Shown here in pieces: positions 1 to 64,000 of a DNA stretch of 64,000 nucleotides. The stretch comes from Phoronis australis (lineage: Eukaryota > Animalia > Phoronida): NCBI GenBank assembly GCA_002633005.1, contig NMRA01000280.1:16080-80079 (forward strand), read 5' to 3'. The notes under the pieces were generated by a model. That model was not told the DNA's origin and did not search any database. It saw nothing but the letters and a program-made list of their open reading frames with translations. Each line of letters opens with the position of its first letter. Position 1 is the first letter of the stretch. The position numbers and the translations under genes are program-made.

Positions 1-255
1 GTAAAAATGGCGGGAAAATTTTGCGACCTCACATTTATGAATGCGAGCTGGATTTTGAAAATGCAACCTGGGATTTTGGCTAGGTAGCAAAGTGCGACCT
101 GGCGATTTTAATAGCGTCGAGCCCTACTAACTGTTTACGTGACTGAGTAATACCTGGTGACCCCGTTGAGGATTGGCAATACAACTGAAACAGGAAACAA
201 GCCGAGCACGAGAATTTTACAGGTATCTTGTCAACTCCAGTGCTCCAAAGACGCA

Positions 256-313
256 ATGGGTCGAGTGTTGCTCATATCGGCTCTGATTCTGGTATCATTC
301 CCTGGTTTCAGCG
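256..313 (+). CDS. Gene A exon 1, signal peptide MGRVLLISALILVSFPGFS
   Basis: ATG at 256, hydrophobic core, donor G|GTGAGT, phase 1. Confidence 0.75.
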
Positions 314-3300
314 GTGAGTTAGCAAGCTGAACATTGTCGATTCTTTGGGAAAAGTCAGAGCAAAAGGTTTACTTCAATCTCTTTTTCTTCTTGAGGAAAG
401 AATTAAGACAGGGTAGGATTTAAAGTCTCTCATATCTTTGCTCTCGAGATGATAATTTTTCTATACGAGACTGCATGGTCAATCTTGTAACGCATCCGAT
501 ATGCCTGTTTGTTGATTACTAAGCACCACAAGCACGGACTAAGCTTATCAGTATTGTGTGGTAATGAGCCTAAATTCTTAAAAATGGCTTTGGTCGGTTG
601 TATGAACAACGGTTTGACTGCCCGCCTAGTATAAGTGTTCGATTCTCATCCAATCCCATTGGCGTTTGTATGTTTTTATTCTGTCTTGCTGTTTGTAAAC
701 AACGTAGCAGTTTTTGAGTAACGTAAACCTTAGGGCCTGCATCCCAACTCATATCCAGTTTCGAAGAAAGAGACCACGACTGTAAAAGATCGAAGACAGA
801 CAAGTGACCCGCGTTTGTCACTAGCATAGACACCCCTGCATCCATGGTCGCAAGACTCAAAGTCCCGTTTTTTGACCTGCAAATTGAAATCGAATAAAAA
901 TAAAATAAAGTCTACATAGATAATGCACAAATTTAATAAACTAAAACATAAGAGAAACAACGGATGTGCTTTCATTTTGGCAGGAGCTGAACATTTTTTA
1001 TTTTCATCGAGGTCAAATAAATAGGTCGTTAGAAAAGGCAGCCTTTGTCATGCAAAACTGCATAAACAAGTATTATTTCTGACGCCAGTCTACATTGAGC
1101 TAGCTGCTTGCCAAAGAAAAGGCTGTGGAAGTTTGTCGAAGAGTCAGGGTTGCTCTTGCGGTCATGTAAAGTTGTCAACTTTTCATCATTCGTAGATAAG
1201 TTGTGGACCAGGTGCTATATTTAATTACTTGACAAGATATTTCTTTTATTCAAGCAGGTCAAACGGTGTGACTCACGACTGCCAAGACCCGCTATTGTAC
1301 AGTTGCTTCTGCTACTTTGAACAGCAACAGAAATAATTCGAGCTTCATGCTTGTCTGAACGCTCTGACGTCATTTTTATTGGTAAATTAAAAGTACCCCG
1401 TGCCACGCGTCACGAAAAGGATTTTTAAAAAATTATGAATGTTTTTGCCACAGAAATGAGTGTACGTGACCATGGACAGTCTCGAGGCACGATTTTTACA
1501 GACCCGGGTTATTGTTTTCTGTCTGACTCCAGTATTTTGAGGTGTGATTCCAAAATCTGGCCACTTGATTCACCTGTTCATGCTCTATTTTTATTTTTTC
1601 AACTCTAGACTGTGAAACCAAAGTGTTACTTCTTGGAGTGATACTGAAAATGTGCATCAAAAAGTTGTGGAGCATTGTGCTTNCGCTATTGTACAGTTGC
1701 TTCTACTACTTTGAACAGCAACAGAAATAATTCGAGCTTCATGCTTGTCTGAACGCTCTGACGTCATTTTTATTGGTAAATTAAAAGTACCCCGTGCCAC
1801 GCGTCACGAAAAGGATTTTTAAAAAATTATGAATGTTTTTGCCACAGAAATGAGTGTACGTGACCATGGACAGTCTCGAGGCACGATTCTTGCAGACCCG
1901 GGTTATTGTTTTCTGTCTGACTCCAGTATTTTGAGGTGTGATTCCAAAATCTGGCCACTTGATTCACCTTTTCATGCTCTATTTTTATTTTTTCAACTCT
2001 AGACTGTGAAACCAAAGTGTTACTTCTTGGAGTCATACTGAAAATGTGCATCAAAAAGTTGTGGAGCATTGTGCTTGAAAAATAGTGTTGCTTGCTGCTT
2101 GCAGTATGCTCTCCTGGCCGTTTTTTTTTTGTTTTTGTTTTTTTTTTTGTTTAAAGTACGTGTACCCACAAGGTGCAGAGCCGCCAGTTTGAGGCTTTGA
2201 TCGCAAATTGTAAGGTTGACCACAGACGTAGTTTGTTTTTATTACAACTTGTGTGTTGTTTTAATTCCTATGCCCTAATACCACACCAGCCACTAAAATG
2301 CCCAAGACAGGCGTAACATTACATCATTTAGGCGTCTATATTGCTATTGGTGTTAATTATATATCTTGAATATCTATTACATAAAAAATTCTAGGCATTT
2401 GGTTCATTCTCCCTCGCGCGAACAACCAAACATCATGAGCTCGGAGCAAATTTCATTTGCAGTCTGACAAAACTTTCTTTTCAATATTTAAGATAAAATG
2501 TAACGAGATTAGAAACTTTGTGGTGACTACGGAGTTTTTTCTTCGCCCCTATTTCAAAAATCATGAATTTTGTGATTGTTTCTGGAAATTCCCTCACAGG
2601 TGAAAGTGAATAATAGAAAAACCTGTAACCCCAACTGGGAATCGAACCACAGGTCTCTAGATTGCCGGTCTAGTGGGGTTCCTGTTTTTTCTGTGTTTAT
2701 TTGATTCACTATTGGCCAACATCAGCGTCTTTACATTTATTAAATCTGTAGTAGACGTTGCGAGATGGCACTTTCGTCAGGAATTGTTAACAAGATATTT
2801 CTGACCAGCTTTTGCGTTCCATGTACCTTTAAAATTCTCCCATTAGATGAAGTTAAATACCCACCACAAACAATAAATATACGCCCCTTTCAAAATATCC
2901 AGCATTATGTAGCTGAACTGAACCCAAATATAATGCTTCGCGGTCTCTGGGTTTGTTATTATTTCTTTGCATGTTCTGTGTATTCCTCAATAAATATATA
3001 TATATCACTTAAAAAAAACTGTTGGAAGAAAATTCATCGTTGGTATATGTATTTACACGCACTGTAGTTTTATAACGGAAGGAGTTTGATATTGGTGTCT
3101 GCGTTTTGTAGAGTTTTTATTTTGTGTATCGGGTAACGATATTCTTTTCTTTGTTTTCTATAAACACAGAATGAGTTTCGTTAATCAAAGGAAATTATTA
3201 AATTGAACGAAATCAGTGCGCATGGGTCGGTTTGTCGTATACGGGAATGAGCCGGGAATTATAGTGTGTCCGTAATTCCTCTGTGGAGTACATTTGACAG

Positions 3301-6300
3301 TAATATGAAATGTTTAGATTTCGTTTGTTCTGAACTAAAGTGTCTCAGAAAATGTGACTTCTTAACAGATTTAAAAAGTTTTTGATCTAGCCCTTAATTC
3401 ATAATGCATAGCCTTAGTTTTTCCACGAACTGTTTAACAGGCAAATAAATTAGAAATTTTCGACTCTGCACTCCACTTTGGACAAGCTCAAACTGTATGT
3501 GTTGAGATTATCGTTATGTGTTTAGCTATGCTCACTGTGTCTCCATGTCATGGCATGGCACCTGAGTGTCTCTGTGACAAAATAAAATTAATAAATCAGC
3601 TCATAATAGAAATACTAGAGGTCTTGTGCCAGTGGCAATATATGTATTCATAAAACCAGAACTTATTTTTAGTAAACACTCCCTTTTCCACTGTGTGCCG
3701 TGCTGTGGAACAATCTCGGTACTGATGTCCGTCAAAGTACCGGTAATTAATACTTTCTAGTCCAATGAGGTAATTCAATTGATGCTTTTAATTGTATAGA
3801 CTTTGACTCGTCAAAATTCTTGTTAACGTTTTAATTGTATTCATTGATTCTTTTTTAATGTAATATTTATTTATTTACAATGCTTTCCATGGGAGCTCTC
3901 AGTAAAAAAAACATATAGTAAGACAAAGGCAGAATTACAAAATGAAAGACAATATTTAAATGATAAGCAAAGAATAAGAAATTAACACGGAAAGACTGAT
4001 GAAACAAAATAAAAAATAAAATATGATAAACAGAAGATAAAGAAATTAAGACAAGATAATTAACTTAAATATAAATATAAACAATTAATAACAGACAATG
4101 AATAATTAATAAAAGTAAGACATCATATAAATATACACGCGTGTATACACATGCACTCTTACACACTACATGAAGTTAAATCTATTTCTTATAATTCTTT
4201 TAAGGTTATAAAGGATAATTTAGATTTGGCATCAGTTAACTAGGTTTTTTAGTATTTTCTTTCTCAGTATCAGGGCCCGAAGGGAGACCATTTGTATAAG
4301 TGAACAGGTTTCATCCTGCAGAAACATATCTCACAGCATCAACTACCGATGAAAAGGAGAAAAAGGAAAAGAAAGAGAAACGATGGTCTCGCTTTTATGT
4401 ATCACATCTAACATACCGTCGGCTGGTGAATTTCTGTTGAATGTTTTGAAGGGTTAGGCCTATCTTGATCCCCAAACTTCCTTGAATTGGGTGACTCAGA
4501 TCAGTCCGACACCGAGGATGCTCAAGATACGATTGTAACAGGAGGCTGTCACGACCAGCTTCTTAAAGAAGAACACGTACATTACTTATTGCATGTATAC
4601 TTCTCATGTTGATTCTCGCTGCTCACATACATGTAGTTACTTCTCATTTTTGCGGTAAACAGGTGCTTGCGTTGACGCGACGGTTATGAAAACTTTGCTT
4701 AAAATCCCCATTAATAACAAGGGGCAACTCGAGTAGAGTGACATTTAATAACTGACGTACTACAAAACTGCATGACCCAGATAACTATAACCTGTTGATT
4801 TTAAACGATGGGGCCCTGGGTGTAAATGTAAGAAAACCTCTCTAACATAAGTGTAACGGGCACTGTATTTTATAAACATTAACAAAAATCATTTAGTATT
4901 TTGAATTTTATACAATTCAGTAAGGTCAGCTTTGGTCACATGTTGGGCTTGTAACGATATTTCATTAGGCTGCCATAATTTGTTTGCAGAAAATAAAGCT
5001 CTTTTGCTCAGATGATCACTTGTGGAATAACCTCAATTGGTGACAAAAGGACATTCAACAGAATTTTACAACTCGATTTTACCACCTGAGAAGGGTTAAT
5101 TTCTACAATAGCGACAGCTAATAATAATAGATAACAATCTTATTCCTAATTTCAAGTTACGACAACAGAACAGCACGTAGGCTTTTCGATTTGCTTTTTA
5201 GTAATGTTTTCCTTTATTTTCCAATATTACCCAGTGTCCCAAAGAGTCCATTATAACTGATGACACAAACATCTGGCTAACATATTAAATATGAATTCGT
5301 CAGGCTAAGAACCAAAAGTTTTTGACCAACTGACAAATATGCAGTTTCTTTCCAAGATTTTGTTTCCCACAATAAGTCTGTACTGTTTTTAATACTCATT
5401 TGATATATAAGACACACAATCGATGCGATGATCATGCGAGAAACTTTTGAAAAAGAAACCATGGGTACGACTTCTCGGTAGGCAACTGAGATTCACCCTA
5501 ACACTATTGTGTGTGGCTTAAACTGACAGACATGCGAACATTGAAAATATTTACCGGAATCTGAAGCACTGAAATTCACCATTTGTGTTGCCTCGATAGC
5601 AAGTGCGCTCGGGCTCAACTGCACCAGGGTTTTTTGCAGATAAGCCCCTGGGCGTGTATTCGGAAAATGAAAAGTCAGGGGTTTTACCAACACCAAATCA
5701 ACTCTTGTTTCCAAATGGCATATAAGTAAAAACTATTTGTTTGGGCCCATGAGGTCGACTTCATTTATCACCAGGCATTTTGTGTTCATTAGCACCCAAT
5801 ACTGCATTGTACTTTGGTTCATTTGCACCCAGTACTCCTTTGTATTTTGGTTCACTAGGACTTACAACTGTTACATGCATCACATGCATCTTTAATCGGC
5901 CTTTCGCATCGCACTATAATAGTAATGGGGAGCGGCTGAATAAAACGTAGTGCCTGTGCATGCATCGTCATTCTGCCCGCATAAAGCACCTGGTTTATTG
6001 CTGCGCTAGCAACATATATATTTTCATACAATTGAATCATCTAAGTATGTATCATGACAGCAACTACAGGTAATGCTTTGATTTTCAACAAGGCATGAAA
6101 TGAAATTGTGGGGTAACTGTAACAACTTTCTCGAGCATGTCTATAAATAGTTATTTGCTGACGGTTTTGTGTCTAGGCTATCGGAAACTTACCAAACTTA
6201 CCAAACCCGTTCCCTGAGATCACTTGTTCAGTTTCGATGTTTTCTATGTATTTTATACGAGTAAAAAGCCTCCATGTTTTAAACATGTACTATTTCATGA

Positions 6301-9300
6301 AAGTTAAATTTTAAACTGTGACCATTTTAAATTTAACAAAATTAAAGTGTCAACTCTAAAATTTCAGTCAAATTAGACAGGAACTGACACTTGTTGCAGT
6401 TTGACCAGTCCAAAATAAAGAACATCGTCAAATTTTAGAATGTTTGGAATATTCGTTGCAAGGTTGATTTGACTTTATTGATTTAAAGGTAATGTATTGT
6501 CTTTGTAGAACAGATTGTAATACCAACACTAACTAAAAATCCAGGTTGTCCATAAATCTCCAGCCTGCACACCCCACTTTGCTACTTCTCAGTCAGAAGA
6601 TGCGCCCCTCCTGATGATACTTGTCTCAATGTCCATGTCTCCTCGACCATCTAGGTGTACCTGAAACCAAGCTCAACAACTCTACTAATCTCTGTACACA
6701 TTAAATCAATTTTGGCTTGACTTCTCGGTGTTCATCAGGTGCATGAATTATCGTGAAGTGTGTTCATATCAATCTCAAATAAGCACCAGTTTTGAATATT
6801 TGCCATACATTAGTTGTTTAACAGGGGTAGATGATTGTGTTTAAATAATATAAAAATATGATCAGAGTACATGTTTGATCCCAAATTAAAATGTAAAAAA
6901 TCACTGTTATGAAGAAACAACAGCAAGCATGAACTTTAAAAATAATAACTGACTAATTGTGAAGATTGGCATGGACAAGGTAGCTTTCTACATTCAGATT
7001 TGACCCGTCCGTGCACGTGGTTGCGGTGTGGTGTGTGAAGTTAAGGTAAAGCGGATAAATTTTTCATTCATGCTGTGGAATGATGCGATTTTGATATGGA
7101 TTTGATTGATGTATTAAGGTTGATAATTCATGAGTATTCCTTACTTCATATTCTTTTAAAAATCCAAGTACGTGCTAATTTTTCTGTATTCATAAGACAT
7201 ATATGCTTTGGACCCCTGTTTTGCATGCCCAGGAAACCCAAACAAAGTGCATTAGTATCCCGAACGTTGTTTTGGGTATAGATACATCACTGCGTCTAAT
7301 CATGACAGCGTTTTCTCGCTCAGTGGCATATTTATATGTGGGCGCATAATAAATTATACTGGCGTTATCTCTGTCCGTCCGTCCGGGCGGTGTCCGTCTG
7401 GCGTCCGTTGCTCTATCTCCAAAACCGATAGACATATGTTCATGAAACTTTGCACCTGTGTTTATTTCATATATGGGACGGCATGAGCAAACTTTCGGAC
7501 GGATCTGACATCCGGTGTTCCCCCTAGGGGCAATTTTAATGTTTTATGTTTACCTCTGTATCTTCAAATGTCCTCAACCTATTTTCACAAAATTTGGTAT
7601 GGCATCTATGAGTGAGATGATGGTATCCTCCCGTTTTCCTTGCTGGTTCCCTGCGTGCCGCTAGGTGGGGCGGTAGCCGAGCCAGCACGCAGGTATCACT
7701 TAATTTTCCTCGGAATTTTTTTCACACCGGCCTTTCTAATTGGCTGGTCAAATTCTCAACATGCAGAGCTTTACGGAAACAAAGTGGGACTGGACTGATG
7801 GAGCAAATGTAGTGTGGTCTGTCGTACAGACAAATCGGTGCTTATAATTTATGTTCAGTAATTCTGAAACCCAGAAATTGTGGTTGCGCCTTTTCGGAGT
7901 GCATCTTACTACTGTCGATGACTTTTGTTTATGATACTGTCCTGTATTCATACATGGATAACACACCAGTTAAATCAACCAGATATGTTTATTGTACATG
8001 TATGTGGTTCAAGCACGCGGCTATTAAACTTTAGTGCAGAAACGAAATAGTTGCTGCTACGCCATTTCCGTGACAATGCTAAAAATCGTTCATGGTCTGC
8101 CATTTTTTCACGTTGTTGTAAAGCTAAGCAATGACTGCCGAGGTTACACCAACCATAGGCAATTACATCGCCCTGGATGCCGCAGGCATACAGGGGCCGT
8201 ATACATCCCCACAAAAAGTTACTCATTTCAAAATACCGGAAATAAAATCAAATGAACCATACATGAACAAGGAGTTATAATTAACACATACCATGACTCT
8301 GGATACGATTTAGTCAGCAAAATGTGAACAAATTGATGAAAATCTGTCGCGGTTTGCTCGAGTTTCTCTTGCCGGGTGCCATTTTGAGAAAGTTACGTGA
8401 AATTACGCATGTTGACGAATAAAAAGTCCAAGAGACATAAATCTTACAAATTTCATCTGATACCTTCATACGTTATTTTGCAAGTTTCACGCGCTAACGT
8501 CACGTGCTTCGCTCAGTCTCGCGCTATCCTTTGCCTAACTCACGTGAGCCTGTTGACATACTTTTGGTTATCGCGCACGTGGTGAAAAAGTTAACGGCAA
8601 CCAAAAAAGTGAAGTTGGAATTCCTCGCCAAAGTCAACTTAATTCTCACAACTAAGCTTCATCGAAGATATGTATAGAAGTAGAAAGGGCCAATTATGAA
8701 AGTGAGTGCTTTATTAAATGATAGTTTTAAGTGTGGAATGTATTTTTGACGAGGTGAAACTCAAGATCGGTGACCGGATTTGGCTATGGTGGTTTAAAGT
8801 GGAACCGCTACATCCGACTAGTGCCCAACCGAGGGGCTACGTGTTGCCTACACCAACCAATGCTAAAGCGCGTGCTACTGCGTGATACCTGCGTGCTGGC
8901 TAGGCACGTATAGGGTAGTACCTGAGCGAGCCCGTTCTCAGATAGATTCGACGTAATTTGTGCCACCTAGTGGCCATTTTTACTGTTTTCGAGTCTTTTT
9001 AGCGTCCGCACCTCTAGTCATCCAAACTGCTCTAAGCATGATTGTGAAAATTGGCATGTATGAGGATGTTTGACGATCATATTCCGACGACTGTGGTGCC
9101 TCCTTGTAGCAGTTTTGTTTTTCTTTGCGCCTAAGGCTGTATCTCCTTAACCGTTTGCAAGATCTTTACTAAATTTAGTACGTGCATTTATACGATGAAA
9201 ACACGACGACGACTTTCGAAAAGATCTGACTAATGATGTGCCACCTAGTGGCAATTTTATTTTTTTACGTTTACCTCTATATCTTAAAATTTCCTCAACG

Positions 9301-12300
9301 TATTTTCATAAAATTTGGCATACATGCTTCTGTTACTGAGGTGACGCTATCTTTCCGTTTTCAGATGGATTCGACTTAGTTTGCGCCACCTAGTGGCCAT
9401 ATTTACTGTTTTTGAGTCTGTTTTCTATCAACGAAATCGCTTTCAGGATAATTGTGAAAATTGGAAGGTATGTTTTTACTATGAAGTGGACAGGTGACAA
9501 TGATTTCTGATGACTTTGACTATTGTGGCGCCTCCTTGTGGCAGTTTCTTTTTGCTGTATCAGTCTCCTCAACCGTTTGCAGGATCTTTGCTACATTTAA
9601 AAAGTGCGTTTATAAGATGTTGACAGCGGACGACGACGATTTTCGGATGGATCTGACAACTGATGTGCCCCTGGTGGTAAGTTTAAATTTATGTTTACCT
9701 CTGTACATGTATCTTTAAAGGTCCTCAACGGATTTTCATAAAATTTTGAATACGGGCACATTACATAGAATTGTCGTGGTCGAGGTCTTGACAGGGACCT
9801 CAGGGGTCTCACACTCCACTGATTTATCCACATTATTTTGAAAACGATTTGCCCAGTCACACAGTGTGTGTCATAAAATATATAGATAAGCATACGTGCA
9901 GCTGACGCAGCAAGTAGACCTACTCTCGTTTGTCACATTGGTATAGACTCACAGTTGAACTGTGGATTTCTGTTGACCCCAGACCGTCCGGAGTTGCACC
10001 CCATACAAACTCCAGACGGTCTCTCACGACGATTTAGCGTCATGTACTGGTGAGATGACACTATCCTCCCGTTTTCGGATGGAATCAAGGTATTTTGCGC
10101 CACCTATTGGCCATTTTTGCTGTTTTCGAGTCTGTTTTTTGGCGTCTACCCCTCTATCAATTAACCAAATCATTCTAAGGATGAAAATTGGCGTACGTGT
10201 TCTCATTGTAAAGAGGATGGTTGACGATGACAGCTTTGACTACTGTGGCGCCTCCTTGTGGTAGTTTTGTTTTGTTTTGTTTTGTTTTGCGCCCATAGTT
10301 GTATTTCCTAAACCCACTGCAGGATCTGTATTAAATTTAATTTGTAAGTGTTTTTATACGAAGATAACAACACACAATGACGACTTTCAGGCGGATGCAA
10401 TGAACAGTGTGCTCCCTTAAGTGGCAATTTCATTTTAAGCTGCTTTCGTTTGTTTCTCTGAAGTTCCGTGACGCATTTCTATGAAATTTGGTTTATAGCT
10501 TTCTGTTAAAGAAGCAACGACATGTTCCCGTTTTCGGATAGATTGTACCTCTTTTCGCCATCTAGTGGCCATTTTTATGACACAAATAAACAACCCTTAA
10601 AGCACACCATGCGATGCATTCTTGGGCGCATTTCAACGCTCCGCGTTGCTCTTGTTTTCTGAGTAGTGAACCGTCCCGTTACAGCATTTTGGGAGGCATT
10701 AAATCATTACATCACGCTGTGTTTACAAATGGGCAATTTGTTTGAGGTGAGGAACCAGCTTCAAATTTCAATCTTGCATCAAGGTCGAAGCTTTGTCTGC
10801 CTCTCACCTGTCTCCTCTTACATATGTCATGCTGGCCATTTGAGGGCCGTTATAGTAGTAGTAATACACTTTATTCACTTTAAGTCAAAAACCAAAAAAT
10901 ACAGTTGATACAGATTTACGCTTATGGAAACTCCGTAAAGGACCCGAGAGGTCCGTTGACCACAGAGCCACCAGAAAATAAGAAAGAAAAAAACAGCGTT
11001 ATAAATAAGCAGAACTATAAAAATTAGGTGATGATGTACCTTAAAACTACTTGTGTAAAGACTGGGAGAGATTATCAAAAATAGTTACATACAAAGCAGT
11101 TGGTAATAGTGCACTCAAGTTCATAATTTTCAAAATAAACATTCTTAAAATAATTTATAACAGAGGATAATAGGAGGGCTCGACTCGTTCTTTTCTTTCA
11201 CTGTGGGCAAGTCCGTTCAAAATTTACATGTCCGAACTGAAATTCTCATTGTCTGAAATTTGAAATGTTGTTGGTGTTGAATGAAACAAATATAATGAAA
11301 CTGTGCTGCAGCAAGATAAATATAATGCACCATCACTTTCAAAGAACTTAAGTGAAAAATTCAGTAACTGCAACATTAAGTAACAAAAACCGAAAAAAAT
11401 CAATTGGCCAAACTGTTTCTCTTATAGTGTCCCGCCTGCGTATCTTTGCTTAGCAAATGCAATTTAAAAAGCGGGCAGTCTTTGCAAATAAGGAACTTCT
11501 TCTCTTCGCCTACTCATGTATAGTCTTGATTCCCTTTTTTGCGGTAAAAATGAAAATTTAGTGGAATGATTTTGTGTTTTTTGCAGATGTTTTTTATTAA
11601 ATGATAGCTGTATTTGGCCATCAGCCGACATAATTTTCAATCAGTTAGATCGTGATCTATTATGTCCGTTAACCTCTTTTGTAGACAGTAGGATATCATG
11701 CAGAAATAGTTTCGACTGCACATACCCTGCAGTGTGCAAGAATGCCACAGTAATTACTTGGAAAGAAGGCACTGGTTATGAGCGGGAATGTCGATGTAGC
11801 CAAAAAGGCACCTGTCGTACGAAAGGCGCAAAATGCAGGGATGTTTGGCGCAGATATTATTCAAGTCAACTTGACGGATATGTCAAAGGTGCAGAAGGAG
11901 TTTGTCAGTGTCCGTCAACTAGTCTGGAGTTCCGACTGACCCGTGAACCATACTGTCTCCACCCAGGTAAGTGGGACGTTTTTCATATTTAATGATGTAG
12001 TTTAAATACACTTTAAAAAAACTTTTGACCAGTGCACCGATATTTTGGACTGTACTTGGTCAGGTGAGCTGGAGGCAGATACAGAATTGTCGTTTATAAC
12101 AGTTGCAGAAATGCCAGACAAAGAGCCAGTTTTTAGAACAAGACATATATATTGTGACCTCTGTCGAGAGAATCACACAACATAATCTTGCTGACCGTCG
12201 TCTTCACGCACAGACGAACAGCGGTCTTGTACTCTGTTGATGACCGCATGCGGCAGCCCTTGGAGACAACTTCATATGAAATGATTGTATCTCTTGTAAA

Positions 12301-15300
12301 ATGTCAAATGTTTTGCAGTGTCCATACATTTGGTAAAGTACTGTAGCTCCTCTTTGAGGGGCCGTGCTACCGGCCTTTTCATTGACAAAAAGTTTTAATC
12401 TACTTATAAAAAATTTTCAAGTTAATACCACACCAAAATGAAACATGGAAGTATTATAAATTTTGCAGTTTTACTTACAACTGTTGCCATAAGGTAACTC
12501 CTGTGTTGAAGTGGATTTCACCTGCAGTTGAAATATATCAATTTCTAGTTGAGTTAAAACAAGGTCTTGGAAATTTTTGTTGTTCAACAGTTCAAATTTG
12601 GTCTAGAATTTTTTAAATTGTTGAAGTATAAAGCAATTGTTTTGGATGTTTCCTTTAGTAAAATACAGAATTGTTCTGGTTGTCTTGGCAGACATTCCCA
12701 TGTGCTAATACTGTTCACTTGTCTCTGTATCTACTGCCCGTAGAACAATGGAAAGTGATGTTAGCAGCCCAGAAAAAGATCTGCATCTTGGTTCTGCGAG
12801 CTCACTTCCTTACAACATACACTGTGACGATCACAGACTGTTGAGTCACATGAAGGACGTTATGTTTGCTGATCCATGGAAGTAGATGCAAAACTAAGAT
12901 GTATAGGCCTTGTGGCTGTTCACATCACGTTCTCTGGATTCTTGGGCAGTAATCCACGCCAGCGTGACAGTAATAGAATAATGAATCTGCAAGATCATCA
13001 AGGATCTGAATTTACCTAACGTAATGTCAGAAATGATTGTGTTCCACCGGCTTTAATAGTCAGTGTCGGACAACATTATTGTCTGATAGTTCAGATAACT
13101 TAGCATGATGAACGAGGTACCAATATCTAAGCACATTAGCACTTAGGCACCCCAGTATGTACAGAAATGGATGCCTGACCGTGTCTGCTCTCTGGGTGTA
13201 GCTCCTGGAGACCTTATAATGGAGCCAAAAAAGAGCTCGATTAGATATACGAGGTACCGACCAATACTGATTTAGGGCACAGTACATCTTATTGTAGCAA
13301 AATAGTTAAATTTTTGCAAATTAGTAAAATCCAAATTAAAACTACCATTCTTTTTCTGGCACTTTTCCAAATGAAATGACAATTGCATTTATCGTTTCCT
13401 ATGGCGGACACTTGCCATTGTATCTAGTAAACAAAATCTACTTGTCTCTGTACAGTCATAGAAAATATGTTTTAAAGTTTCGGGGCTATCGTTTACAAAA
13501 AGAAAAGTCATTCGAGTAAACTTGTTTGAAACCTGAAGTTGTCATGTAGCATGCAGTAGTACTTCCATATTTCTTTAACAAAGATAAAACCTACTCCCAA
13601 CTCTGTTTATTTAGACTGGCTGTCTGTGATTACAGAATTTTCACATAATATACAATTGGATGATTTACGCTCAATGCTGTTAACGAAGAGTGAATATTAA
13701 ATGGAATAAGCAGACAAACTTTGATTTTTGCATTTGTTAGTTCAACATATACTTTTCCTGAGAAATGATTTTACAGCCTTAAACAATGAAAAATACTCCA
13801 AAAAATAAGATCGTATCAAAAATGCTTTTTCTATATCGGGCTCTTATCAGTAAAATTTATATTGCTCGGTCATTTGCTGATCGTTAATGAATTAGAACAT
13901 CCCTTCTCAACATGATTCGGTGTGTAAAATACGGTTCTTTCACACACTTGGATATAAGTATTAATATGCACTTCTTTGTTTAAAATTTCAGGTTACACTG
14001 ATTGGTTTCAACACGCTGTTCCTCAACTTGGGTTTGTACCTGAAGTAGTGGAAAAATCACCAGCTGTGTTCGAGTCTTTGCAGTGGACGTTTTTGTCAGT
14101 AATGAAAAAGGGAAACAAGGTATGCAGAAAAGAAATAGACCTGCAGTCAATAGTTCACCATACTACTTATTATACACAAAATTCAAAAAGCAATGCAGTA
14201 TACATGTATATTTAGTTGTGGTGTAAGCGCGTGCGCATGTTCTCCAGACTGTGGAATTGCAAAGTTTGCTGTTGTTGGTTGTAAACATAGCTGATTGTCA
14301 CAAGGTACGGGAAATTTTGAATGTTGTTTTGATGTACGCTAATTGTTGTAAAGGTTTATGTTGTGAATGATTGTGACTAGCATCGAAATACTCGGGACTT
14401 TGGAGTTTCTATGTTATATCGTTGTAAACATTCTAAACGGGATGTGTTGTAACGAGGTTTGACTGTATTCTGTACGTTAAGAAGTTTGCCATTACCGTTT
14501 TCCTTCGCGTAATACTCTAGCTTCACAGATTTTATGCTCCCACATATAGATTTGTGGGTGCATGTTACTGTCATCACTATCCAGTCATCTGCTGTTCGGC
14601 GTCTGCTTCCTCATTTTCAAAACCCCTAGGTGGATGACTTCTTGAACGTTGACAGATGTGTTCTTGTGGAGCTGGCGGCGGATAACCTTGACTTTTGGAT
14701 GAACCTGAGCAGTGGATTTTTTTTGCATTTGCCTCTGTATCTTTGGAGCTCCTTGATGGGTTTTCACGAAATTTGGCAAATAATGTACCATTAAGGACTA
14801 ATGAGATGACAACACCTTTTTATTTTTAGAAGGATAAAAGAACGTATTATGCACCACCTAACAGCCAGTCAGCTTATGGCGTCAGCCTCTCTATCACGCA
14901 AACTGATCATAGAATTATTAAGGAAATTAGCAGATGTTTTCCTACTGAAAACAGCATGACTGATGTTGATTTTCAGACAGATTCGCTTACTGCGACACCC
15001 TCTATTGGCTCTTTTTTGTAGCCACAGACCACGTCTGTATCTCCTGAAGTGGACCTTGCGATGTCTTTGAGAAATTGTGAAAGTTAACTGGTGCATTCTT
15101 AGAAATTTGGAAGCAGATACCAGATGTTGATTTTCAGACGGATTCGCTTACTGTGACGCCCCCTATTGGCACTTTTTTGCATCCACAGACCACGTCTGTA
15201 TCTCCTGAACTCCTTGCAATGTCTTTGAGAAATTTTAAAAGTTGACTGGTGCATATTTTCCTATGAATGTGGCAGCAGATACCGTAACGATTCCTGTGGA

Positions 15301-18300
15301 TTCGACTACCACTGTGCCTCTCAATGACAAAGTCCATATTTTTATGTTTGCTTTGCAGTTTTTGGACGGACGATCTATTAGGGAGATGGCAGGACCTTCC
15401 CATTTTCGAAGATGTTCAACATATTCTGTGTCACCTAGTGGAAATTTTTATGATACTAATAAAACCCCTAGAAGCAAACCATTTGTGTTGTAGTTGTGGG
15501 GGCATATGAACGCTTTGTGTTGCTCTTGTCAAATCATAAATGTCAGGAGGTGCACAGTTGAGTGTTCGTATCCCTCACGTACCTGAGGGAAACGTGCCTG
15601 TGCCCTCTGAGAGGGAGTTTTTCAGGTAAGGTGAAAATTCTCCACCTTTTATTTCAACTCTGCATCTCTCTCGGCTTTACCCAGGCGTGTGAATAATGGT
15701 CATAAAATAATGTTACAGTTATGAATTAAAGACAATAGGTGGTGTACCATACTGACGAATCCAGTTTTACCATTTGAAACCCCTTAAAAATCATGAACTT
15801 CACCTACTGTAGTTTATTCGCACTTTGAGAATATGGGACAGCATTGATCAATGTTCAGACATACATGTTCTAACGTCTCCTGATGGCCGTTACCAAATGA
15901 TCACTCAGACATACAACATATACAACCTTTACCTCAACATGAATGTTTAATTTTTCAATTTTTATTACCACAATTTTACTGGGGTAAAGCCTACAAAACG
16001 CTTGAAAGCATTCTATGTGAATATCTAATCAGGTGGGCAGTTGTCTTCTTGGCCATCATGACCTAGCCTTGAAATCCAGACTGAGACTTAAAAGCTCAAA
16101 CAATCTGTCTAAAACGTTGCTTGTGTATTGGTTGAATCAATGATTTGCAACCCGTGGATTTAAGCAGCTAAGTAAAAGTATCTGCTGTAATAAATGTATT
16201 AAGGGGTGGCCTGCCATGTAAATTTTTTAAATAGTGCATTGTGTTTGTATCTAGTCAATAGTCTTGCCTGAAGTTAAAAATGAATTACTTACTGTGACTT
16301 AACGTTGACTTGGTGGATTTGAGTTTGCCACAGTTTCCTGCTCAGTATCGTATCACTCTCTGAGTGTCAATGCTGTCCTTACCTTTAATAGCGCGTTTTG
16401 GTTTTCAAAACTGCAATAATAAAAAGTTAAGAACTTCCAGGCGGGGATGGTCAATGCCCGCTTATGATGGCAACATTTACCATAATTAAAGTTTTCACAT
16501 TTCAAAGTTCGCCTTTACTGTTTTGACAGTAATTAAGATGCAGTCAACAATAGCCTAAAGATTGGATGCTTTTAAAAAGCTTACCGATTGGTGAAGTGCG
16601 AGTGGGTGCTTAAATTAGAAATGTTCAAAAGTAATCACTGGGTGTAAGTCAAACCAGAATGTTAACGGTACATTCACAGGTTTGCGAGTGGATTTCGTGT
16701 AGTAACCGTGCCGCCATGTGCTCGAACATCACCGTGTTTAAGAAGCTGTTGGATGAACCCAGAAACAACTACAACATGAGCATGATGGATTTACAGGCAC
16801 TTGTCTGTAAGATCCTGTCCACCAACATGACACAGATGTATATAGACCTTACCAGAGAGACTCTGATGGTGAAAGATGTTGTAAGGATGGTAAGCTGTTG
16901 AATTCTGTCAAATCATTCTGTACTTGTTATGTCTTTATGATATTGTTTTAATGACACTCTCTCAAATTTGTGGTACATTTTTCAAACCTTCAAAAAGCAT
17001 TGCTGAAGCAGATCAGCAAGACACAACCAATGCCGACTCATCTTGCGCATTTATTTCCTTATGCATGCACAGACTAAACCTGCTCACGGACAAACTCTTC
17101 AATTCAAGTGCTGGACTATTTTAGAGTTAACCTCTCACTGTTTCATTTTTTCTCAATGATTTATTATTATTATTAGAGAAAACAAATAGAAATTCTCGTT
17201 TTTTCACTATTCTTCCTTCACGGAATTTTATGAAATTCAGCAAGAACTTTTCCATCGAGATGACGACGAAATTTTTCCAATGTCGAACGAATTCAAAATA
17301 TTCTGCTCCCTGTGATCATTTTTAAATTTCTTAAGTCTGTCATTGCCATCTTAGTGTGTTTTCTTTTACGTCATTTGCAAGAGATGGCTGAATTTGAAGT
17401 TTTGGAACATTACCGGTTTGCACTTTGCATGCTGCTATGTGTTTACAATAAGCCAATTGGCAATGCTGAACTAGAAGGGTTGGTGGTCGCCCAGGTGGCA
17501 AGCAAATTTTCATAGCATTAAAGGATTTCAATTTTTCTGTGTGGAGTTGAAAAAAACGAATTTTATTCTCAGTGTCATGTTTTTAATTAGACATTAGCCT
17601 CATTGGTAATGTTTCACTTATATTTCTCAAAAAAAATATCTCCAAAAGGATTCCTTTTCAAATTTTTGAAAGACTGTCTGGTGCTACAGATCATGAGAAA
17701 TTTACCAAGTGTTGTTTTGTCACAATTGCACAGGGCAGGCAATGTAATTATATAAATCAAATTTAATTCTGTGACAACATTGGGGAGAAACCAGTCAATT
17801 TTCGAGCAGATTCAATCACTGCAGCACCCCCTAGTGGCCATTTTGGTCTCCGGAAAGTATACTTTTTCAGTACTTGTAGTGTGAAAAGAGTTTCTGAATG
17901 ATGTCTAGAGAAGTGATTGATTCAGATGTATGTGATGCATTCGAACTCCGCAGCACCCTCTTGTCGCCATTTTGGTCGCGGCAAGGGGCTTTTCACTACT
18001 TTTAGGGAAAAGTTTCCAAATGATGGCTAGAGTATCGATTGATGGAATTAAATGAAACGTGACACGAGTATGTGATGGCAGTGTCCAGGACTAGATAATT
18101 TTCTGACAGGTTCGACCAATGCAGCACCCCCTGGTGGGTATTTTATGTAGTTGACCAGTTGTTTCCGCGATATCTCAGATTCCTGGTCGTATTTTAATAA
18201 AACTTGGCACAAGGAAGTAGGGAATCACCGGGACGGTACATGCCACTTTTCAGTCTGCCATCAGGCCAGGAGTGTGGCTTTTTGCTATTTTTGGGGAACA

Positions 18301-21300
18301 ATTAATCATTTTTTAAATGGAGAACTGATAGACAGATTTCAGTGAAACGTAATACCGGGACATGTGATGGCAGTGCCCAGGCACAAGTTGAATTTTGGGT
18401 GAATTATATTTCAGCAACTCTTGTTTTTATTGACAGAATTTAGAAACAATTTTTGAGCAAGTGGACCTGTGCAATCAAGTGTACCTGTGCAATCAAGTGT
18501 ACCTGTGCAATCAAGTGTACATGCATAAGCCCGAGTAATGCAAAAGTTGTGAGGTGGGGTCTGCTTTTGAGTGACGAGTTACATGAGAACGATGGCTTAT
18601 CAAGGGCAAATTAACCATGAACCTTAACATGTAAGTTTTTTGCAGTAGAAACCTTGCCGGCAATCAAGTAGAATGGTCTTGATGTTACTTTTCCTTGAGA
18701 ATCTTGGAAATGTATATTACTGTTCTTTTCTATCATGTTGTGACTGTGCTAAATGAAGAGCTATCATCCTGCTATGATTCTCTTCATAGATGCTGCATAT
18801 GGGCACAATAACACATGCTGAACTAGAGACTGTCGCCAAGAATGTGAACAAGTTCATCACCTTTGTTTATGTCTACGCCTTTGACCCTAAACCAATTGAC
18901 CAGAAGTTAGGCCTCAATCTTCCTCCTGAAGAAACAATATTCATCTCTGAATCATTTAATAAGGAATTCACACAAGTCGTGGTGAATGGTTTTGCCAATC
19001 TGTAAGTAATCACTCTTGTCAAAGTCCATTCAAATAGAATCAGATAGGGTCGAATAATTAATACAATATGAAAAACGTCTCGTGAGAAGCTTGTCAGCGT
19101 GGTGGTGTTTTTGGTTATGAAATTATACAAGGAAGTAGCAACACTAGATATTGTCTAATATGGGTATCCCATAGAATGAACCCTGCAATTTTTAGGTAAC
19201 CTCCTCTAGTGCCGCTGATTCTTTTTTTGCTTCAACTTCAAGGGGTAATTGGTTATTATTTTTGGTGTAATTGCCCAAAAATCTGCATGATAACTAGGGA
19301 CCTCTATCTTTATTAGAGCTGCCATCAAAAACGATTGCTTTCTCTTTAATCTGTCAAACTGGTTGTGAGAGCTTTACGAAACATTGGCCACACATTTTAG
19401 ATGGTAGTTTTGCCTCCTTGCATTTTTGGCACTGACCAAATGGACCTGATTGATGCTTGTGAAGTGCTGCTAAATATGGGTTTATTAAAGAGTCAATTTT
19501 CAGGTGATTCATGCTTGCTTTGTGTTCAGTGCTGCTTTTAATTTCCCATGCTTCTTAACTATTTTGAAATAAATCAGCAGAGATTTTAACGTAATTTGTG
19601 ATTTGATTATTAGACTAAAAATGCTCCTACTACTTGGAACTGGTATGAAAAACCACTAGTGACGAAATAGCTATAATATTCTTTTTTATGAAACTAAAGA
19701 ACGCCCAAGGTAGATGTGTCAACGTGGGTGCATCTCAACACTGTATTGTTGTTGCTATGAACTCAGGTCATCTACAATATTATGCTATGTCTGCAGTTGC
19801 TGTAGCTTAGTGTTTTCTGTTGGTGTTTAAATATATGGTGATCTTAATGGTAACGACTTCTCAGACTCTGTGTAGTCTGAGAGCTCTCAGCTGTATAACC
19901 TTAAAAAAGTAGCCAGTGGATGCCCACTGCAACAGAAAACCACGGTAATGGTCAAGGTATAACGTGCCTGAATTTTGAGGACCTGAGTTTTTTCCACTGA
20001 ATAATGGTCGTCAAACTGGATCTCAAAATATGAGTACGTTACATCCGACTGTTGCCAAAAGACACACTTGTTTTGACCATGAGCATCATTTGATGACTGC
20101 TGGATATTGTTTCAAGACCTTTGTTTGTTGTAGGCACTCCGGGGACCTTAAAGCATGGCTGAAAAGCGTGGGAAAGTGTCAAGTGATGAGGATGTTTGTG
20201 AGCAAGGTGCATGGCTCATTGCGATATGCCATTTTCATGATGAAGAAGTTACTAGGTACATGTAATGTCAGTTGTAACTTCATTGAAATTAACCTCAAAA
20301 ATATTTTAAAATGAGTACCTTTTATACTTACCGTTTTAATGGTATATCATGCACACGGTGGGTGTTTGTCAATATTCAGCATTGCTCTTGTTATCATTTT
20401 TGTGAGTTGGCTTCTGCCTCTCTATCTGCCAGACAGTGTGAAGAATCACCATGAAGGATGACAGATGTGATCCTGTTGAGAGCATATAGCTATCTGGCAT
20501 TAATTTTTGGACAGATATACTTTCTTGGCAGTTCTAGTTTTGTTTGAGTCTGCCTCAATGTCAAATTACGTTCATGAAATTTGGTTTTCTAATGAGGGAA
20601 ATGTGACAGATTTAGTGATTTAAATAGATCTAACATAACTTCCAAGTGAGCATCACTTACATCACTATCACCATTTGCGATGCAAAAGTGGCTACATACC
20701 AACGCTCTGCATTCATCGAGTTGTTATGATTCTAAGATGGTGTTTTAACACATCCTTCAGAGTTCACCTCCATAGATGATGCAATAGGTACTTTGAAGGA
20801 GAAGTTACCACAGACTAAGAAACTCTTGGACATGATGGATTATAGCCTGACACCAGCAGTGGTTGGTACTATAGAGCTGGCCCTGAGGAACCCTTTGCAG
20901 GTAGGAGGTTCATGCTGATGGGGACATTGCAGGGTCAACTATGTAAGCATGTGTTCAAAGATCCTAAACAGCTAATATCCACGTTTCTAAAGTGCACACC
21001 GTGTTGTCTTTGCTTTGGTATTATAATTAGAAATTTGACACGTCTGCTGCACGCCAACAGTGGACGAAATACTGTTTTCCTGTTGTGGGCCATCTGATCA
21101 TTCAAGCTTCTATGACAGTGAATTATCGTGCACGCGGCATCGTCCACTTGTGCACTGAGCCATCACGACAGGGAATTCAGCCAAAAGTTTGCAAGTTAAG
21201 TAATTAAAAATCTATTAGTTGAACATTTTTTGTTAATAATTTGTCGGAAATTCAAATCTGACTTGAGATCTTTCGATTTCAGGACAAATAGTATTTTAGA

Positions 21301-24300
21301 AATAAGATGGAATCCGTCGAATTGTAATCACTGTGTATGCTCTTGCTTGATAGCTTGGCTGAGGTTTATGTCTCCTCTAACATTTTTGGTTTCTCAAATA
21401 CATAGGCTTACTTGAAATATGCATGCTGAGAAGAACTTGTGAAATCTGAGCAACTTTCTCTCCGACACAGCATGGCAGACTAATGAAGTTTATTTTCTAT
21501 TATTTTTTCATAAAATTATAATTAATGCTTTTCCGCTTGTGCAAATTCTGTGCCATAGCTGACACCAGACAAAATTTTGAAAATTTTTAGGCATTCACAA
21601 CAATGATAGATGCCTTTAAAAAAGAAAAAAAGCTCAATTTTACGAATTACTTTTGCCAAAATTGGTGAGATTTTACCGTACTTCCAAAAATCAACACATA
21701 TCAAAACAGATGACATCAGGACATTGATTTGTACAGCCGATCACCAATGTCGTATGGTCTCATATTGTAAACTTCATCCACGCGTGTATACTTCATGTTT
21801 TGACAGACACTCGCTCGCACAAAATATCAATGGCTTTATGAGTAGTCTTCATGGCAGCTAAATTCTATCTCACATTGCCTTGTTAGGCATTCTTTCATGG
21901 AACCCAATTCTATTCGTCCATGTACTTGCATTAAAAGACAAAAGTAATCAGGCAAAATACCCATTTCCCGTCGTGACGACTAGTTCTGTTAACACCAAAG
22001 ATGACTGGGTGGCAAAATTCTGATCAGAAAATTTCCTTAAGCTTCCTTGTCTAACATTCCTGTTCTAATACCCCCTTCATCCTTGTTCATAATTAACGAC
22101 TACCTCTGGCGACGAACGACTACCTCTGGCGATGAACGACTACCTCTGGCGATGAACGACTACCTCTGGCCTCTGGCGATGAACGACTACCTCTGGCGAT
22201 GAACGACTACCTCTGGCGATGAACGACTACCTCTGGCGATGACCGACTGCCTATGGCGATGAACGACTACCTCTGGCGATGAACGACTACCGCTGGCAAT
22301 GAACGACTATCTCTGCCGGTGAACGACTACCTCTGCCGATGAATTTGGCATCCGCCCTGACGCTATGATAGGGAATTCTAGTTATCATTTGGTCTAAATA
22401 TGTTTGACTTGTAGAACTGTTTATTGTAGATGCACAACATGTTGGACAAAGTTCTGAAAGTTCTATTGGATGATCCCAAGAAACTTTGCACCGACTCATC
22501 ATTTTTGGAGGGCTACGATTCCATCAGTGTTCGGACAAAGATGAAGGACTTCCTTGATCTATTTTGCCGCAAACTTGATTATGATGCCCTCTGGAAGGAG
22601 CTTGGTCTGGACAGACTGGTGGACGAGGTCAAGACGTGGGTATGTGACCAATTCAAATCTAATCTTTCACAGTTTTCAAAAAGTTAAGCGGTCCCCTGTC
22701 AACATTTCAACATTTCATGTCAAAATAATTTGGCAACAGACACTCCTTTGCACAAAATTTGTTGAACACACAAAATTTGTTGAACACACAAAATTTGTTG
22801 AGCACACAAAATTTGTTGAACACACAAAATTTGTTGACCCCACAACAATGTTCACAATTAATAATTTTCATCCAGGAATTCAAAAATAGGCCATCTAAAA
22901 TGGACTCCTATAGTTTGTTAAGCCGTCCACGACCAATGACGCATGACAGCATTTTGACCTCATGTCAAACTGCTGTAATAGTGTATAATTTCATAAATTT
23001 ATCTTATCTATTAAACCGATTTATTCTGGGCAGGGAAGTGAGTTTAAACTTACTTTAGGTGTTTGTACAAGTGCTGAACTACCCATCCAAATACAGCTAG
23101 GGTGTCCAAAATTGAGGTTGAAGAGCTGTTTCTCCCTCTAAAGAGAATGTCTGGAATTAAAATGATCGTCCCTTGTATTTGCAGTGCGGTATGCAGTGCA
23201 CAGTGGGTGCATATCTACATTGTGCATTTGTCTTGTTGATTATTGTCACAAATTGTATACTCCAAATTATTCAATTAAATTGTCTTCTAATTGATAAATA
23301 AATGAAATTCATTGTGCTATGCCCACTCTCAACACGAGTTTACTCAGAATTTGTTTAGGTTCATAACACAATATAGATATTCATTAGTGAGAATCCTGTT
23401 TGCAAGTATCATACAGTGGACGTGCTGTGGCAACAGCACTTATGTCACACCAAGATCACGACTAGCGTAGTCACAAGCAGATGGATTAAAACGAGGCCAA
23501 GTTGCATAGACTCAATTGTAGCGCTGTGCCTGAGGGAACTGTGGCAATTCTGAAAAAAATGCTTGGTACCAACATGACTGCATAGTGACAAAGTTGTTGA
23601 ATGCAACAGAATGATACGCATGCTGTACTTTCTAATATAACATGAGAAGTTAATGAATCAGTAACACTGCATTGAAAATCCCCAATTTCTAACTGCAACG
23701 GCTCCATTTCCTTGCCGTTTTTTTGGTCGTAACCTACTAGACCTGGTCCAGCGCCGGGCGGCAGCATAAGCATCACAATGAACCGCATCGCAAGGGACAC
23801 CTGTCAGGCGTCTGAGGTACTAAAAATTTGGCGACCTCAAGTCCAAATGGCAAATTGGGATTTTACTCAACTCACCAATTGCAATTTGGGCGTTTTTTTA
23901 ACACCGGATGCTGAGTTTTGTAACTTGAATGAATATGTTTAGCTTTTGATTTTAATTTTAAAGAGAACAGTGATCAACAAAGATTGACAATTATAGGCTC
24001 TCTGGTCATAGCCAGTGTGCCCAGCTATAATTTATATAACTTGGCAATTTGAGGTACCTTACACTCAATATTAGCTAGTTCAATTAAACGGTTAACTCTT
24101 TCTTAAGATTATTTATGGGGTTACGATTTATACTCTCAAACGTTTACTTGTCAGCGATGATGTTATTCAGTTTCTCTTTGTACTCGTTCTTATTCATTAT
24201 GACATACGCAATTGTCTTATCGGACTTCCTAATAACAATGTCATCATTGTCCCTAAGTTGCTTGGCAGCAATACAAAGTTCTTTTCTTAATATTGTGAAA

Positions 24301-25234
24301 TTTCTTGAATTGGATTTGTTCTTTGTTCCTTTTGCCTTTAGCTGGTCTTTAATATTTGTATTAACATTGACAAAGCCACCTCTCTCAAGGTTTTCAATAT
24401 CTTGGTAAAGTTTTTCAAGTTCAACACGTTTTTTGTACAAATCAAATCGGGGTTTAAGGTGTACATTCATTCCCAGTGACAAAAAATTATGTTCACCTTC
24501 TGTAAGTTGATGATCAGACAAATTCATGTATGTTTTCCGCTCTTGCGGTGTAACTATAGCTCCTTTATATAAATTCTCTAGATTTTTCATGATCGTGTTT
24601 GTAGACTTAATCTGCTCTTTATCAACATAGGAGTGGATACGTTGCAAAATTTCATGCATCAAGTGACCTTTTTGCGTTTCAATTCTCTCCAATTCATGCT
24701 TGACTGTTTTGATTTGACTAGTCAAACTGCTAATGTTAGATTCCGCATGATGTAATTGTCTTGTAACAAGTTGTTTCCTATACTCAAGAGTGAAGGCTTC
24801 TTCTCGGGTTGCACGGTCACGGAGCTAAATATCTGTGTATTTGGGTAGCAGACATTCTTTTATACATGTTTCATTGAAAAGTAAGCTGTTCTTGGCTTTA
24901 ATTAGTTTGTACAACAAACTTTCGTAGTGTCTACACAGGTGTTTAATGTAATTGTTCTTGTTTCATGTATCTTACAAGATAGCGTTTATGATTTTTAAAT
25001 TTATTTGCCTTTGATGATTGATGTATAGTCGAAGTACCGCTACTGTTTTATTATGAAATGTTTTGTACAAAGTTGTATTATATATTTACTCATATGTATG
25101 TGTTTGTGATGACACTTACACTGGGCGATCTACTATATCAACTACCATCCGATGAAAGGCACTTGTGTAGACACTACGAAAGTTCGTTGTACAAACTAAT
25201 TAAAGCCAGGAACAGCTTACTTTTCAATGAAACA

Positions 25235-25282
<48 letters not shown>

Positions 25283-28200
25283 TGTATACACACATAGCAC
25301 TGCAGGATCATATTAATGTTGCATTATTTCAGTTTGTGGTACCCAGTTCAGAGTACAGTGTGCGCTTTGATCCTGGCAAGTTTGTAAATGACACAAAGGA
25401 GTTCGTTAAAATGTTTGGTCCAGCTTTTGGGAAGACTGGATGGCAATGGACCTCCAACGCTTTGCCTAGATGGATGCGTGGAACGCACTGGTCAAAGCCC
25501 ATTACCGATATGCTGCGCCGAACTTCAGTTTGGAATCTGTACTCGCAGCCATATAATATGAGGTGTGTAGAGTCGAGACTCAAGTTTTATTCAGGCTAAT
25601 TATGTGTCCACACACTCATATATTGATCCATATGTTACTGTATCTATTAATGAAACTATTTGCAAGGTTATAATGAGATTTAGCAGATTTTTTTCTTGGA
25701 CCTATCTGATTGTGACTGTCGCTATGCCCCCTAGTGATGATTTTAGTTTTGTACGTTTGCCTGTGCACGGTGTCTTCAGAGTTCCTGTCTGGATTTTCAT
25801 TCATGAAATTTGACAGATAGGATTCTATTAAGAAGACGGCATTGCCAATCTATTTCAGATTCAATGTATTTTATGTCTCTTTGTGACGATTTTTTGTTAT
25901 TTTTTAGTCTGTTCTCTGGTATTCAGCTCTCTGTCTACCAAACCACTCATTGTGAAAAGTAACAGATGACTGTTCCTGATGATGAGACCATAACTGGTGT
26001 TGATTTTCAGAGGTGTCCGACTAATGTGTCACCTCTTAGTGACAATTTCGTGTTTTTTTTTTACATCTGATGCTGAATATTCTTAACGCTTTGTTGGAGT
26101 TATGTGAAATTCGTTAATTTTGTGAAAATTCTTTTTCTCGGCATACATAAAAATAGTGAACTGCAAGGACTGAAAGTACTCACAAAATGTTTACAGATCA
26201 AGGTCTTTTGACTAAATCTCAACCCAGTCGGAAAGTGGAGTGATTTGAGAGCACTTTTATAACAATAAGTGATCCATATCAACAGCTGTTTTTTTGCTCA
26301 AACTCTGTGCATGATAGTCTTAAACTCCTGTATACATAATGTACTATGATCGTTGTTGGTACTTGAAACTGGCTCTTCATTCTTAAGCTTTGACTTGGTC
26401 ACAGTGAAAAGCATTCATTATACTTTTACATGTTACCCGTGTGAGAATTTGACACTTTTGACACGCTCTAAAAACGTGGAGTGTTGGAACGCCCTAAAAG
26501 CGTGTCAAACATGTAAAACGTGGCGTGTCAAACGTGGCGTGTCAAACGTGACGTGTCAAACGTGTAAAATATAGCGTGTCAAACGTGTCAAGAACGTGTT
26601 TGACACGGTCAGCGTGTCAAACGCGTAAATTAGAGCAAACGTGGCACTTTTGATACGCTAGCGTGTCGAACGTGGCGCTTTTTACACGCTAGCGTGTAGA
26701 ACGTGGCGCTTTTGCCACGCTAGCGTGTCGAACGTGGCGCTTCTGCCACGCTAGCCTGTAATCTGTGTCATTGCCATGGTAGCGACCCCACATTTAGCGT
26801 GAGGCCGTGTACAAGCCATATTGTTCTTGGTTATAGCAGCTCACCATCCACCATGGAAATCCATACTGAAAGCAAATGTATAAAGGGATTTCTTCTTTAA
26901 GTCACTGTTTATTGTAACATGTAAATAATCCAAAATGTGATCTTGAATGATAAAGAATCTTTAAAAGGATAATGTATTTATCCAATTCTTACCACATACA
27001 GTTGTCACTAAATTTCATTACGTCTAGAATAACATTAACACATAAATAAGAAAGTGGTTCAACATACAAGATCGAAATACTTAAGCTGCTAATATAGGTT
27101 AGCTTTTGAGTCATGCCAGTTGCTTGAAGACAGTTTATGAAGTAAATAACATACGCACTTTGTAACATTTTTGAATTACCAAGAGTGATTCAACATTTGT
27201 CATAACATCGAGTTTATGTTGATTTTGCAGCCCAAACCTCTGCACACAATGTCTTGCCCTAATTCAAGCGGACACTAAATGTGAGTTGATCCCATAACCA
27301 CAGTTATGAATTGATATACTACTGAAGTTGAGAGGCGTTCCAACTTCATATATTACCTGCATAGTCAACAGTTTCTACTGACTCTTGTTTTCTGTTACAA
27401 TCAAACTTACCTGTTAAAAGAAAAACCATTTGCAAGAAAAGTTTATCAAGCCACTGTCAACCAGAGTACATACATACCAAACTTCTGTTAGAGCTGCACC
27501 TGTGACACTCGACAACCATACTTCATAAGTGCTCTCCTGACACAACTGCACTCTCTGATAGCTAAACCAACTCTAACTCAGTATTTGGATATTTAAAAAG
27601 GCAGTGAAATATTTTGTTGCAAATTCTCTGATGTAATTATGGGAACATGTTTAGTCATTCAAATTGGGCGATTACCTCCCAGTGGTCTTTTCAGAACTGC
27701 CAAGCCTATTTAAATTGAATCTTTATTGAAGAGTTCTAGCGTTTGACACGCTAGCGTGTCACATTTTATACGTTTGATACGCTAGCGTGTCAAATTTTAC
27801 GCCGTTTGACACGCTAGCGTGTAAAATTGTACACGTTTGACACGCTGGCGTGTAATGTTTTTACACGTTTAACACGTTAGAGTGGCAAGTTTGACACGTA
27901 TTACACGTTTGATAGGTTTGACATGCTCAAAAGCGTGTCAAACGTGTAAAATTCTCACCCGGGTAACTGATTGCTTCTCTTTGGCCAGCTTGATTCAAGA
28001 AAACGTAAAGAAGTTCCTTGTGTACCTTCGTCTTGCTATACCCAACACATTGACAAACGAACAGAACCTTGCATTTCTCAATGTGCAAGATATCATCACA
28101 TTGGTTAATGAATTACTGAAGGGACTTGGAGGTGAGTACATGTGGCAACACATCAGGTTTGTGTGGAAATTGGAGTTTACAAGTTTGTTGACATCAGAAT

Positions 28201-31200
28201 TATTGCTATATGTTGTTGGCTATGTAAAACTCCCACAGTGTTGTATTTTCACACAAAACAACATTTTTGCCCAGCAAACCCTGGTGTCTTCATGCCTCAC
28301 CAAAGTTTCAAGGAATTGTGATTACGAAATACCATAGTGTATTTAACCATGTCATTTTGTGATTATACGGTATTTTCCTGAACTTTTGCCCATTCTTGAT
28401 TTTTATGCATCCATGTATCTCTTCAATAAGCAGCCTTCCACTGGATCTTCTGTGGGGATTGCTGTCTGTCACTGTAGGCAATTTAATCTGAGGTGTAGTA
28501 TAAGAATTAGTGCACACTGGAAAATCAGTAGTGCTTGGTAAATGTTCATTCTTCAAACATCGACTATGCAGTGTAATGCAGTGTCAACACTATTGGAAAA
28601 TAGTCCTCTTGCCTAATTCCTTAAAGTCTTTAACTTAAAATGCCAATGTGGCTCCAGTATCCGAAAATATTTAATAAATAAAAGCATAATTTCGATACCT
28701 TTTCGTTATATTTTTTTCGCCTTTCGTACCACAATCGTTTTTTCCTGTATTTGAACCTGTTCAGTGAGCAGATAATCACCGACTGTCATCGGTTATTTCC
28801 GTACCCACATTTCAAGCTCGTCAGTTCAGGAACTAATGTCCTGAACGCCGCCATTTTTCCTTGTAATTTAATGCGCTATCGCTTGTTCGAAAAGTCTTCA
28901 TTATTTTGTTTTATTAGTTATATCTCGTGATTCGTTTGTATGTATAGTGTATTTATAGTTCGTAGTTAGTGGTCTTTAAATTTTTTTGGAATGTTACTCG
29001 TGCTTTTTGTTTATTATGTTAAAATATCATTGGTGTTTAATTCTTGTTACGTAGGGCGGTCGAACCTAGAAACCAATATGAGTTGAACCAATTTTTTTTT
29101 CGTTTTGAAAAAGTACTTTGCTTTCATTCAGGAAAGATAATGCATCGTACTCAGTAAAAATAGAAAAAGTATCAAAATCGGGGCAAGCAGTGCAAAGTTA
29201 TTGCAATTTTTTGGCGAAATTTAGGTCACTTTGTTTGGATGGGGTTGGCCATCTTGGATGACAGCGAGATAAGTTATGAGTTTAAAACTTTGTGTAATTT
29301 TTTTTCGCCAACAATTTACGGTGAAATCTAGTGAGACATATCTTTACTTACTATTTCAGACTCGCAGTTGTTACTTATTACCGTAAGTGATAAATGTGCT
29401 CACAATTTCCATTGCACTTAGTCTTATTTCTGTCGGTACCAACATCATGGCGACTTTTGCTGAACTGAAAGGCATGTTCAACCGGTCACTTTGTAATTTG
29501 TGAAGATTTAAAGGACAATGCCACCCAAAAAACAAAACATATTTTGTATCAATTTAGATCGAGTAGTTGTACTCGACAACGTCACGTTCGGTTACGTTAC
29601 CTGACACCTGACGGCAGACTGAGGTGTTGAAATTATCCAATGACGTCATTGGTTTCAAACGCAGTCTGTTCAGCAGTTCACAACATGGGTTACAGGTGTC
29701 AGCTTATCGCTTGAATTCATCGTTTAACACCAATAAATTATCAAACTTCGATGTAAAACCCTTAAAAATACACCGAGTTTTTATGAAAACGTGTTGTTTT
29801 ATTTCGCGGTTACGGATTTACTGGAATTTGGACACACCGTAGCCTGCAAAGGTCGGCAGGCCAATTTACCAAGGTCCGTAGCACTGATGAGTTCGGAGAT
29901 AAATTCGAAGTATTCTTCCGTGAAATACAGACAGGAGAACATAGATCTGTGTTGTTATACATGTGATTTTTTTAGCTCTAAACACACAAAACGCTTGTCA
30001 TCCCGGCCAATGGCTCGGAACCCGATCAGGCCCGTTGCGGCCGGACTTACTCGTTATCCCGGCCAGTGGCTCGAAACCCGATCAGGCCCGTCGCTGCCGC
30101 CGGAACTGGCACGAATATAAACCAGCTTGAGTTGAAAACTAAACCTCCAGTCACGAAAAGACTATTATAATAGTGAGCCAAAGAAATAACGTGCACGTAA
30201 TTATTTAATGTGAATTAGCCACGAAACTGAAAATCTACTTACTTGTCGGGGGCCGCGATGTCGGGTTGCCCTTCCACAGACCGTCAGGGCAAAGGTGGTA
30301 CAGTAACAATGATTTGAATAATGTATTTGTATTTCTAAAATAAAGATTCCCCTAACATGTGACCATATCATATAAAATCGAGTAATTGTTTCACAACAGC
30401 TTTATGTCAGCAAACACAGAATTAGCATGCGCTCTCACTTCCTCGGTGCCCGGTCAATTACCTTTGTTGCCGGCATCAAAAGCCGGTAACGCAGTGGTTT
30501 ATTCATTGCTGGCTTCTCAAAACATTTGCACTCACGAGCACTCCAAGGCATTACAAATTGTATCTAATGAGACTTTGTTTCAGCTTTATATAAGCATTGG
30601 TTAGGATGAGAATAATTCATTTTGAAACAGAACGCAGAATAATAAACGTCTACTAATAAACGGCATCTCGCCCCGTGCCAATCCCGACTTAGTCAAGAGC
30701 TCAGGTGACGAAGACTTCACGGGTCGGATCGTTAGGTTTCACAGACTGAGTTCGAACCGGAATACACTGATCAAAATATACTTAAGAGACGCCGTGAACT
30801 TGCACAGGCAACGAAACATATGGATAATTCTTTGGTAAGCCAGAATTCATCAGAGAAATTACTGTCGACGAAATGCCGGCCACAGACACGGAGATGTTTC
30901 ACGGCCTCGTACTTGCTATGAACAGCCTTCCTTTCATTCTTCACTACCGCGAACCACTTCCTAGGCATTTCGAGGAAGTCGAAAAAACGATATACCCGCT
31001 TTCTTCGCAGCTTAATAGTTCGGACAAGCGGGAACGATGCACCGCAATATATTGGCATTTACTCTGCAGACGTCGCTGCATCGTTTCTCACCTTCCTCAC
31101 AGGTTAACGCAACACCTCTCGGCAAGGTGAGATCGACCGTATAAGAGGCGATATTGATATAGACCGATTAAGACGGTAAAAAAGACTAATTAAATCGGGT

Positions 31201-34200
31201 GGCATTCTCCTTTAACGTTGATACATTTTGACAATCGTTACATATAAGGAACTTTGTTCAATTTTCATGTTTTTGTGCAAAAAGATAAGGTCTATTCGAA
31301 TTACCGTAAACGTTCGGGTTAACGCCCTGGGCGGTTAAATTGGCAAACCCAAAAAATCGGGGGTGGGCGGTTAACCAGACATGGGCGCTTAAACGTGAAA
31401 CTTCAAAAAATCCAGGGTGGGCGGTTAACCGAACATGGGCGCTTATCATAGTGCGACAGGCAAGCGCCCTGGGTGGTTAATCTTACCTTGTGATCTAAGT
31501 ACCCACACCACACACGTAGTCGTAGGCCTACTCGGAACGCGTAGCACTTTCAAAGAGCGTTATCGTCACGTCGCCACATGACGGGAAAATGTCATAACAG
31601 CGGATGATCCTAACAAAGGTTATCATGCCCTCAGATTAGTTATTCACTATTAAATTTACAGAATTGCTGAGTAATAGCCCCGTGCCGTCCTGCGGTCTTG
31701 TTATTTAGCCCTGTAGTGTAGAGCGCAGACGACCAGTGACCACGCAGCCTCTACTTGGATTGCAACTATTTCATCTTGCTAAAGTGCGCGCGTGCAAGCT
31801 TCACGTGTTGCAGAGGTCACAGCAGACATCAGATTTATGGTTACAGTCTCGTACTAGCTGCCAAGTTCATAGTCAGAGAGCAGTTTTAAAATTGGTTGTA
31901 ATAAAAGTTTGAAAACCTTAATTCAGGTTTTTTTTGTGTTTGGGATGTTTATAGTCAACACTCCGTGACTCAATGACATTTTCAGCGTATGGTTCTGTGG
32001 CTTGCTGTTTTATCTCGACTGCCCGGCATTGCTCACTTGCCGTTGCGCCAAACATGCTCGGCAAAGAAGTAGGCCCAAGACAAGAATCGGGGTTAAGCGG
32101 CCGTGTGCCACTCGTCAATCAAGAATAAAATTTCGAGCCACGGCATAAATATGTGATAAAACGCTACAAAACAGCGATGTTTCAATTCATAAACGATCAC
32201 CTTACCAAACTTCGTGGTGGAAAAACATTTATTTTTCATGCAAGATGTCCAGATTATCCTATTTATATCACTTGCAATATCGCACTGCGGCACTGTTCGG
32301 TCCCGTTGTTAGCGCGCAATGTCTCAGTCGGCTGACAATCGTGACTTGGAAATGCCGTCAAGTAATATAACGGCCTCTTTCAATATGCATCTCGTTTTTT
32401 ATGGCCAAAGATAGCGGCGGGATTCAGCACGCGCGTAGGGCCTACGTGCGAGTCACCTGTCAATCACATGTTGGTGTCAAGGTAACATGCACTCCAAAGT
32501 GTGGGAACTTGCGCGCGTGCACCACTACAAAGTCACACATCAAAAGAGAATAGCGACAGTCCTAAGTAACAGAAACGGGCGTGACTATATACTTTTAACC
32601 ATTGTCTCATTTCTCTGGCCTGATTTTTTCGAATATATGTTTTATCAAGTACACTGCAGACGAAAACTCAGCGCGGCAGACAAAGTCGCTGAAAGCGGAG
32701 GTTTTGACGCCGGCGGCGTTCTTAAACTTTGCAAACATGGGAAGAAAATAAAGTGACAAAAACGTTCAAGTATTATATTTTGAAGTGAGTCCATGACCCA
32801 AGACAATAACTCGTTACTTGTATAATTGCAATTCACATTGATAAACCACCGTCTCGGAGGCCCGGCGTCGTTGCGCTCATTGTGATCATCGTTCTTTTTC
32901 TAAAAGTCGGGGAATCGCGCATTTCCTTAGCACTGGGCGCTAAATCTTCATTCTTTAAAAGTCGGGGATGGGCGCTTAACCGAGAGGTGGGCGGTTAAAT
33001 CGAAAATCCACCTAAAGTAGGGGGTGGGCGGTTAACTGAGCATGGGCGTTAACCCGAACGTTTACGGTATTTTACTGTGAGTTTCCCATTCAGGTGATCT
33101 TACACTAAGCTAAAAAATAGTTGCAATAATTTTGAGATGGTTTTTTGTTTGACTGTCAACTGCTGTTCAAGGCTTCATTAAGTGTCACAAAATGATTCAT
33201 ATTTTTCTAAATTTTAAATCTAAATTGCTTTAAAATCATGTTTTGTAACTTGTTGTTTTCTTAATTCAAGCTATCAAGTCAACAATATTATGAAGAATCT
33301 TAATTAGAGAAATAGGCTATATTGGATTGTGAAGCTTCAAGCCTCCAATTCTTGTTACTTGCAACTTTATGTTTTTTAAATCATGTAAGGAAACAGTATT
33401 CGCTCACCATGGTAATAGTTACGTGCATGTCCACTTTCATATCATGAAAACTTGTGCTGTTGGACAGTGTTTGTAATGCTTAAATGTTATAAATTACTGT
33501 GCATTCTAAGTTACTTATTATGGTATCAGGTTGAATCATTTTGGCTTACATAGCGTTCCTATACTGAGATTATTTCAGTTTTGACTGTTGTCTAGTAGAT
33601 ATAAATGTCAACTACCTTCAAAGTCTTTAAGTAGTAATACACTTTATTCACGTTAAGACAAATTACGATTAAATAAAATTAGGGCTTATGGAAACTCTGT
33701 GAAGAAACTGAAGCCAAATTAAAGAGTTCCGACTGAAAGCACTTGATTTTGATTTGAACTATGGAATGCCTAAATGATTAAATCATAATCGTCCTCTGAT
33801 TTGTTCTTTCATTTCAATGATTAAGTTACCAAAGCATGATATGATATAATTAGCTTGCCATACATAATATGTTCACTAGCATCTTCACGCTTCTTGATGC
33901 CTTGGGTTCACTATTATTTCAATAGATTAATACATCAATTTAAAAATCATCGCACAGTTGAAAACCACGTTCACTGGAAGTTTTTCATTTCATGGGTTCT
34001 TGCAATTCTGTTATTGAGATTTCCACCTTCACTCAAATTACAATTATCAATGTGGTTCAGTTGTAAGGTCACTTCTTTCGTACTCACTACTTAATAAATG
34101 AAAAATGATAACATTTTGTATTGGACTTGTCATACTTATGTGCTCGAATGAGCCCTCTATTTGGAGAAATGGAAAAAGGTTTGCCTCAGGCAGAGAAGCA

Positions 34201-37200
34201 AGAACTCCGAAAAAAGTAGAAAACGAGACAAAAGTCCACTAGAAGGCAGGAAGTACCAAAATTTGGCTTCTGCAATTCATAGCTCTGAACATACCCAGTG
34301 AACCTTATAGTAAAAGGTACACATTCACAAAAAATCGAGCCCTCCAATTTTTAGGCTTGGTGTACTTATGCAAAGTCTGGGCAAATCTCACTTGAAAGCC
34401 CACAACTTTGCACAGTTCACCAGAAGACCCCAAGTTTTAAAGAAACCTCGTTTGAGCGACTACTGTGGCCAAGGACCAGGTAGGCCTAAGGGTAGTCTTG
34501 GGGCAAAGCTGTATACTAACAAGCTGTATTTTGACGATATGTCGTCATACTCAGCTACCGGTAGCTGGCACTAGAGGCTAGCTAACCTAAGGGCTGCCGC
34601 GGCAGTGTTGCACTGGACTAACCGGCCCGTAATTTTATGCAAGTGTCTGCTAACAGACACTGCTCCTGTCGCACAGACGGCGTATTCTAAGCCTGGGTTC
34701 CTGAATGAATTGTACTTCCGGGTTCGCGGTAAGTTCTATCGCAAGCTCCGCCCCTGCGAAATATCCACAAACAAACAATAAGAATTACCACGCAACGTGT
34801 TGTTTGTCGGGTAAAATGGCAGCTTCGAAACGAAGGTGTTTCAAGAATGCTGCGTTCTAGTTGGTCAGTTAAGCCGTCACTCAAAATCCAGGCGATAGGT
34901 CAATTGTGAGTGGCGCGTTTACTTAAACTTATATGGGGTAGGTACTTCTTAGCTCCTTATAACATCATCTAACCATGTAATAAGGGTTAAGGTCTGTGTG
35001 CTTCTTGAACTTTGAGTTGGGTATAGGTCACCATTGTATTGTCACAGAAGAGATGTATGGTTACAGTTCATCAACCCAGATTAAGGTTCTCCTGTTATCT
35101 GTTGTTAGCAGATGAAACTGCGCTGTCAGAATGGTATTTCTTTATGAATCCCTCAGTGAAGCCATGCCGCTGTGCCATCTAGTGGCTATATCTACATAAT
35201 TCCATTGAGGATCTTAAGCTGTGTTCCTAAAGCAGGGCTAGTTGAATTACACACATGGTCCATGGTTTCAACTTCTGCATGCATAAGGTGTGCAACGTAG
35301 CGTACTGGCAAAGAGCTAGGTAGATTAAACAATCCAAATCGAATTGCACTCTATGGAGAAGCATGCAGTAATAAAATGTTGGTTTCTCTTAAGATAAGTA
35401 CATGACCAAAGCAGCTCTGGGTAATATTTATTCTGGTATATTTATGCCTCATAAATAAGTGAATGCTGCAGAGTTGTTTGGATGTGAAAGTTTCAGATTA
35501 TTCACGAGGTTATCTTTACTACTGGGGATCTATTGGCTTCCGTTGTCAATCGATGCCAGTGTGATTGGTGATAGTAATAAGTTGCGACTATGATATTAAG
35601 TCTTTAATGGGTAAAATTTATTACTTGCGTTTTCTTTATATAAAATGAATGTGGGGTACATGAATTTCGTGTTCCACGCAACATGGATTTTTATTTTATG
35701 AATAACTACAACATCGTGGCATCTGACGTACAATACAGTAAAACTCATTTTCATATTACTGCATTGATTCATACATTTATTACATGTTTGATTGCCAGGC
35801 TCCCTGGACTACTTGTTGAATACATTTGGAAACACTGTGGAGATGAAGAAGATAATTAACCTTTTGACCTATGACCTGCCTACTGTGTTTGAAGAGGCCT
35901 TGGTTGATGTTGTCTTTGACCTTGTTGTGGTATGTGTGTACAAACCTGGACAGCATGATGTTTCAATCACACTCGCATTATCTATGTCTTGATGGGGTCA
36001 TATTAAATAGAGTCATCTATCTTACACCTTGTGCTATGGTCTTTGGCTGTCTACGCTAAATGGTGCTTTCAAGAAATTCAAGTTACCTATAATAGCCAAC
36101 ATCCTACGTGCACCTCCTAAGCCGTGAGAGTGCGAAAACCATTTTCGCTTGGCCCACTTTCAAATTCTGATGTGTATGAAAGGCAGTTTCTGTCATTCTT
36201 GGAAATTTTGTGATATTGGAAGTTTTTAATGATAAATTTGTTGATCACATTGTGCAATGTAGTATTTATTTGGTGAAAAACTGTGAAAATAAATTGAAAT
36301 TCCAATAGCTGCCTTGAATCCTACATCCAAATCACTAGTTGCCTGTTGGAGCTGGCAGTTTGAACGTTTCCAAACAATTGATTCTGTTGTCATTCGGTGA
36401 TGGAGGTATAGTATAGGATTGCCATATAATGTCGTGTTATTCCAGTTGGGCAAGTTCACTAGAGCACTGCAGCATGAGGATGCATGTGACCATTCGTCCA
36501 GCCTATATAGTGTGATTGGTGACAACCCCCTGACTCGGCTGGTCTGTAGCTTGGACACTGCCAAGCTGGAGAAGGAATTGGCCAATCTGGCTGCCAACAA
36601 TAAGATGGTTAAGGCTCTCTACCAACTGGTAGGTATTGGGACATGGAGTGTTTTTGTTCAATGCTGATTTCCTTGTGAGGTGCTGGACTTTTTTTGAATG
36701 GAGTGTGTGACTAGGTCAACCTCTTAAGGATTTCCTATGAATAAGACTGCCCTTTCCTCATGAATATTGTTCCTAAAAGAGGGACACTTTTGTGGGCAAT
36801 ATGTCTGTGAAAAAAATAAACGATTGTCTAAACGACACTATCCTATGCTTAAAATACCCAATTTGTCACTTTTATTTCTCCACCTATAAGATACCTCGAA
36901 TACCTTGTTACTATTGAGAAAAAGGCGATAATGGGGAATTGACCTTTTGAAGGTTTATCCCGGCACACCAGCTGAAGGAGACTACATAAGCAGGACCATG
37001 TCAATCCTCAAAAGCTTACATGTATATTGATTCAGATCCAATGTCTTGCTGAATGATTGCCACAACCACCTGCACTTGGGGGTCGTTACAGCAGGGCATT
37101 GTACCATGTAAAACATTTTGAAGTTGTTTCGGTCATTTTGAGTGTGCGACCCCAGCCAGACTAATTATAATAACAGTTTGCAGATGGAAAGAAGAATGTA

Positions 37201-40200
37201 AATCCATCATGTGTTCTAGAGTAAGAGGGATGGGTTCAGTTGAAAACTATATGTAGGAATAGACAAGAGGCATTAGGAACAGCTACAGTGAGTGGCCCAG
37301 CAACATACCGTTTGCAAAATACTGTAGGCGCATGTCAATACCTCGGCGTTGCTCTTGTTCAATTTTCACGTTGTGAGTGCTCATAACTTTTTCAAAAATT
37401 TGGCTGATCTTGATTAATCTTTAGTACAGAACCTGAAAATGGCAAAGAAGGTACTATTCTTATATTTTATGGAAAAGTGAGGAAACTAATTTCCCTGCCC
37501 ACTGTATTGTGTCCTTAAAAGGTTCCTGAAGTGCGATAACATGCATTTTTAGTGTCATTTAATTTATGGATGAAGTCTGTATCAGAAATCCCATCTTTGT
37601 TATTCTTACACTTTTTTGTAAAAAAAGCATTTTTCCAATGTTAATTCCTATTGGCTAACGCGCGTCTGACATATCACGGAGGCTGCACCATGGGTGAAGG
37701 CTGCTGAGATAAATCAAGCTTATTATGTATATAGCTCATTGGGTGAATGCCTCTCGGCTACAGAACTGTGCTTAAAGGCGAAGGCAACCTTTTTCCATGT
37801 CATTTTGAGCTAAAATAAGGTTAGTTGATTATCCTAGACATATTTTTCATTTAATTACAGCTTTTCGTAATTTTATTAATTACTCGTCGGCTTTTCCGGA
37901 AGTGACGTTTTAGGAGGCAAGCGCTTCCCGCCACTTGGTTTTGCGTTGAGCTTACTGTGCGAATCTGTTCTATTCTACTTTTGTTTTGTGCTATTTTTCA
38001 CCAATTGTCGCCACCACTTTCCATCGGCGAGTATTCTGCGGCAAGATAGGTTAGTAGAGAACTCAACTGCGTTGGATTTAGGGATTGTTTAGTGTGTTGT
38101 AAGCTGAAAATGGCTGGAGTCGGTGACCCGTATCACAGTGACAGTAGTGTGAGTGACGGAGACCTTGTTCACAGCAGTGGTGACGAGGAATTTTTTCACG
38201 GACATTCAGTGGGTGGGTACATGTTTGAGCCCGAGTACAACGAGGCAGAGTACACACAGGCACAGGCAGCTGTTGAGAGAAACGAGGCGGCTACTGAAGA
38301 CAGACGTGGTGACACATCTTGGTGCAAATGCACTGTGTGCGTTGTTATGCCTACCTCAATTGAATGCTTGTGCTGTTCCGAGTTCCACATCAATTATCTT
38401 TTTGGTCTCTTCCTCCATTAGAGTGTATGTGGTATACTTGGCGGACCGCCCTGGTGAGTCAGACAAGTTCTCCTTCTCCATGAATTCCGCCACCAACTCG
38501 AGATGTTGTGACATGTATGCGTCATTGACAACTGGTATTAAATAGGAATTCTGAATGTTGTTGAATGTTGTTTTCGAAAAAAAACTTGACTTTTCCAAAG
38601 TCCATCATTGTCTTCACCGACTGAAACGTGTTTCCAGTGAAGAGCACACCACTGGACATGGTTAAGTGGACCTCCGGCATACCACGGACAGAGGAACAAC
38701 TGTCCCACTTGCCAGAGTGTCCCGTGACACACTCCCACTGGATGGTGACCTGAGCACCCAAACTGCTTACATTGTGTCGTGTGACTCCCTCGCCACACAC
38801 CTGGCACCTTCTAAATAGCTCCAACACTTTAGACAAGTCCACAATAAACTTATCAAAGTTTGGCTCACCGATCTGTTCACTGGACGACGAACTGTCCTCT
38901 TCACTGGGTGTCGAACTGGGCCTGTAATCACTCCCACTACTCAATATCGCTGCAGGGCTGCTTAGAGGCTCTGGGCTGGAGAAAACAGCACAGGGCGAAT
39001 CACTACTGGTTCCAGGAATTGCACGCTCTGGGGTACGTTCGGAGGCACGGGTGACAGTAGATGAAGTGCCTCCACTGGCTCCAGTCACTGTACTGGCCAC
39101 AGCTCGCGAGGCTTCTCGCTTCAAAAACGCACTTCTCGGGGGTGGCGACGGGGCACTGCCGGGAATCAACACAGACGGAATGGCATCCTTCTTCAAGCGT
39201 TGTTTCGCGGGGACCTTCATCAGTTCAGCGTACAAATCCCTTTCGTAATCGGACGGCAGAAAGTGCTTGCCACACACACGGTAATTCTCCACTGCTTTGT
39301 ACGTTGCGTGGACGGGTAACGCTGCGTTCTTCACACGAACGAGCCAAGTACGGCGAAGTGTGTCATCCATCGGAAAGCGATGCAAAGGCACTCCCAAAGC
39401 GCGCGTGAGCCGATAATTACTACATCCCGGTACGCAGCAACAGTGTGGCATGTTGACTGACTAGTAAATGAAAGCGAACGACGACGGAACTTAACACAAC
39501 CGAGGTAGAACAATGACTGACTCGGCAGCTCTCACAGTCAGACTATGTGAAAAGAAATTGGCGGGAAGCGCTTGCCTCCTAAAACGTCACTTCCGGAAAA
39601 GCGGACGAATAATTAATAAAATTACGAAAAGCTGTAATTAAGTGAAAAATATGTCTAGGATAACCAACCAACCTTATTTTAGCTCAAAATGACATGGAAA
39701 AAGGTTGCCTTCGCCTTTAATGTGTATAATTCGTCTGCGATCTCGGCTCTCAAAAGTTCATAATACAACTTGACTTAACTGCGGTGTAGTGTTGACTAGT
39801 GGAACGATGCCGTTCTTGGGGTACCGACCATTAAAGGGCCCTGACCGGACTGTGTTGCCTTACCTTGGTGAAAGGTGTATACTAAACATCCAGCAATCGT
39901 TGCACCGATGTGGGTAAAAACTGATCAAATAAAATCTCTGACACAAAATTAGTGTCATTAGAAATTACACTCTTCCTTGAGTAAACTAAATTACTTACTG
40001 GTGTTCTGCTGTTCACTCTGCTGCTAAAATTTGGGTGCGCTCTTTAAGGTCGGCTTTTGGCGCCGTCACCTGTTGCCTTATTGGCCAGTTCCGTTCCCCA
40101 AGTTGTTCTTCTTCCAAGTATAACAAGCGATCAAACTCTTCTTCGAAATTGTGTACATGTCACAACAAATTATTGGAGCTGATTTCATTTCCTTACACAT

Positions 40201-43200
40201 TTTTAGTATTTTAATACCAGGAAACCGAATTTCATAAAAAAATTTGCTCCTGCGAAGCTGTCATCATCTCCGGACAAAATTTGTTGCAAAATTTTAGAAA
40301 TAGCGTGTATTGAGCGTACTGTTTTCTTTGTTACAAAAGGCTGAGAATTATGAAATAAAATAATGTTTACAAGACTGTTGTTCACTTAAACGGCTCCAGC
40401 GGGCAAGGTGAGTGTCGGTTGACACCCAGATAATTGCACGCTCCCCTGCCGGTTTATAGCTCTACATGTTGGCGGGGTTAAAGTCGAAGGCAACCTTTTT
40501 TCATGTCATTTTTAGCAAAAATAAGGTTCGTTGATTATACCAGACATATTTTTCACTTATGTACTGCTTTTCGTAATTCAATTAATTGCTCGTCGTCTAC
40601 TCCGGAAGTGACGTTTTTGGGAGGCAAGAATTTCGCGCCAATTTCTTTTCATGTAGTCTGACTGTGAGAGCAGTCGAGTCAGTCATTGTTCTACCTCGGT
40701 TGTGATAAGTTCGGTGGTCGTTTGCTTTTGCTTACCAGTCAGTCAACATGCCACGCTCTTGCTGCGTACTGGGGTGTACTCATTATCGTCTCACGTACGA
40801 GAGGAAGAACTGTCCCACTTGCCCGTGTGTCCCGCGACACACTCCCACTGGAGGGTGATCTGAGCACCCAAACTGCTTACATCCCGCCGTTTGACTCCCT
40901 CGCCACACACCTGGCACCTTCCAAATAGCTCCAATACAAGTCCACAATAAATCAAACTTAGGCTCATCGATCTATTCATTGTATGGCGAACTGTCCTCTT
41001 CACTGGGTGTCGAACTGGGCCTGTACACACTCCCACTACTCAACATCGCTGCAGGGCTGCTTACAGGCTCTGGGCTAGAGACAAAAGCACAGGGCAAATC
41101 ACTGCTAGTTCCTGGAATTGCACGCAGTGGGGTACGTTCGGAGGCACGGGTGACGGAAGATGAAGCGCCTCCAGTCACTGTATATAGTGGCTACAGCTCG
41201 CGGGGCTTCTCGCTTCAAAAACGCACTTCTCGGGGTTGGCGACGGGGCCCTACCGGGAATCAACAGCGACGGTATGGTACCCTTCTTCAGGCGTTGTTTC
41301 GCAGGGATCTTCATCACTGAATTCAGCGTACATATCTCTGTCATAATCCGACGGAAGAAAATGCTTGCCACACACTCGGTAACCCTCCACTGGTTTGTAC
41401 GTTGCGTGGACGGGTAGCGCTGCGTTCTTCACATGAACGAGCTAGCCAAGTACGGTGAAGTGTGTCATCCTTCGGAAAGCGACGCAAGGTACCCAAAGCG
41501 CGTGTGAGACGATAATGAGTACATCCGGCACTTAGCAACAACGTGGCATGTTGACTGACTTGTAAGCAAAAGGAAACGACGACCGAACTTATCACAACCG
41601 AGGTAGAACAATGGCTGACTCGACAGCTCTCACAGTCAGACTATAATGAAAAGAAATTGGCGCGAAACTCTTGGCTCCCAAAACGTCACTTCCGGAGTAG
41701 AGGGCGAGAATTTAATCAAATTACGAAAAGCTGTAATTAAGAGAAAAATGTGTCTGGGATAATCAACGAACCTTATTTTTGCTAAAAGTGACACGAAAAA
41801 AGGTTGCCTTCGCCTTTAAAGTTTCGCAATGAGGTGATGAACAAAACTACCCGGGCTATGTTCAGAGTCTAACGGAGCTCAACACACACTGCTACTGGTA
41901 CCTAGTTGGGTTTTGAAGATAGTCTTCATGCAGCTTGCTGGCTGGTTAGGCCCCGCGATAAATCAAAGTCACAGGAAAGAAAAACGAAAAACGTTGTGAG
42001 TATGCACATGTTGATCTGTCGACTGGACTACGTATTTGCACGGGTAGTGACCTACATCTCTTTTTGCTGTACAGCCTCAGTGACGTCACGAAAAAACAGC
42101 GCTTGCAGTGGGGCTTTACGGAACTAATAAATTTTTACTTTTCAAAGTAAAAAAGAAAAATACTGTGCACTATTTAGGAATGTGTGGATGCCAGTAACCA
42201 ACCTTTATACTTTCAAAATTCATATTAAAATGCTGAAACACTGTAGTTCAGGCCTTTCTTAAAGGGATGAGATGGTCCTTTTTGTAGCTTTGTTGTTCGC
42301 GGTGCACCAAGTGAGCGCATGTCAGTGGTTTGCATTGCTCAGTGTTCGATTCTTGTATTGATCGAGTGTTTCACTCGTTTCAGCTGTTCCAAAAATATGA
42401 TGATCAGACCTTTAGTGAAGTATCTTTCATCAGTGAGCTGGGGCAATCAGTGTTCCTGGCAGACCATGTGTTGGCTATGGTGAAGGCAATTGCACAACAG
42501 GACCGTCAATCTCTAAAACCATGGATGAATAGCACAGTGTGGCGTCAGAAATTGGATGCAGTGCAAGATAAAATAAGAATCGTGTTTAATGACAATGAAC
42601 AGTAAGTAGCTTGCGATGCCAGAATTATCTGGTAGAGAAATTGGGGTGTTCTTGAGTAAATGAACAAGGCATTCTTGAAGATCAACTATTAAATCTAGCT
42701 CTATTGTCTTAAAATGGTGACAGTTTCATACTTTATCTATTAAGCTGATTCAACATCAATTAAAATTTTGGAGCTCAACCTACACTGATTTAAATGCCAA
42801 TTGAGGAATGTTAGTTCTTATTTTGTGTATAGCTTTTCTAGAAGTCACGACCATCTCCGTGTCAAATTTTGAGAACATTATGCAATTTATCTGAAAGAGG
42901 GCACTTGTTATCATTTTTTTCCTGGAAATTTCCAAAGGTGCTCTTTCGCAAACCTCTGTTATAAAATATCAATATTTTTGGTATGTTTTTAAGGTGGAGG
43001 AAGAAGTGTACATTCTGTGCGTTCTTAAAAGTGCCAATGATTGTGTACGGTTCCCAACATTATGTTGACACGTGGTTAGTCACCATAATTATAGCGCCAT
43101 TACAACGGTTCATAGCTAGAGGACTGTCAAAATATAAGTTGGTCATTCGTCAACAGAAGTGTTGTCGAACTTCTGTTGTAGTACCCACGCTGTCGACAAA

Positions 43201-46200
43201 GTAAAAGCCTGTGGCTCTGTGAAGGCGCTTTGGCAGCAATTTAGGATTCTGGAAGCACCACAAATTCACACTACTTTTTTTCTAAAAAACACAGTAATTT
43301 CATCTGAACAGACGTTTCTGAAAGAGCACCCAGGGGGGAAATCCTTGGCACATGAACTTTGTCTTGTGCTAGCAGGTAGAATGTAAACAATCCCATGCGC
43401 TGCTCAAGTCTCGTTTCAGAGAGAATTCAGAATTCATGAGGTCTTAAGAAAGACCTATTGCACATTTGATGGACCCAGTGATTGTCAAGGAATAGCTTTT
43501 TGTCTACTCTAGATATATCTTTCTTGCAGTTCTCATTCATGATAGGCCTGTTCTGGATTCAACTCTCCTCTTCCACGGAGGTTGAAAAAAATGCATTACA
43601 TGGCTTAATTAAAAATGGAAGAACGTTAAATTGTGCATCAAAATTTTATATTTTCGTTTTTGCATATTTGTTGCTTTCAGCATTGCAACAATTACTGTAA
43701 ATGCAATAATAAAAGTTTGTTTGGATGACAATGATGAATTACAGTAACTAAGATATGAAATAGTGGCTAGTACAGGTAAAGAACCAAGACTAGTGTGTGA
43801 CTCGTGTTGCATTATGGGTAATTACCTCATAGTAGGAACGGTGCTGTGCTATTTCAGGACAGGCCCAGTGAGGTGGAAACAGGTTCTAGAGATTCACTCT
43901 CTGAGCAACTCCCAGCGTAGTTAAAAGCCGTTGCTGTTGTTAATTTCTAGGACGTATTGACCTTTAGAATCACTGTGTCAAAGACCAATGTTGGTTTCAC
44001 AAATCGTTTTTTGTGTATTATTTTGTCTTTCTCAGTTCACCTTGCAAGAAATATGTGTGGGGTCATCTGTTTATTCTGGCATAAATGACATTGACATTCT
44101 AGGTCTCTGGACAGCGTCTATCGGTATGTAGAATCAAGCTTGCCTGTGATCCGTTGGAAAATGCTGAACAGTGTGACGGTAGCACTTTCTGCTGCGGCCA
44201 GACATGTAGATGTGTTTGTCATTGACGATGTCCTCAAGCCTTTGGATGACTTAATTCAGGGTAGGTAAATTCTTGCTGTTGTTGCTTTTTAGTTTACGGA
44301 TGATTAAAGCATTGTTAATGTGTTGATAGTTACATGTATAATGGCTCACTGAAGGCAAAACTGCCAGGTGAGATATAAGCCCAAAGTGATCCAGCCGTCA
44401 TCTTATGCAGTTTTTACGTCGAGGTACCATAATCAAAACAATGACAGGTCATCACAATTCAAATACATATCCCAGGACCCTATCAGTGTGGCATATATGC
44501 ACGCAGATGGAATTGTCTCTTGTGCATTGGCATGTCTTAATTTTGGTCTTTTTTCCCTTCTTAGTATGCATCAATCATTTTGTGAGGTCAGTTGCGAAGG
44601 CTATTTGAGTTTGGGAGCTTTGCTTTCCCAAAGATCTAAACTCCACAATTCAGGGTAGTTATGGCGCCAGTGGGAAAGCAACATCAGTCACATTCTGGGA
44701 TCTGTTTCATGGAAAGCGACTTACGTGGAAAATTTGGTCTCATGCTTCCACGTTGCCATAGTTACTGACTAAAGGTTTAGCCATGTAAGGATTAGCACGT
44801 CACAGCTTAGTAGGAAATTAAATTAGTATACAAATTATCTCTGTCAGTAACTTCTACCAGTTATAAGTATATTCTTGAATACTTTTTATGCGCCCACATA
44901 TTTATATGTGGACGCATTATTGCGTCATGTCCGTCTGTCCGCCGTCCGACGTCCGCTGCTCTATCTCCAAAACCCACAACGTACGTTCATGAAATTTTGC
45001 ACATGCGTTTCTATCATGGATGGGAAGGCATGAGCGAACTTTCGGACGGATCCGACTCTCGGTGTGCCCCCTAGCGGCAACTCTAGTATTTTACGCTTCC
45101 CCTCTATATCTTCAAAGGTCCTCAACGTATTGTCATAAAATTTGGCATATAGGCATCTATTAGTGAGATGACGCTATCCTCCTGTTTTCGGGTGGGATTC
45201 GAATAAATTGCGCCACCTAGGGGCCATTTTTGCTGTTTTCGAGTCTGTTTTTGGCGTCCACCCCTCTATAAACCAAACTGCTCTGAGGATGATTGTGGAA
45301 ATTGGCATGTATGTTTTTACTATGAAGAGGACGGCTGACTATGATTTTATGAAGATTTGGACTATTGTGGCGCCTAATAGTGGCAGTTTTTTTTTCGCTC
45401 GCCATAGCTGTGTCTCCTAAACCGTTGGCAAGATCTTTACTAAATTTTGGAATTGTATATGATGTTGACAATGGATGATGACGACTTTTCGAGGCATCTG
45501 ATTACCGGTGTGCCCCTTTTGGCAATTTAATTTTTTTACGTTTACCTCTATCTTCAAAGGTCCTCAACATATTTTCATAAAATTTGTCATGTAGGCATCT
45601 GTTAGTGAGGTGACGCTATCCTCCTGTTTTTGGATGGATTTGACGTAGTTTGCGCCACCTAGTGGCCATTTTTACTGTTTTTAGTCTGTTTTTTTGGCAT
45701 CCACCTCTCTATCAACCAAACCACTGTAAGGATGGTTTTAGAAATTGGCATGTATGCTGACGATGATTTTCCAACGACTTCGACTACTGTGGAGTCTCTT
45801 AGTGCCAGTTTTGTTTTTTTGTGCTCATGGCTGTGTCTCCTAAACCGTTTGCAGTATCTTTGCTAAATTTAGAAAGAGTGTCTTAATGATGTTTACAATG
45901 GATGACAACAACTTTCGGACGGATATGACTACCAGTGTTTCCCCTAGTGGCAATTTTCATTTTTAGGCTTACCTTTGTATCTTCGAAGGTCCTCAACGGA
46001 TTATCAGGAAGTTTGGAATATAGGAATTTTATTGCTGAGATGATGCTATCCTCCCGCTTTTAGATGCAATCGGCGTACTTTGCACCACCTAGTGGCCATT
46101 TTTCCTGTTTTCGAGTCTTGTTTTTTGGTGTCCACCCCTCGATCAACCAAACCATTCTGAGGATGATTTTGAAAATTGGCTTATATGTTCTCAGTGTCAA

Positions 46201-47872
46201 AAAGACAGTTGACGATAACGAATTCGACTACTGTGGTGCCTCCTAGTGTTAGTTTTTGTGTTTATCATTCATAGCTGCATCTCCTAAACTCACTGCAGGA
46301 TATTTATTAAATTTAGTAATTGTATTTTTATGAAGCTAACAACAGACGACGACGTCTGTCAGGCGGATCCAATGAACACTTTGCCACATGGTGGCAATTT
46401 TATTTTTTCTGTTTCCTTTGTTTCTCTGAAGTTCCTTCGCAGATTTTTACGAAATTTGATAAATAGCTTTCTATTAAAGAGGCGATGGCATGTTCCCATT
46501 TGCAGATGGATTGGACGTTTGTTCGCCATCAAGTGACTATTTCTATGAAACAAATAAACAACCCTAGAAGCGCTCCGTTTGCGTTCATGGACGCATTTAA
46601 ACGCTCTCCGTTGCTCTTGTTACGTTTGTTAAAGTAAATTTTAATTATTTTTTAGAAATAGTTATGTGGAACGTGAGGCCAAATTTCTGACTAATTCGTG
46701 AGTCACTTTTCATTAACTGACCCTAGGATGGGGGTTCGTCCTTATTGTAATCTGTCAACTATTGAGCTCACAATGTGGTGGACAAATTAATTTCTCTACA
46801 AAAATAAAGATTGCGACAATTTTAATCTATTGTTACCTTTTCTTTGCATTCTGTAGATGCCATTTAAGCAACATTTGCAGCTATGTAATTGGTCTTTGAA
46901 AAGTGAAAAATTTGGGAAATTGGCAATTTTGTTTGTTTTTGTGCGAAATAAGTGAAGTACTTAGGTTTAATTATTGTGCGACATAATTTTCTTTGGGTAC
47001 AAGAAAGTTTCATTTGTTCATTCTCTGTTGTAGGTATTCGAGAGTGTGAGAAAAAAGGTAAGAACTGAAGATGCTTGTCTTTTTCATAATTTTAAAAATA
47101 AGAAAAGAATTCTATGAGAGTCTGAGTATTATGATTAAGGGATCTCCGTGGGCAAAAATTCAAACGCGATTCAAACTACATATTGTGTTTGTACCCTAAT
47201 ATTCCTTTGTGCTACTTCCCAAAATATTCGCATCCGTTTGTGTCGCATGAAAATTTCATATCGTTTAAATTTGGTACTTGTTTTAAGTGCTATGTACATG
47301 TGCTTAATGATGTTGCACCACACAAATACATACGGCTGATAGCATCTCGTGCAACAATTGGCAATTGCCGAACCCTGCCGAAACATTTTAGCATTTTTAA
47401 CTTAAACCTTTTAACTGTAACGTTTTGAATTAATGCTCCTGTGAATCTGATTATGTATACACATTTTTATGGCACAAGTATATAACTTTGACTGTGAAAT
47501 ATTGTTTTGATAATTCATGTTTCCTTTTGCAAATACCTTCTGTTTAGTACATGTACCTATTCCAGACCAGACCTGGGTTTTCAAATGAAGAAATATCAAT
47601 CTGACCTTCCCATCAGCCGTTTGTCCAGCATGTTAATGTTGCTGGCTGTCACCTACGCTTACGACTGCCTCACGTACTCCTCTCTTCTTCGAATTTCTGT
47701 AGGTCTCAGTCAGGCAAGCATCATCGTTATCTCGACAGTGTGTGGTGCCATAGCTCTGCTCATTATCATCGTTATTGTGATCGTTGTACGCAAGAGATTG
47801 AACAAAGTTTCCAGCAGTTTCTTGAGCGAGGCAGCAGAAAACCCGACCTATGACAAGTATGAACGGTTCTAG
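256..47872 (+). CDS. Gene A: uncharacterised 872-aa single-pass type-I membrane protein (signal peptide, Cys-rich module, 3 helical repeats, TM, NPxY/YxxPhi tail); 16 exons
   Basis: Manually spliced exons: 256-313, 11685-11966, 13992-14119, 16680-16889, 18790-19001, 20134-20255, 20761-20900, 22430-22639, 25333-25562, 27989-28131, 35799-35929, 36446-36628, 42384-42601, 44103-44260, 47034-47057, 47703-47872. All introns are GT-AG, all phases match, and the total of 2619 nt gives 872 aa plus TAG with no internal stop. Extra exons in the 11-kb first intron cannot be excluded. Confidence 0.85.
1290..2076 (+). repeat. 393-bp near-identical direct duplication around a single N (probable assembly overlap artefact)
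   Basis: 1290-1682 and 1684-2076 differ by a few substitutions; N at 1683. Confidence 0.85.
2622..2674 (-). repeat. tRNA-derived (SINE-like) fragment
   Basis: - strand CTAGACCGGCAATCTAG stem-loop followed by B-box GGTTCGATTCC; no 5' half or acceptor stem. Confidence 0.45.
7327..10656 (+). mobile_element. Second copy of the same HINE family, interrupted by two insertions (about 7640-8930 and 9750-10045)
   Basis: Same 5' TATGTGGGCGCAT and (GTCC)n, same tandem unit, and 3' TGGGCGCAT-CAACGCTCCGCGTTG-CTCTTGTT. Confidence 0.7.
7680..8901. mobile_element. Insertion bounded by a 20-bp perfect inverted repeat, nested in a HINE copy
   Basis: AGCCAGCACGCAGGTATCAC (7680-7699) and GTGATACCTGCGTGCTGGCT (8882-8901); exact ends and TSD not resolved. 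Confidence 0.5.
11685..11966 (+). CDS. Gene A exon 2, Cys-rich module (10 Cys)
   Basis: Acceptor ttttgtag, donor CAG|GTAAGT, phase 1-1; DSRISCRNSFDCTYPAVC...CRC...C...C...CQC...PYCLHP. Confidence 0.85.
13992..14119 (+). CDS. Gene A exon 3 (repeat 1, exon a)
   Basis: tttcag|...AAG|GTATGC, phase 1-0; GYTDWFQHAVPQLGFVPEVVEKSPAVFESLQWTFLSVMKKGNK. Confidence 0.85.
14585..15530 (+). repeat. Diverged HINE-family fragment including the 3' end
   Basis: Similar unit motifs; ends GGGGCATATGAACGCTTTGTGTTGCTCTTG. Confidence 0.5.
16680..16889 (+). CDS. Gene A exon 4 (repeat 1, exon b)
   Basis: cacag|...ATG|GTAAGC, 210 nt, phase 0-0; VCEWISC...LQALVCK...VVRM. Confidence 0.85.
18461..18520 (+). repeat. 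18-bp tandem repeat GTGTACCTGTGCAATCAA, about 3 copies
   Basis: Read directly from the sequence. Confidence 0.9.
18790..19001 (+). CDS. Gene A exon 5 (repeat 1, exon c)
   Basis: catag|...CT|GTAAGT, phase 0-2. Confidence 0.85.
20134..20255 (+). CDS. Gene A exon 6 (repeat 1, exon d)
   Basis: ttgtag|...G|GTACAT, phase 2-1; HSGDLKAWLKSVGKC...MKKLL. Confidence 0.8.
20761..20900 (+). CDS. Gene A exon 7 (repeat 2, exon a)
   Basis: ccttcag|...CAG|GTAGGA, phase 1-0; EFTSIDDAIGTLKEKLPQTKKLLDMMDYSLTPAVVGTIELALRNPLQ (not in the ORF track). Confidence 0.85.
22096..22342 (+). repeat. 20-bp minisatellite GAACGACTACCTCTGGCGAT, about 12 copies
   Basis: Head-to-tail tandem copies with no spacers. Confidence 0.95.
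22430..22639 (+). CDS. Gene A exon 8 (repeat 2, exon b)
   Basis: ttgtag|...TGG|GTATGT, 210 nt, phase 0-0; ...KLCTDSS...DLFCRKLDYDALWKEL... Confidence 0.85.
22751..22840 (+). repeat. 18-bp minisatellite CACAAAATTTGTTGAACA, about 5 copies
   Basis: Read directly from the sequence. Confidence 0.9.
24035..25235 (-). mobile_element. Penelope-like retroelement remnant: ORF N-terminus on the - strand plus an inverted pseudo-LTR on the + strand ending in (TA)n
   Basis: - strand reads HLCRHYESLLYKLIKAKNSLLFNETCIKECLLPKYT...NLSDHQLTEGEHNFLSLG...AAKQLRDNDDIVIRKSDK...YKEKLNNIIAD...NP, the pre-RT region of Penelope-like elements; 24866-24941 is the inverted copy of 25160-25235. Confidence 0.8.
25233..25290. 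repeat. (TA)n microsatellite
   Basis: Read directly from the sequence. Confidence 0.95.
25333..25562 (+). CDS. Gene A exon 9 (repeat 2, exon c)
   Basis: tttcag|...AG|GTGTGT, phase 0-2; ...LPRWMRGTHWSK... Confidence 0.8.
26436..27963. mobile_element. Non-autonomous TIR element with subterminal repeat arrays (EnSpm/CACTA-like), 1528 bp
   Basis: TA|CCCGTGTGAGAATTT...AAATTCTCACCCGGG|TA; arrays of (AG)CGTGTCAAA at about 26450-26760 and mostly inverted at about 27740-27950. The superfamily is inferred from CCC..GGG termini, 2-bp TSD and the arrays. Confidence 0.7.
27989..28131 (+). CDS. Gene A exon 10 (repeat 2, exon d)
   Basis: ggccag|...G|GTGAGT, phase 2-1. Confidence 0.85.
29512..31211. mobile_element. 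Third Kolobok-type element (1700 bp), different family with short TIRs
   Basis: TTAA at 29508-29511 and 31212-31215; 15-bp TIR AGGACAATGCCACCC / GGGTGGCATTCTCCT (14/15 match); THAP remnant near the right end. Confidence 0.8.
30771..31058 (-). pseudogene. THAP domain remnant
   Basis: Frameshifted CIVPACPNY*AAKKAGISFFRLP followed by RKWFAVVKNERKAVHSKYEAVKHLRVCGRHFVDSNF; aligns with the THAP starting at 39451. Confidence 0.75.
31304..33067. mobile_element. Non-autonomous Tc1/mariner (Tc2/pogo-like) element, 1764 bp
   Basis: TA target duplication; 24-bp perfect TIR CCGTAAACGTTCGGGTTAACGCCC; subterminal GGGTGGGCGGTTAA repeats at both ends; no transposase seen. Confidence 0.8.
35799..35929 (+). 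CDS. Gene A exon 11 (repeat 3, exon a)
   Basis: tgccag|...GTG|GTATGT, phase 1-0; ...YDLPTVFEE... Confidence 0.85.
36446..36628 (+). CDS. Gene A exon 12 (repeat 3, exon b)
   Basis: ttccag|...CTG|GTAGGT, phase 0-0; ...DACDHSS...RLVCSLDTAKLEKEL... Confidence 0.85.
37896..37933 (+). promoter_or_regulatory. ETS-CRE composite plus E2F-like site inside the Kolobok TIR (mirrored in all four long TIR arms)
   Basis: CCGGAAGTGACGT at 37896-37908 and TTCCCGCCA at 37925-37933; the second element has CCGGAAGTGACGT plus TTTCGCGCCAA (40631-40641); the motifs lie 110-200 bp upstream of the inward-facing ATGs. Confidence 0.5.
38110..38421 (+). pseudogene. KolX-like accessory protein N-terminus (P2X7 C-terminal ballast / nanor-like Cys-rich domain), truncated at about 38385
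   Basis: Acidic N-terminus, YMFEPEY, then RRGDTSWCKCTVCVVMPTSIECLCCSE (WCxCxxC-MP-ECLCCxE); it then runs into antisense transposase sequence. Confidence 0.8.
38385..39451 (-). pseudogene. Kolobok THAP-DDE transposase, N-terminal part (309-aa ORF, then a frameshift and truncation)
   Basis: THAP C2CH motif (MPHCCCVPGC...HRFP...W...RVCGKHF...LKKDAIPSV), S/P-rich linker, KFIV...LELFRRCQVC...CVTGH..KW zinc ribbon. After a frameshift in the A8 run (38577-38584) it reads FFSKTTFNNIQNSYLIPVV...DSPGRSAKYTTYTLM, matching the Kolobok GDGRxDSPGHSAKY motif with GDGR deleted. Confidence 0.85.
40482..41815. mobile_element. Second Kolobok copy (1334 bp), symmetric derivative with two transposase-side ends
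   Basis: TTAA at 40478-40481 and 41816-41819; about 310-bp inverted repeats (40482-40795 and 41504-41815), each including the THAP start codon; the interior is a decayed copy of about 38690-39400. Confidence 0.88.
40796..41549 (-). pseudogene. Decayed THAP transposase fragment
   Basis: Fragments in several frames: KNAALPVHATYKPVEGYRVCGKHFLPSDY, KIPAKQRLKKGTIPS, LELFGRCQVCG...WECVAGHTGKWDS. Confidence 0.85.
42384..42601 (+). CDS. Gene A exon 13 (repeat 3, exon c)
   Basis: tttcag|...CA|GTAAGT, phase 0-2; ...LKPWMNSTVWRQ... Confidence 0.85.
44103..44260 (+). CDS. Gene A exon 14 (repeat 3, exon d)
   Basis: ttctag|...G|GTAGGT, phase 2-1; SLDSVYRYVESSLPVIRWKML...LDDLIQ (not in the ORF track). 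Confidence 0.8.
44883..46621 (+). mobile_element. Helentron-associated interspersed element (HINE / DINE-1 / pearl-like), apparently full length
   Basis: Starts in a T run; 5' ATGCGCCCACATA with an adjacent inverted copy TATGTGGACGCAT; (GTCC)-type microsatellite; about three tandem ~435-bp units; 3' ATGGACGCAT, short hairpin AACG-CTCTC-CGTT, then GCTCTTGTT. Confidence 0.75.
47034..47057 (+). CDS. Gene A exon 15, 24-nt microexon (GIRECEKK)
   Basis: Strong acceptor ttctctgttgtag and donor AAG|GTAAGA, phase 1-1, frame-preserving. Confidence 0.65.
47703..47872 (+). CDS. Gene A exon 16: TM helix and cytoplasmic tail
   Basis: ttctgtag|; IIVISTVCGAIALLIIIVIVIVV followed by RKR stop-transfer; tail ...ENPTYDKYERF*. 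Confidence 0.85.
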
Positions 47873-48619
47873 GGTAAAGGCTGCTTTTAAACGGCTGTCT
47901 GCAGGGAGTTCTGCTTTTTGAGGACCTTTTTGCCAGTGTGTACCCACATACATACATACGTACGCTCCTACATACCTACGTATACATACGTACCAAATTA
48001 CGTACATGTATACTTACAATGTATATGGCTGTACTTCGGGAGCAAGTTTTGGATATACAGAATTGATTAAACGACCCACGTCGGTTATCTATGCATCTTC
48101 AAAATGGCGCCATCCAAGATCATTTTCTACAATGTCACGAACGTAAAATCACCCGTCAAGAAATTGGGGAAAAGACGTCAATTCGGTTCGTGAAGCACGA
48201 TGTGCTGCGATTGAAAGTATTAGAGTACCTTTTAACTACTTTTGAGAAGCCTGTGTTGAACGAGCAGCAAACAGGGTTGCGCCGCACATTACACTTGTTT
48301 GCGTGACTTTCCTGTTACCCCCCTTCATTAGTCATTCTTTGCAGTATTTCACACCTGCCGTGTCCCACTGTGGGTGTCGTCAGCTTATACTCTGTGGTGG
48401 CACTACTGCGTCATTTTATCTTCACTTGAGAATGAAACAATATGTTTCGAAATATCGTGTGCCTTCAATTATGTCGCTGGGTCAATTACTTTATCTAATA
48501 TGTTCAGTTGAGAGTAGAGTTTTGTTCCAAAGGTATGAACGTAACGGAATAAAGACTGTCAACAATGAAAAGTGTCATGCGTCTGTATACAATGTTTATG
48601 TATATGTATGTATATATAT

Positions 48620-49695
48620 AGGCGCATTATGCTGTCAGGCATCTGTCTGTTGCTGTATCTTCTTGATGTTTGTGAAATTCTTATGGTGTTTGGGATGGCA
48701 CGAGTGAATTTTAGGATAGATTCAACTACCGCTCTGCCCGCCTAGTGATTATTTCACGTATGTCATGGGCAGCAATTCTCAGAGTTCCTTGATGGATTTT
48801 TATGAAATGTGGCAAATAAGCTTCTACTATGGGGACAACAACAGCTTCCCCATTTCTTCAATGTTCTACTTAATCTGTGCTTCTTTATAATTTCCATGTC
48901 TGTTTTTGGCATCAGCCTCTCTTTGTTCCTATTGAGATATGCATGGCTGATTTTTATTTCCGGCTAGGTTGAATTACTCTAAGGAACCCTGGTGACAATT
49001 ATGCTTTTCTTTTCGTATGCTTCTATCTTTAGGTTCCGTGATGGATTTTCATGAAATTTGCCTAATTATGTTTCTGTTAAGAAGACCAAATAAATTTCAT
49101 TTTCATTACATATTCTATACACCCTAGTGACCATTTTTATTATTTTTGCCTCTGCTTTTGGCGTCTGATTTTGGCGTCTGCCTCTCTATTTGCCAAACTA
49201 GTTAAATGATCGTTATGAACTTTTATAGATGTTGGATTGGTACAACTTTTGCGGCACCACCAAGTAGCGGCTTTGTTTTTCGTGTGCTTCAATATCTACA
49301 ATTTCCTCGGTAGATCTTCATGAATTTTCATTGGTATGTGTAACATAATATATACACACGTGTATGTATGCAAATATGTATAGATATACAGGAATGTTGC
49401 AGTTAAGGAGAGAATGTTTCATGATGATTTTGGGACAAGTTGGACTACTGTTGCATCCTCTAGAAGTAACTTAGGTCTTCTTTGCTTATGTCGCTGTATC
49501 TACGAAGTTTCTGGATGGAAGTTTAGGAAATTTGGCAAATAAGTTTCGATGAAAGAGACGACAGCACTTGCTTTGCTTCAGATGGATTTGACTTGTGCTG
49601 CTCCCCATGGTAACCTTTTTCTTTTATATATTACGTTATACTAATACATTTCCTGGCAGCATACTGTTTGTGGTGCAGTCTTGCTTGTTCTTGTT
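48620..49695 (+). repeat. Diverged HINE-family fragment (related pieces at about 17200-18425 and 25660-26130)
   Basis: Recurrent ATTTTCATGAAATTTG and CCTAGTG motifs shared with 44883-46621. Confidence 0.45.
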
Positions 49696-51158
49696 TAATT
49701 TGACGATAATTTACCTTTTTAAATTAGGCTATCAGATAAATCATTAGAGGGTGGTGAAAAGAGTGTGTATACTTTGTATGGTTCTGAGAAGTATGTTATG
49801 AAGTCATTAATCAATGCATGTCAAGTTAGAAGTTGATTCTGATTTACTCATTACTCAAGAAGTTGCTCATTTCTTCCGTTAGGTGTGTTTTGTTAGATGT
49901 AAAAGAATAATGCATGTATAATATGTTAATGACCAGTTTTTCTCACAGTGCATTGATGTAGGGATTGCACAGATACTCGTGGATTTAGGGGGGTTCGTGT
50001 CCCCCACTTAACTCACCATATTAGCACTTCAGTTGTGCAAGAAATAGATGTTCTAAATAAATATTCAAAACGCTGTTTCAGTTTTCTAAATTATTGTTTC
50101 ATTTTCGTTTTATGCAATTTTAAAATATTTCCATAGATATCATATAAGTCCTATTTGGGTAGCAAAAGTGGAACATTTTAAAAAACAATTTCGAATAGCA
50201 TTTTGGAGAACAGTGTGTAAAACATAGCATCTGAAAGGTTCATGCGAGTCCTGTCAGCCATTTCTAAGATACGAAGTTGGACAACATTGGACATTTTTCT
50301 AAGGTCTTACATAACCTGAAGCTTTTCTATGCACCCCAGTTGTAATATATATGACTTTTTACCTCAAACAAGCATGCTGGGGCAACTGTCTACTGTCTCC
50401 AGTTAGCTGGATATGATATGCACCGTACACAAAGTTGTTTACAACACGGTGCATAGACAGGGGATTAGGCAATCTGAGAATAAGGCCAAAAAAGCATTAG
50501 TCGTTTCTGGCCTGGGGTTGTTTTGGAAATTGATATGGTAGTGAAGTATGTGTTAAGTTTACCACTTTCTAAAAATATTACCTGAAGCAGGCCCGTAGCG
50601 AGGGGAGATTCGGGGGTTCCATGGAACTCCCCTCCTGTGGAAAAGGTCCAGCCCCAGCCTATAAGTTAAAGATAGGATATAGATCGAGGACAACAACAAC
50701 AACATGGTTGCACCTACTGGTACTACTAACTACAATGATAATTAATAGTAGTAATTTTAAATTTGCTTCTGATTCAAAGCATTTCACGTAGGCCCTAATC
50801 ATCGGACCTAACGCGGCTTCAACTTCGGTCAATGATGAAAGAATTCTCTTGTGAATCAGTGCCAATGGTACACAGACTTCGATACGAGCAACAAACTTTA
50901 TTGAAAATATGTTCAAAGTTACATGTCACTATTCCGGAGCTTCATTACTCAGAAAGTCTACTACTCCGAAGGTTCGCAATTCTGAAACCAGAACTCCGAC
51001 AGTTCATTACTCTGATTGTCTGCTAATCTCGCAGCAGTTGACCACCAGATGTGCAAAATACACGTATGAGCAACCACTGGGGATTAAAAAGTGTCTAGAG
51101 AGAAGTTTTCAATTCAAAGTTTTTTGCAAAGTACACTTTAGGTCTCGCAACGGACCAG

Positions 51159-51559
51159 GGCCCGGTCTCTAATCTTTGTACTCGAAACGAACTGGAAATT
51201 ATTTTTGGCAATTTCTCTGCTCCTTTTGTGCGAACTCAAGATAAGTGGTTATCAGATTGTGCTCGAATAATTATAGTTCATGCACATGAGTTTCTAGTCC
51301 AAGTTTGCACTTAAAAACCCTTATATGCGTACTACAAACTCGAGTAAAAACTCGAAACTTCGAGTTTAAACTCAAACTTTTAGCTTTAATGTTGGTTTTG
51401 TCAACTGCAAAATATGACTAATCAATCATCCACGTAAGGCATTATGTATTCGAGCATTGAGTAATGGACACTTATCTTGAGTTCGCACAAAAGTAGATTA
51501 AAAAAATGCCAAACTTTATTTCGAGTTCCCTTTCGAGTAAAAAGATTCGAGACTGGGCC
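51159..51559. mobile_element. PIF/Harbinger-like MITE, 401 bp
   Basis: 3-bp TSD CAG on both sides; about 40-bp imperfect TIR GGCCCGGTCTCTAATCTTTGTACTCGAAA / TTTCGAGTAAAAAGATTCGAGACTGGGCC. Confidence 0.75.
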
Positions 51560-52577
51560 CAGGCCAGTTTGATTTGTATTGAGTTTCAGTATACATGTAC
51601 ATCTGGTCCCTCTGCGAATTGCTCCTGTATATCTTTTCACCACGGTGTACAGAATGTTTCGGTTTTGTGAAACTGTTTTCAGAAAATTTGTTTCCTGATA
51701 CATTTGACGTTTTTCAATTGTTGTCAACGTGATTCAGCTTAATAAAGTGATACTTAATTGTTTATTGTCGCTTTTAATAATAGACTATGAGCTGAGAGCA
51801 CCATCGTTCGCCAGTTTTTCTCGTAACGAGACAGAACACATGTTTATTTCCGGACTAACAGTTCAGGTCTTCGTTTTTAAACAGCTTGAGGCTGTTGCGA
51901 TCATCTGATATTCAACTTTTTACGTCCCGTCGGTGCTCCTTATGCTCTTGAATATTTGGTAGTCGTCTAAACACACCACACCTTTTTGTATGTTAAAAAA
52001 GTAGTGTGTAAGCAGATGTTCCAACAAACATTTTTGCTGGTGGTGTGACTCATACCCAGATGTGCACAAATATGTTTTCACGAAACTTATGAGCCAAGTT
52101 CATGTGACGAAATCGAGAAGGGTTTTAATTATCTTAAGAAAAACTCCAGAGACATGTTAAGTGCCAGAAACTTACCAGGATGCATGGAAATTTCACTTTT
52201 TGGCTACAAAAACAAGAATTGTCTTACACGGGGGAAACCCCCCCTCCCGACCTCCCCCCCGCTCGGCGCCTCGGATTCGACCTTTGCGGGAATCCTGACC
52301 ACCCCCCCCCCTTACTTAGATCCGCCTCTGAGGGTAAGCAAGAAACGCACTGTGGAATAATTGTTCTGACAGCCATGAGCATCTGCCTCTGATGGCCGGG
52401 AGCATTCTGTAATACACCTAGCTGTTCAAAGGTTATGTGCTTGAGGAATGGCAACCGTCGTCGTAGCCCAGTCAATGACTCCTGCAACTGATTGAGCAAA
52501 GGCGTTTGTAAGTCAGACAGCTTGTTGTTGGGTATGTCTGTCCATAACACTGGGAATACCTGTGAGGTATTGGAGGG

Positions 52578-54650
52578 CTACTTCAGAGGTAGATTTGGCT
52601 CGTCCTGGGTGAAATCTCTCAAATCTGTTGACTCGTTGGTAGAGAATAATTGACAACTGGTTGAAGCATTATCTGACCGGGTTAAGCAGAGCAAGAAAAG
52701 TAGTTTTTCAGAAATTAGAGGTTGTGCGTAATCGAACCCACAAGTCTGCAGCAGCAGCCAGGTGCTGAGCTGTTGAAGTAAATCCCACTCTGATAATGGA
52801 AGTCTATCTTCAGACACTGACAATGAGAATTTTTGATTTCTAGTGAAATCACAGTTTTTTTTTGTTTCACAGCTCTGGTCAAAGCTAACAAGTTCTCCCC
52901 CATGCAACAATTTATCTCCAAAATGTGTTTTTGATTGTAAAACTGATAATGCCCTTTTGAAAAGCTAATTTTGCTCTCTGAACAGTTGGATATCTTGTAA
53001 TTTTGTGAATATTTTATTTCATATTGTTAGAACTCGGAGTCTTTTTCTCTGATTTTCCAACTTTTAAACTATTTTGAGAGAAACTAATGCTGTTATTGAC
53101 AACATTGTTTTATTTTGATCAAAAGAAGCAAAGCAATCTTGTACGCAACGGTAATTCCTCGTTTTTTTTGCAAAATAATCCAAAAATGTGATTTTTCAAT
53201 TTTTATGGCTTATTACCTTGCTGACCGTTGTGGAAACTTGACCAGATGTTGTTTTATGATATCCACACAGTACAAACCATGCCAGTAGTGGTCTAAAATA
53301 TTCTTAATCTTTATTTTTGTGGATAAATTTGACAAAATGGAATTTCACTTGTCGGCCATATTGTGTGCTAAATAAGTGAAGAGTCACTGCTGAAAGTATG
53401 CGGTTAGTCAGACGGGAAGTTGCAAATTGTTGGGGGAAGTGGATTGCATACAAGCGGTGTGATGACAAACTACTATCTCTGTTTGATAATGATACCTTGA
53501 AAACATCGCCAGCTCAAAAGAACTTGTACAGTTCGTGTCCGGCGGACTGCCGGTGTAGCATAAATAATGACCCCGTGAAAGAAATGACACAATAATGAAA
53601 AATGACCTCGGGTGGTTATTTCAACCCCAGAAAAAATGACCCCACGTCCGTGAAAACATGTCCTGTCGTTATTTAATGACAGTTACCCTCAACTGCGACG
53701 CCGCAGTTGCTCGTGAGAGGTTGATAATCTTGCAGGTTTGAGTTATGATAAGGCCGTTTTGTAGCGGGTGTCATATGCAATTGGCTACAACTTTACACCC
53801 AGACACTAATAAAATTTACCCTAACCCGCAAAAATTCGGAAAATTTTCAACCCGAAATTTATTTTTGTGTAAACGAACCGTGAAGTGTTGTAAGAGTAGT
53901 TGATAAACTCAACTCTGATTATTCAATTTACTTAGTGGTATGTCAAATTTAGGATGTTCGCCACCATCATTGGCACATAAAATTTTTTGTTAACTTAATT
54001 TACGTTTGTTATGACCAAATGTTTCAAAATCATGATGTGACTAAAATAACTTGACATGCAAAAATAGTTTTGAATGTGGGAAGGTGCTCGTTTTTCCGTT
54101 CCCAATTTTACACGATTGCACCAGACGTATGGAGTTTTGTCGATTGTTTTCACAGCTAAATTCACTGCCCCAGACTTTGTCCATTCTAAATCTCACTATT
54201 TTTTTTTTAGTTGAGTTGGTGTTTTTGACCATGCTCATTCGACTCAAGGTTCGTCTACTTTCGTTTGACTACACCACTTAGTTGTTTAAATTTTAAATCC
54301 TACTTGCAAACTGCTCACTGTTTTCAGATATAGTGAATTCAAATAAGAAGAAAACGATAAATAATCCGTATTAATTGTTTTTATTTTTTAGTATTTCAAA
54401 AACCTAGTGGCTTTGTAACACTGCTGACACGCTGAAAATAAATGTAACCTATCTCACTCTTCTCCCCATGGGTGACACATGCAGTTGATTGTGTTTCACT
54501 GGAAGACATGTCGGATGATTTGTGCAAATGAGAACATGTTGGATACTGAAATATACGTGGTTTGTCGAATGGAACATTACGGTAAAGAGGGTGAAGAACA
54601 TAGACATGATCAATCGCATTCAGGGGAATGTATTTCGACTGATCCGCCAT
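52578..54650 (-). CDS. Candidate orphan two-exon gene (exons 54650-54458 and 52816-52578), unknown product
   Basis: AAGATGGCG start context; donor A|GTGAGA (phase 1) fits acceptor ttgtcag|TG; the frame stays open for about 80 more codons past the TAG. No recognisable domain. Confidence 0.3.
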
Positions 54651-54687
54651 CTTTACCAACTACTGCAATGTAATATGTACAAATGTA

Positions 54688-55249
54688 TGATGGGCCGTTG
54701 GGAGGAAAGTGTCGCCGGAAAAATACGAGCGTAACTGTGTACATTACACTGTTATTTACGCCGCTAATTACGCCGTAAAATTAAGAGCGTAATTTAATTC
54801 TTTACGGCATAAAATTACGCTCATAATCCAAGATCGCGCGCGCTCATGGAAATACTTATTTACTGGCGGGTTTCATGTCTACGATACGAGCGCTGAATCA
54901 TGGTGGATCAAATCGCTGCTGCCATGTCAGCGATTGTGCAAAAACGAGCTGCCCAGCAACAGTCGTGTATGTTAGCTCATCACTGATTGGTTTAAATTTG
55001 GAACGTTCTTAAGGTATTTTACGAGCGTAATTTACGGTGGCATTTATCCCATTTAATTTACGGACGTAATTTTACCGCAACACTTTTGCAATTTAACTTA
55101 CGCTCGTAGTTACGAGCGTAATTTTACGGCGAAACTTTACCCTATTTAATTTATGAGCGTAATTGTACGGCGACACTCCTGCAATTTAATTTACGCTCGT
55201 AATTACGAGCGTAATTTTACGGCGACACTTTCTCCTCAACGGCCCACCA
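54688..55249. mobile_element. MITE with internal TTACGAGCGTAATT repeats, about 560 bp
   Basis: TA|TGATGGGCCGTTG...AAAGTGTCGCCG and CGGCGACACTTT...CAACGGCCCACCA|TA. Confidence 0.7.
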
Positions 55250-58243
55250 TACAAAGGAGCTTAGCTCCCGAGTACAAATAAACAATATCTCACTCCCTCC
55301 CTCCCTCCCTCGCTCCCTCTCTTTCCGCTATCAGAAATGCTTGTCGTGCTGTCGGCCTCTGCCAGCAAACACATTTTTGTCTCCTTGTTATTCAGATCAT
55401 GTGGCCCATTTCTCATGCAGTTTGTAAACCTGGTTATCACGTCCTCGTGATGAAAATATCTGCCTAGTTACCAGGTAGTCCCACTCGTATAAATTTACGT
55501 TTCTAAAACTGAATTATTGCCTTTTTGCCACAGTTCAGAAGTGAAATTGGTTACAATGATTCACCTAGACAAATTTGTCGGTATCCGAACTCTCACGTCT
55601 GAAATGTTGACGCCAACCTGCAATTCAACGAGCCTGATATGAAGCAGTAACAAACCAGGGTGGCTCGGGGGCTCAAACGAGCCCCCCCCNCCCCCCCCCC
55701 CCCCATTTGGCAAAGTGGGCAAAAAGGTCTACTTCAGAGAAACAAAAATTCTGGGAAAAAGACAAAAGTCCACAGGATTTCGGCCCAAATGCGCAATTCA
55801 TGGGTCTGAACTTAGCACCCCGTTTTTTGTTGGTTTTTTGTCCCCGTTTTCTTTTTTCAGTGAAAGGTCCACATACGGAAAACTTCGAGCCCCCTTATAT
55901 TTTAGGCTGGGTGCGCGCATGCAAACAGTCAATAATTCCTGAGCTCAGAGATCCAGAAAGGGACAAGATGATACCATTTCTAATAGTTAGCAGCCAAAAT
56001 TAGAAATAAGCAAGATTTTTTGACTGCAAGCATGGGTTTAACTGCCACTTCAAATACGACCAATAATGCTGTTCAAATATTATTATGTACTAAACTTCAA
56101 CATTTTTGACATCAAGGTGTTATTGTTGAATGTGCAAAAAACAATATCTATACTGTGTGTAGAACAAATGCCATAGTGGTGAATGTAATGACTATATACC
56201 CCTTCCCCTAACCATGTCTTATTGACTTCCCCAACTCAAGGGATTATGCAGAATTGACAAAATGACTCGACACATTAAGAAATCAATATTTATATTATCT
56301 CAAACTTCCAGCATAGATTGACATTAACAAAACAAACATTGGTCTTGACAACCCCTGTCTACTAACTACCCAATAATTGTACTAAGGTTGAATACCATCC
56401 ATACCAAAGCAGTTTGTATGGGGTTTCTTCAATTTTCAGGCTTGCCTATCAACAAACTGTTGGCATTGGTGATTCAAAACTCTATGGGAGTCTTAACATA
56501 CTTGTTCCGTTGATCATTTTGGCACAGCAATTAATAAACAATTACATAGTCTAAGTCAAGTCTCATTTAACCACTCTCCTTTGCTTTGTGTCCGTTCTGG
56601 ACTAGTGTTTCCATACTAACTACAGTCTACAGGTAATCTCTTATCAAATTAATTTGTATATAATCATGGACTGTCATTCTGAGATTTTTAATTAGGGTTC
56701 AATTAGACAATTTTAAACTAATTCGTTAACTGCCCTACTTAGGATATTTCCATTTTTGAAGTGGTGAAGCAAATAGCAACAAAAAAGCATTAAATATTTA
56801 AACACCTCTTTATGTACCATGCCATCATTCTAAAAAGCCAACTGAGCTTTTAAACATACACAGTTGACTTTACTGACAAAGCAGGCAATGATGAGATATG
56901 TGTGTGTTTGACATGGTTGCTATCAAACTGTTTGCATAGATTGTATACTCACACTCACTTCATAGTTGTGGGCAGTACTAAGTAAAAGCATTTGAACAAT
57001 GCTGTAGTGGATTTTCAGTAGCCTGAGTACCAGTCATTACCAACAGTTGAATGGGAAAATCATACATAAATGGATGATATGACAAGGGGTTGTTCACTGT
57101 GGGGTATACTGTGGCAAAGGGTTGCAGACTGAGTAGTCTCCACTGAGTTGCCAATCTTTGCTTTAGTTTGAACAGACTAGCTGCTGTGACACTGACAGTA
57201 ATGGAGTTTGATGAAAAAGAAAATTAATTTATTTACTTCTTCACAACTTCCAATTTATAATGTGTGTGCTTTTATTATAAAAACTATCACCTTCTGAATC
57301 AAAGACATTACTGAAAACATTAAAAGTAATATCTGCTAGATTAAAAGGCACATAGCTAAAGAGGACTGGTACAAAAATATTTCAAGTCTGAAAAATCTGA
57401 CTGTCACTATGGTTACTTGTCTTATTTTTGCTTTAAAAACTACACATATCACTTGCTCATTGTGGCCATAGTATCATGACTGTCTGAATTCAGACTATGG
57501 CTATAGTTTGCACTTAGCACAGAGATGGCCAGTTGCCTTCATTTTTCTTCTTAAAACTTGCACATTTGACATGCAAAACTTTTAACAATGGCATTGAGGT
57601 TATGTATGACCACATCAATGAGTCTTGTTAGCGTACTGAGCCAAATATCTACAAAACTATAGATTTTTTAAAATCTAGAGTTAAAACTCTTTAATGCAAA
57701 AGTAGAAAGCCTGTAAATTTTGAATTTTGACCAATCTGCCATTGATTCACACTTGAGCATGTGTTCGTAGTAAAATTTAGGAAAAAGAAAGGTACATTCA
57801 CAACAAAAGACATCAACAACACCACCAAACTTTGATGCAAATAATGAACTGAAATTAAAAAATGGTCCAACAGTTTTCTAAATGATCATTTCCTTTTTAT
57901 GCAAGTTTTTATTTTTTTCTAAAAATCATAGAAGTGCAAATTTTTGTTATCCCCTCGTGCAAAAATGAAACATTTTAAATAGAAACAATTCCTAGCAGTC
58001 TGGAGAACACTGACATAACTCATAGCTTGTCAAACATTGATAAGAAGCTCATCATCCCATTTCAGTGTGACAATATGTACCGAACTTCGCCAAATTTGGG
58101 TATTTTTCTAAGGTCTTACATATCAACCTTAATGTCAAGTCACGCACATGGTGTAATTTTGCAAGGTTTCAACATTACAAATGTGGTTACACTGATAGTG
58201 TCCCAGGGGTCACTCATATTAAAAAGGTTCCCTCAGGCGTGTA

Positions 58244-58467
58244 CCAAAAATTGCAGCTAGGCGGTACTTTTTCAGAAAGATTTGTGGGATCCTGCACGGG
58301 GTCTAATAGGCCCCTAAATTCCATTCCATCCCTGCTAAAGGCCCACTGCATTGGCCTTAACCCTGTAAAAGGCCCACTGGTCGTCTTCCTGCAGAAAAAT
58401 CTACCTCGCAAAAAGGGTTACCAGCAGACCTGGCACCCACTATAGGAGGTCTCTAGACAATTTTTGG
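58244..58467. mobile_element. Small MITE-like element
   Basis: GTGTA|CCAAAAATTG ... CAATTTTTGG|TACAC inverted ends. Confidence 0.5.
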
Positions 58468-59911
58468 TACACACAAGTGCAGGCACCTTGTCAATATGAG
58501 TGAACCTCACCAGGAATTAGCCAGAACAATAATAACACCAGGAGCCAAGCTGAATTCCATGAGAGACGGATGCAACGTCACTAACTCAAGTAAGCAAATT
58601 CCGGTATTTGATTCAATTTTTCTGTACTTAGTGGATGTGTCAGAACTTTCATGCTTGTATCCTCCTGAAGGAACAATCCATTGTCGGCCAGGGTGCTATT
58701 GCACACAATGCAACATGACTGACTTACGGCGGCAACACTGGTTTCGACAGGCAGATATTTCTGACTTTATTCATAAAAAACTTTCAGTAATAAATTCTGA
58801 AAGCTCTAAAGCATAATTTAACTATTAATTAATTGAGCAAATATTTTTTAAGTTTAATTCTGATTTCTACACAAGCATAACATCTTATTGCCACTGTTGA
58901 AGCTTTGACACGAAAATAACAAATAAATAGTTCACTCTATAAAACAATGTCTCACTCAATATTTTACTCAGTAATATCAAAAGGACACTTAACTCTGCTA
59001 TGGGATTTTGCTCCAAACTCATTCTGACACGTGCTTAATTGTACAAACGGTAGATGAGAGATGACCGTATTGTTGACCTAAAGAAATGTTTTCACTGTGT
59101 CGCAAAATGGCTCCTTTTTGTTCAGGATGGGTGGTCTTTTGACCCACAGATACTGATTAATTGATCAAGCCAAAATGTCATGCTCGTCTACGGGGCAGAC
59201 TTTAAAAACTTTTCAAACTTGTTCCAAAACTTCAGAATTGGTGAGAGCCATTCAACAGCGTTTTGATTCAAAGATTTTAATAATTTAGTTGCTCTTGATA
59301 TCAGCTCATAGAAAAAAATGGGGTTTAGCATACTTTTAAACTGTTTGGATAAAATTGACGGTTGTTACTGATCGTCTGGTCTGGTATTATTACGAATGAT
59401 GTTGAAGGTATTTTGGATATATTGTTTTCTACACCTTAATATGTGTTGGTATAATTAATCACCTTCGTGCACAATAACTTGATATATCAACAAAAAATAA
59501 TTTGGGTAACATAATTCTCATGGCTGGCAGAGCACTGAAGTAAGTGGGGTCTATAATCCCTCCCAGCCCGCTATGGTGTGCTGCTCAGGGGCGGCAGAGC
59601 ACTAAATTATGTGCCCCAGCCCCCTATGGTGTGCCGCCCATGATTCTAACATTGAGTATGATGACTACTATTTCAAACCACCACCAATTTGCCAAAACTA
59701 TAAGCAACTGTGCTGTTTAATTTGAAGACGGAATTGTGAGATTACCTCAGCTGCCATTACAGATCTCATTGAGGTGTTTATCCTAATCAAATTGAGTAAC
59801 TCCATAATTTAATCTCAAAATTTTTTCCACCATTCACCTAAAAACGATCAGACCGGCAAAGACATGTTTAATTCTCCACACAAATTCCACATATTGCAGT
59901 CGACTCTTTGA

Positions 59912-60110
59912 CTAGTTTGTAGCAGGGTTAACCGGTTCTTTGCTCACAAATGGCTTTAATGGCGGGGAGGCACGCCACTGTTCAAGACTGCGAACACAGT
60001 CAATCTCATCTTGTAATTGTCTATTTTTTTCCTTCACCACATAGTTGTCAGAGATGGGTGGGAGATCTTGGAGTGGCACAAAGGTGTCTGCCCTTTTTAT
60101 ATTTCCACCT
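59912..60110 (-). CDS. SPATS1: SPATS1-like terminal coding exon
   Basis: ttgcag| phase 2; GGNIKRADTFVPLQDLPP...PVNPATN*. Confidence 0.8.
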
Positions 60111-63100
60111 CTGCAAATGAAAATGCTAATTTATGCCGCTGATTAAACGAAAGCATTTTGTTTTACAAATGTCTTTGAAACTTTGGTTTGTGTTACAAGA
60201 TACACAAGCTTCAGAGCTCACTTCAAGCTATACAATGAAACCATGTGACTAGACATGTAAATGTGCAAATTTCCTTTACTCAGTATTATTGAAGCACTGA
60301 AATTTCTACCCATTTGCCTAAAGACATTTGAAATGTGAAAAACACAACTTGAAGTGTTTTATGAAACTAAGACATGCACAAATATCTTACAAACTTATTG
60401 CTTTGACATTTTACCACCGCGTCTAAAATGAAAATAAATTTGAATACCATCCAACAGTGTAGATCGACTTAATTAAGTAAATAATTTCCAGGTGTTCCTT
60501 TTAAGCAAATTTTAAAAGTATTCTCCTTGCAAACCTTGCGGGTCTACAACACGGCAGAAAAAATAAAAATAAATAAACAAACATCCAGTTGATGCTTGGA
60601 TTGCCAGCATAAAATGGAATTGGAAAGCCCAGTGACAACCATACTAATGATGTTTCACTTACCCAAAGTTTGGAAGGGGTCGTGTGGATCCCTCCTTGTG
60701 AAAGCCTGGAGAGTATTCGACTGCCTGATAGGACTTATCTCCCTCTGAAGCGGCAGGGATGCCATTGCGTTTACTTATGTAGAATTCTAAAAAAAGATAA
60801 AGATAATATGCTTATCTCAGTGTAATTTTTCTAAGTAAATGCCCTCAAATATTCAAACGGTATGCAAATTCTTTCATTGTAAGGAAATTTCTTTCACACA
60901 AAGGTTTATGTCAAGATGCTTGTCACAAGTACCGGTAAACCAAATCTGAGTAGGCCTGCTCACTCAAGTGACCAGGGGCAACAACTGATGTTTCTCATCA
61001 TAAACTGAATGTGCAGCCAATCCCAGGGGTACTCCCGTAGAAAATGTAGCCAAGACATGTGCCACTCATTGGCAACTTTCACACTCTATCGATTTGCCTT
61101 CTTTGACAACATTCTCTCCAAAAGGGTGCTTTGGCTATAAAATTCCCTACAAAAAGGTTCACTTTGTCAGAGAGTTTGTAACTCTACAAAAGCTTTGCAG
61201 AGCTTTATGAGTGAAAAATTGAACTGTTCAAAAGTCCCTCAAGTTCATGGAATTGACCCCCACAAAAGAGTGTTGTTTCACAACACTACTAGAATCTAAA
61301 TGGTGGATTTCCTAATTTTCCACCTGCACACGCATCAAAAATAGTGGAGTACCCCCCCCCCCCCNGTCCCCCCCCCCCCCCCGTCCCACACCAACCCTGG
61401 AAAATAACTGGTGCTCACAGCCTTGAGCATACACAAACAATAATCAAATATCCTGATCTCGGTGATCCTCAACCCTTTCATAGCTCAACACCTTGAGCAG
61501 TAAGCTATCAAAATCCTCTGAATGCAAAAATGACCATAAAGCCTAGCTTACCTAGAGCACAATTCGCTTAACAAAACTGCTATTCAAAACCAACCAGTTG
61601 TGACCAATTCAAAACATCACTGAATGTGACAAGTATTGGTATATTATGCCATTTTCTAGACACTTTGTATTGTGTAAAGGAATTGCTCTAAAGTTCCCAC
61701 AACAGGCAAATGCAATTTATTACGGTACAGCTAGCTAACCAGTACAAGGAGTAGAGGGATTGACCCCTTTTCCTTCACTGGTTACATTTTAGATGATAGT
61801 CAAAGCAAAACCATCTTTCTCTTTGGCAAACTTAGTGGAACTAAATGAGATATGTTTAAAAGGCCTTAATGTAGAGTTTTAAAGAGATGTTCTAAGCAAG
61901 AAAAGCAATTTTCTGAAATCAGGAATAGCATGGAATGGAACTTGCGGTCTTTGCAGTAGGCCTAGCAGCCAAACGCTCTACCGTTGAGCCAAATTGTACA
62001 AGCTAAGCTAAATAGCACACCATTTTCAGATCATGTAAATTTTAACAACTCCGGTCATAGATTCAGCAACCGTCTGGCAGACAATGGCAAGAATTGCCAA
62101 CTAGCAATAAAATCACAAAAACAAGAGATTTTGTTGTTTTACATCTCTGGTCAAAGCTTAGCTTTGAGAAGCCTATTCTCATTCAACAATAATTCCACAA
62201 TTGCAATTTTTGACTGCAAAAGCGATATGTCCCTTTCATAGAGTATAAAATGCAACTTCAGAGAATACATTTGGGCAACAGCCATACTAGGACTTCAGGT
62301 TCTTTTCCATTCAAATCGTCATATTTTAACCTTACCAAACCGGCCTTTCCCAAATAGCATGGAGTGGGTCAGCTCTTGCTGGGATGTAGAACTGGCCAGA
62401 TGATATCCGTCAAAATAACACCTCTTTCCAACCTTGTAACCCTTATCATAGAATGTCCACTCTCTTCCAGATGGCCTTTGACTATCTGTGGATGCAACAA
62501 ATGTTAAGGTTATGTAAGGACCTTAAAAAATGTCCAAATTCATTCGCTAACTTTGGATCACATTTCAGAAATGCCGGGCTGATGGGATTCATACGAAACT
62601 CTCAGGTACTGTGCCTTGTGAAGTGCCCTACAAAACTCTGTTAGAAATTGTTTTTGAAATGTTGCACTAGATTAGCAGACCCATCATAACAACACCGGGG
62701 CAACACCAGAATTTTTTAACTTTTCATATTGAGAGCTTAGAATAGCGTTACACACCCACGCTGTGGATACTATCCCGATTTCAATGATCCGCTAGTCAGG
62801 ACCAAGAAGTGTCGTTATCAGTTCAACAGGGATAGCATTGGGAGAAAGTTGACAAACCAATCATTTTACATAGTCCAGCTCTCTCATTGCCTGCGTTTAT
62901 CTCATGAGTGAGCTCACATAATCCAGCAATTATGTTGTAAACAGCAGCCTAACTTGAAAATACTATTTCCAAACCATGTTGAACAAATATCGTGACAAAG
63001 ATGTGTCTTGTATGACATACTATAACTAAAACAACTTTGAACAGGGAATTAAATGGTTGAGTTTCAGAGAAATTATAGTTAACTTTCACCTACTGATTCT

Positions 63101-63555
63101 TTAATCGCGGGACTGTATACTCCGACCCACTTACTACTACAGTGTTGTATACCAACACAATAGGCTTGTTTGTCAATTGAACGTGATACTAGATGATATC
63201 CTGATGTTGGAAATTTCTTGGTCTAGTCCAGGGGAATGGTGCGTAATGGCATATCTAATTAGTTTGTGAAAAGCACAGGTGGTTAGGTTTTGGAATTTTG
63301 AAAATCGGACAAGAAATATGACTTTTCCAACCTAAAACTTTTGAACAATGTTGCGGGTATCCTGCTTCTCGTTAATTCTGCTGTTTGTGCAGCATAATTG
63401 GGCCACTTACCAATAACAAAAACTATTGAGATGAAAATCAATTACCTGGAAAGCATCTCTTGTTGTACCAATTTGTCGGAAAATTTTCGGGTAATCCAGT
63501 GTCCGGTTTAGGATCAGGTCGCCATTTGATGTTGGACTTCCAATCTAGGCCATGT
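59912..63555 (-). CDS. SPATS1: SPATS1-like (spermatogenesis-associated serine-rich 1 family), last four coding exons; the 5' part is missing and probably lies beyond the window
   Basis: Exons 63555-63446, 62485-62336, 60786-60663 and 60110-59912 splice in phase (GT-AG) to HGLDWKSNIKWRPDP...GKRCYFDGYH...KRNGIPAASEGDKSYQAVEYSPGFHKEGSTRPLPNFG...DTFVPLQDLP...EIDCVRSLEQWRASPPL...*. The RNGIP-GDKSY-EYSPGFHK-GSTRP and DTFxPL motifs are recognised from memory as SPATS1-family. Confidence 0.8.
60663..60786 (-). CDS. SPATS1: SPATS1-like exon
   Basis: tttttag|...GG|GTAAGT, phase 1-2; FYISKRNGIPAASEGDKSYQAVEYSPGFHKEGSTRPLPNF. Confidence 0.85.
62336..62485 (-). CDS. SPATS1: SPATS1-like exon
   Basis: ccacag|...G|GTAAGG, phase 1-1; SQRPSGREWTFYDKGYKVGKRCYFDGYH...MLFGKGRF. 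Confidence 0.8.
63446..63555 (-). CDS. SPATS1: SPATS1-like exon
   Basis: tttcag|...CAG|GTAATT, phase 2-1; HGLDWKSNIKWRPDPKPDTGLPENFPTNWYNKRCFP. Confidence 0.7.
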
Positions 63556-64000
63556 CTGAAACGAGGATAGTAATACTGTTTGTAAGAAAACATTCAATTT
63601 TACCCCTGAGTTTCTGACCTTGTGTACAATATCAATCTGTGTTTGAAACTCACTGCAAATGACTCAAAAATGTGGCACATCAAATCTCACATCGTGCCAA
63701 TTATTGCGCAAATTTAGACAAATAAGGAAGTAATAAACACTGCATCCACCATCTAACCATACTTAAGTTGACATTGCCTTTTCTGCACCATATTTTACAT
63801 AAAAAACATTGATTGTTTAAATTCTATAGATTTTGTAGTATTTGACAAACTCAACTCGTGGCAACTAATTCTTTACAAACTTATATTGGCAATATGTGAA
63901 CTTTCCAGCAACAGTCTTATAATTTTAAGTGCTTAGTCATCAGCAGCGCTGTGTAAAGAGGCATACAAATACATGTTTATGAATTTTAAACCTCCTGAAA

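Follow-up and report, generated by a model that had tools for sequence, protein, structure and literature searches.

A spliced phoronid gene for a likely surface receptor with helical repeats and a variable cysteine-rich head

The 64,000-nucleotide stretch of Phoronis australis DNA analysed here (the window; 39% G+C, with long introns, transposon remains and 3 N) carries on its plus strand a real gene of 15 exons, spliced and transcribed. Its product, laid out as a signal peptide, a Cys-rich exon 2, three helical units, one transmembrane (TM) helix and a short tail, likely serves to capture cargo at the cell surface, as a type of receptor unrecognised by the libraries searched, in which the gene's own product is also absent. 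Judged from its sequence, the protein falls in none of the families compared and would work like an NPxY endocytic receptor. Ranked first, at about even probability, is recognition and uptake by a lineage-specific endocytic receptor with a diversifying tip.

A spliced gene of fifteen exons

The gene model was built by seeking AG..GT exons of previously described sizes, yielding one open frame of 884 residues with GT..AG boundaries at all 14 introns. The sizes given for exons 3-14 in an initial annotation were recovered exactly (128/210/212/122, 140/210/230/143 and 131/183/218/158 nt), as were the entry phases 1-0-0-2 in each of three units, closing on 1, and the unit lengths of 224, 241 and 230 aa. 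All eight of the anchor peptides sought from that annotation lie on the plus strand in order, at 14054, 16797, 20847, 22556, 25462, 35873, 36536 and 42513. No other ordinary gene was seen among the long open frames of the window.

RNA data came from four runs under one species label, comprising raw RNA from one study (X2, X3 and X4) and a contig set from a second (X1), with reads aligned to 11000-28500, the region spanning introns E2-E3 to E9-E10. All eight of these introns show GT..AG joints in the three raw runs and in the X1 contigs, covering the 3' joint of exon 2, the joints of exons 3 to 9, and the 5' joint of exon 10. Counted over 15 of the 21 joint rows, with variant forms summed, joint reads in X2/X3/X4 number 2/5/27 for E2-3, 3/13/26 for E3-4, 21/22/33 for E4-5, 7/26/49 for E5-6, 13/18/31 for E6-7, 12/10/28 for E7-8, 13/18/40 for E8-9 and 12/13/42 for E9-10. 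The first mate lies on the minus strand in all joint reads, an orientation that denotes plus-strand RNA in most stranded libraries. Past exon 10, two X1 contigs have a loose end that agrees with the first letters of exon 11 at 28 of 30 positions, the runner-up site reaching 19. The splice model proposed initially is therefore observed in spliced reads for 8 of 14 introns and by contig ends for a ninth (E10-E11), the remaining five being a sequence model, in which exons 12, 13 and 14 are placed by their splice sites, with an open frame in exon 12.

Exon 1 (256..313, plus strand) contains the ATG, a predicted 19-residue signal peptide with a hydropathy peak at residues 1-24, and a phase-1 donor. 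Exon 2 (11587..11966, alternative start 11625, plus strand) encodes a Cys-rich N-terminal domain with two CxC motifs and has two candidate acceptors. The strong acceptor at 11587, next to six consecutive T, misses the frame of exon 1 by one base; the weak acceptor at 11625, 38 bases further, is in frame and was used for the 884-residue frame. By strict criteria no micro-exon restoring the frame for the 11587 acceptor was found, larger candidates being weak only. Exon 2 holds 12 Cys when read from 11587 and 11 when read from 11625, which slightly favours, we infer, the longer exon with a one-base error or allele in the six-T run. Such an error is plausible because the window has assembly blemishes, including the 3 N and a 394-base duplicate across one of them. 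This tandem duplicate (1290-2076; 98.7% alike, joined across the N at 1683) looks like two haplotypes assembled side by side. Overall, the discrepancy between 11587 and 11625 may reflect an assembly error, a null allele or an alternative acceptor.

The introns contain further elements. Most reads at 11000-11170 are oriented against the gene's exons, 11065 being a common starting point in X3, and they probably derive from a transcribed repeat in intron 1. A THAP-domain element (Pfam PF05485, E 4e-15) occupies 37772-41822 of intron 12 on the minus strand, with an open frame at 38522-39460, inverted ends of about 170 bases and a second, decayed copy 85.6% alike, likely representing a DNA transposon in two copies. 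Also on the minus strand, intron 8 holds a 226-aa open frame (24144-24824), partly covered by an X1 contig at depth 186 and without a Pfam match above cut-off, which we take to resemble a retroelement fragment. Introns 1 (8931-10656) and 14 (45037-46621) share degenerate tandem arrays that repeat about every 420-450 bases and are 68-77% alike.

Helical repeats and the search for relatives

Exons 3-14 form three units of four exons, a to d, all on the plus strand. Unit 1 comprises exons 3 (13992..14119), 4 (16680..16889), 5 (18790..19001) and 6 (20134..20255); unit 2 comprises exons 7 (20761..20900), 8 (22430..22639), 9 (25333..25562) and 10 (27989..28131); and unit 3 comprises exons 11 (35799..35929), 12 (36446..36628), 13 (42384..42601) and 14 (44103..44260). 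By a post hoc estimate using assumed phase frequencies, the phase pattern would recur twice more by chance with p ~7e-5. Aligned end to end, units 2 and 3 share 58 of 219 residues (z 5.3 with 2000 residue shuffles, 4.8 with 2000 block shuffles), and no shuffle scores as high. Exon by exon, similarity is found between exons 11 and 7 (z 2.5), 13 and 9 (z 2.3), and 14 and 10 (z 3.6). These alignments show units 2 and 3 to be homologous, through duplication of a phase-1 symmetric 4-exon module.

Unit 1 gives a global z of 0.5 against unit 2 and 1.7 against unit 3; against a profile built from units 2 and 3 it obtains 5.7 bits, which 34 of 1000 block shuffles also attain. In the a and b exons it matches the other units (z 1.6-2.6, including z 2.6 between exons 4 and 12), whereas exons 5 and 6 show no similarity to exons 9/13 or 10/14 (z -0.5 to -0.1). 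The initial claim of a triplicated 4-exon module consequently stands for units 2 and 3 and, within unit 1, for exons a and b but not for c and d. The LxxW anchor placed in exon c holds likewise in units 2 and 3 but not in unit 1, where the motif lies across the phase-2 intron, in exon d (exon 6). Triplication is likely, with unit 1 apparently the most diverged or partly remodelled.

Across the whole set, in-register exon pairs outscore out-of-register pairs (mean z 1.33 vs 0.28; permutation p 0.002, block shuffles 0.008). An ungapped self-diagonal test gave a best score of 31 against 30 ± 5 for block shuffles, short of significance, with 5 of its 12 top offsets at 221-231 or 454-457. Some out-of-register pairs, concerning exons 7, 11 and 14 and exons 4 and 6, rival the in-register ones (exon 7 against 14, z 3.1), hinting at a smaller helical sub-repeat or a shared helix composition.

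The amphipathic-helical character ascribed earlier to the ectodomain is borne out by a mean hydrophobic moment of 0.346, compared with 0.269 ± 0.013 in shuffles (z ~6). Every b exon contains a helix-Cys-x19-28-Cys-helix segment, the putative disulfide pairs being Cys190/Cys219 in exon 4 (exon alignment A5, with Cys178 and Cys183 in addition), Cys424/Cys450 in exon 8 and Cys656/Cys676 in exon 12; units 1, 2 and 3 hold 5, 2 and 2 Cys, respectively. Structure prediction was limited to single exons or their alignments. Exon 8 is predicted to be all-helical, a 57-residue piece giving a model of five helices at pLDDT 68.6, and exon 2 alone gave an AlphaFold model of pLDDT 35, too low for use.

Scans of exons singly against Pfam (13 of 15 exons, all except 1 and 6) and NCBIfam (14 exons) returned nothing near curated cut-offs, the best rows being those of the TM segment in exon 15; the absence of LDLa, Ig, FN3, CUB and lectin domains noted initially agrees with the Pfam result on these 13 exons. 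Word-indexed homolog searches, which cover proteins of up to 2000 aa and leave out longer ones such as ABCAs, scored 0 of 50, 0 of 39 and 0 of 1256 candidates for exon 2, exon 8 and profile A5. Using phmmer, exon 2 found no credible relative among 1.84 billion representative proteins, its one match, a repeat protein of 2519 aa carrying MopE and CHU_C domains, being rejected as a repeat artefact. Against PDB sequences at E up to 10, exons 2, 8, 12 and 15 and profiles A1, A2 and A5 gave no ABCA, albumin, saposin or APP chain among the matches listed (best E 0.076). The 57-residue exon-8 model gave 0 Foldseek matches, and its best VIA-align result (Z 4.6, rmsd 9.2 over 56 residues) corresponds to generic long helices, with no ABCA among the 50 rows listed. 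Metagenome scans with exons 2 and 9 confirmed 0 of 154 and 0 of 265 stretches. The gene's own product is absent from the collections searched, and the queries were pieces of 40-126 aa; these blanks thus reflect thin coverage as much as novelty. No published account of such a receptor was found in a literature lacking most subscription journals.

The repeats raise the possibility of a lipid or lipoprotein uptake receptor, in which they would stem from the lid/tunnel region of ABCA ECD1, helical and with a Cys pair, and hold lipid in a cavity; this reading is ranked second and held tentatively. Both the strongly amphipathic helices and the Cys-pair segment of every b exon favor it, as does the description of ABCA ectodomains, in PMC8501128 and PMC13161189, as divergent and forming hydrophobic tunnels. 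However, any helical bundle would be amphipathic, no result here links the repeats to lipid, and the product has a cleavable-type signal peptide, unlike the ABCA TM1-ECD1 arrangement. ABCA proteins possess two NBDs with Walker A, whereas the 884 residues contain no GxxxxGK[ST] and 13 exons give no ABC_tran match; ABCAs also have twelve TM helices with ECD1 between TM1 and TM2 (PMC13161189), whereas here a signal peptide is followed by one C-terminal TM. The lack of Walker A and the single TM indicate that the protein is not an ABCA member.

With the ECD1 of ABCA1, ABCA4 and ABCA2 the product seems to share a large glycosylated helical ectodomain with sparse Cys pairs, and exons 7-8 presumably resemble the ABCA1/ABCA4 lid region in pattern, which is a lead only. 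No match to ABCA ECD1 was obtained with exons of 40-76 aa, 3-row profiles and one 57-aa model, a comparison of low power. Structures resolve the distal ECD1 poorly, and its sequence is just 24% identical between ABCA1 and ABCA4 (PMC8501128), so that a real link could sit below detection. Additionally, one globular part of ABCA2 ECD1 is unresolved (bioRxiv 10.64898/2026.08.25.746927), and ectodomains are the divergent part of the ABCA family, some being abnormally large (PMC13161189). Descent of the repeats from distal ECD1 would, on these sequence comparisons, be neither supported nor excluded.

Two other helical designs were compared. Saposin-like proteins place six Cys within about 80 helical residues, a density absent here, where an 80-residue repeat stretch holds at most 4. 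Albumin domains are helical, span about 200 aa, carry lipids and show a paired CC pattern in each domain; this pattern is absent here (0 CC doublets, 2-5 Cys per unit), and the present product is membrane-anchored. The serum albumin gene has 15 exons, arranged symmetrically across three domains that arose by triplication (PMC8835714). Its 15 exons and three symmetric domains are paralleled here, partially in unit 1, as an analogy of design and not as membership.

Membrane anchor and tail signals

The only strong hydrophobic segments are the signal peptide and one C-terminal TM (~residues 835-857; hydropathy up to 3.18), supporting the single-pass receptor proposed initially and predicting a type I topology. 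Exon 15 (47703..47872, plus strand) encodes this TM helix (~47720-47788), basic stop-transfer residues, NPTY (47840), the C-terminal YERF (47858) and the stop codon. The ectodomain carries 7 sequons, in keeping with the N-glycosylation sites noted earlier, and the tail of about 27 residues contains no enzyme domain and ends NPTY..YERF, so that both predicted endocytic-type signals, NPTY (residues 875-878) and a YxxPhi-type YERF, are present. An NPxY would arise by chance in so short a tail, at the protein's own composition, with a probability of about 0.001.

YxxPhi motifs bind AP-2 mu2, and NPxY motifs bind PTB adaptors such as ARH, Dab2 and Numb (PMC6912373). The LDL-receptor internalisation motif FxNPxY requires an aromatic residue two places ahead of Asn (PMC2133019), and this position is Ala here, making adaptor-based uptake less certain. 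The LDL-receptor family, stabilin/HARE and amnionless are, like the present product, single-pass type I proteins with a Cys-rich outer module and a short tail with NPxY and YxxPhi-type motifs. Unlike them, the product has no LDLa, YWTD, fasciclin or Link domain by Pfam, and its ectodomain consists mostly of helical repeats; an LDLa-like acidic Cys motif was likewise not found in the 884-residue model.

The APP family is laid out as a signal peptide, a Cys-rich head, a helical domain, a TM helix and an ENPTY-type tail. The present product is similar in outline, but here the tail is shorter and the helical units are three; no APP Pfam family (E1, E2 or amyloid C-terminal) was detected in single-exon scans, in which exon-spanning domains were scanned in pieces only, and no APP chain was found in the PDB for exon 15.

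The same tail could alternatively belong to an adhesion or scaffold protein, with the repeats serving as a rod-like spacer and NPTY engaging PTB/FERM proteins to anchor or recycle the protein instead of taking up cargo. Adhesion receptors carry NPxY too: integrin beta tails have it without the upstream aromatic and bind Numb, Dab2 and ARH (PMC6912373), and a short tail free of enzyme domains together with 7 sequons would suit such a role. We nevertheless consider this quite unlikely, as the second, C-terminal YxxPhi-type motif fits sorting and no known adhesion domain was detected by Pfam in 13 exons.

Variation in exon 2 and the proposed role

Among the differences listed, variation is concentrated in the head of the protein. 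The largest class of aligned reads is 90-95% alike. X3 holds at least three sequence types, with 7 of 10 reads differing at 11864 and 5 of 10 at 11865, and X4 holds two types in exon 2, with window-like letters in 8 of 27 spliced reads at 11864. The variant seen in an X1 contig recurs in raw reads of X2 and X3 and is therefore real. Relative to the window, this variant changes 11 of 21 residues at positions 94-114 (11846..11908, plus strand; mostly the Cys90-Cys113 loop), compared with 5 of 74 in exons 3-4. Over the whole stretch compared, exon 2 differs at 12 of 41 residues, 11 of them at 94-114, against 5 of 74 in exons 3-4 (Fisher p 0.002), and none of the four Cys in the compared exon-2 stretch is changed.

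Substitution rates were estimated by NG86 on the 28 listed of 37 differences between the X1 contig and the window, a comparison within one gene. Exon 2 shows dN 0.175 and dS 0.125, a ratio of 1.4 over 41 codons based on 14.5 vs 3.5 changes; exons 3-4 show dN 0.029 and dS 0.113, a ratio of 0.26 over 74 codons; and the overall ratio is 0.65. The contrast in nonsynonymous to synonymous changes between exon 2 and exons 3-4 was not significant (p 0.09-0.21). Pooling the reads, 34 coding differences occur among the 40 of 524 difference rows listed, 26 nonsynonymous and 8 synonymous (codon positions 11/14/9), a share that, within these rows, is consistent with neutrality (p 0.36) but not with a ratio of 0.3 (p 1e-4). 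A second variable patch lies in exon 5 (18838-18875), with 6 of 6 listed differences nonsynonymous. Among the 12 of 22 indel rows listed and the table of joints, five net coding indels (+3, -3, three -1 within 7 bases, -3 and -12) all keep the frame, an outcome with a chance probability of 0.004. At the end of exon 9 (25545-25560), 16 bases are replaced by 4 in a common read variant that outnumbers the window form in all three raw runs, and in exon 5 (18937-18943) a common variant has three single-base losses within 7 bases; both keep the frame.

These variants could represent alleles in a highly polymorphic species, paralogs, or a related species carrying the same label, and the runs may have pooled animals; a dS near 0.12 makes paralogs or related species possible. 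One reading of the variation is that constraint is relaxed on a gene that forms one copy in a young family, the variation being paralog drift and the window copy perhaps decaying through the exon 2 frameshift. The strong exon-2 acceptor out of frame, the pooled nonsynonymous share at its neutral expectation, and at least three sequence types per run, with most reads merely 90-95% alike, favor it. Weighing against it, no stop interrupts 884 codons, the listed indels keep the frame, exons 3-4 have a ratio of 0.26, Cys are retained, window-like letters occur in spliced reads, the window contains no paralog of the gene, and a one-base assembly error is plausible in the T run. We regard relaxed constraint as improbable.

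Recognition and uptake is ranked first because a variable loop on a fixed Cys scaffold, far from the membrane, has the look of an arms-race binding site, in which the loop would contact the partner and selection might underlie the variation. The initial annotation emphasised nutrient or lipid uptake; the exon-2 domain of 11-12 Cys and its hypervariable loop point at least equally to recognition. In the mechanism we propose, the disulfide-rich tip would bind a fast-changing outside partner, the three helical repeats would keep it at a distance from the membrane, and NPTY and YERF would draw the receptor into clathrin-coated pits through PTB adaptors (Dab2, ARH or Numb) and AP-2 mu2. The partners would most likely be non-self surface molecules of a microbe, a symbiont or a conspecific cell, and the repeats might, as a second role, carry hydrophobic cargo. 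Recognition and uptake and ABCA-like lipid uptake are not mutually exclusive, and the latter would attribute a variable tip to pathogens that exploit a receptor for nutrients.

Among invertebrate allorecognition receptors, homologs beyond narrow clades are often missing (PMC12582321). Hydractinia Alr1/2 and Botryllus fester/FcoR resemble the present product as clade-restricted single-pass proteins with variable ectodomains and tail tyrosine motifs. FF/FcoR belong to the Ig superfamily and carry ITIM/hemITAM (PMC12582321), whereas here no Ig domain is detected by Pfam, the ectodomain has helical repeats and the tail motifs are of endocytic type. Compared with allorecognition-type polymorphism, the variation here is concentrated in exon 2, and alleles, paralogs and related species may be mixed in it.

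A bolder proposal, which we consider rather unlikely, combines these elements: an ABCA-lid-like lipid module, freed from its transporter, expanded to three copies through phase-1 exon shuffling and topped with a small disulfide-rich head in which a single loop evolves under diversifying selection, would distinguish partners and internalise lipid-rich cargo, constituting a new germline-encoded class. If the ABCA link is true, a lipid-handling ABCA ectodomain works as a free module. Animal endocytic and recognition receptors mostly use a few beta-rich, disulfide-rich modules, and three unrecognised helical units of about 230 aa with an unrecognised Cys-rich head would extend this set by two domain types and provide a clear example of exon-module duplication. 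Through its hypervariable loop, the recognition of microbes, symbionts or kin by a non-model invertebrate would become open to testing.

Follow-up and report, generated by a model that had tools for sequence, protein, structure and literature searches.

An internally deleted Kolobok element with stumps of a THAP transposase gene and a KolX gene in Phoronis australis

A 64,000-nucleotide stretch of the Phoronis australis genome (the window) contains an element that had been predicted, from its letters alone, to be a Kolobok transposon with two convergent genes, one for a THAP transposase and one for a cysteine-rich accessory protein akin to the C-terminal ballast of the P2X7 receptor. The locus raises the questions of what kind of element this is, whether it can still move by its own means, and whether its accessory protein might be a nucleotide-sensing cofactor of transposition. 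We are confident that it is a non-autonomous, internally deleted Kolobok of the Kol0 lineage, likely moved into its TTAA site by the transposase of another copy. Its features and those of a neighbouring copy are as follows.

37772–37775: left target-site duplication, TTAA (from the flank sequence and the empty-site joint)
37776–39716: the element, 1,941 bp, with TTAA at both flanks
37776–37933, plus strand: left TIR of 158 bp, starting AGG, with 153 of 158 bases equal to the right TIR
38110–38385, plus strand: 5' part of KolX, 92 codons (from Pfam P2RX7_C, relatives and alignment)
38380–38385: deletion junction, GAGTTC, which fits both genes
38380–38576, minus strand: second transposase frame with the start of the DDE core, DSPGRSAKYTTYTLM (from translation and a Kolobok motif match)
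38577–38584, minus strand: run of eight A with one extra base, the transposase frameshift (from the reading frames)
38579–39451, minus strand: 5' part of the transposase, ATG at 39451 (Pfam THAP, E 4e-15; PDB THAP11, E 3.1e-7)
about 38672–38809, minus strand: CxxC...CxxxH ribbon (weak Pfam match only)
about 39170–39439, minus strand: THAP domain (Pfam)
39559–39716, minus strand: right TIR of 158 bp (from the TIR alignment)
39717–39720: right target-site duplication, TTAA (from the flank sequence and public contigs)
40482–41815: non-autonomous sibling of 1,334 bp between two TTAA copies, about 86% identical to the first element

Both ends of the element start with AGGCGAAGG, and in an end-to-end comparison the likeness of the two TIRs drops past about position 167. 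The terminal 18-mer together with its TTAA occurs four times exactly in the window, at the ends of the element and its sibling, where 0.07 occurrences are expected by chance; one further site has three mismatches. The window was compared with the contigs of four public runs (X1, X5, X6 and X8), of which X5 is RNA by guess only, its contigs not being read as expression. Two of the four runs (seven contigs of X1 and one of X5, none of X6 or X8) contain an empty-site joint that runs from 37771 directly to 39717 and skips 1,945 bases, which is the element and one TTAA. The flanks in these contigs are about 10% different from those in the window and are themselves repeat, so the empty-site contigs most likely represent paralogous sites; these nonetheless define the ends of the element and its 4-bp duplication. 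The predicted TTAA-flanked element with 158-bp TIRs is therefore real, and with a single TTAA across the joint and AG...CT ends it has both the target-site duplication and the RR...YY termini of Kolobok elements. We note that the element is inserted in another repeat, at about 37580–37771 and 39721–39850, whose summed depth in X1 reaches 982, and that a further repeat lies at about 39860–40060 in the public contigs.

The gene that reads inward from the right end is, as had been foreseen, that of a THAP transposase. From its ATG it encodes, in order, the N-terminal THAP domain expected of a Kolobok, a Ser/Pro-rich linker, the ribbon and the start of the catalytic core; the cysteine pattern of the predicted zinc ribbon is present, although its Pfam score is weak (E 0.067). 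The motif DSPGRSAKY sits in the second frame, and the A8 run that separates the two frames is one base shorter in one X1 contig (depth 205 of 3,275). After 38461, 21 bp are missing; they are present in one X5 contig (depth 88), in which, by eye, they read LLGDGR and place the first catalytic Asp (D1) just before DSPG. The transposase is truncated about 30 residues past the DSPG motif, and the second Asp, the DxxH and the Glu are all deleted, so that of the DDD/E triad and the C/DxxH motif the D1 region alone survives, D1 itself being deleted here and present in that X5 contig. In Data S5 of Kojima and Bao 2022 (PMC9587614) the motif GDGxxDSPGxxAK also appears for Kolobok-1_XT, -1_BF, -1_AP and -1_NV, and DSPG occurs five times in supplement file 3 of that paper, once outside the motif; the remnant of about 357 codons compares with coding sequences of about 2.2–2.4 kb in Xenopus rows. 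The transposase frame is broken by the frameshift, by the loss of D1 and by the central deletion, and the present copy is not autonomous and makes no working protein.

The acidic YMFEP protein predicted to read inward from the left end begins at ATG 38110 and is the 5' part of KolX, the second gene of Kol0 elements. Its stump runs through an acidic N-terminus (Asp and Glu make up 23% of residues 1–66), YMFEP, WCKCTVC and ECLCCSE to the junction, past which the frame consists of about 11 codons of antisense transposase with a stop at 38421, making 103 residues in all. It scores 23.9 bits against Pfam P2RX7_C, 0.4 bit above the cut-off of 23.5 (E 4.6e-5). The six bases GAGTTC at the junction are likely a microhomology. 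The central deletion itself, placed at about 38385 by the original prediction, is confirmed on the KolX side, where sibling contigs hold the KolX frame further, with different bases; on the transposase side we infer it from the resemblance of IIDVEL to ILDFQL of Kolobok-1_BF. The deletion had been said to fuse the two genes, and this is a tail-to-tail joining of DNA; an in-frame KolX-transposase fusion protein was rejected because the genes lie on opposite strands. In a second deleted form, found in all four runs and in protein entries P0001 and P0104, KolX goes on as DEAK and is joined at 38647.

Contigs in X5 (depth 88) and X6 (0 differences in 197 bases) span the junction seen in the window. 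In X1 the summed contig depth, which is not a copy number, is 13.6 in unique flank and 2,190 to 150,033 inside the element, which marks the family as abundant and the deleted forms as having themselves spread. The closest contigs are about 1–1.5% different (4/348, 3/282 and 4/261) and other contigs among those listed 9–15%, indicating young and older subfamilies, and the amplification of deleted forms implies that some transposase was still active once the deletions had occurred. The near-identical TIRs had suggested that intact partners may still exist; none was found in X5, X6 or X8, where the depth at 38379 equals the sum of the deleted forms (189.9 versus 88.1 plus 101.9 for the two forms in X5, 9.16 versus 3.93 plus 5.23 in X6, and 36.4 versus 36.4 in X8), in contigs that drop rare variants. 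Word-indexed searches, which are weak evidence on this point, gave no longer relatives of either stump, and the viral contigs gave no match by protein or by TIR pattern. The single metagenome match (L001) comprises 19 low-complexity residues and was rejected.

The sibling element lies 760 bp downstream of the first and has two transposase-side ends and no KolX: a short THAP start on the left and a long one on the right meet in a 4-base overlap near 40792–40795. Similar opposite-strand joints are found in X1, X5 and X8. As this copy lacks the KolX-side end and yet is paired with a TTAA duplication, nothing on the KolX side past the TIR is likely to be required in cis. The sequence CCGGAAGTGACGT is present in all four TIRs of the two copies (37896–37908, 39584–39596, 40602–40614 and 41683–41695) and equals the first 13 bases of an ETS-CRE promoter motif (PMC3464117). 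It might promote inward transcription of both genes from their ends and is invariant amid varying neighbours; this reading is weak, because other invariant runs are similarly long. A third, unrelated Kolobok-like element of 1,700 bp occupies 29512–31211, with TTAA on both sides and short TIRs with ends AGG(A/C).AATGCCACCC; it holds a THAP remnant on the minus strand at 30774–31058 (E 1.2e-4, just under the cut-off), and its scanned frames contain no KolX match.

Kolobok elements are characterised by TTAA and RR..YY ends, and those of the Kol0 lineage by a transposase accompanied by KolX (Kojima and Bao 2022, PMC9587614). TTAA, AG...CT ends, THAP and D1 motif agree on the predicted Kolobok identity, and piggyBac elements, which also use TTAA, were rejected by the AG ends, the THAP domain and the D1 motif. 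Motif likeness and KolX point to the Kol0 lineage, from about 30 remaining core residues. With Kol0 elements of the Kolobok-1_XT type this copy and its family have in common TTAA, RR..YY, a THAP-DDE transposase with LxGDGxxDSPGxxAKY, and KolX with the ballast cysteines (PMC9587614); the D1 motif is nearest, by eye, to that of Kolobok-1_BF in the same source. The present copy differs from them in being internally deleted, frameshifted and devoid of all three catalytic residues. The T2-MITE and XKol elements of Xenopus (PMC6004289) are similarly non-autonomous Koloboks with TTAA and AGG ends that are moved in trans, whereas the present form, at 1.9 kb, keeps recognisable stumps of both genes. 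Its standing with respect to Repbase and Dfam aside, the element adds one more Kol0 family.

The original prediction also held that the WCxCxxC...ECLCC protein is a homologue of the P2X7 ballast. A HMMER search with the KolX stump gave 102 proteins at E<=0.001, one or two of which are low-complexity noise; 96 have CxCxxC and 83 a YxFEP-like motif, and P2RX7_C was matched at E<=0.01 in Pfam by 28 of the 29 relatives scanned. The stump alone matched no PDB sequence. A profile built from the stump together with 30 relatives matched P2X7 residues 463–584 at E 4.5e-13, the sole significant match among PDB sequences (the next has E 0.8). It also found 123 proteins at E<=1e-10; those of them that are named belong to sponges, cnidarians, molluscs, a brachiopod, a ribbon worm, echinoderms, an acorn worm, amphioxus, fish and frogs. 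These matches, which identify the accessory gene as the predicted KolX, were followed by the proposed structural comparison with P0010, a full-length relative from a scallop that shares 43% identity with the stump across residues 15–91. Its AlphaFold2 model (79 sequences, pLDDT 79, pTM 0.66, with the first 60 residues of low confidence) has P2X7 at Foldseek ranks 1 to 14 (best E 1.1e-4, probability 1.00; the next match has E 2.1) and a TM-score to P2X7 of 0.44 over the query, including the low-confidence first 60 residues. The ballast fold is thus predicted for this full-length relative, and the sequence profile and the model of P0010 together show that KolX and the ballast are homologous.

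Work by McCarthy in 2019 is said to have settled which seven cysteines, in three clusters, bind zinc in the P2X7 ballast. The stump keeps five of these (C72, C74, C77, C88 and C89) and the other two are deleted. In 61 aligned rows, which include two truncated family members and near-duplicates, every row has the first five (61/61, in part a result of how the rows were chosen) and 59/61 have the other two. WCxCxxC and LCC are common to the stump and to the P2X7 ballast/ZCD/Nanor domain (PF20478; PMC7016195), and CIT, RxxAYR and LPxC are common to that domain and the full-length relatives; unlike the receptor domain, KolX is a stand-alone protein with an acidic N-terminus and YxFEP (the 83 of 102 matches above). 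Many KolX entries (P0005, P0033, P0024, P0100 and others) break off at one point immediately ahead of the RxxAYR helix, and no more than 11 of the 102 extend to LPxC; the shared end point suggests a conserved intron at which prokaryotic gene callers stop. We also note a pipefish gene model, P0087, in which an N-terminal THAP domain and a C-terminal KolX domain are in one predicted protein; this could reflect either a real fusion or an error in the model, and a similar tick model is given by Rump et al. 2020 (PMC7016195). That paper surveys the domain in animals; Kojima and Bao 2022 (PMC9587614) state that KolX has the ballast fold and conclude that a fusion involving KolX gave rise to P2X7, and that Nanor probably represents KolX in domesticated form. 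The idea of KolX as the source of the P2X7 ballast has accordingly been in print since 2022 and is not new here.

These observations fit a parent element that encoded an entire THAP-DDE transposase and a KolX some 200 residues long, with either gene reading inward from its TIR; this structure rests on relatives, since the family yielded no full-length member. A deletion between two short GAGTTC matches, probably during gap repair after excision, would have removed both 3' halves, and the shortened form, with both TIRs, would then have been amplified in trans by an outside transposase, able to bind the TIRs and to cut at TTAA. Deleted copies holding only gene stumps were indeed amplified, and KolX need not be encoded in cis, since the KolX-less sibling is also TTAA-flanked. 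Intact KolX may be a two-zinc, helical accessory subunit that would help the transposase to assemble or act, its conserved Arg patch binding phosphate of either a DNA backbone or a nucleotide. We favour such a putative zinc-stabilised accessory subunit over nucleotide sensing, which we regard as the less likely reading. The literature searched, which is without most subscription journals and Repbase Reports, contained no functional study of KolX.

Nucleotide sensing had been suggested because the P2X7 ballast binds guanine nucleotide; intact KolX would bind GDP or GTP like the ballast and tie transposition to the guanine-nucleotide state of the cell. In rat P2X7 the GDP contacts are R546, H547, R574, R578 and K583 (Rump et al. 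2020, PMC7016195). These positions were counted in relatives chosen by sequence, 57 of 223 proteins passing a motif filter that demands xY[RK] and [LIV]PxC and none of the five counted positions, and 48 remaining after those at >=80% identity were dropped; P2X7 numbering was taken from the profile alignment to P2X7. Among these 48 full-length relatives R546 is conserved in 47 and R578 in 43 and H547 is partly kept (19/48), but R574 and K583 are each absent from all; the R574 position is Val in 47/48. This pattern agrees with that given by Rump et al. 2020, except that His547 is also found in several cnidarian proteins. An Arg occupies the position of P2X7 F566 in 45/48 relatives and might replace the lost charges, and a G[KRH] loop occurs in 40/48 and a [YFV]xG[FYL] tail in 39/48; the Arg at 566 and the loop indicate that a basic patch is retained in different form, one that may bind GDP, DNA or a protein. 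That invertebrate domains may bind GDP was already raised by Rump et al. 2020 (PMC7016195). The GDP contacts of P2X7 are therefore conserved in part, and much speaks against a sensor: the KolX match spans only P2X7 463–584, whereas the GDP cavity of P2X7 is closed by a helix of the neighbouring subunit, and even there the role of GDP is unknown (PMC9859053); the stump ends before every GDP contact, so that all five positions and the whole helical half are missing from the present copy; and nucleotide binding alone would not show sensing. We consider GDP/GTP binding coupled to transposition improbable for intact KolX. A more specific version, in which KolX is a stand-alone guanine-nucleotide-binding zinc protein whose Arg at 566 completes a phosphate pocket with R546 and R578 and which gates Kolobok transposition, seems to us slightly more improbable still; if it were true, an intact member of this abundant and recently amplified family would be the simplest system for learning the purpose of the P2X7 ballast. 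The present dead copy cannot address what KolX does or why the ballast holds GDP and zinc, questions for which intact Kol0 elements are better material.

Two other roles can be weighed against that of a zinc-stabilised transposition subunit. Plant transposons encode anti-silencing proteins, and by analogy KolX might act on the host, for instance in anti-silencing or as a transcription cofactor. Its acidic, low-confidence N-terminal 60 residues next to a zinc cluster would suit such a role, and Nanor has been proposed to act in transcription (PMC7016195); acidic disordered N-termini are common and unspecific, however, and we judge this putative host role rather unlikely without dismissing it. 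It is hardly credible that selection has kept either stump, the 103 residues of KolX or the THAP part, as a domesticated or inhibitory product. The identical 103-residue frame does occur among the proteins (P0103, on a 1,480-base contig), and three near-identical entries have a KolX frame free of stops up to the junction, but copies only about 1% apart are expected to have open frames without selection. The stump has moreover lost two zinc ligands and the helical half, its tail, antisense transposase in either case, is not the same in the two junction forms, and TIRs and target-site duplication are intact, as in a passenger.

The rest of the window was surveyed by a Pfam scan of 83 of its 93 other frames of at least 75 codons, which identified no host gene and gave one THAP match and two weak matches below the cut-off. 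A 226-codon frame at 24147–24824 on the minus strand, which has only a sub-cut-off coiled-coil match in Pfam, presumably resembles, judging by eye, the part that precedes the reverse transcriptase in Penelope-like retroelements. A diverged repeat with a unit of about 440 bp forms two arrays, at 7327–10656 and 44897–46621, on the same strand and 68–78% alike.
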